From Amoebophrya sp. A120 (Eukaryota > Protista > Dinoflagellata), in NCBI GenBank assembly GCA_905178155.1, contig CAJINV010000002.1:2105216-2169215 (forward strand): a DNA stretch of 64,000 nt. Reading direction: 5' to 3'. A program made the position numbers and the translations under genes. The notes below the pieces were generated by a model. It did not search any database and was not told the origin of the DNA. It worked only from the letters and a program-made list of their open reading frames with translations. Positions 1 through 64,000 of this stretch are shown here, one piece after another; the first letter of the stretch is position 1; each line of letters begins with the position of its first letter.

Positions 1-3000
1 GAAGGTGGTTTTATCAAGAAAATTCTCTCCAACACCAACTTCCTTAAATGAAACACCCTCTGCCTCTCCCCCTGCCCGAACAACTTCGGGTCCGTTTGCT
101 CATTCAACACGTTCCAAAATTTCATCGCTTCGTAATCCGATTTCGACACGGTGGAGGTCGACTCATCCGTGGGCGCGACGGAGGAAGCCATTTGGTGCGC
201 GATTCGTTTGTATCAACTGTAAAAATGTCTGGGTCTGGAAGAATTCATGTTTGTCATGCTTGTCTGGCATGACTCTTAAATCTGTCATGCACGTTGCCCA
301 AGAGCTGCGTTTTTCTGTGATGCAGAAGCGCAGTTTGTCATGCAGAATAGGCAACACATAGGAGCTCAGAAACTTGTCATGCTGAGCCAGCATTTGTAGC
401 CTCATCATGAGACGCTACCCAGCATCACAAGTTCCCAGACCCAGACATTTTTACATTTGGTAGTTTCGAAAACGCGGGTGAGAAAGTTCCGATGAACTTC
501 AACGCTGCCGTTTGGAGAAAAATCGCGAGTTGCTTGTTCTTGATCTTCTCCTTGAAGAAGCCAAACTGCTGCGAAGCGTTCGTGGTGAGCAGTTTCTCGA
601 TCATCCCGGTAATTTCCCCCGCAGCTAATGCGAGTTGGAGAGGCGTGTCGCTCTCCGAGCTCCGCGGCCCAGTATGCACTGCAAAAGTATCGTACTCGTA
701 GTAATCGCAGTCATGCATTCGCATTACAAAGAAGAAAAGTGATGCGCACCCGTTCCGAAAATGTTGAAAGTTCAAAATTGAAAGCAAACCCACGCTGAAA
801 CTTCTGAAAGAAAAGGAAGGAAAGAAATTGCTACCCTAACTCAATCCGATGCGAGAAAAGAAGACTTCTTTATAGTGAAACAGCTGCAGGCCGCATGCTA
901 GTAGGTCTTAGACTTTCTAAGGTTTAGGTCGACGCTCAAGGCCCTAAGAGTAGTACTACTGCGCTAAGAAATAAAGAAGAACGACGGAGCTGCTGGATTT
1001 TAGTTTTTTCCCCCATACTGAGTGGAGCGCGTTCACCCTTGTAGTAATTACAATTACGCACTATGACTATATGGCACGTCGTAGCCTCTCGCTCCGTCCT
1101 GTAGATTGTATGCGCATAAGTAGATATCCGTAGCGTTCATAGTGATGAGCCCTAGGGAGACCCTACGGAGTAATAAAGTTGCTTTATAAGTCGAGCCGCT
1201 AATAGGAATGGGGGCGCTCAAAATCATGGCACTGCTAGCGGATTGAGATAAGGGGCAGAAGTAGTTGGGAGCATTTTAGGAGACGCCGGGGCACATATCC
1301 GGCGGGTGTCGGGCTACGTACCACACCCACAGTAGCCCACCAGCAAGACAAAAGCCGTGAAGCAGAAGCGAAGGGGCAGAGCGGCAAAGCAAGCACGGCG
1401 ACGATCACACCGGGGAGGCATCAGTGACAATTTTGCCAAGGCATCACGCAACTGAGAAGAGACGCGGACGGGTGCACTTTTTACATGACAAAGAAGAAAA
1501 GTGACGCGCACCCGTTCCGAAAATGTTGAAAGTTCAAAATTGAAAGCAAACCCACGCTGAAACTTCTGAAAGAAAAGGAAGGAAAGAAATTGCTACCCTA
1601 ACTCAATCCGATGCGAGAAAAGAAGACTTCTTTATAGTGAAACAGCTGCAGGCCGCATGCTAGTAGGTCTTAGACTTTCTAAGGTTTAGGTCGACGCTCA
1701 AGGCCCTAAGAGTAGTACTACTGCGCTAAGAAATAAAGAAGAACGACGGAGCTGCTGGATTTTTGTTTTTTCCCCCATACTGAGTGGAGCGTGTTCACCC
1801 TTGTAGTAATTACAAATTTACCTCTTAACCTAAATCCGCATTACAAATTCCATTTGTCATGCTGAGGGAATTTGTCATGCATTTATACGAGTACGATACT
1901 TTTGCAATCCATACTCAGCCGTTCCGAGTAACTCTGCTTTGCTCTTCCTGGTATTAGAAACTTTCTCCCCATTCGTCATGAGTTTCAAGATCATCAAGTC
2001 GCGGTCCATCACTCTCTTCTCTTCATCCGACACCGAAGACGGTATCACCCCCGGTGCGTAACTACCATTGTCGAATAACGGTAAAAGATCTTGAAAATCC
2101 ACGTTCTTATTAAAGTAACACTCCGCCAATTTCACCGCGGTGAACTCCGAAAACCCGCAAACCCGGTGGAGGTAATCCATCGAGATCGCCATTTCTACCT
2201 CTACCGGGGTTAGTTTCAGCGATTCGATTTCTTGGTGGAAAAGCTGCTGCTGGGAGACGAACGATTTCTGGTTTTTTAGTTGTTCCATCCGTTTCACGTT
2301 CACGTAAACCCACGCACGAAGCTTGTTCCGGAAGGGGACTATACTGTTTTTGTCGGAAAAGAGAAAACCGAATTGGGCCTTCAATTGGATCACTGCGTCA
2401 GCTGCAGGTCCTACGGTATTATTATTGTTGTTGACCGCGACTCTTTGCGCAATCTGCGTCACGTGCGGGAACCCGAGGTCCTTCTTCAGAGTTTCGATAT
2501 CGCAGTTCGCGAGTTGCAGAACTGCGTAGTACGTACTGGTTTGACCGTACTAAGGGGAAAAGTTCAAGAATAAGAAAACTGACAAAAAAATCAACACGTG
2601 ACTCATCGAGGTAAGTTCAGTGCACCTGTGTGCTGTTTTGTTTGCAAATGCTGCTCATCTCATTCTTGAAAAACACGCAACAAGAAAAGGCGGACATAAA
2701 AGGTCGCGCAGGAAATCAAGTCGGACTGCTTTCAGAAACGACTTGCCATGACGCTCCACCTGAAGAAGGTCTTACCTGTGCCGCGACGGGATACCAGACG
2801 CAATAAAATACTGAATAAGCTGACCTACCCAGGGAGGGGGACCCAATGCCCGAACGCCGAGACCCCGGAAACGGACACCATTTCCGGGACACTTTTCGCG
2901 CGGACACAAAAGGGGCGCCCTTTTCTGGTATTCTTGAAATTTTAACCGCACCTGAGTCGGTCGATTTGGCCAAAATCATGGGGGCCCCCAAATCCCGGAT

Positions 3001-5899
3001 TTGGGACCCCTTTGGCTGGACCCCCTTGGTCGTATTCTTGAGATTTTAACCAAGTCCCCGAGCATCATTTTTCAGAACTAGAACACAACTCAACAATTGG
3101 GCGCCTGTGTCGAAGGCAACAGGTGCCCGCCGTGGTGTATTTGGTGGCGGGAGAAAACACGCCGGGCCGCGTGTTCTTGGGTCTCCACTGTAGGCCTGCG
3201 TGGAGATTGCCAAAGCCGGCGCCTGAGTTTGTTTTTTGTGAATAGTTTCAGCATACTCATATTAGTACTGTTTACAAGAAATGACTCCATGAAGGTAACT
3301 AGTTTAGTGTGTAGAGATTAGCATTCTATTTCCGGGAGGAGAGGGCAAGGCGCCGAGTGCCTAGTGATGTTTTTTTGGTCTCTTGAGTGAAGTCCTAGCA
3401 GGGAAAGGCCCGGCTGTGGAGGCGATGGGATGCTCCGCCACCTGGGGCGACGATATCTGCTGGCTTACCACGTGCTGCCCGACTACCCGGCGATCCTCCC
3501 CTGCAACCTGGAACCGGGCGCCTGGCTCTGGCACTGCTCCAGGGCCAGGGTTGATTTTTTTGATAAAATTCGTATTCTTGAACTTTTCCCGTTAGTTAGA
3601 TCCTTCTTCAGCGTCTCAATATCGCAGTTCGCGAGTTGCAGAACTGCGTAGTATGTACTGGTTTCACCGCCACTCAAGGTGCTCAACAGAGTTGTGCTCA
3701 TTTGACTTTGTTGACTTTGGCGTGCTGCGAGAGAAGACGCGGAAGGTCGAGGTAACAGCTTGATGGCCGGATTGATGATATTACTTGTAGTTTGCGGGGG
3801 ACCACCTCCTTCGCTGGTGCCCGGTGGAGGAGGTACAACAGCATTTGTGCCTCCTCCTGCGTTGTTCATCTCTTCGTTGGCTCCACCTGGAGCAGCTGGT
3901 GCTGCGGCTGCTCCCGTTGTGGCCGTCCCAGGAACATTTGTTCCCACTGCACCACCATCTCGACGTCCAGTGTTTGCATTTTTGCCACTATTGCTTCTCA
4001 ACTCCAGAAACTTCGCGATCCGCAATGCGCCGCCGGGGGAAAGTAAACACTCTTCCCCGCAAAGAAAGGCCACGCACGCTTCGTAGGACAGTTCTTCTTC
4101 AATCTCGTCATACGCGTCGGCGGGCTCTTCACGTTGAGCAGGATATGGAAGCGTCAGAATCGAAATTGACAAAGTCGAAAAATTTGTGATGCATAAAATC
4201 GATACCAGTTGGAGCCTCAGCCTCCAAGTGGCGCATGACAAATTTCGGGAGCACCCAAATCCAGTCTGTCATGCTGTTTCGACAAAGAAGACTGCTCTCG
4301 TCATGCTACTCTGGCAGCGCGTTGCATACCCCTAAACAGGCTTGCAATCGGTCTCATTTGCCTGCTCCCCAACACAGGCCTTCAGTGCCCTACATTTCAC
4401 GCATCACAAGTTTTTCGATTTTGTCGATTTCGATTCTGACACATCCATACAGGACTCAACATCGGTAAGAAGTCCTGCTCGAAAATCGGTTTAGTGTTTT
4501 GATTCATGTTCATCTGCGTGTTTTTTGTCATGCTGTTCCGCCTCATGGTGTTGGTATTCATTTGATGTTCCGCGAATAAAAACTTGTCGATCATTTTCGA
4601 AGTTTCCTGCACCGTCAGTAACGGAAACGGGTTCGGCAGTTTATTCGGCCGCTGCGGGTCTAACGCGATGCCCTTGATGTTTTCCAAGTTCGCAAACACC
4701 TCCGCTTCCTCCTTCAACAGCATGTCCAATTTCGTCATGTAAGAGTCTGGTCCACCCCCCTTCGCCGACGAATCTTTCTCCGGTTTTAGAAAAAACAGGT
4801 ACACGAGAAAGGCCGCGGCGATCAGCACTGCGATGGCGATGCAGCCCAAAATGTACAAGACCGTTTTATTATTGTCCCCGGAAGATGATGTTGATGAGGG
4901 ACTTGTGTCTCCTGGGGGAGCCGTTATTGTTCTGGCTGCGTTATCAGGCACTGCAGCGGGAGGGCCACCGTTTGTCTTATCGTGTAGGTGTACTTTTTTA
5001 TTCTTCTTGCCCTCCAGTTCAGAAACTTGGAAAAATGTTTTTGTGCTGGAATCTTCGTTGGAATTCCTGCTCCTGCTGTTGTGATTTTCGTTTGATATTT
5101 CGTCGTCCCCGGGTTGATTTCGTCTCGTATTTTCATCGTTTTCCTCGCCAACAACACCAGCAACATCCACCTGCTGCAGATCATCCACAGGAATTCTATG
5201 AGCCGTTTCTTCTTGTTGCGCGGTACTTCTTCTGCTCGTGGTCCTCTTTTGGCCATCATGCACTTGCAAGTCCGTGTCGTGACTCAGTTGTTCTAATTTT
5301 TGCACTATGCTTTCCTGGCGCTCCAGCTTTTGGTTTTGCTCCAGCTGCGCAGTGGGAGCGGCTTGGTTCCTGCTCTCCAAGAATTCTCCAGAAGCGGCAA
5401 GATCTTCTTCTTGTGCAGCTTCACCTCTTTCCGTTCTTTCCCGGAGCAGAAGGTCCTGCGCCGACAAAGCTCCTGCTGGGAAAAGATTACCGTCTTCATC
5501 CTCCACCTTTATTTTGATTTTCGTACTAACGCCGTCTACTTCATCTTGCCCTGATGCTCTGTGACTCGATTTCGATCTTTTGTTGTGCACTTTTTTCTTC
5601 CGGTTGTTCTTCGGCTGAATGATGTGCGTGTGGCGATTATTCTTGTTACCGTTCACCATGGTCGTGTAGGCGTCGGCGAACTGGTAAAAAAATCCGCCAT
5701 GCTGCTGGGCGAGGGATAGGAGACTACAAGAGGTCAGGAACATGGTTCTAGTACTTCTGGTGGCGCACATGTTGGCTGCAGCAGAGAGGGGTTTTTCTTT
5801 ATGAATTTTTGAAGCTGCCATTTTGCTGGTGTTTTCGAAAACTTGAAATTTCAAATGGGAGACCGCAGGGGAAAGGCTTCCTAAGTGCGTTCTTTTCAA
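1..5899 (-). CDS. Multi-exon gene, hypothetical single-pass membrane protein (3' end runs off the window)
   Basis: Exons about 5899-4450, 4143-3598, 2475-1914, 672-463 and 210-1 join in frame after removal of the inserts: LSP|AQREE, KKDL|GFPHVTQ, GTA|GPRSS, AFSK|RIAHQ. TM helix VLYILGCIAIAVLIAAAFLVYLFFL. Start codon uncertain. Confidence 0.75.
211..462. mobile_element. Introner, family A
   Basis: TIR TATCAACTGTAAAAATGTCTGGGTCTGG / CCAGACCCAGACATTTTTACATTTGGTA; flanks GTTTG/GTTTC; removal is in frame. Confidence 0.9.
673..1913. mobile_element. Introner, family B, carrying a nested insertion
   Basis: TIR TATGCACTGCAAAAGTATCGTACTCGTA / TACGAGTACGATACTTTTGCAATCCATA; flanks CCCAG/CTCAG; removal is in frame. 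Uninterrupted B copies are about 150 bp. Confidence 0.9.
724..1815. mobile_element. Non-autonomous element with about 330-bp direct terminal repeats (TRIM-like or YR-type), nested in an introner
   Basis: 724-1053 and 1486-1815 are near-identical direct repeats (offset 762) around a core of about 430 bp with no convincing ORF. Repeat 2 runs TGACA...TTACA. Confidence 0.8.
2476..3669. repeat. 72-bp direct duplication of exon sequence (2476-2547 and 3598-3669) flanking the TIR element
   Basis: 66/72 identical; both copies encode G[E/Q]TSTYYAVLQLANCDIETLKKDL on the minus strand. Confidence 0.9.
2549..3596. mobile_element. About 1.05-kb non-autonomous TIR element inside a coding exon
   Basis: About 46-bp imperfect TIR ACTAAGGGGAAAAGTTCAAGAATAAG...AAAAAAATCAAC / GTTGATTTTTTT...CGTATTCTTGAACTTTTCCCGTTAGT. 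Palindrome-rich interior, no credible ORF. Confidence 0.8.
4144..4449. mobile_element. Introner, family D
   Basis: TIR TATGGAAGCGTCAGAATCGAAATTGACAAA / TTTGTCGATTTCGATTCTGACACATCCATA; perfect TSD CAGGA; same 306-bp length and highly similar to 29369-29674. Confidence 0.95.
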
Positions 5900-6834
5900 A
5901 GTGAATGCGATATTTCGGGGTCAAATTATACTTACCGGTGTTTGGTTCAAAACGATGAATAAACTTAAAAAGTGAAGGGGGGGTCCGACAGCATAAAATC
6001 AGCCTGGTGACGTTGATGGTAAAGTCAGATTGTTTTCTACAGAGAAAAATTATTTCTAAATGCTCTATGAGCCTACTGCAAGAAGCACCTTCGCACGAAA
6101 ACGGCGCATGAAACCACATTTAGTGCGTAAACACGATACGGACGATTCATTATACCGACCAGTTCACGATGAGGATCACCGAAAAGTACGAAGGAAAAAG
6201 TGGACGACAACGACGAGATCGAGGGGCTTCTACGTAAGTAAAATAATGCAGCACACGAAGAACAAATCAGAACGAACCGACAGCAAGAAGATGCCTTCAA
6301 AATAAATCGATGCAAATTGCAACGAAGCAACCGATGAATTTATTGAGAGGCCAGCTGCTCCTTCTCGGTGAGAACATTAAATGGACACCACGCAAAGGCA
6401 AAGTAGATGCTGGCGCTGAAGAAATAAAGAGTCGTTCTACAGCCGATCGCAAATGAAGACACTTCTGTTCGACTTGTCAACTACGTGATTTCATACGGCA
6501 CGGATGGCCGAGCTAGAGACACCGATGATCATTAGTGCAAAAAGTATCATTGTCATTCTCATTGTCTTGTAGTGTTTATACGCGTTGCATGGAGCGAGAG
6601 CGCCTTGCATGCCTATCAAGACGACTCATCAGAGCACTAGGAGTGCTCTGATGTTAGAATTTGATCGTTCGAAAAGTTCTGAACCAGCAGCAGGCGGGAA
6701 GAAGCGCAGCCGCTCGATTCTGCCACTACCGTGGAGGTTCCAAGACTTTTTCATTTTATTTTTCGGCACATGATCACGACTACTACTACATCGATAAGGT
6801 TAAGGCTAAGGTAAAGTAGTTTTTATCCCGTTCC

Positions 6835-9800
6835 TCATTTTCTCCCCATAATGAGCCCCTCTGCGTGGTTCAGCGCCTCCGCAATATCCGCGTTCACCTC
6901 GTTAGAACTCCGGAAAAATTTCCCCTCCTTCCGCTTCCTCGCCTCGTCCTTCATCTTCAACAGCGGGCTCGGCACCGGCATCTTCCGGAACCGGATCACG
7001 GGTTTTGCCGGACTCTCATCCTTGATCAAGTGCGACCAATCCTTCTCGGCGGAAAACCAGGCGGAAACTTTGGGAAAGATTTTCAAGGATTCCGCGTCGA
7101 TCCTCGCTAAATACAGCGTTTTCTTCAACGTCTCGTTGCTCATCGCTTCCAACCGGTATTTCAAAATTCCCGGATTGTTGTCTCCGGCGAACTCATCGTT
7201 CTGCGAGTTCTCCTTCAGACACTTCTGGATCACCTGCCTTAACTTCGGAAAATCGATTTCGTAGTCGTTCCACTCTTCGAACGCATCGGGGTTCCAGCTC
7301 AACGGTTCTTGGTTCCCGACCTCTTTGTTCATGAACTTCCTCACGATCCGCTTCGCCTCCATGGGCTTCGGGCCTTTGTTTCTCTTCGGTGAGGTGTCAC
7401 TATCGTCATCGGAACTGCTGTGTTTATCCAGTCCCCGGTTGCTCATCATCGCCATGACATCGTCGTGTCCAGGCCGGGCACCAGCACCGCCTCCGATTTT
7501 GAAACCAAACGGCGAATCAGTATTGTTATCCGGCGAACTTCCACCACCATAACCTCCTCCCCGCAGCGGCGATTTAATCCCACTCAAAACGTTCCCGAGT
7601 TTCTGGAAATTCCCCGCGATCGCCCCGCCAATGTGCGCCACCGCGGTGCCGAGACCCGGGGCTTTGCCCGTGCCGTCGTCGCTGCTGCTGTCCGATTCAC
7701 CGTCTAGTTTTTTCTCTTTTGTCCCGTCCGAAAACGGATTCAACGCGTTTACCAACTCCCCCATCGCCTTCCCCATGCTATAACCCGCTCAGATGTAGTT
7801 ACAATCTCAAACGTTACGAATAGAATCTGGAATTTGTGTTGCAAAATGCGCAACATCTGGCCTACTCCCAAAGGAGCGCGCATGACAAGTTTCGGGACTC
7901 CAAACCTCATGAGAAATATCTGACGAAATTTGTATTGCAAAAAGCCCAAGTCTCTATATGGTACTCATGTTGTTCATGCAAGACAAATTCCAGATTCTAT
8001 TGTAACGTTTGAGATTGTAACATCTGAGCAAGCAATACATGTCGGCTTTCTTGTCTAGTTTCTTCTGCTCCATCATCACTTTTTGCTGCTCCTTCTTTTG
8101 CTGGTGAATGGAGCTCCACTTCGCGAACTGCGTTTCGTTATGCATTGCAAACATGTCTGGGTCTGGAAAGTTGGAACTTGTAATGCTGGGCTTACATTCC
8201 TATGAAATCTGTCTCTGTGTTGCAGGACCTACAAAAAGTCTCAAAAACGCTGTTTCTACTCATGCGGGCTGCGCATAAGACAGCGTCCTTCAAACTTGTC
8301 ACACTTGGCTGCATTTGGAAGTGTTTGTCATCATCTACAGTTCAGCATCACAAGTTTATTCCAGATCCAGACATATTTGCAATCCATACTCGTTCCGCTT
8401 GTACACGCTCTTCGCCTTCGAAAGCTTCGCGGCGAGTTTGTCCATCTCCGCGTTATCTCCCCGTAACTGCGCTATCCAGAAAAAAACACCCATCCACATC
8501 CAAGAATTTGTCATGCAAAACATACATAAAGTCCTGTGTTTGTCATGCAAAAAGTGGATGTGAGTGGGTTTTTTTCTGTGGATATGCGCCCGGATCATTT
8601 TCCCCCGGATCTGTGCCTGGATTTGCACCGCCGCCTGGTCTATCAAATGCAAAAATGTCGGGGTCTGGAAACTTGTAATGCTGCGTTGGGAATAGTGAAT
8701 GCTCTGTAATGCACAGGCAAGCATGAGAAATATCTATGTTGCGTTTTTCGCACGACAAAGACAATGACAAACTGCGTTTTTGCATGATAGGCAAAAGGGT
8801 CTCTTCTTGGACACGCATCACAAACTTTTTGGTCATGACAGACAAGCATGACAAGTCTCAAAGTCTTCCAGACCCAAACATTTTTGCATTTGATATGGTC
8901 GATCTTCCGCTTTTTCCGTTGGAGGAACGGCCCGGGATTCTTCGGCAACCCGACCAGTTTCAACTGCAATCGTATGTCTTTCGGGAGCAGGTAGCTGTAA
9001 TCTTTATCCGGACGCAAGATCGACCTCGCAACGTTCGCCCCGAACGGATCTTTACCGTCTTCCCCGACGTCTTCACTGGAGCTTTCGTGTTTGTTGTAGT
9101 CGATCCGGTTGTCTAATCTCTTCCCTTTCACTTTCACCTCGACCTTCGCATTCAACTTCTTCCTCTTCACCTTTGTAAATTGGTGCTTCAGTTCCGTTTT
9201 GCTACCCGCTTCCGGCCACAAACCCAAATCCTCCGCGTCAATCCCTTTTTTGTAGAGATACCGAGCGACAAGATTCGGTTGCTGGTTCTTCTCCTGCAGA
9301 AAAAAATCTGAAGTTCCCTTCATCCCAGTATTCACCCCCGCTTTGAAATCTTGGTTCCGGTTGGTCTTCTCAAAGTCTGATTCCTGGTACACCGTCATTG
9401 TATCCACCCCCAGCATCTTCAAAACCCGAGATAATTTCGCAAAATTTATCTCGTAGTTTACCCACTGGAACCCCTTCTTCCCGTCGATTGCCGGGTCGGG
9501 CAAAGGGACGGTATTCAACTCCTTCTGGACCCCCTTGGGCAAATCCGGCATTCTTCTCCGCAAAAACGGCCCGGGTCGTAGTGTCAGTTCCAGCGCCAAC
9601 ACCGGCTTCTGCAGATTCATCAAGTACGCGTAATTCGCCACCGGCCCGGGCATCTGCGCGCCGACTGCGTAAGCGGCTGATTATCCTGAGTAAAAACGTC
9701 CCCACCTCCCCAGAGTTGTGATGCAAATGTGCAATGACAGGAACATTTGTAATGCGCAGCTCCATGAAAGGTATTTTCAAGCGTGTTTTGGAATTTGTAA

Positions 9801-12800
9801 TGCTGCAAACAGGGCGAGAAAGTGGCTTTCTCATGCGGCTTCCCTTGCCAACCAGCACTACACTGTCACTGCAGAGGGAAACTTGTCATGCACAGCTTCC
9901 AAAACTTCGAGATTTGTGATGGAAGATTCCCAACTTGACTCTGGGGTAGGATGAATGTTTTTGCTCAGGATACTGATGCTTTGTGCTTCTCCGATTTTTC
10001 CGCATCCGCCTTCCGCAAACTCGCGCCCCACCCGTTTTTGAACCAATTCCGATCTTTTTCCTCCTCGATTTGGTCGATCGCGTCGGGGATGAACTTTTTC
10101 ACGTCGTCGTCAGGGAGTAAATGCTCCCCCATCGCGCGCTCGTACGGTGTGGGAAAGATCTATCCTGTGCAAAAGTATCGTACTCGTAGTAATTGCAATC
10201 ATGCATTACAAATCCTTTGCTAAAGGTAAATCCGCATTACAAATTTTTTCTCATGCTGAGAAAATTTGTCATGCATTTATACGAGTACGATACTTTTGCA
10301 GTTCATAAGATCCCCAGGGTCGCAACGTCCACGTTGTTCATGTAGAGCGCGCGGGCTACTTCATCATCGGAGAGTAAGTAAAAATCCAGTTTCTGTTCCT
10401 TCGCGAGTAACTCCATCTCCCGCTGTTCCTCTTCCGCGGTATGTTTCCCAAACTCGTAACCCTCCGCCATCATGGCAGCTTTCGCCCCCGCAGCAAGCGC
10501 TTTCTCTCCCCGCGCGACTCCAATGTTTTCCGCGGATTTCTTTTCCTGTTCCGCGATCTCCTTCATGATCCGCTCCTGCTCCTCTTTTTCGAGTAGTTCA
10601 AGAGATTTTTCGAAAAAATCCCGTAAAGGGGTTAAAAATTTCCCCGGGTCGTCCGGATCCCGTTGTATGACCGGAAACCCCGTTTCCGCATCGATCGCGC
10701 AGTGAATAACCGGACAGCCGGTATTCGGGTCGATGTCCATCAACGGGAAGCCCTTGACGTCCACCGGTAGTAACAACACGCCCCACTTTTTCACGATCTG
10801 CAAATTCGGAAAATTCGGATTTTGCGGATCTACCGGGATTAGCGGCTGTCCTAAGCCGCTTCTCGGGATTTCCAGCTCGCCCGTTTCCATGTTCATCGGC
10901 ATAATCGGTAGTTTCGTAACCGGGTCGTAATTCCGAAACAGTTGCTTCTCATCCCTGGTTATGAATTGCAAATATACCACCTCTGTCTGGAAACTTGTGA
11001 TGCAAGAAAGGGAATAGTGAGCAAACTGTAACGCGCTGCGAAGCATGAGAAGTTTTTCCGTGGTTCTGGGTTCTTGCGTATTCCGCATGAGAAAAAGTGT
11101 TTTTGCATGACAGGCAAGAGGAGGTCTTCGCGGTCACGCAATACAGAGCTCAGAATCTGAATCATGCCGGACTAGCATGACAAATCTCGGAATCATCTCC
11201 CAGACCCAGACATATTTGCAGTTGATACCCGGATTGTACGGCTTCGTAGGGTACCCCTCGTTGTCAAAAGCGAGGATCTATCCTGTGCAAAAGTATCGTA
11301 CTCGTAATGATTGCATTTATGCATTACAAATCTCGTCCATCCCAAGGTAAAACAGCATGACAACTTCCATTTGTCATGCTGAGGTAGATTGTAATGCAAT
11401 TACTACTAGTACGATGCTTTTGCAATTCATAGGATCAGTGGACCTTGGCAGTTCGGATCGGGGTTCACGTATTCCCCCAAAATCCCCCGCGCGTCCACCT
11501 CTCCGTGCGCGTCTTGCTCCTCGGTACCGCCGATAGAAGCTTCTCCTGCTGGACCAGCACCTGCTGATCCTGTCCCCTCCGGTTGTTGGTCTGCAGTCGC
11601 GCCCATCTTAATCTGCATATTCAAGACGTCATCCGATTTCCCTGTGGTTCCACTGCTCTTACCTATCCCTCCCGACTGCCCCGCCTGTTGCGAGCCCCCA
11701 GCACCACTCCCGCCTCCACCTCCCTGTGCCAGCCCCAGCATATCCACCGATGCGCCCGCCTTCGCAATTGGGAGCTTTTTAATCACGGATTGCGGGTCTT
11801 TGTACTTCGGAATCCCCTTCTTCTTCGGCGGCGCTTTCTTCATCTTTGGCGGGATTTTGTGCTTCTTCGCGAATCGCTGATTTTGCGCTGCGGCTTTCTG
11901 CTTCGCGGCCGTCATCGCTGCTTTTTTTGCCTTCGCTTTCGCCATTTTTACCAACTCCTGTTGCTCCAAAACCGCCAAACCATTCTGCACTTCCGCCATG
12001 GCCTGCTCTAGCTGCAGACCCCGTTGGGTCAATTGCTCGCCGAACTGGAGCTGTTCGGGGGAGATGTCGTCCCCCAGCATTTGTAACTCCTGTAAAGCGT
12101 TCACGATCTGCGCGTACTCCTCTTGAATAGCCTGGCCCTGCTGCATCAACTGCTGCATCTGCGGTGTCGGGGTGACTTTCATCGCGTTTTCGTCATCGGA
12201 GTCGAAAAAGAGAAAGGGACTGGAAGGCGGTAGTTTTTTGTCGTCATCTACTTCTCTATGTCTGGCGTTTTCGTTCAGCACTTCGTCGTCCACCTCGTCA
12301 ACTGATTTGTCTACTCGTCTTGCAGATGAAGATGCTGTTATTAATGCTGCTGTAGAAGGGACAGGGGGCGCAGATGCTGGTCCTCGTCGCAAAAGCGGCG
12401 AAGTGGCTGATATGTTGGACGAGCTTGTACTGCAGCTAATGAGAGGACTTACACCTGCGGCAAGTCCTGAAGAACGACCTAATTGTGCTTCGTCTGCTGG
12501 TTGTGGTTCTTGTTCTTCATCCTCAGGAAAGAACATGAAAACTTTCTTCCCAGCACTGCTCACCACTTCCCGCGGCTTTATTTCCTTTTCCAGCTTCTCT
12601 TTCTTCGTGACGCTCCCCTGCTCGTCCGTCCCCGTGTCTATCGGCAAGACAAATTTGATCTTTTTCTCCGCCAGCCCCTCCGAAATCCAGTTCAACTTTG
12701 CTTTAGTTTCCCTTTTCGCCGGCGGCGGGCCAAAACGAACTCGCCTGCTCGGACTGATATCAGCCTGTTCGATTTCGGTCAGAATTTCTGATGCGGACGA

Positions 12801-15800
12801 CTCGGTATCGAAATCGAGTGGATCAGCGACACGAGCAGATTGGACGATGTTCGTCATTTTCGCCTTTGGTTTTGCGCTTGTCGTCGAAACAGTCCAGGCT
12901 GGTCGTATCGCGGCCGGCCGGGTAGAGGTGGACGAAGAAGACCCTCCGTACTGGTACTTTGGCACGGAACCAAGCGCGCCGATAGTTGTAGCTGTAGTTG
13001 CAGATGAAATTGTGGCACCGGGAGGTGCCGCAACCGAAAGTCGCTTCACCTCGGGAATGGTCAAAAGGTGAGGATCCGTGGCTAATACCGCTGTTCTGAC
13101 GGAATAATCCTGGTTCATACTAGTCGACGACGACGAAGGGGCGCTGGAGGAAAAACTGGCTTCGTCTTCACTGCGGATAGAAAAATTATCTTCTCTGTTC
13201 CACTCACCGGAAGAACCGTGCAACACATCATCATCAGCAACTTCTTCTTGAAAACCGTAAAAATTTCCTTCATCTTCTCCCCCGGCGTAGTAGAAAAACG
13301 ACGCGGGTTCCGGGTACCCCATTTTCTTCCCCTTTTTCCCTTTCTTGCCACCTCCACCCGCCTTCCCCTTCCCCTTACCAGCTTGCTGTTTGCCCTTCCC
13401 CTTCTGCGGGCCCCCGGCGCCTTTTCCCTGCGGCCCGCCCTTGGGACCACCAGCTGAACCGGATCCGCCAATGGGTGCGCCCTTCATGTCAACGCCTTCC
13501 AAGCCCTCTTCCCCATCGGTTTTGCTGTCCTTCTTCCCTTCAAAATCCCGCATTAACTCCTTCATCGCATCGTTCTCTCGGTCTCCTAAGCTGTACCCGG
13601 AATCTTCCGAACCAGAATCCGGCTTCAACAAGTTCGGGTCAATTGCATGGTCCTCGTGTCTCGTCGTGCCCATCCCCTCCTCCCCGATTTTCTCCCCAGC
13701 TTGCCCGTGGTACCGCCCACCGCCCGCGGCGTCAATCATCAAGATTTGCTCCTTCTTCTGCGCTTTCCGGATTTCTCTTTGCACTTTCCGCGCGTCCGGG
13801 TCTTGGCGTAACACGATCTTGTCGAACTCCGTCGTTCGTAAAATGTGGATATTCACCATCCGGAGAAACGCCCGCAACTTCGGGTAATCCGGCTCCCAGT
13901 TCTGCCATTTAAACGGAACGTCACCGATGTGCGGGGCGTGGTCCAGGTACAATTTCCGCATCTGATCGGTTATCTCCATTTTCGTGTATGACAATGAAAA
14001 ATGCCCCCACCCCCGAACTTGGGAGCATTTGTATTGCAAGCCTTTCCAAATGAAACATTCGCCCTCTTGCATCTATCAGCATCACAGGTTTCCAATCGTG
14101 AATAGCAAAGATTTGCATTGCAAAAGACCCCAGCAAGAGCGGCGCTTGTCATGCAAGCGATGCGATACACGCCTAGACTCTGCATGATCAGAAAGATTCA
14201 TACTCCTTTCATGCATGACAAAAAGTTTTCATTTGGAAACTTAGCATCACAAATTTTTGCAATTTCAGGGGTGGGGGGCACTTTTCACTGTAATATCGTG
14301 TACTTGATTTTCCCGCTATCTTCCGCCTTCGCTAATATCCCGTGTAATTTCTTCGCCTCCTCTATGGATGTGTCAGGAGGATTGAAATCGACAAAGTTGA
14401 AATAACTTGCAATGCATAAAATGGATGAAAGTTGTAGCCCAGTTTCTAAGTGGCGCATGACAAATCTGGGTAGAACCGAAATCCAGTCTGTCATGCTGTT
14501 TGGGTAAGGAAGACGCCTTTTGTCATGCTACCTTAGCAGCTCAGTTTTTTTCTACCCCTCAACAACAACAGGCTTACAATCTGCCTCACTTGCTTACTCT
14601 GCAAGAGAGGCACTTTGTGGGCTGCATTTTACGCATGAAAAACTATTCCAACTATGACGATTTCAATCCTGACAATCCCATACCCTCACTCGTCCCAGAT
14701 GTTTCCTTGATGAAGTGCTTCAACCGTTTGAAGTTCCGGTACAATCTGTATTGTTTCTGGATATACGACGCTGCTTGCTCCTTCGTGAAGGTAAACCCAG
14801 CTATTTTCCGCACAAACGGGGAGGGTAGCCCCATCTCTGGGAATTTCACCACCGGACCATTATCGGTGAAAACGAAGTTGGTCGGCGGGAAGATCCGCAT
14901 CGTGTCCGGTTGGATATGACAGTTCACAACTGCCTTTCCCCCTCATTTGTATTGCATGAACAGCAATACAAACACCCGCACGTGTGGAGTCTGTGCATGA
15001 CAAGTTCATGCTCGTAATTTAGTACTGTTTGGGCTTCCGGAATCTATCATGCAAACAGCACCACACGGCAGCGCTTGGATTTGGTATTTTGCATGACAAA
15101 AAATGAGGGGGAGGGGGAGTTGTGCACTGTCATATTGGACGCGTTCTTTTATCAACGTGGTTTTTAGAATGTCCGGGTCTTTTTCAAACTGTTTCTTCCA
15201 ATCCTTCACGGTGCCGTACTTGTACAAATCCACACCCTTCCGCTTCAACCTTAATCTGATCAAATCAAACTTCGGTACGTAGTATTCCCAATGCCAATTC
15301 CGCAAGTCGTCATCCGTCGGTTTTTTGATAAAATTTTTCGCGTGGTGGTCCCCGAACTTGTCCTTCGCGATCAATTTCCGGTCGTGCTCTATCGCAAGAA
15401 AAAACTGTTTCGCTGTGAAAGCTGTGATGCATGGAATGGAACACAAAATTATTTGTATTGCTACACGTACACATGCGAGACATTGAATTTTTAAGGGTGT
15501 TTTCCCTTGGGAAGTGCGCATGACAAATTTTCTGTGCCATGTGTAACAAACTTGTGATTTTGCAGATCTTGCAAAACTATCACAGTGAAACATTTTTTTC
15601 GTGCGATATGCTCTTCCAAAAGCTTTAATTTCGCTTTCTGCGCGTTGTTCTCAAATTCCGGGTTCAGTTTCAAAAACTGCTTCCGCCGATCAGAAAGCGC
15701 TAAATGCTTCTTCGTACTGGTCACGCCGGGTGTTGCAGCGTCTTTTCCGTCGTACTCGTAGTGCTCGAGCTCCACATCGGCGTGGATGATGTTGTCGTAG

Positions 15801-18100
15801 GAAGATTTCCGCTGCAAAAACTTCTTCTGCCCCTCCCGGAACTTGTCCATGCGCTCCTTCGCTTTTTCCTTCCGTCGTTTTTCCACCGCGGCGAGGAGTT
15901 TCGGGTTTTTTACGTCTTTGTCGACCAGTTTTTCGTACTTGATCGGATCCTCTAAAAACATCTTCGCACGTTTCTCCCACTTTGCCTCCTCTTCCGCCTG
16001 CTTTATTAGCGCTTTCTCCCGGTACTGCCGTTCCTCCTCTTCCTGCTTGTGAATCTCGGCGGCCTCCTGGCCCTCGGCTGCGATATGGCGTTCTCAACAA
16101 TTACATTCTCAATTGTTACATGAATTTGTGATGCAAGAATGGCAAAAGTCAAAGGGGTGACCTTGCGCGTCTTGCATGACAGATTTGGCGCGGATTCTCA
16201 GCCTGTTTGGCTCTTCGGGAATTTGTCATGCGAAGCAGCTTGATCATGTCAATTCTGATTGCAAATTTGCATGACAAATCATGTAACAGTTGAGAATGTA
16301 ACATTTGCGAACGCCATATGCGAGGGCAGCAACGTCTACAGCCTCCGCGTGCATCATCTCAGCAAGGGACTGCTGCTTTTTCTGATACCTTCGGGATTTT
16401 GAAAATTGAAGTTGTTGCTGAGAAGCCGTCATGCAGGAATCATCTTGCAAAACTGTTTTAGCAATGACAGTATCATGCACGACAAACACAAACCACGCCA
16501 TCAAACATGAGCAAGATGAGGATTACGCTGCCGCCGCTCTCCCCCGCATTTCCCTTTTCTTCTCCGCCTTCCGTTGAAAGCGCCTTCTCGTCTTCGCAAT
16601 CTCGCTCTGGTCCGGATCGGTGCCGGAGCTCGGTGGGGTGTGTTCTCCCTCCACCGCGACGAGTTGTTTGTACTCATATTGAATCTGCTTGATGTCCAGA
16701 TCGGGGAATTCTTCTTTGAAAACCTGATCCCCCGCAAGCGACCCGCCGCCATCGTCCGTCCCCTCGTGCTCGGACTCAGTTTTTTCCCCCGCCAGTTGTT
16801 CTAAATCCACCCCGTCCGTCGGATCCAATTCCTGGATCTGCCGGGAGATCGGGTCGATGGTCAGCGCCATCTGCTTCACCATTTCTGCCAGCTTCCTCTA
16901 TGCATTGCAAATAGTTCTGAGCCTGGAAGTAGAGTGCAAGTTTGTGTTGCTCTGGTGCTAGCATGACTCTCAAATCTGGCATGATGCACGGTACCCAGAA
17001 GCACCAATGTTCTGCCACGCATAAATCCAGTCTGTCATGCTGAATAGACAACACCGGGCAAGAACTCAGAAACTTGTCATGCTAAGCCGTCATTTGATGC
17101 GGCGTCTTCATGATTCGCCGGTCAGCATCACAAATTCTTTCCAGACCCAGACATATTTGCAGCTGATATCTTCCCTTGCTCGTTCATTTGGTTGATATCC
17201 TGTGCAAAAGTATCGTCCTCGTATTGCAATCATGCATTACAAATCTTTTCGCTAAGGTAAATCAGCATTACAAATTGCATTTCTCATGCTGAGGAAATTT
17301 GTAATGCATTTATACGAGTACGATGCTTTTCCGCTGCATAGTTGATCGCCTCTATCAACTGATGGTTTTGGTTTCCAAAAGCCCCCTATGAGCGTGCACA
17401 ACTCTCCCTCCCCCTCATTTGAAGTGCAAATACAGCAATACACGCGTCGGCAAGCCAAAGTCAAGACTGCAGGGAGTTTTGCATGACAAAATCACACGAG
17501 ATTGCAATTCTTTTTGTGCTGCCAGAATCTGTCATGCACACAGGGCCAAGTTGAAGCGAAGATTGGAATTCATATTTTGCATGACAAATGAGGGGGAGGG
17601 GAAGTAGTTCTTGTGCACTCTCATACCCCCTGCCGCTCCTTCTCGTGTTCCATCTCGCGGATGTGGTGGCGAATTTGATTCAATTCCTGCATCATGGCGT
17701 TTTCCTGGTTCTGCATCTCAAACCGCTGGTGCCGCAACATGTTCAAGTGGTGCTGTTTCTCCGCGTCCTTGTGGTCTTTCTCCAGCCTCTCCTGCATTTC
17801 GTGAAATTTCTTCTGGATCTTGATGTGAAACGGCGGCTCCCGGTTGTCCGGATCGAAATTGTACGGCTCGCCCTTGAACTTCGTGGAGAGCAGTTCGTGC
17901 ATCTGGGGGACGTTGAGCCCCTGCTTGTACATCTCCTCAAACACGTCCTCCAACGTGATACACCGCTCGTACGGGTCGTGGATTTTTGGCTCTGCATGGA
18001 CGAGTCCTCGCTGCGGAGACAGCACACGGGCTCTCGCTTTCCCCTTCGCGGCTTTGGCTCCTGCCCCTTTCGGGGCCTTCGGTTTTGCTTTCGGCGGCAT
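6835..18100 (-). CDS. Giant 18-exon gene, about 2451-aa hypothetical protein with an IQ calmodulin-binding motif and a repeated W-x-x-Y-E-x-D-F-x-K-L-R domain
   Basis: Starts MPPKAKPKAPKG at 18100. Removing 16 introners (+5 nt each) and one GT-AG intron leaves 7356 nt (2452 codons), with every junction read in frame. IQ motif AAVQIQAQIRGKMIRAQL at about 8470-8635. Confidence 0.85.
7779..8037. mobile_element. Introner (family E-related TIR)
   Basis: About 55-bp imperfect TIR (GCTCAGATG..GTTACAATCTCAAACGTTAC..AATAGAATCTGGAATTTGT); flanks CATGC/CATGT; join KADM|GKAM. Confidence 0.9.
8139..8388. mobile_element. Introner, family A
   Basis: TATGCATTGCAAACATGTCTGGGTCTGGAA / TTCCAGATCCAGACATATTTGCAATCCATA; flanks TTCGT/CTCGT; in frame. 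Confidence 0.9.
8473..8584. mobile_element. Short introner (112 bp)
   Basis: TATCCAGAAAAAAACACCCATCCACATCCA / TGGATGTGAGTGGG(T-run)CTGTGGATA; perfect TSD TGCGC; in frame. Confidence 0.9.
8641..8895. mobile_element. Introner, family A (opposite orientation to 211-462)
   Basis: TATCAAATGCAAAAATGTCGGGGTCTGGAA / TTCCAGACCCAAACATTTTTGCATTTGATA; perfect TSD TGGTC. Confidence 0.95.
9682..9972. mobile_element. Introner, family C
   Basis: TATCCTGAGTAAAAACGTCCCCAC.. / ..GTTTTTGCTCAGGATA; perfect TSD CTGAT; in frame. Confidence 0.95.
10161..10307. mobile_element. Introner, family B
   Basis: TATCCTGTGCAAAAGTATCGTACTCGTA / TACGAGTACGATACTTTTGCAGTTCATA; perfect TSD AGATC. Confidence 0.95.
10960..11227. 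mobile_element. Introner, family A, degenerate left TIR and TSD
   Basis: TATGAATTGCAAATAT.. / ..CATATTTGCAGTTGATA; flanks CTGGT/CCCGG; the +5 rule gives the in-frame join YNPG|DEKQ. Confidence 0.85.
11279..11431. mobile_element. Introner, family B
   Basis: Family B TIRs; perfect TSD GGATC; join GPLI|LAFDNE. Confidence 0.95.
13987..14295. mobile_element. Introner, family F
   Basis: TATGACAATGAAAAATGCCCCCACCCCCGAA / TTCAGGGGTGGGGGGCACTTTTCACTGTAATA; perfect TSD TCGTG. Confidence 0.95.
14363..14682. mobile_element. Introner, family D
   Basis: TATGGATGTGTCAGGAGGATTGAAATCG / CGATTTCAATCCTGACAATCCCATA; flanks TCCTC/CCCTC; in frame. Confidence 0.9.
14915..15134. mobile_element. Introner, family G
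   Basis: TATGACAGTTCACAACTGCCTTTCCCCTCATTT / AAATGAGGGGGAGGGGGAGTTGTGCACTGTCATA; perfect TSD TTGGA. Confidence 0.95.
15390..15608. mobile_element. Introner, family H
   Basis: TATCGCAAGAAAAAACTGTTTCGCTGTGA / TCACAGTGAAACATTTTTTTCGTGCGATA; perfect TSD TGCTC. Confidence 0.95.
16084..16318. mobile_element. Introner, family E
   Basis: TATGGCGTTCTCAA..TTACATTCTCAATTGTTACATGA / TCATGTAACAGTTGAGAATGTAACATTTGCGAACGCCATA; perfect TSD TGCGA. Confidence 0.95.
16389..16526 (-). other. Canonical GT-AG intron (138 nt) with introner-motif remnants
   Basis: Minus strand GC|GTAATC...CGAAG|G gives the in-frame join RAAAA-YQKK. No TIR, but it contains GTCATGC and ATCATGC. Confidence 0.65.
16899..17168. mobile_element. 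Introner, family A
   Basis: TATGCATTGCAAATA.. / TTCCAGACCCAGACATATTTGCAGCTGATA; flanks TCCTC/TCTTC; in frame. Confidence 0.9.
17196..17340. mobile_element. Introner, family B
   Basis: Family B TIRs; perfect TSD GTTGA; only 27 nt of exon separates it from 16899-17168. Confidence 0.95.
17387..17625. mobile_element. Introner, family G
   Basis: TATGAGCGTGCACAACTCTCCCTCCCCCTCATTTG / CAAATGAGGGGGAGGGG..TTGTGCACTCTCATA; TSD CCCCC; join ERQG|AFGN. Confidence 0.95.
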
Positions 18101-19066
18101 GGTAAAGATCAGCGTCTATTCAGGATGATCAGGAGTCTGTAATGTATTTTCCAACCCCAGCTCCTGGGCGTCGTTCACAGGATGAAATTGTGCGAGTAAC
18201 GAAACGCATCACCAACCCATACTCTTCATTAGCGTTAAAATTCAGACGATGAAATCTTCTATCCTACATAGTGCCGGTGGCGCGCGGCCACGCGGTAGAA
18301 CTGGAATTTCAATTTCTAGTATGTAAAGTTGTATTAGAAGTGTACGGACGAAAAACGATTGATTCTTTACATGGGAATAAATAACGGATGAAACAACTAG
18401 AACTAGATTCCGAACTGCAGCTGCTCATTTACCTGCACAACAACGCACAGTGAGAATCGAAGACGATGCGCGACGGTTACATCAATGACGATTTACGAAA
18501 GTGACGACCATGCGAGTAAAGGCGACTTACGACTAAAACAAGCATCGGCCGACATCACGAGCGCAGGCGATCTGTGAGGATTTTGATTTATCTCTCGTGC
18601 GATGATTTAATAACGACGAGGAGAAACGACTTCAAAGTGTCATCGTCAAAAGCGATTTGTCCGAAAGTCGTAATCGTCCACCACCTTGGTGCGGTTTACC
18701 TATCGGACACGGAACATCACGCTCGGTATCAAGCTGGCGCAGGCCACGGTACCATCGGCGCAGGGATGAAGTCATCGTCTTTGTGCCAAGACTGAAGACA
18801 GCGGCCGTAGCAGATCAAGATCTACTCTAGTTTTTCTTTTTGTTTTGGTTTTCGTGAAAATCATACAACAGTGCTTGTAGATGAACTACTTATCCAAGAA
18901 CGAAACAGAAACGAATCTCAAAAAAAGCTCAGCTAGGAACGTGCGCATGCAACGTGCCGTCCTCGTCAAGAAGTAGCCGGCAGGCAGACTACATTTTCTC
19001 TTCAATAGTGTTCGAGAACTTCTCTACACCAAGTACAAGCTCTTGATTTTGATTCTCACTATTGCA

Positions 19067-22000
19067 CTACAGCAGCCCCAACCCACCTCCTTCCCCGAGG
19101 GCCGGACTGTTGTTTTCGTTCCCGTCGTTGTCCCTTCTTCGTTCGTTGAGCTCCACAACTTGCCGTACAGGTGGACGAGTTGAATTTTCACGATGAACAT
19201 GATATCCTTCTCCCTCCTCGTCACTGACACTGTCCTCGTCGACCATTACCACTGTTCCTTCCCCCAACATCATTCCTTCCTCCTCCACACCTGCACCTCC
19301 ATCCAAATACAGCCCCCCGCTGGCCAACAACTTCTGCACCTCTTGGAGCGTCAGCCGGTGCGTTTCCGGTAGGAATTTGTCCACTAATAAGTAGCTGATC
19401 GCCGCGTTGACCGAGAAAAACAGCAACACCGCGGATTTATCGGGGAATCTCGGCGTGAAGTACGTCACTGCAGCGTTCCCAGCAGAGTTCAGAAACATCA
19501 TGAACGAGCCGGCTTGGAGGTGGAATTTTTCCGGAAACAACTCCCCGACGTAGGCGAAGGAAACCGGGCCGATGGAATACTGATAGGAAATCACAGAGGC
19601 GAGAATGGTTACTGTCGTCAGGACTTGGGATTTCAACTCCGTGAAAATCGAGGCTAAGGCGTACGTTAATCCCACCGCGTTGACCCCGTTGAGCAGGATT
19701 TGTCGCTTCCCAAAGTTGTCAAACCAGGTAGTGGCGTGTAAAGTCGCGAATAGTTTGAAAATGAAGATCGAAAGGGACAGCCGCTGCGGGTTGGGGAGGT
19801 CGGGTGATGGCACAGTTGTGGCGCCGGATAATGTACTAGTTGAAAATGTCGAAAAGTTTCGGTTCGGTGACAGGAATTCCTGCGCGTAGGGCAGAATTCC
19901 AGAGGTGTGGCCGACAAGCGCTTGGGTGAACATAACGACGGTCGAAGCGAAAACCGCTTTTCGCATGATTTCCGTTTCGGTCGGAGGTTCTTGTTGGGTT
20001 TCCTGTAGATTGATGTTGTTGCTACTTTCCGGTTCAGCAAGGGGAAGCTGGTGTTCCTCTTGTCGGTGTGATGTTTCGGCTCCATCAACGTCTGGCGCCG
20101 TTTCACCCGCACCACGTCCATTTTGGTCCACTGCTACGCGCTCCTGATTCTGGTTGAACCCGAAAAGCGTGTACCAGAAAGAGGCGCTTTTGTCGTGCTG
20201 TCTTGGTATAGTTGCTGATGAAGAAGAAGCACCTCCTTCTTGATGCTGTTGTCCTGTCCTCGCACCACCAGCGCTACTTGTCACATTCGTATGCTGTGCG
20301 GCGGCACTCAATTCGACAAGATCCTCCGTTTCACCGACCTGCAACAGTTCCTCGTGGTTTAGGGGTTGCAAAGATCTGACGAAGCGTGTGAGCTGAGCAT
20401 AGTACACCGTATTACTCGAAGATGTCATCGAAGATGTTGTACCACTAGCACCACCCGTCCTTGTTGCAACTACGTCTTGCTGCCCTGAACTAGAAGATGA
20501 AACCGCTACGGCAGAAGCAGGGGACGACACGACCGCAGTTTCATCTCGTCCACCTTCACGACCGGCTTCATCTTGCCCAGCAGCTGCACCTCCTGTCGGG
20601 TAGTTCCACACCACGTTTAAAAACAGCGAGATCGGTAGCATCAGTGGCACACTCCAGGCGTTGGTGGCAACCGAAAACGCGGATTTCGTAACATGTTTAG
20701 TCACCGCAAAACCCGACGCGGTACTACTACCCGCAGGAGAAGCAGCTGCACCGACCAGCTGGCTGAACGGCGCGAAGAAGCAGCCGGCGATACTCCCAAG
20801 CACCATCCCGTTCACAAATTGGAACTCGAGAAAATTCGTCAGTGTGTTGGACTTTTCCGGGGGTAAATGCATACGCAAGAACCGAGGTAGGGATATCAGC
20901 TGGATCCCCTCGGCAATGCCGATGAGAATTCTCCCGGTGGTGGTGAGAGTTAAGACTTTTGTGTCCAGTGTCTTCGCCGTGGCGACGGTAACGAGGAAGC
21001 CAGATTTCCAAACGAGAAGGTTCCCGGTGAAGAAAAGCGCGGAGGCAATGCGGAACAGCTGTCGGGGCTCTTGCAGGTAATCGGTGAGAAGTCGCGGTGA
21101 AGAAGCATGATGTTGTTCGGCTGTCGGCGCTGCTGAAGCTGCATCTAGATCATGGAGGGCGGGGGCAGGTACTTCATCTACTTCTCTATCACCCGGAATC
21201 TTCCCCGTCGGTGGCCTCGAGAACATCAGGAAAAAAGACAGCAGCACCGCTCCAAGCGTCGGCGACGACATCAAGAGGCCTTTGGAAGCAGCTGGTAGGT
21301 GCAGCTCAATGGCGCTGCTGGTGCCCACGTCTACCCCTTGCAGGAGTACCAGTAGGGACGGTAGGAAAATGTAGCGGACCCAATAGCGGTAAGATATTGA
21401 CGGCTCCTGTAGCCGCGCCGGCTGTTGTACTTGCTGTACGGTGATTGGTGCGCTCTCCGCCCTGCTGACAGCGTTATCCGCAGCAGCCTGACGCGCCGCT
21501 GCGGCCGACGAGGCAGATCGCGAGGCGGCTAGAGCGTTGCTGCCGCTAGAAGGGGTAACCACATCTTCGTCATCCTCCGGGGCGCCGCCGAGTAGTCGTC
21601 CCCCGTACTTTCTCTCGAAGGCGGTAGGCTCACGCAGCCAAATCCAGAAAGTAGAATGTAGTTTGCTGGCCTTCTTGAGAGATGATGATGAACCATGGCT
21701 GGGGTGCCGCTGCTGTTCTTCCGTGGAACAAGAACAACGTTGGAGAAGAGGTCGCGGTGCAGAAGGTCGTGCAGTCGGTCGTGTTAGTGTTCTTGGAACT
21801 GCTGCAACTTTTGGGGCAGTGCGAAGAAGATAGCCATTTGTTTCATCTTCTTCAAGTAAGTGTGCTGCAGATCTTCTGCGAACAGAAGCACCATCCTGGT
21901 CGTGATGAAACAGAAACCTAGCACCACCGACGAGACGCTGCAACACAAACGAACCTTCTTCATGCTGAGTCCCAGCAGCTTCTTCTGGCGTAGAACTTCG

Positions 22001-22294
22001 TCCTCCGCCGTTCTCGTCGAGCAGATACTTGGTAGTTCTGGCAGTTGTTCTCACAGCTGCTGGTGGAGAGGCTTTCTGCGGGGGATTTTTCGGGTTCTTG
22101 TGGGGCGTCTTAACTCCTGTGTTGCTGTAGTTGGAGCTCGTCTGCTGCACCTGTTGTACTCCACGACCACCACGTAATTGTACGAGTTGCCCACCATGAA
22201 ACAACTTCACTCTCCGCCGCCGGCCCTGCTTCTGTTTCCGGTGTTCTTCGTCCTTTCGCCACAGGGGGGTGCTACTAGCAGCCATGGCGAACAT
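19067..22294 (-). CDS. Major facilitator superfamily sugar porter (Sugar_tr-like) with long low-complexity insertions; intronless
   Basis: 1075-aa ORF with many hydrophobic segments and sugar-porter motifs: GRILIGIAEG, WFDNFGKRQILLNG, IGPVSFAYVGELFP, FLPETHRLTLQEV. Confidence 0.85.
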   Translation of the reverse strand: MFAMAASSTPLWRKDEEHRKQKQGRRRRVKLFHGGQLVQLRGGRGVQQVQQTSSNYSNTGVKTPHKNPKNPPQKASPPAAVRTTARTTKYLLDENGGGRSSTPEEAAGTQHEEGSFVLQRLVGGARFLFHHDQDGASVRRRSAAHLLEEDETNGYLLRTAPKVAAVPRTLTRPTARPSAPRPLLQRCSCSTEEQQRHPSHGSSSSLKKASKLHSTFWIWLREPTAFERKYGGRLLGGAPEDDEDVVTPSSGSNALAASRSASSAAAARQAAADNAVSRAESAPITVQQVQQPARLQEPSISYRYWVRYIFLPSLLVLLQGVDVGTSSAIELHLPAASKGLLMSSPTLGAVLLSFFLMFSRPPTGKIPGDREVDEVPAPALHDLDAASAAPTAEQHHASSPRLLTDYLQEPRQLFRIASALFFTGNLLVWKSGFLVTVATAKTLDTKVLTLTTTGRILIGIAEGIQLISLPRFLRMHLPPEKSNTLTNFLEFQFVNGMVLGSIAGCFFAPFSQLVGAAASPAGSSTASGFAVTKHVTKSAFSVATNAWSVPLMLPISLFLNVVWNYPTGGAAAGQDEAGREGGRDETAVVSSPASAVAVSSSSSGQQDVVATRTGGASGTTSSMTSSSNTVYYAQLTRFVRSLQPLNHEELLQVGETEDLVELSAAAQHTNVTSSAGGARTGQQHQEGGASSSSATIPRQHDKSASFWYTLFGFNQNQERVAVDQNGRGAGETAPDVDGAETSHRQEEHQLPLAEPESSNNINLQETQQEPPTETEIMRKAVFASTVVMFTQALVGHTSGILPYAQEFLSPNRNFSTFSTSTLSGATTVPSPDLPNPQRLSLSIFIFKLFATLHATTWFDNFGKRQILLNGVNAVGLTYALASIFTELKSQVLTTVTILASVISYQYSIGPVSFAYVGELFPEKFHLQAGSFMMFLNSAGNAAVTYFTPRFPDKSAVLLFFSVNAAISYLLVDKFLPETHRLTLQEVQKLLASGGLYLDGGAGVEEEGMMLGEGTVVMVDEDSVSDEEGEGYHVHRENSTRPPVRQVVELNERRRDNDGNENNSPALGEGGGLGLL

Positions 22295-23325
22295 GATTTT
22301 TCCTCTTCACGCGGTCTCTCACAACTGCGACTACATCGCAAAACAATAAGTATGTCCGCGCCGCTTCCAAAGAAACAATCATTCCATGGCCTGTGGAGGC
22401 AGAGATCTCACGTTTGTGTTCCTGAGCTGAGTTGCTTTGCAGCATCGATGAAAACAGGATGGCCTCGCAGCTGCCAAACGACGCAACCCAACCTTGAAAG
22501 CAGCCAGACTTTCTTTTTAAAGTACGTACTCACTCTCAAGGACTTCACACTCTGGAGTGGCGGGACTCTCGCTCTCGTCCCGTTTTCTTCTTCAATGAAA
22601 TCTACGACGAAGTAGAAAAACTTCTACGATGATCCGATTTCAACAACCACCAAGACGATAACGAACGCCATTCTACAATAACGATCAGAAAAACGAAGAC
22701 AGAGAAAGACTTTGGCCGACTAGTAGCAGTAGATCCTCACAACGATAAAAGCAGAACCAAATCGATCCGGACCCTGACAATCTCAATCTTTTATGGTCTA
22801 CCGAAGGAAAATAAAGACCAATGCTGCTCTTGACTGACGGGAACTTTTCAGGATCCAAAGCAAAACCAAGATCACAACGGTGATCTGCGATTTGAAGGAC
22901 AGGGGGCCCACCCAGCAGCTTCTTTTCTACGAAGAGATGAGATGGTTCTTGAATACTTGTTTCTCATCTTGAGCGCCCTCTTAATATCGCGATGTTGAAA
23001 CGTCGTATGCACTTGAAATAACCTCCTGCTCGACCACGCGGCGTGTAGGAATTTGGAACAACATCACCGCTTCTTCACGAAGAAGTACAGTATTGAGTTG
23101 TACTACTTGTGCATCAGCATCGACATCAAGAAGTGCGAACTAGTAGAAATGGTGTATAAAAGATTACGTTCCGGTGCAGAAAAGAAGAAGAACTGCTTGT
23201 TAAGATTATTAATTTATACTTCTTCATCACCATGATCACAGAGTGTAATCATGTTGTGTGCTTGCGCGATTCAAACGCCAGGTGCAATCTGTTCAATCGT
23301 ACTGTGAAGCCAGCCTCTGACTCTA

Positions 23326-26300
23326 CTAACAGCAACGAATCGAATCGGGCTCCGGTGCCGGGGGATCACCAGAGGTCGCATATGTTTGCTGATGCTGTGT
23401 TGTTGTGAGCATAATTCCCTGGGGGCTTTGTTGTCCCGCCACTACACCCCCGTTATTGACGGCGTTCGGATCAATATTCGGAGGTGGAGGCTGCGAAACA
23501 CCAGGCGGTTGAGCACCAGGGGCCTGCTGCCCACCTGGTGGTTGCCCACCTGGTGGTTGCCCCCCTGGTGGCTGAACAAGACCTCCTGCTGACTGTTTCA
23601 TCTTCACTTTCTCCTGCTTAAACTTTTCCTCCTGTTTCAGCCTTTCCGTCCTTTCGCCCTCCGTCTCAAACGGAGACTGAAAGATTTCCTTCGGACGCGG
23701 GGGGCCGATGACCTCCGTACCATCAATATCCTGAGTAAAAACGTCCCCACACCAGAGTTGTCATGCTAAACAAAATGCGACACACTTTGCCCCCTCATTG
23801 TGCCATAGCCGCAGATGGCCTGAGACGCAGGGCGGGTGGGTCAGGCGGACACCTAAGTGCCATCACCATCATCTCCCGGCCACTATATTCCAACTCTGTT
23901 TTCGCCACCAGAGTTGTCATGCAGATCTGCAAGCGCAGGAGCATTTGTAATGCGCATCCCCATGAGAGGCATTTCCCAGCGTATTTTGGAACTTGTAATG
24001 CTGTAAACAGGATAAGGAGATGGATTTGCTATGCGGCTTCCCTTGCTAAACTGCATTACACTACAGCCTGCAACTTGTCATGCGTGGCTCCCAAAACTTC
24101 GAGGTTTGTGTTGCAAAATCCCCATCTTGACTGTGGGGTGGGGACGTTTTTACAAATGATAATCAACCCTCCGCCTTTCTTCGAAATCGCAGTACGACTG
24201 GTAGCAAGTCATCTTTTCCTTCGGATCGACGTGCCCCTTCTTTTGCTTCATCATGATACTGTGCGCATTCACGTTCCGACACAAATATTTCATGCGGTGC
24301 GTGTTTCGGTCGTCGGCGGCGTCTTCCGTGAAAACCGCGTCGGGCTGGCACGCCAGGCGATAGTCGAACTTTAGGTAGTTGCGGTTCGATATCCTGTGCA
24401 AAAGTATCGTGCTCGTACTAATTGCAGTCATGCAAGACAAATTTTTTTCTCAAGCTAAATCAGCATGAGAAATTCCAGTTGTCATGCTGAGCGAAATTTG
24501 TATTGCAATACTACGAGTACGATAGTTTTGCAGTTCATATTCGAGAGCTTCCAGGTCACAAAGTCCATGACGAGTCTCTGGACTTCCGAGTCGAACACTT
24601 CTTCCCGGGGGCAATGGTCGCGTTGAGCCGCATTGTTCACGAGCGGAGCAAATGATACGCCCTGCGTGGTCGTCGTGGGTTGCTGGTGACCAGTAGACGT
24701 GACGGTGGTGCCCACTTCCGCAACAAAGATCAGCTCGTTTTTCTCAACCTTATCGTTGTTGTCGATGACAATCAGATAGTATGGAAGTGCACAATACTTC
24801 TACATCACACCTCCTGCATTTTGATTTTGTCCCTTCGTTCGCAAGTGGACCGCTTCAAGAACGCTTGCAGCGGCTTTGCACGAGCGCAAGAACATTAACA
24901 GAAGAACTGACCAGAGAACTACATCAAAAGCCGAACTGTAAAAACCGGGGTGTGAATTTGTGTTTATTGCCATGCAAAAGCTAAATCGAAAGAACCCCAA
25001 GAATTTCGTCAATTTGAACAAGTTCCGAAAAATTCATACGTAATAAATTCCTTCCACTTCCTTATGTCTTACATCAACCTGATCTTCAGGGGCAAAGTCA
25101 GCAGGGGCTCTGAGTATATCTTTCTGCACTTTCATACATGATGGAAGTCCGGGCCTGCATACTGTTGTTCACCAAATGCGTCCCATCCCTGCCTCGCAGC
25201 CCCGCTCTGCAGCGTTCTCCACACCGTGTTGAGCGGGTTCCGCAGCAGCCAGGAGTCCGCATTGGCAACCTTCGGTAGCCGGACCCCATTTTCGGCGAGA
25301 AAGGGATTTTGAAACTGCTGTAGGCTCCTCATGGCCCGGGGAATGTTGCGGTCCTCCCACAGACCCGGCATGGCCACAATGTTGAAGCCCAACCAGATGT
25401 CGAACACGTCGTTTAACTCACCGACGGTCTCTGGCATCATGTCTCTTCGCAACCACTCCAGCAGCTCCAGAGGGCTCAAATTGTTTTCAATCAACAGGTT
25501 CGTTTTGGCGGTTAGACTTGCTCCCATGAGTGAGTCCAGGAAGTCTTCCGGGCTTGCCAATAGGGGAGGGACGTCGTGGTCTGCAAGACGAGGGCGGCCA
25601 GGATCTTCATGGTCCGTATTACGACCTGTCTCTGCAATTTGTGGTCCTCCCCTTGCCCGCGATAGTTCTGCGTCCGCCAGTGCCCTTTGGCGTTGCTGTT
25701 GCGCGAGCTGTCGCTTTGTCTCATCCAACTCTTTTTCTGCCGTGTTCTTGAGATGAAGAACTGTGTCTGCTTCACGCGGCCCGCCCCCGGGTCGTGCCAT
25801 CATCCCGTCGTTAACTACTTTTTTGAGATTTGCTTCTTTAGCCGCGACCTGCTCCTGTGCCTGCTTTTCCAAAAATACTGCCAAATCTCTCGCCCTGCTG
25901 GCACCCAGGAGGTGCACGCGGCCCGATTTATTTCCTTCCCCTCCTCGAGGCAGCGTGTCCAACCCACATTTTCGGGCGAAACGATACAGATCGTCCATGG
26001 CCGCGGCCATTTTGCTTAGGAATTCCTGGACAATGCCTCGCTTGTGATAGATGTTTACTTTCACCCACTCGCTGAAGGCCAGACCATGTGCCCCGACGTT
26101 ATGAAACTTGTATTGCTCCATGGTCAGCAGTGATTGCAAACCAAGAAATTCGATACTCTTCCGCACTACCTCTGGGACGTTGTCGGCCGGAAAGCCTAAC
26201 TCCAGGGCGTCTTGAAGATCTCTATGAAAGCCTAAGGTTGGAAGTCCTCAAAGTGAAAATGATCTGTAATGCAAAAAAAACGACTCCAGTTGGAGCACCA

Positions 26301-29300
26301 TTTGTAGTCGGCGCATGACAAATTTCCCGGGCACTCAAAACGTGTCTGTCATGCTAGTTAGGCAAAGGGGTGCCGTTCTCTCATGCTAATCAGCAGCCCA
26401 TTTCTGAACCCGTAGATGAAGCACAATAGTCGGCCTCCATTGCGTTCTCTGCAATACAGTCTTTTTGGTGTCGCATTTCATGCATCACAACTTATTTCCA
26501 CTTTGAGGATTTCCATTCTGAGGGTGTCATAATCTCGCCACGCTTCGTCCTTGTTGATAAATCCGAAAGCCTCTTGCACGATAGTAAGACGCTCCGCTAC
26601 TGCAGCTTGTTCCATCTGTAGTTTGTGCTCTTCATCACCCCGGGCGGTTTTTGAAGCACGGCCAGCCGCGCTACCTCCGGAGGTACCCTCGCTCCTAGTA
26701 CCCGCAGCAGCGGCCAACGACCCACCTGTAGTTGCCGCTACTTGGGTCCTCGCATCCTGCTCTGGTGCGTCGCGGCGCCTCGGTAGGTTCTCAATGATCC
26801 AGCGCATGTCCTTCCCAAAGTTCGACGAAAGGGTCGGCGTCTGTCTGCCTCCGCCGTCCACCGCGACCGGGCCGAAGTCGAGCAGATCTACCCCCAGCGG
26901 GTCCCGCACTTCCAGCAGTTGCGCCATATTTATTCCCGCGCAACTGTTTTTACCACCGCCGTCGGGCAGCAGTCGTCTAAACTTGTCCCAGACCTGCTGG
27001 ATAACGGGGTAGATATCGGGAAGTTGATGGATAATCTGGCCGGTGGTCGGGTCTCGCGTCTGAAACACCGCTTTTTTGAAGCTTTCGTAGCGCAACTGGT
27101 CCGGACGCGGAAGTGGTGGCGGCGGCCCGGAGTTCCCCTGCTGCTTTGGACGGAAGATTACGTGGTGGTCCTTGCCCAGTAACAGCTGAATGTCGTGCCC
27201 GACCGCGTTTAAGAAGACCCAGCCCCAGAGCTTAAACAACTCCTGCGGCTCAATCAAGTCGTCAACCAGGTACCTGGGCACAAACTCCTTCTTGTTCTGT
27301 GGGAGATCCGAGTATCGATGTGTGGAAAAACTACTTGCGAGGTGCATCTAGTAAGTTCAAAAAAGACCCACACTAGCCATACAACCACGATATATTTTTC
27401 TCCTGTTTACTAAGCGTATCACATGCCTAGTATTTGCATATGCAGATGTCGTAATTGCAGCACCAGCAAGTCGAAGCGTGGCCCTGCAACTGTGCACACT
27501 TTTATTCAACACAAGTAGATCATACAGCTCTACTAGCGATACAAATTTCGATTTTATTATGTTTTCAGTTTTACTACAGAAACAGATGCAGATCCAGATT
27601 GTGGAAAAATAGAGACGCACGGCGTAAGTAGCTCTTGTTACGCGGGATAACTTCACTGCTGGATCCATGCCTGCCATCTCGATAATCCTGTCGGCCAGGG
27701 TGCTCTTACCCGTCCCGGTGTTTCCAAAAACCACGAAAAGCTTGGGCTTTTCCCCGTGCGGGTCTAGTAAGCGTCCCCGACCAGGAGCGGCTGAAGACGC
27801 GCCAGACGCGGTCGTCGGCGCAGCAGGAGCGTCGGCCCCGACCACCTCCTTGTCTAGCCCCGTCAACTTCTCGATCTCTGCTCGGTAGGCCCGGTATTGG
27901 TTAACGGACAAATGATTGCTTTTTGGAACTTCTTGTGATGCTGACGATGTTGCGCTGGTTGTACTTCTTCTCGCGGTTTGCGGAAGCAAGGATGCCGCTC
28001 CTCCTAGTGTAAAAATCTGCGTCACACACCTCCTTGAGGACCCGGACTGCTCCTCGCTTTTTTTAAGTAATGGAAATAATTGGGGATGCACCCCCAAAAC
28101 CAACTGCGAGGGCTCCGACGGAGCGGCCTGCTGGTCCTGGGAACTAGATGTAGAACCTGCTCCAGCTGTCTGCTTTTCTTGCACCAGACTGCTAGTAGTT
28201 GAAGCTGCCTCATCGTCTGCTCCTGCTTGCTGCTGCTGCACTCGTTGTTGTTGCTGGGGTTGCAAGAACGAGCTTACTACAGTAGTGGTGTAGTTCTTGT
28301 TTGTTTCCCCGCGATGAAATTCATATGGATCTTCTTCAACCGCAGGACGTGGACGAGCGGCCTTGTTCCTATTCCTTGTCCCCCCGCCAGCACTTTCTCG
28401 TGCGCCAGGTGAGCTAGGCGCAGTCGCAGGTCTCTCAGTGCTGGTTGTCTCGCTTTTATTCCCAAGTGCCGGGAAATTCTGATCGTCGGTCATGCTCGTG
28501 TCCGTACGATTTGTGTTGCTGGTACTATCATGTTTCGTCGCCGCGGCTTTGTCCTCGCCGCTTTGCAATCTTGTCAAATCCCTTCCGTCTTTGTCAGCAC
28601 GACGCTCCTCGTCACGACTGTCGCCTGTTTTATTTACTGGTGACACCACTTGTTCAGCTCGTCGTCCCTTCTTTTCACCTTCTGTAGGTTCTACTCCACC
28701 AAGTTCATCTCCTGTATTTCCGTCTTGATCTTGTGGTGTTCTACTTGACGGCGCCGTGGTGCCCAGTGCGGGAAGTAGAACTACATCCTTATCATCAGCA
28801 GTTCCAGTTCCTGCACGACCTGTTGTTGACCCACCAGCACGACGGCAGGCGTTGGTGTCTGTTTGACTTCCGTCGTCTTCTTGAACATCTTTATCTGTTC
28901 CTGTAGCAGCACTAGGACCACCTGCTGTCGAGGACTCCTTCGTAGCGGGAGCAGTGGTTGTTGATATTATCGAGGGCTCCGCCGACGTGGTGGACGAAGC
29001 AGAAGACGTCTTCGTGTCTTTGCTCTTCGACGAGGCCAAGATGGAAGTCGACGAAGTAGAAGTAGTGCGAATTTCATCTCCATCATCTTGAAGATGCTCC
29101 TCATGCTCATCCTGCAGCTTCCCAGCAACTCCACAACCAATGCGACTTTCCTTGTTTCCAGGGGACGAGCAAATAGACTTTTGGTTTTGCAGCTCCTCAG
29201 AGGTTTTAATACTTGTACCTAGCATTGTTTCTGTTCCCTGGAAAAAAAGCAAGGAGCTAGTATTAACTGCTTGCTCCACCACACCAGAGAAGAAATCCGC

Positions 29301-29908
29301 CAAATACGACCACGTTGCGCCAGAAAGTACGAAATAGCCCTCTCGCTCCGCCAGTCTCCGGGCTTCTTTATGGAAGCGTCAGGATCGAAATCAACAAAAT
29401 CGAAATAATTTGTGATGCATAGAATCGATACCAGTTGGAGCCTCAGTTTCCAAGTGGCGCATGACAAATTTTGGCAGCACCAAAATCCGACCTGTCATGC
29501 TGTTTGGGCAAAGAACACCACTCCTGTCATGCTACTGTGGCAGCATATCGGCTTCCCCTAAACGACTTGCAATCGGTCTCATTTGCGTCCTCCCCAACAC
29601 AGGCCATACGTGCCCTACATTTTATGCATTACAAATTTTTCGATTTTGTCGATTTCGATCCTGACACTCCCATATTCTTCTGCCTTCAAGTATGCCTCGG
29701 AAGGGACGATCGTCACATCGTCGCCGCCCGAGCGGTCGATGTTCAGTTGTACATGGCGTTGGTCCTGCTGCGGGTGATGCACCCGAACGGCGGTTGTGGG
29801 GCGGAGCTGCTGCACCGTGAAGATGTGCAGGAAGATCATTGTTGTCATTTTCCATCTGGCGGGTACAGAGGAGAGCTGCACGGGCTGCTCCGTCTTCTTC
29901 TTCTTCAT
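23326..29908 (-). CDS. P-loop kinase-like multidomain protein, paralogue A (7 exons)
   Basis: KLFVVFGNTGTGKSTLADRII at about 27690-27750; LVDDLIEPQ; FQNPF..GVRLP..ADSWLLRN domain; CYQSYCDFE; final ORF ends IRCC*. Five of six junctions are in frame; the last (23727-24161) is off by 1 nt. Confidence 0.7.
23727..24161. mobile_element. Introner, family C, with an internal insert of about 140 bp
   Basis: TATCCTGAGTAAAAACGTCCCCAC / GTGGGGACGTTTTTACAAATGATA; perfect TSD ATCAA; CACCAGAGTTGTCATGC is duplicated at 23750 and 23906. Confidence 0.9.
24390..24539. mobile_element. Introner, family B
   Basis: Family B TIRs; perfect TSD TTCGA; join KLSN|RNYL. Confidence 0.95.
24780..25136. mobile_element. 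Decayed introner
   Basis: TATGGAAGTGCACA / TCTGCACTTTCATA; flanks GATAG/CATGA; the +5 rule gives DFHH|VIVIDNN, matching the paralogue HFIVVDNN. A GT-AG intron 25137-24800 is also in frame. Confidence 0.65.
26223..26531. mobile_element. Introner, family D-related
   Basis: TATGAAAGCCTAAGGTTGGAAGTCCTCAAAGTG / CACTTTGAGGATTTCCATTCTGAGGGTGTCATA; perfect TSD ATCTC; join AWRD|LQDA. Confidence 0.92.
27313..27649. mobile_element. Decayed introner-like intron
   Basis: TATC...GATA termini; TIR and TSD lost; the +5 rule joins GMDPAV to LPQNKK in frame. Confidence 0.5.
29369..29674. mobile_element. Introner, family D
   Basis: TATGGAAGCGTCAGGATCGAAATC / GATTTCGATCCTGACACTCCCATA; perfect TSD TTCTT; join KAEE|ARRL. 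Confidence 0.95.
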
Positions 29909-31887
29909 TCTGGTCGCAGCAGAACTTCTAACTACGCATTCTATCCGCCTATCGGAACATCAAGTGCTTCACCTTATTTCCGTTCGTCCACCGCGTAGCC
30001 GCGACCTGCCTGCTTGTCTCCTCGACCACCCGTCATGTGCCCACGGAACGAACAGAAGAAATACGGCTTCTCAACCACCAAGCCAACTTCAACTGCTTCG
30101 TCTTGCTATCTCCCGTTCGGTCTTAGGGAGGTGCTTAAGATGAAGCTGCTGCAGCTCCTTCTCGTCTACACAAAAAAAACCAGCAATGGCCTTGGCCTTT
30201 CATAGAAGTGCATAATCCTGACCACCACCAGGTAGGTAATCGTAATCTTATCAAAACGAAAACACGAATAAACAAGGGGAAAACAATAACAATATATCGA
30301 TCAAAGTACGGTGATTATCTTGTTCTTCTGTTTGTTCTCAGTCTGATTCGGAAGCAAAATGCTGGGAACTAGTACTCAGATAGTAGATCTTGCTAGAAAA
30401 AGGGGGCACCAACCTGGACGACGAGTTTATTCGTATTCAGCTCTGTTTGGGAATGACAACGATGAGAGATGAAATTCAAACTACGACGTTCTTCTACAAC
30501 TGTAGAAAACAAATTCGCCACGATGTACGAAAAGCGCGGGCGCACGAAGAAACTGCGCGGGTCCTCGTGCACGAAGAAAGCCATGCACGACAAAGGGCAC
30601 TACACAAAACCGATTTCGCCACGACAGCGACAGCACGAACGAACTTCACAAAAGAACGCAAACACATCATGTTCATCTTCCACACGACGGACATGTTGAT
30701 GTTAGAGAAGTAGCCGAAGAACGAACCGAGTATTACTTTGGCGATGATCCACCTACTATCTCACGAGCAGTCGTAACGCAGGAGTGCGCGAGGCCGCAGA
30801 GTTGTAGGGGTCGTGGTACAAACGCGAAAGTGGAGGACCTAGTAGACCGATACAGTGACTCCGTCGATCTTCAAAGTATAGGTGCGCAAATACGTCCACC
30901 TCTAGGGATATTTCTCCATATTTCCGAAAGATGGGACCGCGACCAGCGCAGACGAAGAACCGAAACCTAACAAGAGCCTACCAAAACATACAAGTCGCGA
31001 GAACAAGACAAAGAGCCTTGCTTGTCGGTGCAGATTTAGAGTTCATCTCCACAAGAGCTTGAGCTTTTTCATTCTCTCAGATACAACCAGGAAATCGAAA
31101 TGCTTATACAACTACGAAATGGAAATTTTTTATGGTACAGTAAAGCTGCTTTATTCAAGTGACAAAAATGAATCATCTCACGCGAAAACTTTGACCTTCT
31201 TGTTCTGAATATAAATATTTTACGGTTGACAAACTCAAATCACATAGCAAAAAGATTGTGGGCGAAACTCCTTGCTTCTTCTCCACCTCAAGTTTGTGTT
31301 ACAAAAAGAAAACGAAAACTTTTTTGTTTGTCAAGCTCAAGAAGCCCATACGCAAAAAAATAATAAAAAAAATTAGAAAGGGGAAGAAAACAAAACGAAG
31401 GTAGAAAAACTAGCTCATACAGTGATAAAGCAAAACAACAGCTGATTTTCGTTGCGTTCCTTCCGAGTGTTATCCAGAGCACACACCCAAGCGGCCCGTT
31501 GGACCGCGCCTATTGGGGCTGGGTCAAGCAGGCCGCGCCCAGCTTCCGTAGCGGGGAGCGGCCCACTCCACCACCACCTGGCCCCCAGGGCAAGACCCCC
31601 CAGAACCCCACCACCGGTGGATGAATGGGGGGAACAGCGCCAGCCCCAGCCCCACTTGCCCCCAAGGGGAAGACAGAAAGCAGACTGAACACAGCCTGCA
31701 AAGCAAGCGCAGCTGCAACCCAAACTCGCAACCACGGGCACGCAGACCGCGTTATTTCCCTGCCCCCCGGTAACCGGGCCTAGAATGAGCGCACGCAGCG
31801 CAGAACTTTCCATGCCGGAAAATGCTTGAAGCGGTAGCAGCTTCAAGTCAACCCGGATCAGTGGCTGTTACATCCCGAAAAAGCGAG

Positions 31888-32563
31888 GCACTTTCCCAGA
31901 AGGGATCCACCCTACTCCCACTTAGGGTCCTGTTGACTAACAAACTCCAAAAACCCGCGCGAAAGGGTCTACGCCCTGGACCGGATGAAACAGATGCCCG
32001 CAAGGCAGAAAACCCGGACACGGCCGCTAGCCGACACTGAAAACCCCAGAGGGGAAACGCATAGACACCAAGATAGACACGCACCACGATGGACTCTAAG
32101 ACCAAAATCCCGCGCAAGATATAACGCAGCGAAAGCGCCGATACACCACCCCCTCGTGGCGAGCCGCAAAATGTAGAAAGGATACCTCCGGGGAACAGAA
32201 AGCACTCGAACCCCCCACATTCCAGCAGCAAGCAATAGGCAATTCCCCAGAAGGGATCCACCCAACTCCCACGTAGTGTCCTCTTGATAAACTTCAAAAA
32301 CCCGCGCGAAAGGTTCTGCGCCCTGGACCTGATGAAACAACTGCCCGCAAGGCACAAAATTCGAACACGGCCCCTAGCCGACACGGAAAACCACTGAGGG
32401 GAAGCCCATCGATACCAAGATAGACACAAATGGTGATACACTCTAAGACCAAAATCCCGCAAAAGGAGCATTGTATAGAAAGCGCCGATCCGCCGCCCCC
32501 TGGTGGCGAGCCGCAAAACGTAGAAGGGATTGATACCTCCGGGGAAAAGAAAGCACTCGACCC
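31888..32563. repeat. Two-copy tandem repeat, about 350-bp period
   Basis: CCCAGAAGGGATCCACCC..AAAACCCGCGCGAAAGG..GATACCTCCGGGGAA.AGAAAGCACTCGA occurs from about 31888 and about 32239. Confidence 0.9.
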
Positions 32564-35500
32564 AAGCGAGGTGGCAAGACATACAACACAAGCCCGAAAG
32601 CCACTCCCAAAATGCGAAAAAGGAAGTCCTTCAATGTCAAGAGAAAACACCACTCACCTCCCGTCCCGGGAAAGCCCGCCGGCACGGGCGGAGGAAACTG
32701 ATGGCGATGCGCAAGCTAGCACAAGACCGCGGGCCGGAATTGCGGCAAGCGGCGGCAGGATGGACAATAACAGTCGAAAGTCAAACGCAGGAGGCACTGC
32801 CCGCGCGAACGAACACTGCCCGGCGGCACAGAAGAAAACCGGTAGTAATCCCGCGATACAGAGATAGCGATGACACAAGGAGGGCGAGACAGGGCTAGGA
32901 AACATCGCAGCAGTGCACAACAAGGTCGGACTCCAAAAGTCACAAGCAGACCACCTGCCAGCGATTGGCCCAGGCGCTACGGAGGGCGCGGCCCGGTGCC
33001 GGGCGAACAGCCGCGCAAGACCAACCTACGCAGAAATGCAGAGGCACAAAACCACCGCGGAACAGGAAAAGAGCTCCACACCTGTATCGAAAATAAAGCA
33101 AAAGGCGAAGCTGCACAGTAGCAACCAGTAACTACCATACCCCATGTGGTCCAGTAGCGAAAAATGAAAAGCAGCCACAGAGGAGCAATCCTCGTCGAGA
33201 CGCGACCCTAGGTGCCCCCTCTGACAAAGGCGAAGCGGGTCCAACAAAGCAGACAAAGCACAGTGCCTGCCCAACGTCCAGAACAGTGGTCCCTCACGGA
33301 CCCGCCCAGCAACAGCAGACCCCACTAGCGGGCGCAGCCGGAAACTAGCGAGCCAAGCCCGAGTACGCCAATGCTCTGCAACCAACCAATGCAGCAAACG
33401 CCCCTCCATGCCAGCAAGCAATTCCAAAAACCAACCCTGCCCGGGCCAGATTCCCCAAAATTCCGAAACGCCGTCCGGTGGGGCCCTGGACCTTGAGATC
33501 TATCTGAAAGAAAGAACAAGAGACCTGGGAGCGAAAGCGGACGTGATGTAAAAGAATCAATCGCGGAATCAAAGGCGAACTAGGGCTCCGGGTTCCCGAC
33601 TGGTGAAACGAAGAGGCGGGTCCTCCCGGCCTGGGGAAGGACCTAACTAGCTACAGACTCAGAAAGCGAAGAACCTCTGTCCACGAGGTACCCCCAAAAC
33701 CCGCACGAGCGCCCTTCCTCCTCCCGCAACTCAGCTAGAGAACATCTTGAGACAGGCCCGAAAGCCGCCTGCCAGCAAACAACCAGGCGAGTGGCCATTT
33801 GCCCCCGAACGATGGCTACTGCCAAATGGCCCCAAAACCAGAGCCCCCACCTGGGGAAAATCTGATGCCCGTTCCCCGGGTACTGCGGCCATACTAAAGG
33901 GAGCACGCGCCCCGGGCAAAACAAAATCCACCGTCCTCATGACTGGCACGGCCGGGCGGCCTAGCATAGCCTATAGCGTTAGCGAAACCGTCGACCCCAG
34001 GGGGACAGTGTAAAACTCCAGAACAAAACCCGTAGCATGCGCTACATATCCACATAGGCGAACAACGCCCGCCGGGCAGGACCTCAGAGATGGCGCAAAA
34101 AGCCTCGGCGACCGGAGTCCGCAACTCGACTCCATTGCTCAACTTGCATTCGCCCCTGCGAGCACTCACTATTACCTACTGACGCGACCATCCGGGCCAA
34201 AACCCCTGTGAAGCTACCGCAGGGAAACTCCTGAACCGGGACAAGGAGACATCGCTGCTGACCCACAGTCCGCCTCCCCGAAAAAGCTAAAAACACGGAA
34301 AAGGCGCCTATAGTTCCCTTCCAGAAAAACTACGCAAGAAAAGGCCACGCGCCGGGTAATCAAAACCTGTTCCAGTGCAGCCTCAAGGCTGGCGCTACAG
34401 CCCCCCAATCATAAGCACCGAGACCCCGCCTCTTAGCAGCCCCACCAGGGACATCCGATTTTCGCCTCTAGGGAAGCAAGGCCAACAAACGCGCCTGAAA
34501 ATATTGACTGCGAAGTGTAGCCGGCGGCAGAGCCAGAGAACCGTCCGCGAGGTAGCCGAGCGGCAGCACCCTACACCAGTAAAACCAGGCTCCCACCGGA
34601 GCAGAACGCAAGCGCTGTTCTCACGGCAAACACAAAGTCGAGGAGCATGGATAATCCCTGGGCTACATTCCACGTCGCAGAGCAGATCGCAATAACCGTG
34701 AACGCAGCGAAATAGGCTAGAAGGGGAGCGAGAGAGAGCTAGGCAACCCCGGGGGACCTATTGAATTGTGAGACGAATAGCTTAAACAAGGTTCAAATAG
34801 GGCGGCCTGAATTCCCGATCAGGCTCAAGTGTTGCGTGGTCAGCTGTAGAGCACATCGCATCCTAACAGTAGCAGCAATTTCCCCCCGAGAAGTGGCAAA
34901 CTACTGCGCTAACGCGAACGGACTAGAACAGCCAAGCACCAAGCTAGCTTCCCACTATGGCAACAAATCCCATGCGATCCAAGAGTAGCAGACTAAACAG
35001 ACTAACGTCAGGACAACGCAAACAGCCTCTCTTCTCGACCACTCCCGGTACGTAGCTATCCTAGCCTAGCCGGCTCGACCAGACAAGCGGGTCATCCGAA
35101 ACTTCCAAGAAGTAGCCTCCCTAGGGCACACAGAAAGCCAAAATTTCCCGACCGGTTAACCAAGCCTAAGAATAGCGTCGCACCTCCAACGTGCCCCCAG
35201 CGACTGTCTGGGTGGGAAAATAGCAAGCTACCCGAAACAAACCCAGCCGCTGCAGGTCCGGCAAACTCCAAACGAACACCAAAGAGCAGACCTTCGCTTG
35301 TGGAAAACTCACTGACGCTGAGCATCGACAAGTGCCCTACTCCTACGGCCAAGGCCCATCCGTTCGTGAGGCTGCAACAACCCCTCCCGGAAGGCAAGGA
35401 AAGAAATCCGAATATCGGCTGAAAAATACTGCTGTCGATCCAAATCGACCCGGGCTGACCTCGCTAGAAAACCGACGGTCCTCGTAGGAAAATCCAAAAC

Positions 35501-36998
35501 TCAGAGGCGAGCACCCAAAAGCCAAGGCGTTGCACGCGCCTGGCGTGACTCCTAACCCTATCATGAGAAAAAAGGGAACCAGAACCACTAGTAGGCCTCT
35601 CAGCCACTAGGCCCGAGCGAGCGGGAGACCCCCGCGCACGTCTACGCGAAGACGAGTTCCGTACCCCCAGTGCGACCAGCTACCCCGCAAGGGTGCCACG
35701 AATAGCGCACCTTACTCAACCCCAGCCCAGCTGGGCCTTCCCGCGACAATAATGCCCGCGCCACAGACAAACTTTGGCGCGGGCCATCATCCACGAAGCA
35801 AAACCTCGGCCCCGCCCCGCGATGGGAACAGAGGGCGAACGAAGGAGACACCAAACCACCAGCCCCAGCCAGGGAACAAGTTCGCAAGGGTAACGGATTG
35901 GGTACCGCCAGTGCCAAACGACCCCTGTTCCCAAAGCAAGGCGAGACCGAGGACAGAGCGGAGCTCCCCTGGTGTGGTGCAGATGAGACTGCAAGGCCAA
36001 TCCGCAAAAGTAAAAGAAAAAGGCAGCCGCCGAGATAGGTGCCAGCGCTGTGAGGCATCTAGCCAGCCTTCCGAAAACAGAAATGCCCCAGGTCAGGGAA
36101 GTTCCACCGCGAAACGAGATGCACTAGACCGCAGTATCAACAAAGCGAAGCAGAGGGTAGTACTACGGGCCCCTGAACGGAAAACTTCCAATGTGTAAAA
36201 AGATCCAGGCCCCAGCCTAAATAAAATCTATCGAAACGGCCAACAGGCAGGATAGAATAGACACTGGCTCCGCGCCCCCAACGGGATGCGAGCTATACGC
36301 GCATCCGAAACAGAGTAAGTATCCTCACCGCCGTCAACAGGGCCAACCCTAGCAAAACCAAACGCCAACAGAACTGCGGCGAGCCCCGCCACCTCGTATC
36401 CCTAAGTGCCAAGCCTCTAGCTGTCGACCCATGCGCTCCCGGCTGGAGGTTTTGTACACTCGCTGACAAGAACCCCGCGCAGAACTATACTATCGACCCA
36501 CTGAGACCGAGGACGAAGCAAAGCTTCTCTGGTGTAACACGGAGTAGAGACGCGACCCGGCAGGGGAGTAGCTGCTCTCAAGCTAAAAACCAGCACCGCG
36601 AGGTATCTGGCCCCGACAGGGCTTCCCAAACGAGGCCTCGGAGCCTCCTGCCCTTACTCGGAGTAGTAGCTAGTAAGTTGAAAAACCCGCAACATATCGA
36701 AGGGCGAGCAAAACCCACCTTGCACCCTGAGCAGCACCATAATGCTCTGCAGCACTGCCGCATATTCCCTAGCAGCGCGAACAAAAACAAACTCCAGCCA
36801 GCCCATCTAGGACCCCGAGCTTGAGGGCCAGAGCTCGGAGTGAAACATCCTGCCCTAATGAGGAGCGAAAACAAAGAACAGCCCATATCCCCAGGGGCTC
36901 GAAAAGCAGAAATATCCATGAGTAGGCATCTTAGTACTTCGACCTCCTGATCCACTTACTAGTTGTAAAAGCCGCACAACTACCATCCTGAAACCCAT

Positions 36999-37279
36999 CT
37001 TCCCCGCTGGGAAGCGCCCTCAGTGGCGGAATGGCACTGCGGTGCACTCTGAGCACATGAGCTGCCATCCATTAAAGCGAAAACTTCCTAAATCACCCTT
37101 CCCCGCTGGGAAACGCCCTCAGTGGCGGAATGGCACTGCGGTGCACTCTGAGCACATGAGCTACCATCCATTAGAACGCAACCTTCCTAAATCACCCTTC
37201 CCCGCTGGGAAGCGCCCTCAATGGCGGAATGGCACTGCGGTGCACTCTGAGCACATGAGCTACCATTCATTAGAACGCG
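36999..37279. repeat. Three-copy tandem repeat, 99-bp period
   Basis: CTTCCCCGCTGGGAA.CGCCCTCA.TGGCGGAATGGCACTGCGGTGCACTCTGAGCACATGAGCT starts at 36999, 37098 and 37197. Confidence 0.95.
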
Positions 37280-37688
37280 AGAACGATGTGAATCCATCAC
37301 AAAGCAAACTATCCAGCGAGACCTGCGGACTACGTCCGCGCTGGCTCCTTCCCCGACCCCACTCAGAGGGGTGGAAGACCAACAACTCCAGGCATTAGCT
37401 TCTAGGGATCTGCCAGCCCATATACAAAAACGGACGGGGGGAAACTCCCTCCAGTCACTCCACGAAAAGGCTCTACCAGGGTAGATGTGTCATTAATTTA
37501 TACGAAACAAACTTATTCCTTCGCTCTTGAATTGTCTTGTTGAAACTAAAATTGAAATTTGTCATGCTGCAAAGCAGATTCGCATCAAATCACGGGGGCA
37601 AGTTTGAATTTGTAAGTGCTACTTCATCTGTACATTAAAAGTATTGCAAAGTACTGCAACTGCTACTCTACTACCATAAAAAAATCGG

Positions 37689-40600
37689 CTACTCGCAGCA
37701 CCCCCCTTGATCAACTGGCTTCGGCTTCGGGCGCGGTTTGGGGGAGGCCACCGGCTGAGGTTGCGCAGCCGGGTTTGCTGGTTGAGCTTGTTGGGCGGGT
37801 GTGGTCTGTAGCACGATTTTTGTAGTCGTGGGCGGGTAGTTGTACGCAGCAGCCTGCAGCTGTGGCTGCGTCGTCGAAGGTTGTCTGTAGTACACGCCGG
37901 TTCCAGGTGGACGAGATGGCTGCTGCTGTAGTGGCATGGGCTGCAGCTGTGAAGATCCGGGTGGAACAGGAGCTCCTACTCCGGCGGGGTGCGAACCCAA
38001 ACTACCACCTCCTGCTTGTCGTGGTCCTACTCCGCCCGGGTACGGGTTGTACGGAGATGAAACTCGTCCTTGAGGTTGGAGTTGTTGTCCTATTGCAGCT
38101 CGTCCCGGTTGCGAATAAACGCCTGAGACTCGGCGCTGTGGCGGAGCGCCTGCGGCTGGTCTTCCACTTGCCGCGCCAGGACGCGAAGATCATATCCAGT
38201 GCAAACATGTCCTCTAGTGCGGTCCGCGTTTTGCTTTTGGTTTCGTATGAAGTAGTTCTTTGCAGTCAGCAACCGCATTCTGTTTCTGTTCTGAGCGGCG
38301 ATTCTACTTACTCATACAAGGATTTGAATTTCTTATGATTGAAGGCAAAACGAATTTCCAGACACAGACACGTTTCCAATGCATATGACGATACGCGTCG
38401 CGTGGTGCCCCTCCACTTTTTCCTTTTCCTCCATTTCCTTTCTGTGCTGGTGGTGCTACTCGATGGCCACTGGGACGAGGTGCAGGTGGTGGTCCTACAA
38501 CACGTTGCGGATCGGAAAGATGTTGATGTGGTACTTGGACACCAGGTGCTAACTGGTAGTCGTCGAGACCGAGACCGGGAGCAGGTTCTCCTGCTACAGC
38601 TCCTCCAGCAGTTTGAGCACCTTCTTGCAGAACGACAGGTCCTACTCCTAGTCGAGGTGGTTGCTGACCGATAATACCGTGATCTTCTTGGTCAACATGA
38701 ACATCTCCTGCTCCAGCAGGGAGCCGCGGCCCAAGAGCCGCCCCAAGCGAAGATCCTAGGCGTCCCTGTTGCTGTTCTTCTTTTCGCGCGTCGAGAATAT
38801 TATTATCGACGTAAGGTCGTAATCCTGGTTCCTCTTGTTCCCGAGGATCTTGCTGGACAACGGGGGCTGCTGGTCGTGCTCCTCCTTCCGGAAGTTGAGG
38901 AACTCCGCCAGCGGCTAGGCTACTTTCAGGCTGCTTTCCTCGGTCGAGGTCGCTGGTGCTGCTTCCTTTGCGACCGGGAACAGCGGCAACCCCAAATATG
39001 AAAGCGAAAAACGCACGCACTGATATCTTCCCTGGTTCTTCTACTTGTCATTGTTGCCTGTCACTATTCGTTCGTGTATGTTTCGTGTTTGGTGTGGTCC
39101 TTGCGTCAGCACGATGTGGGGCGCTGCAGAAACTACGAGCGTATTGCTATATCCGTGTCCTAGTAGTCCGCGTGATGTTCGTCCAGCTACACTACGGCAA
39201 GTAGTTGCCGTGGCATCACGAAAATCAAACATCGATATCTTACCACCATAAGTAACAACTGCAACTGAATCATAAGAATGCAGCTACGTGACTTGTCAAC
39301 CTCACCAGGTGCTTTTTACCAATATCTCAACGTCAACAACAACACTGCGATGCAGAAAAGAAAGAGGCCATAGAAGATTTCCTCAAGATTGTTGCCGCAC
39401 TTTTCGTTTTCATAATATGGGCTGCTGCGACCTTGCCGACCGCGGCCCGAAATGGTGCCGGCCGATGATGCTGATCCGGACCTGACCCTTGCACCGAGGC
39501 CGCCGCGGCCAAATCATCATCCCTGCGCCCCGTCTGAACTGGTCCCGTACTGCCCTCAGCAGGGCCAGAATCCGCCGCAGCGACACTACCTGCTGCTAAG
39601 GGACGCTCCTGGTGCTGTGCAGGACCTACCATCGGTTTGGGAGGTCGTGTAGATATTTGCGGAGGATGAAGACCGGCTTCTGCTCCTCCCGCGCCCCCAC
39701 CTTGCGGAGGGAGGAGCTGAAGACCCGCTTCTGCTCCTCCCGCGCCCCCACCTGGCGCATCGGTGCGGACACGGGCAGGAGCGAGGGCGGATGGATCTTG
39801 GTGAAGATGTTGATCCAGCGATTGCGCCGGTAGAAAATCGGCTGGCGCTTGCGGAAGCATGTCGGGCTCGGGGGGTCCTGGTCTACTGGTCACAGCAGCT
39901 GCGCCCCCGGCCGTTGCGGTGGAGGAGACACCAGGCGGGGCACCTCCGGCTGGCTCCAAGATACTGCCGGCGACGCTGCTGCCCCCACCTGCAGCAGCAC
40001 CACCAGCAGCTCCGGGCTCAAGAGGGGCGTCAAAACTGTCACTGGTGACGGCGGCCGGCGGCGCGGGGGATGTTGACGCAGAACTCGTGGTCGGGATGGT
40101 CTGGGACTGGGTCCCGGCCGCTGCTAGAGCTGCTGCTGGTTCGCCTGCGGGCCCACCAGAACTTCCTCCAGCCCCGTTCACGTCCTCCGCCTGGAGGCTC
40201 GGGAGCCGCTGCTCGTCGGCGCCCGGGGGGTCAGCGTTCTTGCGAGCTGGGAGTGGCGCAGGGTCGCTAGTCTTCAGCGCGGTGCAGTCCTGCTTTTCCA
40301 ACCAATTAATCGCGTTGTTGAACTTGGGCTTGTCGGGTCTCTCCAGCTGCAGCTGTGCCAGTTCCACCCGCAACCAAAACCCACCCTCCTTTTTCTCCGT
40401 TAGTTCCCGTGCTGCACTGTGTAAGGGAGGCTTGGCTTCAGGATTGGGCCGCTTGTCTCTTTCAGCGGCCCACTCTCGTTCAATTTCGGCCGGATCCCCT
40501 AACGCGAGTGCGGACTTTTCAATCGCGGCAATGTGGATGCGTATATGTGACTGCATTTTCTCTTTTAAACCATTATTTGTTTCCAGGTGATACCGGCTTT

Positions 40601-43600
40601 CGAAGCCACAATATTTCTCCCAGCATCCCTTCGCTTCGAGTTTCTTTTCTTGTTTTTCACCAGCAGGCGACGGAAGTTGCTCTTGCTCCTGCTTCTCGAG
40701 CTCGACCTCGTCCTGTGCTGCTTTGCATTGCTGCGTCAAATGCAGAGGAGTGACCTGCATAGGCAATCTCTTGCCGAAATTCTCTGCGCCACAAATATCT
40801 GCGTGATTCTCAAGAAATGCTGATGCAGTGATGTCGCTCTGGATCTCCAGATCCGTCGAGTAATCGTGGTCCGGCCTGCACAGAAAGGCGGTATCGAGGC
40901 CCAGAGTGACGCTCGTGCGAGGCGATGAACCGCCACCCGTGAGGCGCTCGAACTCCCGATGAAGGCTTCGGCTTATAACGTCCATTAGTTCCCACTGCAA
41001 GGGCAGGCCCATCACGTCTGTGACATCTCTCGTGCATATTGGGGGGCCCGCCGTGGCCGCAACGCCTGTCTTGAGATCCACAGCGGCCAGAAGCCTGTCT
41101 TCGCCATTACTCCCATTATTGTCGACTACAATAAAATGTCGCACGTCTGCGAGGAGACGATGTTTCTTTTTGGTTCAATATCCCAACAAAAAATTCTTGC
41201 ACTGAGAGCTTTTTCGCGCCCTGAGTCTAAAACTGTTTGGCTCTGTTCCACGTGATGACGAGGCTCTGTGGTGCGCAGACTCATTTGACTATATGTAGTT
41301 GTTTAGAGCGCGCACGGTAAAGCCAGCAGTAGTATGCAGCCTCTCTATTCAATTTATCCCTTTTCTTGCAAATAACTCAAAAAAGATATAAACTGGCCTT
41401 GTCTTCTCCGCCAGAAAAAACTGCCGCGGGCCCAAAGTGCAGACAAACTTTTCTTTTTGTGGGGGATATCAATATTTCTCCTGTCTCTATAGCTTTCAAG
41501 ACGTTGGATACCGGGTTCCGGATAATCCACGCGTCTGCGTTCGCTTGCGCCGGTAGTCGCGGGCCAGTTTTTGCGGTGAACGGATTGGTAAATGATGTCA
41601 CACTTCCCAGTGATCGCGCGACCATGCGACCCCACAGTTCCTCTTTTTCCACGAGATTCATTCCAAGCCAGATCTCGTAGCCATGGAAGGCTTCCGCAAC
41701 TCCAGCTCCTAGTTCTGGTGGAGGGTTCCTCAGCCATTCGATGATTCCAAGAGGCGTTTGGTTATTCTCGATTAGGGCGTGCTTTTGCTGCTTTATGCGT
41801 TCGTATTAGCGCTTTAAAGTATCCATTCTGGCCGTCATCGAAAAATATTGTCCGCGGCTTTTTTTTTAAAGAAGAAACGAGACGCAGGCAGCTAGCTTTG
41901 CGTCCCACCGAGCCACCAGATCTGGCGAGACCATGCGCGGCCCTCGCTCACAAGCTTACGGGAAGGCGACAGCCTCAGTGGGGGGCGCAACAAAATTTGC
42001 TACATCAAATTTGCTGCAAATTTGCTTCGAATTTGCTTCTATTTGCTTCAAATTTGCTTCTGGCTGGCTTCAAATTTGCTATGACGCGCTCGAAAATGCG
42101 TCGCGCCAACACGCCAACAAACGGGACTAGAGTCCTAGAACAAACTCTTTCAGGAGACGTCGCAATATTGCGACGCAGTATTGCGACGCAAAAAGTTTGC
42201 TGCAAATCGTTGAAAATTTGCATCAAATTTGTCGGAAATTTGACACAAATTTGCTGCAGCACTATTTTAGCCGCACATTTGCCGGAAAGTTTGCCCGCAA
42301 ATTTTACATTTTGCAAATTTTAAAAACATCCAGAAGCCCAAAGCATTCCCGCTTCCTGCGAGTCGCGCAAGAGCTACAGACGCACCTTCGCGCTAGGTTT
42401 CAAGGCCAGGGAACCAGCAGACCAGATATGTCGCGCGCAGTATTTTTCGAATGTTCGGGAGAATGGATTCTTCACACCGTTAATCGTATATATATCTATC
42501 GTTAGCATCGTTTGCGCTTTTTTCTCCCTCCATCGCTTTTGGGTTCGTAGCGAACCCGCAATAGCGGGAAAACTTGTAGGTTAGATCCATTGCATGAACC
42601 AACCTTTCCAGCACGTGGCGTTGGTACTCTCTTTGGACGGGCGATTGCGATCCCGTGTCCCCTGCGACATTGCTAAATCGAAACGCCGTTGCGACATGAG
42701 AGAGACGAATCCCGATCGGCCCTTCTAATTCTTGCTCGACCTTCTTTCGTTCGAGTTCGGTCAGCTCCGTTTTGTCCCGCCTAACAGGGCCGGCACGCTT
42801 TGTCCAGGCTACGCTATTCTCGTAGCCTTTGTCCAGGCTATCTTCTTTCCTCGTTAGGAAAAATCCCCCCGCCCAAAATAGGCAGTGAAGCTTGCGACGT
42901 TCCCTTCTATTTTTCCGTTGACTATTTCCTATATTATTGTTTGTATTATCTTGCCGCAGGTTTCTACAGTCTCAGGCGAGCGCCCTCGCCTCTCAGCCAG
43001 GGGCTGCGCGCGTGTGAAACGGGTCAATATCGCTGAATGCGAGTGAGCGTGTCGATGCATATTCAGTCAGTAATCCATCAAAACCAAGCCCCGTACTTCA
43101 GCTGTAGACCTGCGGGGAATCCGCTCTCGGTTCGCGCACTTGCGCGGCAGGGCGACCTACCTGGCCATAGATATGATCTGTGCGCCACATCGGCGCACAT
43201 ACAAAAGACGCTTCTTTTCGGACAGTCCTTTTCTAAATTTTCTTTCGGTTCCAGTTTCAGCATTAGTGGCAGCATCACCAGACTTTATCGAAACTACAGG
43301 AGAGGTCGCTAAGGTTCTTCATCACTTCACTTTTTAAGCTAGGAGGCCCGTCGCGCCTCGGACACGAGACCTGAATGAATGCAAAGCCATCTACGAGTAC
43401 GACTCCTAAATTCGGTGTGGCGCTGTTTTGTTAGTCTTGGTTTTGTGTTCTTGCATTCAGGGAAAGCGAGGCCCCTGCGGAGCATTCGACAAACAATCTG
43501 TGGTGCGTTTTCGACTGTGTCAGAGACATCTTCCTCGTCCGCGTTAAACCGCTAGACGTATAGCGAAAAAGCGAAGGGTGATGCACCTGCAGGAGCCGTG

Positions 43601-46600
43601 TGCTGCATACGAAGCCTTCCGCTGAACATGGAGGGGGGATTTTTTGATCTAATATTTTCGGACAAAGTTTCGTATTCGGCGGGAGTCATCATAAGTTTGC
43701 CTTCCCTTTCCTCCTTCCTGTCGGCTTTGGCTCCCCATTTCGTGTAGTCCCACCAATAGTTTCCTTTCCCGTTCCGCTGCTGCGGCTTCCCCATTCATGC
43801 ATTGCAAAAGCATCGCACTAGTAAGTCTTCCATGAGTCTGCACATGACATACACATAGCTAAACCTACCCAAAATGAAAATAAAAGGAAGGAGTGTCGTT
43901 TGAAGAAGCTGAAGCGGTAGCCACTTTAATCCTGGCAAACTGGCGCTAGAGCGGATTTAGTCCCTGGGAACCACAACAGCTGGACTCTGTGCCGGTGCCC
44001 ATAGGTGGGTCCCGATCGAACACCTCTTTTACAGGTCACACAGAGCCGCAACTGCTGACTTCCTCTTCCGCTTAGCTACACGAGTAGACGTTCCTGGGCT
44101 GCTAGATGCGGCAGGTCTGCTTCACCATCCAATCCCGCAAGCCAGGTAGAGTTCCGGTGTGGCTTTGATGGGTTTAAGGCAACAAGCTCGGTAAGCCTAT
44201 AAACCTTTCAGAGCGTCGTATAAATATGCCTTTTTTATTGTGCCACGTTCGAAGTTCTTCGTGGCGAATCTTCAGGTATCAAAAATGTTCTGAGAGAACA
44301 AGACTTTGTATACGGTATTGCAACTCCAGCAACCTGCGTGTAATACTACTACGATACTTTTACACAGCATATCGTCTTGTCTTTGGGTATTGACAAATGT
44401 GCACCCCCCACATCGGGATAGAGCCTCTCGTCATGGAGCATGGCAAGGTTCCATATCAGATCCCAGCCAAAATTCCAATGTAGCGGTTCATCGCTCCACA
44501 ACGGCACCCACTCTCCAGTGTTCTCATCAACGTCCGGAGCATCGTGTGCACGTGGGACACGTCGAACCTGTCCCGATTTTAGCGTCCCTGCGTTTCGAAG
44601 GGTCTTCGGAAGAGTTTTCGTCAGAAGCTCTACTGCGTCGCTCGCGCATGAATAATCGTCTCTGAGCTTGATGTGGCCCTCAAGCTCTTTGACGAGGTCC
44701 TCCAGAACTGATTTTTTTGCTTCAACCCGCGAGTGCGTGTCTTCAGGATCAGGCTCTCCAGGCTCTACACGAAATCCGGGCAAGACTTGCCGCAAGTCAT
44801 GCCCGGCTGCATTGAGAAAAACCCACCCCAGCACCTTATCGCGTTCTCAAGCGTTACATTCTCAAGTGTTACATGGATTTGTAATGCTAAACCGACCGTC
44901 GAAACCACAAACGCACCCATAGGGCATCTTTCCGCAGATGGTCAGGCCACCGGGTCGCGGAGTCAAAATGCAAGAATAGCACAGGTGAGAGGGAGAACCT
45001 TGCGCGTCTTGCATTACAGATTTGGCGCGGATTCTAGTGCTATTTAGTGAGTCCTCCAAAATTTGTCATGCGAAGTAGCTTGATCTTCACCGTGGCGATG
45101 TTCATGTAGTTGTTCCTTCTCCTTGGTTGTTGTTGATAGTGCTTTTGCGTGACAAATCATGTAAACAGTTGAGAACGTAACTTTTGAGAACCCCATACAC
45201 CTTGAAGACTTCTTGCGGCTCCACCAGGTCGTCAACAAGAAATTTTTCGACCTTCGGATTATTCGGATCCGAGGAAGTGAGCCCCGCCATCTCAATCATT
45301 CTCTCAGCGAGAAGGCTCTTCCCGGTACCCGTGTTGCCGAAGGTGATGAAGAGCTTTGGTTTATTGTCGATGCTATTGACATTGTTTACGGCCAGTTGTA
45401 CAAGCAGCTTCTGGTTCTCCTCGTTGGCGTATGGATCTGGAACCCATGACTCCTCTCCGGCCTCCGATATTTTGGTTTCCGATACTCCCCGCCAATCCTC
45501 CTCCGGTGTCCCAATCTGCTGATACTGCATGACCGGAGTCATTTTTTTCCTTTTCATTTTAGGCTCCGTCACCAGTGGCCGCCTGTCTGGTCCTATTGTT
45601 GCGAGGGGTTCTTTCTTTAACTCCGGCGTCGGAAGGAGACAGCCTTCAGCAGCCAACTTTCGAAGCTCTTGCCGGTCCTTCTCGTCCACAACCTCACCTA
45701 CCGGATCTATCACAGAAAAAAAGCGTGGTAGTTTCATCGCGCTGATTCATACATCTGCTGTACTGCTGCACGACCAGTTGTAGCAAAGTAATTTACAGGA
45801 CAACTTTTCGTCCATTTCGTTTGAAATATTCAATTTTGATCTTATTATGCAGCAAGAAGTAACGATGGATATATCTATATTTTCGAAGCATGCCCTTGCC
45901 CCCTTTGCTCTTGCTCTTCTGTCTACTCTGTGCGGCTGCGTCATGACACGTTTCTTTCATGCCGTGAAGGTCCGGACTAGATTCCTGCAGCTGGTGCTTC
46001 GGTTTCTGTCGAAAGAATTCTACGCGATTAACAAAATGCTAATCCTCTGTGATAGGGTTCACTATTGCGTCGTACACGTCTTTTGGTAACGTAGCCCGCC
46101 AGTACGTAGTCGTCTCTTGTTGTAGATCTTTATTGACAATTACCGGAGGAAGTTGTGCGTATTCAGCCCAGGGTTGAGGCGGCGCTACTTTGTCGTCAAG
46201 TGACCTGCTCTGCTTCAGAAGATGCGCTTCCTTCTGCACCAAGGACGCGACGGCCGTTTGGTCCCCGACGCCGACCTGCTCCTCCCCCTCTACTACTCCA
46301 GGCAACAGCCCTGATTCCTGAGACGCACGACCAGGAGGCACCACGCCTCCACTAGCGTCCTCCCGATATCAAATGTAAAAATGTCTGGGTCTGGAAGAAT
46401 CATGCTGCTTTTGCATGACACAGAAGGTATGGCATGGAAGCTCTAGCATCACAGGTTTCGAGAAGCGTTCGCAATGCCGGATCCGCATGACAAATCCCTG
46501 ATTTTGGTGACAGAAAGTGGGCAACTTTTGTTGCCTATGCATGAGAGATTTTTCTGTGTTCTGAAATGCGCATCACAAGTTTCAACCTTCCAGACCCAGA

Positions 46601-49600
46601 CATTTTTGCAAGTGATACCCGAAGTAGAGGAACAACATCGCCACTACCTTCGCTATGGGGCTCTCAAACGTTACACTCTCAACTGTTACATGCTTTGTCA
46701 TGCAAAATGACCATGACCCGCCACACGACCAAGCTGCTTCGCATGATAAATTCTCGGAGGGCTAAATAGCACTGTAATCCGCACCAATAAACCTGTAATG
46801 CAAGACGCGCAAGGTTCTCCCTCTCGCCTGTGCTAATCTTGCATTACAAATTCATGTAACAGTTGAGAAGGTAACCGATTTGAGAACGCCATATTCGCGT
46901 CGCCCTTCTTGTGCAGGAGGAGCAATCGACGCCACGGGCGCGATATGCAAGAAAAAAAGTATGTGAGTGTAAGTCTGTGATGCAGAAAGTCCAAAACTGT
47001 TACACTTGTCATGCTGGGTCTGCGTCATAGGTTACTTTCACAGGTGTTTTCACGTACTGGCTGCGCATGACAGGTTTTCCCTGCAATGCAAAGCGAATTT
47101 GTGATGCTATTTTCCCTACAGAGTTACACTTACACAGTTTTTTTCCTGGATACGCGACCGTAGTGACCTTCGTACCCGCAGCAGCGGCACCACCCACGAC
47201 CTCTTCGAGAAGTGCAACAGCCGCCGAAGTTGTTGCACTAGAAGTGCTGGCGCCTAGATCTTCTTGTATCCTGTGGAAAAACATCCCCAGCACCCCAGAG
47301 CCGTCGTGCAGTTTTTTTTTGGAACGGTTTGGAATTTTTGCATCTACAGGAACACTTGTTGCAATGCCGGTCCTCATGAGGAGCATTTTTGGAAGTCGTG
47401 TTTTGGCATTTGCAATGCTGTAAGCAGGTGGCTTCTTGCTTGTTCTTTGGATCTCCTTGCTAAACTTCACTAGCATACAGAGAGAATAAACTTGTCATGC
47501 GTAGTTACTCTGAAAACCCCTTTTGGATGTATCTATAAGGCAAAATTCCCATCTTGACTCTAGGGTGTCGTGGGCCTCGTAGATTTACGCAGCATATCTT
47601 GACGCGGAGCATGATCTTCCACCGCATGATCTTGTGCAGCGGGAGGCGCTTCTGCAGCAGTGGTAGCACCCGTCGCTGCGAGACCTTCTCCGTCGCCGCC
47701 CTGTTCGGCTTCGGCAGCACCAGTACTAGTAGCACTTCTTTTATCCTGCTCTTCCGCGAAGGAAGCGGCGGTCATCTCGGTGGGAAAGCTCTCCGCCGCG
47801 CTGCCTTCACGACGATCTCCCGGGACCGCTCCATCCACCAGGTCGTTGTGGTTGTTTTTTTCATCTACTTGAAGATCCGCTTTTTCTCCTGCTTGATGCC
47901 CATGCTTCATTGTCATCGGGAGGGGAAGCTTGATGTAGTTTAAGTTCTTGTTTTCATCTTCTACTTTATCGTTGTTCGACATGGCAGCAGGCGATGTTGT
48001 TCTAGTTGTAGTACTACCCAGTTGCGCCGGATCTTTTTGTTCTTCAACCACACCAGAAACGACTTCCGCGGGCTGTTGCTCAACCGAGCCTCGTTCTCCT
48101 CCTGGGCCCATATTGGTGCTGTTCTTGTCTACTGGTCCCCCTGAAGATCCACTCAACATGAGCTCGCCGCCAAAATTCGCAACCTGGTCCTTTTCCGGGA
48201 GCACAACTCCGGGTAGTTGCACGAACGCAGCGGAAGCAGCTCCTGCTCCACCACCGCTCGCAGCGGTACAACCCTCGGACAGCTGCTGGTGCCCCTCGCC
48301 TTCGGGGCACGGCTGCTTCAGTGCCCTCTGCTCGGTGTTCCCGGCGGGGCTCGGGTCGTGCTGCTGCCCAGAGTTGTGCGCGGACCCTTGTTCCGAGCCG
48401 CGGCTGCGAAGGTCATCTAGTTGTGCGAGCGATTGCGAGGCAGTTTTCTTTTCGTTGGGCGAAGGCGCAGGAAGAACAACCTTCTGCTGTCCACGAACTG
48501 GTTCTTCATCTTCGTCCACAGCAGTTTTGACATTGTCTTTCTCCGGCGCTGCTGGTGCTGGCACTGAATTCAAGAAACTCTCCGCATAATTTTCCGCCAC
48601 TTCATCTTCTCCATAATTTTTGCTCCTTCGCCGTGCGGAGGTAGTTCCTTCGCTACTTCCACTTGCTGCACCTCCTCCCACCTCTGAAGCAGGAGGAGCA
48701 ACAGCAACCTTATCTCCGCTTTTTCGTAACGCTGCAGCTGCCTCACTGTTCATTTGATCACCGCGACCGGATGAGGAAAACTTAGCCAACTCACCGACAG
48801 GAGCACTGCCCTGTTGTTCTACTGGATCTACTTCTCTGGGCCGTCGCGCTCCTTGGGGTCCGGAAGAGACCTGCGCTGTTGACGTTGCGGGAGCAGGAGC
48901 GTCGTCGAGCAGCTCACTGTCGCCTTCCGCAGCCGTCTCCGTGGCCGCGGCCCCTGCTCCAGCGGCCGGGGGCTGCACAGGTCGTGGATCATCATGAAGT
49001 GGCAGATCGTGACTATTTTCCACTGTGGACGTCACCGTGGGTGTAGTTGATGTACTAGCTGCATCTTCTGGATGAAGAAGGTGGCTTGATGTTCCTGTTC
49101 CAAAATTTGGATTTCCATTTCGTTGTTTCAAGTTCTCACCCTGTTGATTTTCAAGAAAAGCTTCAACAGCGTCTTCCTTTCCAGCCGAAGGAGGTGCTGT
49201 AGTTGTACGTGCGTCCTCAGAACCGCCCGCAGCGAGAGTAGCTTCTTCTGCACTGGCGCTACGACCTACTTTGGGAGTAGTGGATGCAGAAGTCGTGGTT
49301 TCTGCCATGCTGACGGCTTGATCGTGCAGCTGCGTCGTCGTGCCACTTCGGCTTGCAGTCTTCACAACTACGGCCGCAGGAGAGAGAGCCGGCGGATCTA
49401 CCACCTCCGGTCGACTTTCTTGTGCGGTTTTTGAAGGCAGTACAACTTCTGGCCCCTGCTGGTGCTGGTTCTGCGCAGGAGGGTTTGTCGCAGTAGTATC
49501 GTCCACTGTTTTCTCCTGCAAAAATTGAAATGCGGTACTAGAAGAAGAAGGTGTTGTTGTCAACGCCTCCTCTTCTTGCTGCACCTGTGAAGCAGGAGGC

Positions 49601-50664
49601 ACTGAAGATTTTTCTTCAGTGGCTGAGCTCTGCGCATCAAAATGAGTCCTCGAGGAAGAAATGGAAGAAGATGATGTTGGCACGATCAACGTCGGAACTG
49701 TTTTCATCTCATCATCAGCTTGTAGTTTGTCAGGGGCGGTAAGTGGACGAGGGGAAGCTGGTCCCGCTGCTCCTGCTTCTTCCGCTGGTGCGGGTAGAAC
49801 AACATCTGCAGGTGGTCCCGCCATTTTTCTTGCTCCACCTCCATCTTCAGGGCGACGTTTTTCTACTTCCAGTACACTTGTTGTCTGCTCCACCGAGCTG
49901 GAAGCTGCTCTTCCTCGTCCACCGGGCCCGGTTATAACTCCATCGGATTTTTGGTCCAATCGCTGAGCTTCAGCTTCTGCTCCTCCTGCGTTTGGGTGTC
50001 GCGCGACGTGTTCCGCGGTGGAAGATGTTGAAGTTGTTCTTGCACTATTGGTCTGTTCACCTGCATCTTCGAGGAAGTCGTTCCTTGCTCCGTCTTCAGA
50101 GGCCGCTCCCCCCGCCGTGTTTTGATTTTCCTCTACCTTCTTCCGCGGCGCCAGGAACTGGGTCGAGGAGGACATCCGGACATTCTTCAGCCTCTTCAAC
50201 TGGGAGAACATTCCTTCGAAAATGCCCGACAAAAAACTGCTCACCGGTTGCAGCAAGTTGTAGGCGCCGGAATAAAATCCATGTTGACCCAGCATATTAT
50301 GGGGGTTCCCTGCTGCGGCCGCCGCGGCCCTTCTCGCTTCCTCCTCCGCCTGTTTTTGTGCCGCCGCAGAGGACGGTACGATCATGACCTCGTCCGGCCA
50401 TCCGGCCCGGTCGATGTCCACAACTCGGACCGCACCGACGAAGAGGAAAGTACTTCTGGGGTGGTCTCGTGCTTCTTCCAGGTTCTTGGCATCATGTGGT
50501 CGTCCTGGTCGCAGGTGAATATTTGTGGGCGGCGTCGTGTCGTGTGGGAAAAGTAGCAGCACGACACATAATTGCAACCCTACCCGCAAGGACGACGAGG
50601 ACAAATGCGATAGATGTTGAAAGCACGGCAACAACATCTTTGCGGCTCTACTTGTCGTGTTCAT
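37689..50664 (-). CDS. P-loop kinase-like multidomain protein, paralogue B; exon structure at 41150-43560 unresolved
   Basis: Hydrophobic N-terminus, then MSSSTQFLAPR and a long low-complexity region; KLFITFGNTGTGKSLLAERMI at about 45300-45360; LVDDLVEPQ; FTNPF..GPRLP..ADAWIIRN at about 41510-41590; CWEKYCGFE; probably ends GGCCE* at 37689. Confidence 0.65.
38193..38385. mobile_element. Decayed introner, family A
   Basis: TATCCAGTGCAAACATGTC / TTCCAGACACAGACACGTTTCCAATGCATA; the +5 rule joins AYRH|SRPG, in frame through to the stop codon. Confidence 0.7.
39024..39372. mobile_element. Decayed introner-like intron
   Basis: TAT...ATA termini; the +5 rule joins ILRKSS|RAFFAF in frame; TIR not recognisable. 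Confidence 0.4.
41990..42320. repeat. Cluster of short palindromic CAAATTTG(CT) repeats inside a large intron or insert
   Basis: AAATTTGC-like units recur about every 11-12 nt at 41990-42080 and again at 42190-42320. Confidence 0.75.
43796..44371. mobile_element. Enlarged, decayed introner, family B
   Basis: CATGCATTGCAAAAGCATCGCACTAGTA / TACTACTACGATACTTTTACACAGCATA; 576 bp versus the typical 150; join KDKT|RKPQQ is in frame. Confidence 0.7.
44837..45197. mobile_element. Introner, family E
   Basis: TATCGCGTTCTCAAGCGTTACATTCTCAA / TTGAGAACGTAACTTTTGAGAACCCCATA; perfect TSD CACCT; join FKV|LGWVF. Confidence 0.95.
46367..46617. mobile_element. Introner, family A
   Basis: TATCAAATGTAAAAATGTCTGGGTCTGGAAG / CTTCCAGACCCAGACATTTTTGCAAGTGATA; perfect TSD CCCGA. 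Confidence 0.95.
46654..46893. mobile_element. Introner, family E (reverse orientation)
   Basis: Family E TIRs; perfect TSD TTCGC; internal TGCAAGACGCGCAAGG is the reverse complement of the core in 16084-16318 and 44837-45197. Confidence 0.95.
46944..47152. mobile_element. Introner, family H-like
   Basis: TATGCAAGAAAAAAAGTATGTGAGTGTAAGTCTGT / ACAGAGTTACACTTACACAGTTTTTTTCCTGGATA; perfect TSD CGCGA. Confidence 0.93.
47267..47596. mobile_element. Introner, family C
   Basis: TATCCTGTGGAAAAACATCCCC.. / ..TTTACGCAGCATA; perfect TSD TCTTG; join PRQ|EDLG. Confidence 0.9.
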
Positions 50665-53478
50665 CCTCGGTGCCGATGGTCTTTTTTAGTGGTGTTCAAG
50701 AACACCGGGCGGGCTGCTTCATCTCCGCTTGGTCCGTCATCGCTGCAAATTCACAAGCGGCAGCTCTACTGGGTCGTGATCGTCGTCGTGAAGATGATGG
50801 TGCGTCGGTTAAAGTACTTACTTATTTTCTTCCGGAGCCACCTCTCGTTCTCCAACCCCTGCCAGCCTTAGAGTTCGGAATTCACTGCGACCTCAAACAA
50901 CAAGAACAATGTGAATAATTAATCGGGGGACATTCAGGGTGGAACTGATACTGAACAACAGATCATGAAAAGCAAAACAAGCTACATGTGAAAATAACAG
51001 GTGGAGCTCCGACAGCTACTGGGGTAAAGACTGCATTTATCATTGTAGATGAAGGATTTCGTACTGGCCTTCGCCTCGTAGCTTACTGATGTCGTACCTG
51101 CATTCTCATTGATGATTAGTTCGAGCGGGGCTCGGCACAACTCCCTCCTCCGACGCGCGGCAGGAATAGCCTGCCCTGATACCCTATTGGTAACGTCGTT
51201 GACTGAGGCCAGGTTTTTTCGTCATTCTTATTTCAAGTTTCTGTTACAACAAAATCCGATTATAGCATGGGGATACATCTCTTCAAGAAGCTGCTTTGTT
51301 CCACAGCCTCTGGAACAAAGCGGGTCAGTTGCCGTTTATACTTTTTTTTTCGTATCTAGGGGGTACTACTAGGTCGTGACAAAGGGTGCGGGTGGCGTCT
51401 GTAGTATCACAGTGGTAGTTGACATGGGATGATTCAATTATTGATTTGCAATGAAATCAAAAGTCTAGACGAGCCGCGGCAGCAGAAGTAATGTAGTGAT
51501 TAAACGCAGTGTCAGTTACACTTCCATGATCTGCGAGTGGTGTACGACTAGTAGCAGATGCACGACATCTTCACGACCTCACGCCTACTATCTTCTCCGA
51601 AGACAGCGCAGAGGTGCTGGACGAGAGGGCGACGCGATCAGAAGTACATGTTTGTACAACTTGTGTCGTGCCAAAAATTTACTGCTGCTAGTAGAGCTAC
51701 CAGCCGCTGCTACTGCTAGACCGACGAAGCGGTTACCTGATGGCAGGGACAGAAGAAGGATGGACGAGCAACAGATGATAAAAAAGTAAGAGCGCAAAAT
51801 GACCGACACGAGTAGTTCACGAAGCTTCCATCCTATGTTTCAGTATCATGCTCGCAAACATGCTAGAAAATCAAAATTCAGACGGAAAATAAAGAACGAC
51901 TGCGTTACCGAAGAGGAAGAGGACTTCACTCGCTACACCAAATCTATTCAGACCGAACTGCACCTGACCTGCAACGACGGACTACGACTTCTAGTGAGGA
52001 AATGCTTTATTTGTGACAGTAGTTAGACGTACGCATGGAGCTCTTGCATTAAGATGTTAGTCTTTCTCTTGCTTATTATATTCTTTGGCATGATTGAGTA
52101 AGTAGTCCTCTCGGCGCATGATCCACTGTCGGCGGAATAATTGGCAGGTGGATTTTGTAAGCACGGCCGACGTTGCACCTGACCTTCTAGGATCTATTCA
52201 TTTCAGCTGATCATGCGCTCTACTTAAATCGGGTTCTTCTTCTATGCTGATAAACGAAAATAGAGATGGAACTAGTAAACTGCTACTGCAAAGATGAACT
52301 AACAAACGAAAGAACCCTGTAAACAATGATCTGCAGATATACTTTTTTCTATGCTTGATGTGTTGTCTCTCAAATCTTTCTTCGTTCTGGTGGGATGGCG
52401 AGCACTAGCGCTACAACTCTACTTTACGGCAAGAATCCTTTCGTCGGTCTGATCTAGACATACAATAAAGTATTTTTAGACCCGGATCTTCTTGTCAGCT
52501 GCCTTTGTGCAGCACTAGCATTCGAAATAAATACTTGTTGCGCATCCACACCTCTACTCGGCGGCATAGAAATTCAAGTATGCGGGAATAAACGAAAAAG
52601 TTGTACTGAAATGAATCACACCCGAGAAAAAAAGTTGTAAAAGGGAATTGAATACAGACGAAATTTGATGTCACGCTACACCTTCGAGGGCGAAAAACTG
52701 ATTTTTGTGCGTTGCTTGAATCGATGCAAAACAGAATGAGAATGGATTGATGAATGTTGAAAGCTCAAACCGCGGCGGGCAAAAAAGAAAAACTCTGAAA
52801 AAGTCATGAAACAGAAATGGTTTGGAATTTACTTTATTTTACTATGCTTCAGGTAATGTTGTTCTGTTGCCAATTCTACGTATATCAAACTTCAAATTGA
52901 TGATGATGTGCTTCAAATGAAAAATTGAATTTGTGCTTTTGCGTCTGAAAAAAATGAAAAAGGCGTGAAAAAAAAACTACAACTAGTGAAAAAAAAACGA
53001 ATCTTGTTTGTTTGTTTGTTAGTGATGGAGTCGTGGTTTCCGTGTGAAGGGTTTACCTTCCTCTCAAGATGCTAGTGCTAGTTCAAGAAAGATACAAGGT
53101 GGGTACAGCAGCTGTGGCCTCGTAAGCCTGAGAAAAAGAAAAAGTTAAGATTAGAGTTGATGAAAAGTTAAGAGGTCGGTGCTAAAAGTTAAAAGTCTAC
53201 TGAAAAGTTGGGAAGGATACAAAGCAGTGCTGTTCTAAAAAGTTGAAGTGTAGTCCTGTTTTTCGTTGCTTCTACATGAAAAAAGTTACGAAATCGGATG
53301 GGTGGGTGCTATCAAATTCTCCTGATTCGAAATATACCGCGTAAAAATCCATAGAGGGACAAATTGAAATTAGTGCTTTGACCTTTGCCAATGGCACCTC
53401 TGATGTGGATGCAATTTAACGTGCTGGTAGTACCGCCGGCAGTCTTCGGACATTCCATGTGCCTGAGCCTGTGCTTGC

Positions 53479-56400
53479 TCACGCCACTTCGTTTTTTTTC
53501 TCCTCCTGCACAACTTCATCTTCTAGGGGGGACGAAGGTGAAGCTGTGCTGCTTGGTGTCGGCACGATGGACGAGTGCTTGTCGCGTCTGGATAACTCTT
53601 CCGGTGCAGAAGTAGCCAAGAGCTCGTCGTCATGTTCTGCCGTGGATGAGGATGGTGCTGCGGCGGCCTGCGCTTCCTTCCGCTGGGAAAAGCTTCTCCC
53701 GACGATACCGACCCCGTCTAGTCCCCTGGGCGAAGTCGGGCCTCGTGGTGTTCCAAGGACGTGTCAAAGGCAAAAGTGTCGCAGCCGTAGCAGCAGCTTC
53801 CAGCATCACAACTCGGCATGGGGATGGCCCATGTCTTCATCCCAATGCAACATGGGTGGCTAGTCACTCATAGCCATACATTCCTTTACTACATCAATAT
53901 TGGATGAAGACGGTGAACGCCGGGGGAGGTCATTACTTATTTGGAATGCAGGAACGAAGCACTAACACATGATCATGCGAAGCTATGATTACATGCTCAT
54001 TCCGGAAACGGATCGACTGCTTTAACAACTGCGACAGCACTTTTGCGAGACATAGATCGCCAGAACCCGCCGTCTCCGTCATACCCCCCGGAGGAAATGA
54101 CAATGCAGCAGGACCGCGTCGAGGGCTGGAGGAGGCCACCGGTGGCTCACCGGGCACTGAAGCGGATGCTTGTGGAACCTGTAGTAGTATTTTTATCGTG
54201 TTGCACCTGTCCTACGTCTGATGTACAACTTTGTCCAAGAACGCTGTTGTCATCTAAGCACCACAACTCTGATCGCACTCTATGCCACTAAATATTCTGG
54301 ACATGAAAACGTTCCAGATTTGCCTATTGGTGTGTTCCGCTAGTCGGGTAAGATGCAGCTCGCTATTCCTAATATAATCATTCTTTACGGGACTTATATC
54401 CGGTACTGGCACAACCGACGAAACAAGACAAGTCACGCGTCGACACTAGAAGAACGAGAAGATGAAAAGAAATGCAAATGGTAACATGAAATATTGAAGA
54501 ACAATAAATCTGCAATTTTGATGTTGTAAGCATACAGCTATTGGCACCTGCTCCACTTCCAGGTCTTGTTGATGAGGAGTTTGTTCTCTCCCGTGATGTA
54601 ACTGATCTATTTGCGGTTGCCCGGATCGAGGGTCCACTCCTGCGGCTTCTTGCACTTCCACCTGTTGTGTAAAAACAATGTCACATGGGCCAAAGCTTCC
54701 GCATGGAAACATTTCGTCTTGCTACAACTGAGCAAAACAAAACGTGTCGGTTTCCATGTAGACATGTTGTTTTTCAACTAGCCACTGCCTTCTGGTACCT
54801 AGTATTCAGCACCTTTCGCGCCCCAAGAGTGAGAGAGCATGCAAATAAGCGTTGTGAAATCTCAGACGGAAGTTTAACAATCTCGCACTTTAGCTGAAAG
54901 CAGCAAACTGCAAGGTTTTTTCTAATGGTGCACGCATCCTGCGAGGCATGGGTGTTGGATGAAGAAAGTTGTTGAGGCGCCGCTTATCTATTTATACTCT
55001 ATGTATCACCGTCAAAAGAGAGTACCCTTGGCTCCTGGGAGTGGAAATTCGCCAAGCCCAGCTGGAGTTGGGCCATCTGAGTTGTTTATGCACGAAAGAC
55101 ATGTTGTCCCCGTCCCGAAATGCAAGATTTCTAGTCAGATGTCCGCGCAAACATCTGTTGCAACAGACCAAAACGCTTATGACCCAGTTTCTTCGTACTG
55201 AACAATCTGACTATGCCTGGCCACTGACCGATGAACGTCAGGATGTCATGTTGTGATTCTCCATCCTGCTGCCCGTGCCTTCGCGGGCACACAGTTGCAG
55301 TGAAAGCAAGATTTTTGGAGAGCTGATGTCGCAGCCTAAATGTAAATCTCCATCTCGATCATCTTCTTGCATGAACAGAAATGCTTCAGACGGTGACATC
55401 ACGATCTTGTTTGCTTGTGATACCCCGAGAGTGTCGGTTTGTTCCACCGCTTCCAACGGCGGCAATGTCGGAAGCTTCACCATGTCACTATCCTTAGTAA
55501 AAAAATCAAGGCCATTACCTGTATCTAGTAGATCTACTGCTTCATACGGCATGCACACACGTACTTGAACTTGCTCGCGCAGAGAAGATTTCGCACATGC
55601 AACTGAAATCTGATCATTCAATCATCGGTGCCCCGCGAAAATGACGGGCGTCTCATTCGTTTTTTTGCGGACAAACTTTCGACTTGTTTGTCAAAGTGCT
55701 CCCTTTGTGTTCGGCAAGAGCCACGCATCCTCACGCAAACTCGCTGCCTTGGAGGCTGCCAGCAAGGCGGCAACTTCGCGCGAGACACAAACAGCAGCTC
55801 TTTGAGCGAAACGCAATCTGGAGCTTGTGTGCGTGAACAAGCATAGAGCATATGAATAGATGTGTCACAAGAACATTCTTTAAAAGAATGAGTGTCTGCC
55901 TGCGTTTTTCTCCAGAGCTTAATTTACACTGCAAGTTCTTCCAGCAACGGCGAACAACACATACTTGCTCCTCGAGAATTCGCTTGTTGAGGCCTGGATT
56001 TTACTTACGCGGGATACGTCGTGGCGAAATGCGAGACCCACTCCAGAACTTGGGTCATTTCAGTCAAAAGACCCTGAAGCTTTTCACCCCCATTTCCCTC
56101 CTGTAGCGTTTCTATTCGGCGTGTTCCTGCCTCTAGATCATACGCTCCAGGCACGATCTGCTGATACACCACGTTTGTAACTGCATTGTTCCACCGGCTT
56201 TGGTACTCTTGAACCGTCGCGCGCAGACCACTAAACTGGTCTTCCAACACTGCTGGGTTTGCGGCTTGCGTATGCGAGTGCAACACCCACCCTCGCCTCC
56301 CTCATCAAGTTTCATTTGGAAATCAAAATCATGGAAAGAATGCAAAATATAAAATCCAGATCCACTCAAATTCAAGAACATTCGCTTCTTTATGTGCATT

Positions 56401-59400
56401 GCCTGCAGGACAGCGACAGCACCGGAACCCAAACAATTTCTTTTAGTACGCAAGTCCGTGTACGGTTTTGCATTTGCCGTGCGGGCGCCTTCTGTGACAT
56501 TGTTTGCGTTCCTGCTCCTGCCCTAGCACTGAGGGGAGGAGGGCCATGGTGCACTGTCATATTGCATCTCAAATTTGCAGTAGCTTGCTGCGCAGGTCTC
56601 TTTCTTGCCTTCCTGCTTGTGTCCCTCGCAATACTTAATTCCGTCGTGTTGTAGCCGTTTTAGTTGTTCTTGTTTCGTCTCCTCCACCTCCGGCAGGTCG
56701 CTACCTGCACCTGGGCTAATATTGCGGATGGACGACGTTTGCCCACTGGCAGTCACGCAATAGTAGCGATGGGCAAAATCGAGCTTATCATCCACCTGCT
56801 TGTACATGAGTGGCGTCTGGATCGTGCCGCGTGTGGAAAACAAGCTCCGTTTGTTGCAATACGCGTGCCCTTTTTTCACCAAATCGCTTGCGTCTGGGGC
56901 AAGCGCTAAGAACTGCCTGGCTTCGACGTGCATCACCAGCTGACTGGCGTCTATGTGTGACACTACCCGATTCGGATTGTTGTTGAACAAGACAAAATGC
57001 TGAATTGTGACAGCCGGTTTTATTTCTTGCTCCAAGTTTTTTTCCGTCTCTCGTCCCCCTTGCTCTCTTGACACAATCGCCCCGCTACCGCCAGGCCCTG
57101 GCATTATCTCTTTCGGTTTTGGTACTTCTTGCATCCTCTCCCACGCTTCTACGATGTGGTTCCGCAACACCCAGGAGTCCGTCTGCCACCCTTTTTTCGG
57201 CAGCCGCGGCCCGGTTTCCGCGGTCCACGGATTAGTGAACCCCCGCACCTTTGCCAGCGACCGATCGACATTGCGCTGCCACAAAAGCACCTTCTCGACA
57301 AGGTTGGCCCCAATCCAAATGTCGTATATGTCGTTCAGCGCAAACCGCGTGGAGTCGCGTTCGAAGCCGGATCTGGCTTTTTTGCACTCCGCCTGCGTCA
57401 TTGGTTTCAGGCCACTTGACACGCATCGCGTCACATCGTCAAGCCAATCGGCGTATCCCAATGGGCTTAGCGTATTCTCCCCAAGAACGTGGTACTCTTC
57501 TAGTAGACGTTGCGCCTGTGCGTAGTTATTCAGTTCTTCCACATCGAGACGCGGGGGCCTAGCGTTCTCGAAAACGCCCCATACAGTTTTAGGAATGTTC
57601 GTCATTTTCTCCTGTGCCGCCATAGGCAACGAACGAAGGCCGCGCTTATCCGGGACAAAAATAATTGTATGTGTAGTGTACAATATACAAACAATGGAGC
57701 ATTCGAATTTCGAGTGCTCCATTGTTTGGAGAAGCATCACAATTTTTTTGTTTGGCAAGATGTTCTGCACCGCTAGTACGTGAAATCATCCATCATGAAA
57801 AGGTGTGGGACGATGCACAAAATGATGAGTGCAGCCGGTTTTCTCGTCTTGCACATTCTGTGTTACAAACAACCGGCACAAAGACTAACTACACGACAGT
57901 TTTTTTGTTGCGTAGCACTTCCGAGAAAACCAGTACGCGAGTTCCATTCCGTCCTGCATCTTCTTCGGTATCAAGTACAAGCATGTCTGCCGGGTCTCGA
58001 AGATTGGAACAATTTTTGTAATGCTGAACTCCGATTATACAACTCGCCTTGCACTCTGAGCATTTATTATGCATGTGGTCGTGGTGGAAAACCACTGCTT
58101 GGTTTTTGCGATTCATGAGGCACGTCGCGCACTACAGAGCCCTTCAAAACGTTGTTCGGCTTGGCTGACTACTACGCTCAGCTTGTTGTCGGTTGGTCAT
58201 GCACTACGTGCACTTAATAAACGTCTTTCGAGACCCGGAAAATTTCTTCAAAGTCGATACCCAATGTCATTTTCAACTTCTCGCCAAAAGCGTTTCCTGG
58301 TGCTTCCACAAGTTTTTTTATCCGAAGCTGCGACGTCGCATCATCTTGCTGAGCGTCCTTGTCTTGAGCACCAGAAGCGATTACAAAAACGCGTGCCAGA
58401 TTCGTAAGCCGCTCTTCTGATTTTGCTTGTACCTCTTCGACCTGCTGAGGGTCCTCGACGTCCTTGAGTTTTTCCAGATCGGTTACCAGCTCCTCTGCCA
58501 TCTCTTGTAGGTCATCTGTTCGGGTGAATTTACTTCCCCTTCCCGTAATTGTCTTCAGAGCAGGAAAAGCGTATTTTTCGAGATACGACACTTTTCCCTT
58601 CTCGCTCCGCAGCAAAACCGGACATTGTTCCGTGGCCCCCGCAGGTGGCACGATTGCCTCCTTTATCGTTTTGAAAAAAACTAGCATATTCCTTCATGGA
58701 CATGGAGGAGCCATGCAGAAGAGGCAGAAAGGTGATGCAGAAATCGCACTTCCGTAAAATACGAATTTTTCTACATCTTTGTCTTTATTGTGCTGTTTGG
58801 ATTTTTTCAATAAAGGTCATGGGAAATATGCTAGTGCTTCTCTGTGTAGTATCCAAACTTCCGCCCTCATGAGGGTTCTTCGGGGTTTTCGTTTTTGTAA
58901 GCTCGTCGAAGATGCGTGCGGTCAGCAGAGGATCTTGAGCGCGTAGTTGATTTTGATACAACTCACTGCTGCGCTTGATAATTTCGTCTTCATCGGCCGG
59001 CGGAAGAGAGGAATCGTGCTGGAGATCAAACTCATTTTTCGCGCGTTTATACAGCTCATCACTACGCTTGATGATTGTGTCGATGTCCATTCCGGCCGAG
59101 TTGAGAAACAACCACGCTTATACATATTCAAATATGTCATCTGGGTCGTGAAGCGTTCAAATAACTTGTGAAAAATTTGATGCTCACACCTCTGGACCAG
59201 ACAAAAATCTGTGTTGCATGACCAGTGCCACAAGTTGTTTCCCGCTTCTCAATACGCTAAGAGCGAGGATGCCAGGCGGAGCAGACAAGAAGTTGTAGAA
59301 GAAGCGTTCGCTAACACGCCTGTCATGCACTGTGTGCATTCCAGCCCATCTACCTCTAAATCTACTCTTCGAGAACCCGAGGACATATTTCTTGAATTTG

Positions 59401-61882
59401 CAATTGATAACGCAAGAACCTTGAACATTTCCTGGGGCTCGATCAGGTCATCTACCAGAAACCTGTGAACGTGATCTTTATCGTCATCTGCCGTCGGGGG
59501 GGCGGGATCGAGGCCCGCCATTTTGATCATGTTGTCTGCCAGGCTGCTCCGGTATGCGAGGGAAAAGTTGTTGATGTAGTTGCTGCAGCAAGCACACAAG
59601 GACCATGACTAAACCCCTGCATGCATCATGCACACACATGTGCCAACATGTGACAATGTACTCAGTGTCGTCCGTGCCGCGACTTGGAAAAATAAAGAGG
59701 AGAGGGGACTACTAGAAAGACGGGGGTCACAACGTAGCTTAGACCAGAATGTTTGTACAAGTAGCAAAACATCATGAATTGTCGATGATGTGCGTAGAGA
59801 CCCTTGGCCCGGCTGCAGCAGGGCAACACTTCAAAAAAGAATTTGCTCGGATACTTTTCCCGTTCCAGTGTTCCCGAACGTGATGAAGAGTTTCTGGCGA
59901 CCTGCGAACGTGTTCCCAACGTCCTCCGGCCGGCTGTTCGTGAACGGGTACTGGGCGCGGTTGCCCCGAGGCTCGTAAATGTGTTGTCTCCTCAAATTCT
60001 TCTCCCCCTGCTTCCAATGCTCTACAGCCCCCGTGTCTGTCACACGCGTCACACAAGGCTGGAAAAATTCGTTCGCACCTTCGCCTTCCAATTGCAGCAT
60101 CGCGTCCGTGTCAAAGTTCTTCGGCAGCCACAGGTGGGTGAGCAGAAACGGCCCCACTTGCGTAGCAGTTCCGCCTGGATTCATTGCTGCTGCCATCGTG
60201 CTGGTGCCCTGCTTCTGCAAAAATCCGATCGCCGTCGTGCCGGGTTGTTCTTGCAAAGGCGCCTGATTGATGTTGTCAGCACCGACGTCGTCTAGGGTGC
60301 GGTTGAGAGAGTAAAGCATTGCAGGTCCGCCTGCTCGTGGAGAAAGAACATCATGAAAATCTTTTGGTTGCGAGAATGAGAAATCGTGTTTTTCATGTTG
60401 TTGTTCCACCGCGAGAAGTTGCAGTGCCACGGCTGCTTGTCCGTCTGCTGACTCGCTCCCTGTGTCGTCCTGCAAAAGGGTCGTGCGGCCACTCGGCGTG
60501 ATCGCAGAGGACGCGGTGGATGCAGTAACTTCTGCGTCTTCATCTTCCAACGCGCTTGAAGAAGAAAATGATGTTGTAGAAGTGGTCCTTGCATTTCGGT
60601 TTCCATAATTTGCCCCCGTACTATCACTGTCCTCTCGGTCAACATCAACGTCTTGAAAATCGTAATCATTTTCATTCGACGGGGTCAGTGCCTGCTGCTC
60701 CGCGGCATTTGTTGCTTCCTCGCCGGAGAAATTCAGAGCATCGGACGCCAGAACATCTACTTGCTCACCCTCAGCCTCTTCGTTCGACGACGCTCTTGTA
60801 CCCTGGTCGTGCTCTGCGCGAGAAGGATCGGAAGATGAATCTTCGGAAGTAGACCCCTCCACCTGCTGGTCGAGATTTTCGCTTTTCAGCTGCGGCGCTT
60901 CCGCTTCTTGCGAATCTTCACCGTCCTCAGTTGTGTCGTCATCTTCATCGTCGTCTTCGTCACGAGTGAACGTCTCGTCATGGAGATTGTCGTGATGTGG
61001 TTCGGGTTCCTGAGCAAGAGGTTCTTCTTGGCGTTCTCGCTCAGGCTCCTTGCTCACCTCGACGCCGTGGGCAGGTTTCTTGCCGTTCTTTGGAGTTCCC
61101 CGTGGCGCCAGAAACTGCTTCGACGAAGACATCGTGAAGTTGCGGGAAAAAAACCCGTCGAACCACGAAGACACGTAGGAAGTCGAAGTGGCAGTAGAAG
61201 TTGAAGGTGTAGCACTTGATGTTGTACTAGTCGTCCGTGGACCTCCATTCTGCTGCGAACCGCTATCTTGAACGTCGACCACCACGGGAGGAGTTTTTGC
61301 GGAGCTCATCTTAGTAGACTGGGTGCCGACGTGACCTTCTTCTTCATCTTGAGCAACCTTGCTGTCGAGCAGCTTGTAGGCGAAAATGCCGGGGGTCGTG
61401 AGAGTAGAAAAATCTTCGCCAAAGCAGGTCAAGAGAAGCAGGAGGCGGGAGAAGCACAAAAGTTGTACTCCTTTCGGAAATAAAACCGCGGACCACGTCG
61501 AAGCTGCGATCGGACCACGAGCAGGCCCGGCACGACAGGTCGTGGTGCTGCAGAAACTGAAAGACCGGGCGGAATGACAAAATGCATCCATGTCATTTCC
61601 TCGCTTGACTTTGTGCCGCTTGCAGAAGTTGTTCTCGTTCTGCTGTTGACTGAGGAATCGCGCCACAGCAGACCACCACGACGCAGCACCAGCGGCGACT
61701 GGTGCAGGGGGGTCGTTGGATTTAGTCACGCCGGTCCGGTTCTTCTTTTGCTGGCCTCCCTCCACTTCTTCCATGATCGGAAGGGTGAGACGCCGTTGCA
61801 GCTTCTGCGCCGAGGACGTCTGCATTAACATCGTCTTTTTTAAGTTTTGACGTTTAGGTTTACGCAAATTATGCTCGTCCAC
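53479..61882 (-). CDS. P-loop kinase-like multidomain protein, paralogue C; 3' exons only partly resolved
   Basis: Hydrophobic segment, then MSSSKQFLAPR; KLFITFGNTGTGK (about 59855-59893) continues as SSLADNMIKMAG (about 59548); LVDDLIEPQ; FTNPW..GPRLP..TDSWVLRN; CAASYCKFE. Putative last exon ends EEKKNEVA* at 53479. Confidence 0.6.
59119..59409. mobile_element. Decayed introner, family A
   Basis: TATACATATTCAAATATGTCATCTGGGT / ACCCGAGGACATATTT..GCAATTGATA; flanks ACGCT/ACGCA; join FKVLA|WLFLNS. Confidence 0.75.
59553..59853. mobile_element. Decayed introner-like intron splitting the Walker A motif
   Basis: TATGCGAG...CTCGGATA termini; removal of 306 nt joins GTGK to SSLAD in frame. Confidence 0.6.
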
Positions 61883-63606
61883 GATTCTGCGATGCTACGA
61901 CTCCAGCACCTCCTGCTGTTCCTTCTGTCTTGCAGTGGACTTCGAGTTCTTCAAGTTCGAGTTCTGCTTGATGCGGTTGTCCCGTTTTCAAAATGACTTA
62001 TTGGGTGCACCTCTATTGGTTTTCGATGGTGGAGGGGGTACTTCGCTTAGTGGTCTTGAGAAATTCAAATTGTTGTATGATTGATGAGAGAATGCAGCAA
62101 ATGCGGGTTTCGCAAATGCAATCGCAGTAGTTGTACACAATTAACACGACACGCAATCGTTGAAAATGTGACAGTGCCAAACCTGCGGGAAATAAAAATC
62201 AGCATGTGCATTTCGAAAATAAAGATAAAGAACTTGTTTAACGTCACATAATGATGCTGTGGTTTGTTGTTCACCAGCTGCACGATTTTCTTCATTTTGC
62301 AATCTCACACCTGAGGCAGGAACGACAACGAAATACCCTCGCCGGGCGGCTGACGACCGAAATCTACTACATCAATGCAAGACTACCAAGATGTCCTGTA
62401 CGATGAAGCACGAAAAGTAAACCGAAGGGTGAGAAGTGTCGTGTACGACATGAAATCACGAAGAGGCAAAAAACCGATGTGTGGAAAGAAACAAGTGTGT
62501 AACTATTTGTCGCACCGACGAAACAAGTCTTCTTGACGACAGACTCACCGAGCAGCAGTAGGTGGACGAGTTCTAAATCTCAACGCACGATGGATACATG
62601 ATAAAGTTCAACCTTTTTTTGTCGGACAACTTCTGCCGCGCACGAACCGAATCAAGCGGAGGAAGGGTAACAGAAGAATTGTATTGCCACCGAGATAGAG
62701 ATGCACGATAAAAATGCAAGCCTCACTGAAACTTGTGCCCAACCGAATCGCGCGGAGTACAAAAGGCGTTTGTAAAAATAACACACTAGTGCTTGTTGTA
62801 CGAGGAACCGACAACATGGTGAAAAAAGCCACACACAGGTCGAGCCATTCTGCTGTAATGCAGTGTAGGCAAATGCATAAAATAAAAATTGATATTTGTT
62901 GTCAAAATTACCCTGTTCATTCTTCTGCTTGGAAAAATCGAAGAAATCAGAAGAGTTGTAGATGTGATAGCTTTAGTGGAAACGCAAGTAGTTGTAAGAA
63001 GAAATCGTAGTAAAGATCTCCGAAAAAGAAACCAAATGACTCTGCACGTCCCGAAGAAAATTTTCTTACCCAAATAAGCTAGGCCGAAAGATAAAGACTG
63101 CAACCGGACTAAAACCATACGAATAGGGGAAATACAGCAGAAGTTTAGAGAAATTCAAATTCTGTAGCCGAATCATACCCCATCTCATTTTTCCATTTAA
63201 CACAGCAAAAAACGAAATAAAGAACAGCACTGGAGCGATTTTGCTCCCTGTTGTATCAGCATTGATATCAAGCAAGAGAAGTGCAACACAAGGGAGATGG
63301 AGAATATCATACGTAAATCAATTGTAGGCGATATTTTTTTGGATATTAAAACTACAAGAAATAAAGGGCGAAAAGTCGAGCCAAGATAAAGATTTCATCT
63401 CACTGTGCATATTACGAAAACCTGTTCCGTAGAATATCGTCAATTTGGAAAAGAGCTGAGGAGCCATACTTGACAAAAAGAACGAGCCGCGATAAAGCTA
63501 GTAGAAAAAGAAATTGAAATTGTTTGGAAAAAAACCTGAAGTAACTGTAACCGTCTGAGAAGTATATAGAGTTTAGGTCTACTCATCAAGTTCAAGATCA
63601 ATCTGA

Positions 63607-63885
63607 TATCCTGAGTAAAAACGTACCCACACCAGAGTTGTCATGCGACTTTGCCATGACAGGAACATTTGTGATGCGCAACCCCATGACAGGCATTTTC
63701 AATCGTGTTTGGGAACTTGTAATGCTGTAAACAGGATTAGCAGATCGATTTGTGATGCGGCTTTCCTTGCTACCTTGCACTACCTTACGGACTGAAACTT
63801 GTCATGCGTGACTCACAAAACTCCTAGGTTTGTGTTGCAAAATCCCCATCCTGACTCTGGTGTGGGTACGTTTTTACTCAGGATA
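63607..63885. mobile_element. Young introner, family C, with perfect 32-bp TIRs; host exon not identified
   Basis: TATCCTGAGTAAAAACGTACCCACACCAGAGT / ACTCTGGTGTGGGTACGTTTTTACTCAGGATA; perfect TSD TCTGA. Confidence 0.95.
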
Positions 63886-64000
63886 TCTGAATCTCATGCA
63901 TTAGACCGTTGAAAAATTCGAATGAAACTGAAAGAAACGAAAATCATGTGACGAGTAAGCAGGTTGTGATATTTTTAGATTCCAAAATGCGGGGCTGTTC

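Follow-up and report, generated by a model that had tools for sequence, protein, structure and literature searches.

More than 60% of the introns in Amoebophrya parasites are non-canonical, and the mechanism of their removal is left open in the available text of Farhat 2021 (PMC7789003). The introners described there for strain A120 have inverted repeats (TIRs) consisting of TAT, seven less-conserved bases and an A run, and are flanked by direct repeats of 3-5 nt (with one 5-bp example) that lie 1-5 nt from the splice sites. The same text describes many families without an internal transposase, none having been found in A120, treats neither the length of the repeat nor the position of splicing as fixed, and rules out general mobilization by a transposase. 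The accessible part of Gozashti 2025 (PMC12130899) assigns A120 family 38 to Ginger, with “5-bp TSD, TA/TA Termini” and LTR-related ORFs, and describes it as being without Ginger termini and homology. Ginger/Tdd elements themselves are reported to have TGTNR termini and mostly 4-bp target duplications (TSDs), with 5-bp TSDs in TDD-4 and TDD-5 (PMC2836005).

The nonconventional introns of Euglena are described as N3-CDG...CHG-N5-6, the exon beginning with a purine, and circular excision products and a proposed MITE origin are reported for them (PMC12501133; PMC11282704). The spliceosomal introners of Micromonas and Aureococcus, as far as the accounts available describe them, carry or co-opt canonical splice sites. 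Paramecium IESs are short, TA-bounded, transposon-derived sequences that are precisely removed; they duplicate TA and leave one TA behind.

The window analysed here, a stretch of 64,000 nucleotides of Amoebophrya sp. A120 (GCA_905178155.1 CAJINV010000002.1:2105216-2169215), contains elements that are very likely the A120 introner elements of Farhat 2021, with which they share the TAT TIR, a repeat of 3-5 nt and a non-canonical intron that is missing from the transcript (four joints in one probable RNA contig). The match of the TIR motif, together with the arrangement of the genes in a one-strand block, likewise fits an A120 host. Compared with that account, the TSD is uniformly 5 bp, the removed segment is the element plus 5 nt and the cut likely lies inside the TSD; additionally, orientation is free, and a motif and a target preference are common to most families. 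The elements themselves are published, and the additions are the cut within the TSD, the occurrence in both orientations, and the common subterminal motif and target preference. The novelty of an earlier note on this DNA is reduced to this extent, as the TAT start and an example of a 5-bp repeat are already in Farhat 2021 (PMC7789003) and the entry on A120 family 38 is in Gozashti 2025, in the parts of both that are accessible. The cut position, the orientation independence and the common motif and target preference were not found in the literature, of which subscription papers and supplements (Farhat S19-S25, tables) may hold part.

Compared with Euglena introns, as described in the sources above, the window elements likewise have no GT-AG, a predicted terminal stem with a fixed triplet, direct repeats at the junction, and fixed spacers that are short at the 5' side and longer at the 3' side. 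However, the arrangement here is N1(2)-TAT...ATA-N4(3), no base rule is seen at the cut, the two spacers sum to the TSD, and the CDG/CHG pattern is not present. The Euglena lineage is unrelated, and the Amoebophrya code works alike without being a member of that class. The introners of Micromonas and Aureococcus are similar in being MITE-like, with TIRs and TSDs and an unchanged mRNA, according to the parts of those accounts available, whereas the window elements are without canonical splice sites and occur in both orientations: GT/GC-AG ends are possible in 1 of 36 and 19 of 273 elements, and copies are found 108 one way and 55 the other instead of in a single orientation. Ginger elements share the TIRs and, in TDD-4 and TDD-5, the 5-bp TSD, but the termini here are TAT and not TGTNR, as given in the accessible source. 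The likeness to Paramecium IESs lies in the short length, transposon origin, precise removal and TA at the ends; in contrast, the TA here is within the element, a free 5-mer is duplicated, and removal is apparently tied to the direction of the transcript.

Elements of the window and their host genes

Directed scans and inspection gave 36 elements, of which 35 begin with TAT, 34 end with ATA and 35 are intragenic. An unbiased scan found 35 inverted-repeat arm pairs in the window, against 0-1 per shuffle in five base shuffles. The 5-bp flanks match at 5/5 positions in 23 elements (22 of TAT type and the TTA...TAA element at 41806), 4/5 in 8, 3/5 in 1 and, among decayed copies, 2/5 in 2 and 1/5 in 2; these counts carry selection, because a filter of at least 3/5 was used to find most of the elements, and those at 38997 and 41179 entered the set only after their frames were known. 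The total of 36, nearly all TAT...ATA, with 22 perfect TSDs, had been given in the earlier note and is reproduced here. Its estimate of at least eight families agrees with the TIR classes distinguished by eye, which are seven of TAT type and one of TTA type. The TIR motif, with a TAT start and an A run near positions 11-15, agrees with the description in Farhat 2021. The A25 motif of the same account is similar to the TTA...TAA element at 41806, which also follows the +5 rule.

Together, the elements occupy 10,869 nt, or 17% of the window DNA. Elements of this kind are short (median 262 nt in the second assembly described below), have TIRs and a fixed TSD, occur in many copies and contain no ORF, all of which are MITE traits; they are inverted-repeat transposons that are non-autonomous and duplicate a 5-bp target. 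Six further candidate pairs (43796, 55004, two at 57647 and two at 58664) are without a clear frame and were left uncounted. The elements and their host genes are as follows (elements have no strand assigned; the fraction gives matching TSD bases).

211..462, class A, ends in GTA, TSD 4/5
673..1913, class B, long, internal 332-bp duplication, no coding ORF seen, TSD 4/5
4144..4449, class C, TSD 5/5
7779..8037, class E, TSD 4/5, element plus 5 nt skipped in X5, first base of upstream TSD copy retained
8139..8388, class A, TSD 4/5, element plus 5 nt skipped in X5, last base of downstream TSD copy retained
8473..8584, class G, shortest (112 nt), TSD 5/5, element plus 5 nt skipped in X5
8641..8895, class A, reverse to 8139, TSD 5/5, element plus 5 nt skipped in X5
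9682..9972, class D, TSD 5/5
10161..10307, class B, TSD 5/5, alignment of protein P0001 gap-free over the joint
10960..11227, class A, TSD 2/5 (decayed), 2194-codon frame kept by +5
11279..11431, class B, TSD 5/5
13987..14295, class D, TSD 5/5
14363..14682, class C, TSD 4/5
14915..15134, class F, TSD 5/5
15390..15608, class G, TSD 5/5
16084..16318, class E, TSD 5/5
16899..17168, class A, TSD 4/5
17196..17340, class B, TSD 5/5
17387..17625, class F, TSD 5/5
23727..24161, class D, TSD 5/5
24390..24539, class B, TSD 5/5
26223..26531, class C, TSD 5/5
29369..29674, class C, TSD 5/5
38193..38385, decayed, TSD 1/5, frame interrupted by a stop when the downstream copy is retained in full
38997..39414, decayed, TSD 1/5, frame restored by +5
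41179..41468, decayed, TSD 2/5, frame interrupted by a stop when fewer than 3 nt of the upstream copy are retained
41806..42483, TTA...TAA element (678 nt), own internal 11-bp repeats, TSD 5/5, +5 rule holds
44837..45197, class E, TSD 5/5, the sole element with a GT-AG placement
45708..46054, class G, TSD 3/5
46367..46617, class A, TSD 5/5
46654..46893, class E, reverse to 16084 and 44837, TSD 5/5
46944..47152, class G, TSD 5/5
47267..47596, class D, TSD 5/5
56271..56561, class F, TSD 4/5
59119..59409, decayed, class A-like, TSD 4/5
63607..63885, class D, TSD 5/5, non-coding site, the sole element in no open frame
6838..16522, minus strand, host gene, 2194-codon frame once 13 elements with 5 nt each are removed
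37689..42971, minus strand, host gene, 1227-codon frame over four elements, requires a cut at least 3 nt into the TSD
44352..50685, minus strand, host gene, 1522-codon frame once six elements are removed

A scan of three exons of the 2194-codon gene gave no Pfam family, and the gene product has no full-length relative among proteins of 1489-4250 residues. One relative, P0001, was found in a search of representatives, and this protein aligns without a gap across the joint at 10161.

A GT/GC-AG placement that would remove the element plus 5 nt exists at one of the 36 window elements (44837), which bears out the remark in the earlier note that most elements have no usable GT-AG pair; in the larger set 19 of 273 elements allow such a placement, and the junction dinucleotides are free. 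The orientation counts of 108 and 55 copies come from clusters of at least four. Predicted folding gives z ≤ -4 in 23 of 32 elements (12 shuffles each), and the stem is the constant feature across elements, though its last pairs are weak in four of the 32 (16899, 17196, 47267 and 59119), where the predicted probability of the TAT:ATA terminal pairs is approximately 0.1-0.2.

Removed length and reading frames

At all 35 intragenic sites of the window, the longest open frame is obtained by removal of the element plus 5 nt, in comparison with +3 and +4, a test that resolves the removed length modulo 3 only. The earlier note had reported a restored frame at 34 of 35 junctions; its single miss may be the site at 41179, where the frame is open only with a cut at least 3 nt into the TSD. 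The frame is also kept by decayed elements with poor stems, and at +5 by elements with decayed repeats (1-2 of 5 matches, at 10960, 38193, 38997 and 41179). Since elements with such repeats still obey the +5 rule, the repeat is left over from insertion and does not signal removal.

An independent set was obtained by scanning 16 of the 64 parts of a collection with the family-A end motif, which gave 152 stretches, all of them contigs of one other assembly, and 150 loci (410 kb) were analysed. In this second assembly, where no TSD filter was applied, a perfect 5-bp TSD flanks 209 of 264 elements and a TSD with one mismatch flanks 28, against 3 perfect repeats of 4 bp and none of 6 bp. With no terminus assumed, T, A and T stand at the start of 189-192 of 194 family-A ends. 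In a blind frame test, in which each flank was called separately, the +5 class was obtained in 49 of 51 same-strand cases and in 32 of 34 when the loci alone were considered; confident frames were available for 53 of 298 elements, the other 245 being dropped. Among mismatched elements with blind frames, 7 of 60 fall outside the +5 class, mostly at TSDs with 0-2 of 5 matches.

Retention of the elements would disrupt 269 of 273 frames. The genes that carry them include conserved ones (SNF2, KIN17, PseB-like and enoyl-CoA hydratase). TSD mismatches are found at 39 of 479 wobble sites and 37 of 881 other sites (p=0.004), an enrichment of about 2:1, which is expected if each position has one coding and one free copy.

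Transcript joints and the position of the cut

Within the region 6700-26690, to which the runs were compared, a 2245-nt contig of run X5 skips 264, 255, 117 and 260 nt at four consecutive junctions (7773>8038, 8134>8390, 8467>8585 and 8635>8896), each of which corresponds to the element plus 5 nt with no added letters. The exon sequence between the four joints is 226 nt long, equal to the 226-nt gap in the record, and the oppositely oriented elements at 8139 and 8641 are both absent from this contig. The sites with mismatched TSDs, to which the earlier note had pointed for placing the exact cut, are represented by 7779 and 8139, and both lose exactly the element plus 5 nt. The variable lengths that it associated with cryptic GT/GC-AG sites are not seen at any of the four joints.

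The contig is probably a transcript: X5 was taken as RNA by guess, but its depth is patchy and gene-centred, with zero in several bins and coverage on genes, which is RNA-like. All RNA support comes from this one Logan contig, and minor forms are hidden in contigs. Among the 15 X5 joints listed, out of 25 in total, 11 have other sizes and lie inside or between element copies; in our own reading, these derive from other copies of the element families. The raw RNA run X9 gave no gene coverage and matched one element end only, and it is probably from another strain.

The position of the cut is described by k, the number of bases of the upstream TSD copy that are retained in the upstream exon. From the X5 joints, k is at least 1 at 7779 and at most 4 at 8139. 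For the 1227-codon frame to be open, k must be at least 1 at 38193 and at least 3 at 41179; these bounds derive from different elements, and perfect repeats cannot position the cut. In-frame stops arise only at k=0-2 (41179, 38193, L062:525, L062:4983 and L068:3892), and none is found at k=3-5. A codon test was applied to 53 mismatched elements in the +5 class, from 60 with blind frames and 101 mismatched in all. The summed codon likelihood for k=0-5 is 2.9, 2.6, 13.6, 20.7, 24.1 and 25.5, and the 5000 bootstraps of the codon likelihood alone select k=5 in 3693, k=4 in 1017 and k=3 in 265. On the loci only, on either contig strand, the values are 17-18 at k=4-5 against 3-4 at k=0-1. The copy retained appears to be the upstream one in the direction of the transcript, on either strand and in either element orientation, as judged by codon likelihood.

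By position, the upstream copy is favoured at TSD positions 2-4 (pooled p=0.001, the pool having been chosen post hoc and the codon test being correct for 60% per site), with no signal at position 1 (p=0.79) and none that is significant at position 4 alone (p=0.15). An excess of mismatches at TSD position 1, seen in 10 of 13 elements, was lost in the larger set, in which positions 1-5 have 22, 17, 11, 13 and 13. The PseB homolog has M-H-G-G at the junction L060:3513, consistent with k=1-4, although the homolog is weak and the first GTG is read as M. The SNF2 and enoyl-CoA hydratase homologs do not discriminate between cut positions at their junctions, and one further homolog check gave no match. 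The value k=5 is excluded by just one RNA junction and one weak homolog. The cut therefore likely lies within the TSD, at a distance of 1 (or 2) nt upstream of TAT and 4 (or 3) nt downstream of ATA in the direction of the transcript; under one rule k is 3 or 4, with 4 more likely, so that the intron would read N-TAT...ATA-NNNN.

Proposed removal and insertion machinery

The reading preferred here, to which a probability of roughly 0.7 is assigned, is a stem-measured removal at the RNA level with a fixed internal cut. The elements would be removed from the pre-mRNA by a machinery that measures from the base of the TAT:ATA hairpin and would cut outside the element, at 1 nt from TAT and 4 nt from ATA (or 2 and 3), which would leave one copy of the target in the mRNA. 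We infer that the removal step acts on RNA, that the cut offset is identical at all elements and that the hairpin is the signal for removal. The weak terminal pairs of four elements and the frames kept by decayed elements with poor stems speak against this reading. The proposal of the earlier note, a single rule that takes the stem end as its reference and disregards the splice dinucleotides, is supported and is narrowed to a cut within the TSD. A code this specific (N1-TAT...ATA-N4, whatever the orientation and the junction sequence) makes an unexplained intron removal testable; if true, it would explain how transposons flood coding sequence at no cost, and it would represent a second, independent origin of stem-measured splicing.

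Because the intron ends can be any base and orientation is irrelevant, a stem-binding nuclease with a ligase is slightly favoured over the spliceosome as the catalyst, this being the weaker part of the proposal. A bolder version is tentative: a second spliceosome-independent pathway, in which the nuclease-ligase would read only the foot of the TAT:ATA (or TTA:TAA) hairpin, with a 1+4 stagger matching the 5-bp stagger of an integrase-like transposase, and which would have arisen independently of that of Euglena. If such a pathway exists, insertions would be undone scarlessly on RNA, in either orientation and in any phase.

An unlikely variant is that the element plus 5 nt is removed on RNA while the exact cut in the TSD varies between molecules, being guided by matching of the repeat copies and not by a fixed distance. 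It draws on the facts that perfect repeats are unable to position the cut, that the bounds on k come from separate elements and that minor forms would be invisible in one contig. However, the frame is kept at +5 where the repeats match at 1-2 of 5 positions (10960, 38193, 38997 and 41179), so matching is unneeded; the confinement of stops to low k and the roughly 2:1 wobble enrichment, which fits one free copy, also argue against sliding.

The earlier note had also considered an excision at the DNA level, programmed before expression as for the TA-bounded IESs of ciliates. Such excision fits the symmetric TA-containing ends, the orientation independence and the exact restoration, and the RNA status of X5 is only guessed, but it is very improbable. 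A symmetric DNA reaction would not know the direction of the transcript, to which the retained copy appears to be tied at loci on either contig strand, and for this reason DNA excision is disfavoured. The elements are also present in two assemblies, and the patchy, gene-centred X5 coverage points the same way. To our knowledge, no split between germline and soma exists in Amoebophrya. Additionally, the introns in the accessible text of Farhat 2021 were called by RNA-seq against element-bearing genomes (PMC7789003). The excision claim of the earlier note is thus unsupported, as the retained TSD copy appears to track the direction of the host transcript and not that of the element, and the assemblies keep the elements.

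A hairpin with a short repeat is a classic substrate for template switching by reverse transcriptase. The skips could therefore be artefacts for which the hairpin and flanking direct repeats are well suited, the mRNA retaining the elements and the genes being dead or bypassed by the ribosome, but there is little chance of this. The frames of 2194, 1522 and 1227 codons are open only once the elements are removed, the conserved SNF2, KIN17, PseB-like and enoyl-CoA hydratase genes carry elements, and the wobble-biased mismatches indicate selection. The test for ribosomal bypass was negative: bypass needs a shared in-frame codon, and this codon is not avoided by the non-wobble mismatches (25/544 vs 12/337, p=0.49). 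The ordinary spliceosome acting at nearby cryptic GT/GC-AG sites is largely refuted, because the four X5 joints at element plus 5 nt have no GT-AG placement, only 1/36 and 19/273 elements offer one and no orientation rule exists, although a canonical-looking GT-AG intron lies at 16389-16526 in the same gene as elements and most spliceosomal parts are present according to the available text of Farhat 2021 (PMC7789003).

With regard to insertion, the motif TGT[ACG][AT]TGC has 118 of its 135 window hits within element DNA (10,869 nt), and it is absent from 6 of the 36 window elements. Of 265 elements, 107 have its outermost copy at 40-44 nt from the 5' end, and 96 have it at this distance from the 3' end. 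Outside the element ends, T at -18 (245 of 470 ends, background 0.22) and G at -16 (218 of 470, background 0.27) are preferred symmetrically on both sides. Classes A, B and G show this preference, as do the unclassified ends; class D shows it weakly (13/42) and class E does not show it (1/16 ends). In the window flanks, T stands at -18 in 24 of 64 (p=0.012), without an enrichment of G at -16 (17/64).

The uniform TSD, the common motif and the target preference point to one or few related transposases. One integrase-like transposase would serve most TAT families, would bind the terminal TAT and the motif approximately 40-44 nt inside each end, and would prefer targets with T 18 nt and G 16 nt outside the element ends. 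The shared transposase of the earlier note thus gains indirect support from the uniform TSD length and from the motif and target preference in most families, whereas no transposase or integrase-like DDE was found in 126 ORFs or in 6 long elements (approximately 0.47 Mb); the family-A end had no match in viral contigs. A120 family 38, with its LTR-related ORFs, is a lead as a transposase candidate. The motif TGT[ACG][AT]TGC could instead, or also, be a candidate branch site.

RNA reads matching the end of one element

The raw reads of the RNA run X9 match nothing but the terminal part (26418-26531) of the element at 26223-26531, at approximately 95-99% identity, and the run probably derives from a different strain. 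In 183 of the X9 reads, position 26418 is immediately preceded by a sequence resembling a template-switch adapter, and 401 X9 reads that match the end of the element enter a different flank. The matches represent a cDNA that starts within a related element, itself unspliced, at a different locus; the reads may have been copied from a single molecule.

Further intron-like, duplicated and possibly decayed stretches

Three additional features of the window are as follows.
2549-3596: inverted-arm stretch of 1048 nt with arms of 47 nt
16389-16526: GT-AG intron candidate
31400-37450: region of approximately 6 kb with a strong skew of A over T and internal duplications

The inverted-arm stretch shows neither the TAT ends nor the 5-bp repeat of the elements. 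A direct duplication of 72 bp (2476-2547 and 3598-3669) brackets it, the flanking open frames share one phase, and it is possibly a further type of intron. Removal of the GT-AG candidate would link a frame of 307 codons with the 2194-codon frame of the minus-strand host gene (6838-16522, after removal of 13 elements). Copies of the element motif that appear decayed lie inside this candidate, which may be an old element that has become canonical.

The A-skewed region contains a 99-bp tandem repeat (36999-37278), its ORFs have no Pfam matches, and it may be the remains of a mobile element. Additionally, the long element at 673 carries an internal duplication of 332 bp (722-1053 versus 1484-1815, 99% identity). 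Between two open frames, the interval 57647-58980 contains a 41-nt hairpin (57688-57728) and several element-like ends that could not be resolved into pairs, and these ends are perhaps the traces of nested or decayed elements.

Host genes and insertion phase

An uninterrupted frame of 1079 codons (19070-22306) encodes a sugar-transporter domain, the sole clear Pfam match among the 12 window exons scanned. In the other assembly, the genes at six element-bearing loci (L070, L012, L031, L052, L027 and L060) include those for the largest subunit of RNA polymerase, SNF2, KIN17, TRIP4, a beta-oxidation multifunctional enzyme and a PseB-like dehydratase; element-bearing DNA therefore also houses conserved genes. 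Insertion phase at the element-bearing loci of that assembly (L001-L150) is uneven, with 123 insertions in phase 2, 85 in phase 1 and 66 in phase 0, a skew that could arise if the target preference (T at -18 and G at -16 outside the element ends) coincides with favoured codon positions.

What the first reader, a model, noticed from the sequence alone, without database searches (positions are those of the whole stretch)
8641..46893. Introners are removed in either orientation
Seen: family E copies at 16084 and 44837 carry CCTTGCGCGTCTTGCA on the plus strand, whereas the copy at 46654 carries its reverse complement. Family A copies at 211 and 8641 are likewise inverted relative to each other. 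All sit in minus-strand genes and all are removed in frame by the same rule. Established: spliceosomal signals are strand-polar. Inference: recognition is symmetric (a TIR hairpin or double-stranded DNA), which argues against standard U1/U2 definition.
Basis: partly seen in the sequence, partly recalled or inferred. Interest (0 to 1): 0.8.

Follow-up and report, generated by a model that had tools for sequence, protein, structure and literature searches.

The report
Mobile introns spliced facing either way
Small transposon copies interrupt genes of what is likely the marine parasite Amoebophrya facing either way, lack normal GT-AG splice signals, and copies facing both ways are missing from the same likely-RNA contig; the elements are published, and their mirror-image ends likely carry all the cutting signals, which narrows how this organism's unexplained introns could be spliced.

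Summary
Observation confirmed. Family E copies 16084 and 44837 are inverted against 46654, and family A copy 211 against 8641. All lie in minus-strand reading frames that open only when the element plus one 5-bp target duplication is removed. One likely-RNA contig lacks 8139 and 8641, family A copies facing opposite ways. Among 202 coding-context copies (29 here, 173 from related contigs) the five large families occur both ways (A 19:20, C 8:7, D+G 51:62), and only 10 of 202 could be cut GT/GC-AG. The elements match the published Amoebophrya A120 introners. The inference needs trimming: terminal inverted repeats give the transcript the same two ends either way, so symmetry excludes GT-AG/U1 definition but not a spliceosome. 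The cut falls inside the odd-length duplication, so it is lopsided, and the DNA run keeps the elements. No G-U wobble or folding bias for an RNA hairpin was found. Either-orientation introners are known (Polarella, Aureococcus) but use splice-site dinucleotides. This scan reported the same pattern on other pieces of this genome. Family E's 16084/44837 orientation has reading-frame support only.

The parts
211..462 (.). Family A introner, orientation 1; duplication has a mismatch at transcript position 1
   Evidence: no bridging contig among rows shown
8139..8388 (.). Family A introner, orientation 1; absent from transcript-like contigs; mRNA keeps duplication position 5 from the downstream copy
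   Evidence: (X1 record 3, X2 record 10)
8641..8895 (.). Family A introner, orientation 2; absent from the same contigs as 8139
10960..11227 (.). Family A introner, orientation 2; duplication copies differ at 3 of 5 positions, yet +5 removal restores frame
16899..17168 (.). Family A introner, orientation 1
46367..46617 (.). Family A introner, orientation 2
59120..59409 (.). Degenerate family A copy, probably orientation 1; left end uncertain by 1 nt
   Evidence: left out of the family counts
16084..16318 (.). Family E introner, orientation 1
   Evidence: frame evidence only
44837..45197 (.). Family E introner, orientation 1, with two internal insertions
   Evidence: frame evidence only
46654..46893 (.). 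Family E introner, orientation 2
   Evidence: frame evidence only
7779..8037 (.). Diverged family E relative, orientation 2; direct junction 7773 to 8038 (264 = element + 5); mRNA keeps duplication position 1 from the upstream copy
   Evidence: (X2 record 10)
8473..8584 (.). Short introner, absent from transcript-like contigs
9682..9972 (.). Family B introner, absent from contig X1 record 3 (other B copies: 23727-24161, 47267-47596)
63607..63885 (.). Family B introner in non-coding sequence (likely a 3' UTR of a minus-strand gene beyond the window); skipped as 284 nt = element + 5
   Evidence: 4 of 4 runs, one sample; no coding signal
10161..10307 (.). Family D introner, absent from contig X1 record 3 (other D copies: 673-1913, 11279-11431, 17196-17340, 24390-24539)
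4144..4449 (.). Family C introner (other C copies: 14363-14682, 26223-26531, 29369-29674)
14915..15134 (.). Family F introner (17387-17625 same orientation; 56271-56561 weakly opposite)
15390..15608 (.). Family G introner (46944-47152 same orientation; 57647-57914 related). 13987-14295 is a further introner not assigned to a family here
6838..16522 (-). Host ORF, 2194 codons after removal of 13 introners, among them A and E copies in both orientations; longest ORF without removal 881 codons
   Evidence: 3' part 6433-10696 spanned by one contig
44352..45746 (-). Host ORF of 44837, 343 codons after removal
46042..50685 (-). Host ORF of 46367, 46654, 46944 and 47267, 1198 codons after removal
3..2549 (-). 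Host ORF of 211 and 673, 348 codons after removal

Best explanation
These are short DNA-transposon copies with TAT...ATA inverted ends and a 5-bp target duplication that sit in genes in either orientation and are absent, together with 5 flanking bases, from likely-RNA contigs; they are likely spliced from pre-mRNA by a relaxed spliceosome that would read signals carried in the inverted ends. Shown: random orientation relative to the predicted host strand, loss of element + 5 nt in both orientations of family A, no GT-AG option, near-identical end composition on the transcript whichever way the element faces, and a cut inside the duplication. Inferred: because the ends are inverted repeats, the transcript always starts the element with UAU(C/G)nnnUGCAAA-like sequence and ends it with the reverse complement, so a polar machine needs no interior signal. 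The long stem likely brings the two ends together, and the cuts are likely measured from the ends rather than found by matching the duplicated bases. That the catalyst is the U2/U5/U6 spliceosome without U1 is inferred from the published parts list and was not tested.
For: Both orientations: A 19:20, C 8:7, D+G 51:62, B 9:4, E+F 6:4 among 202 coding-context copies, no inconsistent orientation edge; strand caller right for 31 of 32 window elements in leave-one-gene-out. X1 record 3 gaps of 226 and 182 letters equal genomic length minus elements + 5 exactly. 63607 is skipped as element + 5 in non-coding sequence. +5 is the best frame in 137 of 153 confident cases, 6 of 6 where the duplication has 2 or more mismatches. 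Mismatched duplications: X2 record 10 keeps position 1 from upstream (7779) and position 5 from downstream (8139); codon scores agree in 10 of 10 position-1 and 8 of 11 position-5 cases, from both orientation classes. Arm position 4 is C or G in 194 and 197 of 202 copies but pairs in only 81, so ends are conserved as sequence, not only as pairs. A120 has U2, U4, U5, U6 and nearly all spliceosomal proteins, U1 not detected (PMC7789003 section 10). Fritillaria splices 95% non-GT/AG introns with a modified spliceosome (PMC13326754 abstract).
Against: No lariat, branch point or snRNA pairing was tested; no strand-biased branch-like motif (58 against 61 of 202). No significant RNA-pairing signal: G-U against A-C 158:127, p 0.08; sense minus antisense folding energy -0.47 +/- 0.54 kcal/mol; wobble-making against A-C-making substitutions 113:112. 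The end conservation is also what transposase binding would leave. The exact cut offset is bounded (after duplication base 1 to 4) but not fixed here (positions 2-4: 12 up, 10 down), and the edge pattern also fits a join by microhomology. RNA evidence is assembled contigs of one sample whose RNA status is the tool's guess.
Confidence: 0.5

Rival explanations
1. A spliceosome-independent pathway reads the terminal RNA stem, cuts at fixed distances from it and ligates the exons, as proposed for euglenid nonconventional introns.
For: Both orientations fold into strong end-to-end stems (z -8.2, -6.2); arm positions 11-13 pair in 193-198 of 202 copies; no conserved splice dinucleotides at any offset. 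Euglenid TIR introns leave as circles, not lariats (PMC11282704 passages).
Against: Arm positions 4, 6 and 7 pair in only 81, 93 and 51 of 202 copies; no G-U excess or sense-strand folding advantage; no enzyme identified.
Confidence: 0.27
2. A protein that binds the inverted repeats in double-stranded DNA (a tamed transposase-type binder) marks both ends in chromatin and hands the nascent RNA to the splicing machine.
For: Ends are conserved as sequence at unpaired positions and are nearly symmetric between 5' and 3'; RNA-pairing tests were null; a TGTnATGC motif recurs about equally on both strands.
Against: No such protein was looked for. A weak polarity exists: a perfect family D arm lies at the transcript 5' end in 49 copies and at the 3' end in 22 (p 0.002), though other families do not reach significance.
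Confidence: 0.1
3. The elements are excised from DNA in expressing cells, like ciliate internal eliminated sequences, by symmetric recognition of the inverted repeats.
For: TA-starting inverted ends, precise loss with one duplication copy, no strand preference.
Against: DNA run X5 has contigs running from unique flank into elements at unique-sequence depth (21-30, against 27-35 in element-free bins), one spanning 16899-17168 whole; no empty-site joint among the 15 shown of 1448. Contigs drop rare variants, so a stage-limited excision is not formally excluded.
Confidence: 0.04
4. The junctions are reverse-transcriptase template switches across a hairpin flanked by short repeats, not in-vivo splicing.
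For: Hairpin plus direct repeat is the classic substrate for this artefact (recalled); the kept bases at mismatched duplication edges fit a homology join.
Against: 30 of 32 elements have stops in all three sense frames and one gene needs 13 removals; exon sequence is coding-like across junctions; +5 holds where the duplication is decayed; six successive elements are absent from one contig.
Confidence: 0.04
5. Each orientation recruits its own canonical or near-canonical splice sites, as in Polarella and Aureococcus introners.
For: Published precedent (10.1101/2020.10.14.339549 passages). In the window the base before TAT was a purine in 24 of 32.
Against: Only 10 of 202 copies allow GT/GC..AG at any offset; first dinucleotides at the best offset are AT 71, GT 62, CT 40, TT 29; the purine bias falls to 0.64 against 0.57 background in 173 outside copies.
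Confidence: 0.03

Closest known systems
Introner elements (IEs) / non-canonical introns of Amoebophrya sp. A120 (Farhat et al. 2021, PMC7789003; seen: abstract passage, sections 10, 11, 12, 16, passages found by word search, four supplement passages)
   Same: Inverted repeats starting TAT and ending in a run of A, 3-5 nt direct repeats (5 bp in Fig. S19 legend), about 240 nt, repeated families, no splice dinucleotides, co-oriented gene blocks.
   Different: The parts read do not address element orientation relative to the host gene; 'orientation' occurs 4 times in the main text (those shown concern gene order) and 3 times in the one supplement held (the two passages shown likewise). The paper reports variable repeat lengths and positions, where a single 5-bp duplication and element + 5 removal fit here.
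Polarella glacialis introner-like elements, classes 2, 3, 6, 7, 8, 10, and Aureococcus anophagefferens introners (Roy et al., bioRxiv 10.1101/2020.10.14.339549; seen: four passages)
   Same: [quoted passage not shown]
   Different: They use GT/GC/GA and AG sites from the element or duplication, and classes 6, 8 and 10 are biased to one orientation; here no dinucleotide is required and large families are close to 50:50.
Euglenid nonconventional introns (review PMC11282704; seen: passages)
   Same: Non-canonical borders, terminal inverted repeats that bring the ends together, duplication-like repeats, likely MITE origin, unknown mechanism.
   Different: Different lineage and consensus (CAG/CTG at +4..6 and -8..-6); excised as circles. 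The excised product is unknown here.
Fritillaria borealis non-canonical introns (PMC13326754, abstract and section list only; PMC11282704 passages)
   Same: MITE-like origin, mass escape from GT-AG, handled by a retuned spliceosome.
   Different: Fritillaria keeps U1 and preferred ends (AG-AC, AG-AT); here no preferred ends and U1 not detected.

Membership tests
Amoebophrya A120 introner elements | Terminal inverted repeats starting TAT with a downstream A run | tested here: met
   TAT(C/G)nnnTGCAAA-like arms in most families (the TA start was a detection criterion)
Amoebophrya A120 introner elements | Short direct repeat at the borders | tested here: met
   exact repeat in 17 of 59 strong arm pairs at length 5, 0-1 at other lengths in the same register; 372 of 392 with at most one mismatch
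Amoebophrya A120 introner elements | Repeated families | tested here: met
Amoebophrya A120 introner elements | Removed from transcripts without GT-AG | tested here: met
   (7 of 32 window elements; contigs of one likely-RNA sample)
Amoebophrya A120 introner elements | Window belongs to the A120 genome | not testable with these tools
   no genome held; inferred from element grammar and from other scan notes
Canonical U2-type spliceosomal intron | GT/GC...AG ends | tested here: not met
   10 of 202 at any offset
Canonical U2-type spliceosomal intron | Strand-specific branch motif near the 3' end | tested here: not met
   58 sense against 61 antisense of 202
Spliceosomal substrate (relaxed) | Lariat intermediate, U2/U6 dependence | not testable with these tools
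   needs lariat sequencing or inhibition
Euglenid nonconventional introns | End-to-end stem in the RNA | tested here: met
   predicted folds
Euglenid nonconventional introns | CAG/CTG consensus at +4..6 and -8..-6 | tested here: not met
   arm consensus differs
Euglenid nonconventional introns | Excised as full-length circles | not testable with these tools
   contigs only
Ciliate IES-like DNA elimination | Element absent from the expressed DNA | tested here: inconclusive
   DNA contigs keep the elements at unique depth; rare or stage-limited empty sites cannot be seen

The most novel reading that the evidence does not exclude
Amoebophrya has a second intron-definition system in which a factor derived from transposon end recognition reads the TAT...ATA arms, in DNA or in the RNA stem, and sets two ruler cuts without U1 or any splice dinucleotide, so that every new insertion of any of these families, in either direction and even in UTRs, is a perfect intron from the start.
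Probability: 0.3. Interest if true: 0.85.

Novelty: new variant of a known kind. Interest (0 to 1): 0.45.

Why it matters
How A25/A120 remove more than 60% of their introns without GT-AG and apparently without U1 is stated as open in PMC7789003. Orientation independence places the signals in the arms and rules out interior polar signals. Together with the element + 5 rule it explains why these transposons can spread through exons at little cost, and it gives direct tests: arm swaps, inversions, duplication-mismatch reporters and lariat mapping. The elements themselves are published, either-orientation introners are known elsewhere, and this scan has noted the pattern on other pieces of this genome, so the gain is a sharper rule rather than a new system.

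Tried and rejected
No whole genome was held, so the wide test used 142 loci (405 kb) from one set of metagenome-collection contigs, found with one family D arm; the scan covered 36 of 64 parts of that collection. The best matches of window elements to those copies were 76-93% identical; the loci were selected by D, and no RNA was laid on them. Apparent one-way orientation of B, C and D in the window (4 of 4 each) did not hold outside (5:4, 4:7, 40:58). Purine bias before TAT (24 of 32) largely faded. G-U wobble excess and sense-strand folding advantage: not significant. Better conservation of the 5' arm: significant overall but carried by pattern-selected D copies; non-D p 0.09, non-selected D p 0.73; orientation is not clustered on the D tree (40 changes against 39.0). 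Kept as a hint only. Raw-read run X8 gave 88 reads, at 211-242, from another family A copy, no exon cover. The DNA run flooded the joint table (15 of 1448 rows shown). One search showed no contig cover over the exons at 44-60 kb; this is no evidence on expression. 146 of 349 elements lacked a confident host strand and were left out of the main counts; 673 and 59120 were left out; two duplicated sites were found and dropped only. Literature searches for either-orientation splicing in Amoebophrya listed nothing that states it; subscription papers (Huff 2016, Roy 2023, Henriet 2019) were not read and figures of PMC7789003 were not visible.
Full report
Observation. With arms trimmed, 46654 is inverted against 16084 and 44837, and 8641 against 211 (alignments). 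I curated 32 elements in the window. They start TAT or TAC, end ATA or GTA, and are flanked by a 5-bp direct repeat: of 59 strong arm pairs, 17 have an exact repeat at length 5 and at most 1 at lengths 3, 4, 6, 7 or 8 in the same register. Family A splits into 211, 8139, 16899 (and probably 59120) against 8641, 10960, 46367. Family E splits into 16084, 44837 against 46654 and the diverged 7779.

Reading frames. Removing each element plus 5 nt gives minus-strand ORFs of 2194 codons (13 elements, both orientations of A and E), 1198, 348 and 343 codons. For 8 of 8 elements tested, +5 gave the longest ORF, and 30 of 32 elements carry stops in all three sense frames.

Transcript evidence. Runs X1-X4 are contigs of one sample that the tool guesses to be RNA; X1 and X2 have almost no depth at 2441-3050 where DNA run X5 is covered. 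X1 record 3 spans 6433-10696, and its unaligned gaps of 226 and 182 letters equal the genomic lengths minus six elements + 5 each. It therefore lacks 8139 and 8641, family A copies facing opposite ways in one gene. X2 record 10 joins 7773 to 8038 directly and gives the same arithmetic for the next three elements. 63607, which has no coding signal around it, is skipped as 284 nt in 4 of 4 runs. No bridging contig appears for 211, 16084, 44837 or 46654 in the rows shown, so family E has transcript support in one orientation only. X5 contigs run from unique flanks into elements at unique-sequence depth, so the DNA keeps them.

Wider test. A scan with a family D arm returned 142 loci holding 319 distinct elements; 80 shuffled loci gave none. 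A codon model called the host strand correctly for 31 of 32 window elements, and 228 of 243 confident calls agreed within loci. Of 349 elements, 202 had a confident coding context. Orientation relative to the host was A 19:20, C 8:7, D+G 51:62, B 9:4, E+F 6:4, and 0:3 and 1:2 in two small families. The one-way pattern of B, C and D inside the window did not hold outside it. Removal of element + 5 was the best frame in 137 of 153 confident cases, including 6 of 6 with a decayed duplication.

What the ends look like to the transcript. Only 10 of 202 copies could be cut GT/GC..AG at any offset, and no offset gives a preferred dinucleotide beyond the element's own TA. Base frequencies of the 5' arm and the complemented 3' arm are nearly the same at positions 1-24. 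A branch-like motif in the last 60 nt is as common antisense as sense. But the symmetry is built into the inverted repeats: a polar machine reading one motif at the 5' end and its complement at the 3' end would be blind to orientation.

The cut is lopsided. At 7779 the contig keeps duplication position 1 from the upstream copy, and at 8139 position 5 from the downstream copy. Codon scores at 43 single-mismatch duplications agree: upstream better in 10 of 10 at position 1, downstream better in 8 of 11 at position 5 (6 of 6 non-synonymous), undecided at positions 2-4. The cut lies after base 1 to 4 of five, so it cannot be equidistant from the arms. Other scan notes propose one base before and four after the element; my data allow this but do not fix it. 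The same edge pattern would arise from a homology join, which is why template switching and DNA repair stay as minor rivals.

Hairpin or sequence. Both orientations fold into long end-to-end stems. Yet arm positions 4, 6 and 7 pair in under half of the copies while position 4 stays C or G, G-U pairs do not significantly exceed A-C mismatches (158:127, p 0.08), and the sense strand does not fold better than the antisense. One hint of polarity remains: a perfect D arm is at the transcript 5' end in 49 copies and at the 3' end in 22. Other families show the same sign without significance, so I do not build on it.

Mechanism. Insertion: a cut-and-paste or integrase-like transposase makes a 5-bp duplication without regard to gene direction (inferred). 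Removal: at RNA level, by a machine that finds the arms and cuts at set distances, deleting the element and five bases and restoring the original mRNA (outcome shown, recognition inferred). I favour a relaxed spliceosome (0.5), since A120 keeps U2, U4, U5, U6 and most proteins while U1 was not detected (PMC7789003 section 10) and Fritillaria shows such retuning (PMC13326754 abstract). A separate hairpin endonuclease-ligase (0.27) and a DNA-bound end-marking factor (0.1) are not excluded.

Novelty. The elements match the A120 introners of PMC7789003 (sections 10-12, 16; supplement passages). Either-orientation introners are described in Polarella and Aureococcus, but with splice dinucleotides, and with orientation bias in classes 6, 8 and 10 (10.1101/2020.10.14.339549); PMC9860276 allows for opposite-orientation insertion in its method; the passages of PMC12130899 that I saw did not address it for Amoebophrya. 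My searches listed no paper stating unbiased, dinucleotide-free, two-way removal in Amoebophrya. This scan has reported it several times on other pieces of the same genome; those notes are unchecked and are not independent support. Verdict: real, a new variant property of a known kind, interest 0.45.

Noticed in passing
window 673-1913: A family D introner holds a nested insert of about 1.06 kb bounded by 300-nt direct repeats (722-1021 and 1484-1783, 99% identical), like a small LTR-type element; removal of the whole 1241 nt + 5 still restores the host frame.
   Followed up: partly
window 2548-3598: A 1051-nt element with 47-nt inverted arms (I10), TAC...TTA ends and a decayed 5-bp repeat; removing it + 5 joins ORFs 3486-5920 and 3-2549 into 1016 codons, and X1/X2 depth is near zero at 2441-3050. 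The exons on both sides share a repeat of about 70 nt. Likely a large atypical introner.
   Followed up: partly
window 10955-11232: The two duplication copies of element 10960 match better shifted by one base, but only removal of element + 5 restores the frame, suggesting cuts are measured from the arms.
   Followed up: partly
window 63607-63885: An introner in non-coding, probably 3' UTR sequence is removed by the same rule, so removal does not depend on reading frame.
   Followed up: yes
window 8585-8640: The 56-nt exon between elements 8473 and 8641 encodes an IQ-like calmodulin-binding motif (motif recalled, not scanned); a second IQ-like stretch lies near 14740-14790.
   Followed up: no
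window 16369-16525: What looks like an ordinary GT-AG intron on the minus strand lies beside the introners in the same gene region (read).
   Followed up: no
window 31500-37400: An A+C-rich 6-kb stretch with 242-nt direct repeats (31942, 32289) and three 99-nt tandem copies (36999-37295), resembling a decayed retroelement.
   Followed up: no
window 27360-29959, 44352-45746, 59400-59900: Related minus-strand genes share an FGNTGTGKS P-loop-like motif (third copy read), a local gene family with different introner insertions.
   Followed up: no
window 57969-58259 and 38193-38385: Further degenerate element-like stretches with arms but no clear 5-bp repeat.
   Followed up: no

Follow-up and report, generated by a model that had tools for sequence, protein, structure and literature searches.

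The element at positions 63607-63885 of the 64,000-nucleotide stretch of Amoebophrya sp. A120 DNA analysed here (the window) raises the question of what reads the short motif TGT[C/G/A]ATGC that recurs in its interior, and whether it is read as DNA or as RNA. The initial annotation had offered two answers, phased binding sites for a transposase-type protein or an intron-identity signal taking the place of splice sites. The element is a young family-H copy of 279 nt with TAT...ATA ends, flanked by the 5-bp target-site duplication TCTGA (63602-63606 and 63886-63890, plus strand) and bounded by perfect terminal inverted repeats of 32 nt (63607-63638 on the plus strand, 63854-63885 on the minus strand). 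Its interior holds three motif doublets on the plus strand: cores 63639 and 63670 with a gap of 31 nt (63639-63677), cores 63718 and 63751 with a gap of 33 nt (63718-63758), and a strict core at 63800 followed by the variant core TGTGTTGC at 63831, again with a gap of 31 nt (63800-63838); a weak inverted site lies 3' of the first doublet, at 63684-63691. The copy sits in non-coding sequence, upstream of a gene on the minus strand (59834-61894), and it is a putative intron only, since no long reading frame surrounds it (the longest nearby has 122 codons). A family-A element at 211-462 carries five plus-strand sites (252, 283, 316, 336 and 375) and one minus-strand site (422), and lies within a minus-strand frame that is restored on its removal. 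The core positions first listed for these two copies stand as strict sites in 10 of 11 cases; the exception, 63831, is the variant, which is common and is accepted by the motif profile described below.

The window contains 34 TAT...ATA elements with a total of 10,210 bases, 33 of them shorter than 1 kb. All ten long reading frames lie on the minus strand, and excision of the elements together with 5 nt fuses frame fragments; the longest fusion, a host frame of 2194 codons at 6838-16522 (minus strand), appears once 13 elements and one target copy of each are removed. A 2920-nt contig, from a run that is only guessed to be RNA, precisely lacks six motif-bearing elements of this strand (7774-8037, 8135-8389, 8468-8584, 8636-8895, 9677-9972 and 10155-10306, within 7774-10306), with no extra letters in the pieces listed; of the raw RNA runs labelled with the same species, two contributed 1 and 3 reads, too few to be informative, and no read evidence falls within 44001-64000. 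In two cases, 7774-8037 and 8135-8389, the duplications are mismatched and so reveal where the cut falls: the transcript lacks one base or more ahead of TAT and one or more behind ATA, which sets the splice register inside the duplication. Exact target duplications of 5 bp flank 22 of the 33 shorter elements, duplications of 3, 4, 6 or 7 bp at most one of them, and the 6-bp duplication of the IS3EU/GingerRoot type none.

To these were added metagenome contig loci. A triple-motif scan of sequence collections returned 126 loci, of which 29, all with the contig prefix JACKZZ01, hold the same element families at identities of up to 99%. Their source is this organism or a strain very close to it, so that the data set as a whole represents one organism or very close strains and lends no taxonomically independent support. 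The other 97 loci gave no match to window elements, and the 30 that were inspected were all tandem minisatellites, so the scan provides no evidence of the motif in other organisms or viruses; the family-A end pattern was likewise not found in the viral contigs searched. An element finder based on ends and duplication was run on 28 of the 29 JACKZZ01 loci (148,586 bases; L074, contained in L073, was dropped) and yielded 108 elements, after finding 27 elements in the window and 1 in shuffled sequence as a control. Together with the 33 shorter window elements this gives 141 elements in 40 clusters over 212 kb, which are short, non-coding, dispersed and equipped with terminal inverted repeats and a target duplication, as are MITEs. 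The motif and spacing statistics omit the 25 elements that match the scan pattern and rest on the 116 unselected ones. Rfam returned no matches, and one protein search found no relative. A profile of 202 ends has the form TAT + 7 + AAA, with TAT in 99% and A at positions 11-13 in 71-83%. At the boundaries of 126 elements the direct repeat matches at 5/5 positions in 96 and at 4/5 in 24; for the metagenome elements the finder itself partly dictates this figure.

The ends also vary in a manner of their own. In 25 close pairs (interior divergence 0.077), positions 4, 5, 7, 10 and 15 of the terminal inverted repeat differ at 0.20-0.38, and the variants found at end positions 4-15 are a small set common to several families (examples are the window elements at 211, 10161, 11279 and 24390, and L013:3096 and L046:3685). 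The opposite end accounts for only 26 of 105 such differences, and in several family-C copies the interior is inverted relative to the outer 10 nt. This pattern suggests end exchange or flipping of the interior.

The window elements are very likely the published A120 introners. The passages of Farhat et al. 2021 (PMC7789003) that concern A120 describe a signature of TAT + 7 variable + AAA ends with direct repeats of 3-5 nt, and the elements resemble the introners of that study and of Gozashti et al. 2025 (PMC12130899) in their ends, short direct repeats and non-canonical introns; the family lengths given in parts of the latter (252-260, 148, 278-279, 305 and 234 nt) match families found here. 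The internal motif, the doublet spacing and the end-to-site distance are absent from the text and supplements of both papers as far as these were searched, and the motif string has no match in 14 supplementary files of PMC12130899; figures S19-S25 of PMC7789003, which are images, could show the motif. It is also undescribed in the wider literature searched, which included bioRxiv 2020.10.14.339549 and mostly excluded subscription journals and theses. The motif and its doublet are thus apparently an undescribed trait of elements that are themselves known, analogous to the subterminal binding repeats already on record elsewhere.

The enrichment of the motif in these elements is plain. Strict TGT[C/G/A]ATGC occurs 105 times in the window (62 on the plus and 43 on the minus strand), when about 5.9 occurrences are expected from a first-order Markov model. 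These divide into 55 TGTC, 26 TGTA and 24 TGTG with no TGTT, and TGTTATGC has no occurrence in the window. The 34 elements contain 98 of the strict matches and the 7 outside them are about the chance expectation. A profile built from the 116 unselected elements of window and metagenome has the consensus RRAYYTGTVWTGCD and finds 501 sites in them, 20.0 per kb, as against 0.48 in shuffles. The suggestion that intact copies of all families carry the motif holds for young copies, where it occurs 3-7 times each and GCATGACA is present in 10 of 10 hand-labelled families; at least two profile sites are found in 29 of the 33 shorter window elements, and the four that have one or none are old.

The sites are arranged in doublets. 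In 101 unselected elements with a relative (25 clusters), 107 of 227 gaps between adjacent same-strand sites measure 31-33 nt, with the mode at 31 (57 gaps), followed by 32 (29) and 33 (21). When each cluster is represented by one element, 18.4 of 39.1 gaps fall at 30-34 nt, whereas 3000 random placements gave 3.4 on average and never more than 11. The spacing noticed at first is therefore real and far above random placement, whereas the term phased was an overstatement: with 4 gaps at 20-22, 5 at 41-43 and 19 at 51-54 nt, the distances do not form a series of 21, 42 and 52 nt. A comb with a period of 10.5 nt was rejected on this ground, and one preferred distance, not general helical phasing, is what the gaps indicate. 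The doublet is polar, a strict site coming first and a variant second, with A at core position 5 in 107 of 118 first sites and T in 44 of 118 second sites. The length of its spacer changed in 17 of 68 comparisons, as opposed to 53 of 115 for other short intervals (P=0.005), a modest effect when expressed per 100 nt (1.06 vs 1.45). The sequence of the spacer is 0.53 identical within clusters, 0.34 between them and 0.26 after shuffling. Successive 31-nt units are alike at only 0.17-0.43, depending on the cluster, and an origin of the doublet by tandem duplication found no support across families.

Placement relative to the ends is also constrained. The motif is repeated near both ends irrespective of the transcript strand, as subterminal repeats are, and the outermost site points inward at 129 of 202 ends. 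Of these inward sites, 108 keep a distance of 33-46 nt to the tip and form two groups (33-38 and 40-46 nt) separated by about one helical turn. The tip itself was considered as an outward copy of the motif, a weak candidate, with 8% of the 202 ends passing the threshold and 19% scoring above 0, compared with 2% for random interior positions. At the other 73 ends the outermost site faces outward, and sites are also numerous deep inside the element. Both features are unlike simple subterminal arrays and count against a role of the motif in mobility.

The motif is better conserved than its surroundings, as had been supposed. When fixed core positions were compared with the rest of the interior in 71 copies of 7 families, singleton changes amounted to 0.023 in the core and 0.063 in the interior, and shared variants to 0.050 and 0.158, so that cores vary about three times less than the remaining interior bases. 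The substitution evidence consists of singleton and pairwise measures. In nearest-neighbour pairs the core-to-interior ratio of change is 0.32-0.38 when the copies are diverged and 0.56 in the 14 closest pairs, where the difference (9/273 in cores, 82/1388 elsewhere) is not significant (P=0.11). This trend fits a filter that acts through transposing lineages, without proving it, and neutral inheritance of the motif is unlikely. Selection after insertion may operate beside such a filter, since the effect in close pairs is not significant and singleton changes are depleted. Site density drops with distance from any relative (rho 0.55), and an old family-H copy at 47267-47596, with its 5-bp duplication intact, retains 2 profile sites compared with 6 in young copies. 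Four old elements retain at most one site each: 24780-25136, with TAT...ATA ends, has no site (its retention shifts the frame, and paralog homology crosses the junction); 38997-39414 has a single weak site, and its retention would bring in 9 in-frame stops; and 55489-56016 and 56271-56561, the latter an old family-D copy with recognisable ends, have none and shift the frame if retained. These elements were located through their ends, so that end retention is built into the set, and their splicing is deduced from frames and homology.

The motif is rather likely to represent binding sites, on double-stranded DNA, of the machinery that mobilises the introners. This machinery is probably an integrase-type, Ginger/GingerRoot/IS3EU-like transposase, a relationship suggested by the TA..TA ends and the 5-bp duplication. 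The TAT...ATA introners would then be non-autonomous, with an integrase-type DDE transposase supplied in trans, or its cofactor, binding the sites. A strong site followed by a weaker one three B-DNA turns on could accommodate two DNA-binding domains on the same face of the helix, and inward sites 33-46 bp from the tips could position the complex on the element ends. Selection would act only via copies that transpose, which would explain why the motif decays after insertion, and in old copies the intron would presumably still be removed by end pairing. Mu and Tn7 have multiple sites at their transposon ends. The proposal of a transposase-type binding protein agrees with the use of both strands, the fixed doublet, the inward-pointing outermost sites and the conservation; binding itself we infer. 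None of the 22 frames of the window and none of the 52 frames of related loci (74 in total) matches a transposase family in Pfam. If correct, this reading would make the doublet a defined bait for the missing mobilising protein of tens of thousands of A120 introners, with internal negative controls in spacing mutants and in core position 4, which is never T in the 105 strict sites, and a signature for locating autonomous elements. It would also separate two jobs, interior sites serving mobility and ends serving splicing. That a single motif with one fixed doublet recurs in otherwise unrelated families argues for one protein serving all of them.

According to the passages of PMC7789003 devoted to this issue, neither a transposase nor U1 snRNA was found in A120, and a general transposase-mediated mobilisation was rejected on the ground of the missing transposase. 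Supplement 8 of PMC12130899 assigns A120 family 38 the label Ginger and lists TA/TA ends and a duplication of 5 bp for it; according to the main text, however, this family does not have the termini and duplications that Ginger elements should show. The A120 elements share with IS3EU/GingerRoot, as portrayed in parts of PMC10045372, PMC6839031 and PMC12730594, the terminal inverted repeats and the TA..TA termini (TAY..RTA in fungal IS3EU). These elements usually have 6-bp duplications, inverted repeats of >30 to 150 bp and a transposase gene, whereas the elements studied here duplicate 5 bp, carry no gene and behave as introns; the duplication speaks against membership in that group, and the IS3EU/GingerRoot passages mention no internal repeat motif, unlike the introners. 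In the hAT element Herves, transposase binding is reported to depend critically on a short subterminal motif, which is also sufficient for it (PMC3143072). The A120 motif is likewise short, separate from the terminal inverted repeat and present at both ends, and its binding is a prediction; unlike in Herves, the sites fill the whole element of 110-450 nt, are common to families with different inverted repeats and form polar doublets of 31-33 bp. A further likeness is to the non-conventional introns of euglenids and Fritillaria, which in the parts of PMC11282704 consulted are transposon-derived, have non-canonical junctions and bring their ends together by inverted repeats; a repeated internal motif common to these introns is not mentioned there, in contrast to the elements here.

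Other proteins could read the same sites. There is a slim chance that one domesticated protein reads the doublet on DNA, spreads the elements and marks them co-transcriptionally for removal; if true, this would be a DNA-encoded definition of introns replacing U1 and splice sites in Amoebophrya. Similarly unlikely is recognition of the motif, within the gene itself, by a DNA-binding protein of the host that flags the intron as it is transcribed or renders the insertion tolerable; mobility would then be a by-product. The double-strand symmetry and three-turn spacing fit such a protein, A120 has no reported transposase, and the ratio of 0.56 in close pairs would allow cores to be still constrained there; yet the motif is lost from old elements that interrupt frames, and with only 7 of 105 sites outside elements a host protein would be left without evident host targets in the window.

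An RNA-level signal, that is, an intron-identity signal or splicing enhancer substituting for lost splice sites and U1, is improbable. Six motif-bearing elements are skipped in the probable transcript, U1 went undetected and splice dinucleotides are variable in the account of PMC7789003 as far as consulted, and the depletion of singleton changes in the motif would also suit this explanation. So would the orientation of the families, which favour one direction relative to the transcript in 74 of 102 copies (74:28; null 63.5, P=0.002), despite balanced motif strands; this bias is unexplained by a model of mobility sites and counts against a purely DNA-level reading. With transcript direction assigned from frames and a 5-mer classifier (38/38 agreement), the fixed transcript strand expected of an RNA splicing signal was not observed, sites being distributed 216:243 and doublets 49:56 between the strands. 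Family H carries nearly all its sites on a single strand, yet its copies occur in both orientations, 10:5. A role as splice signal is thus unlikely in view of the balanced strands, the two orientations of family H and the four old frame-breaking elements (24780, 38997, 55489 and 56271), apparently spliced with 0-1 sites, and the same results weaken the intron-identity alternative of the initial annotation. Pairing co-variation of the terminal motifs was rejected as well: the terminal cores of the two ends agree in 10 of 38 elements, compared with 9.9 after shuffling.

Mobilisation through RNA is very improbable. In this scheme the reverse transcriptase and integrase of a retroelement would spread the element via its excised RNA hairpin, with the motif acting as an RNA capture or packaging signal, present on both strands so that either orientation could seed copies. 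The integrases of LTR elements also fit a 5-bp duplication and TA..TA ends, judging from a passage of PMC6839031, strand symmetry is predicted here too, and predicted folds place 43% of core bases in pairs with another core. The gap mode of 31 nt, followed by 32 and 33, is nonetheless closer to three turns of B-DNA than of A-RNA, family H is one-stranded but abundant (17 of 141 elements), and an intron cut within the duplication would hardly yield exact TAT ends free of exon remnants. Least probable is that the motif and its spacing were simply inherited, under no selection, from one ancestral element made of a 31-bp tandem unit: spacer identity between clusters slightly exceeds the shuffle and masked interiors show no inter-cluster link except that of an old H copy with H, a BLAST test that is weak because the fragments are short, but the threefold slower change of cores than of neighbouring bases within families already contradicts it, consecutive 31-nt units bear little resemblance, and motif and gap persist while site number, order and strand vary between families.

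Several other features of the window deserve mention. A 1.09-kb element at 722-1815 contains two direct repeats of 332 nt (98.8% identity) and has inserted into a motif site of the family-C introner 673-1913, removal of which still restores the frame. At about 2548-3597 lies an element of about 1.05 kb with terminal inverted repeats, TA-type ends and, at its flanks, 72 nt of near-duplicated coding sequence; it has no motif site and carries an internal repeat, GTATTCTTGA, three times on the plus strand, and it may be a sister family with a binding site of its own. A strongly A-rich stretch of about 6 kb (about 31400-37500) contains tandem repeats of 330 and 100 nt and no frame above 260 codons, gave no Pfam match in the four frames tested, and is probably a decayed large mobile element. 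Paralogous genes of a family that was not recognised occupy 23329-27347, 27360-29959, 44352-45746 and 55241-57785, with introners at differing positions; some of them share a GxTGxGKS stretch, which we take to be P-loop-like. Finally, 19070-22306 is an element-free frame of 1079 codons with a sugar-transporter domain (PF00083) at its end.
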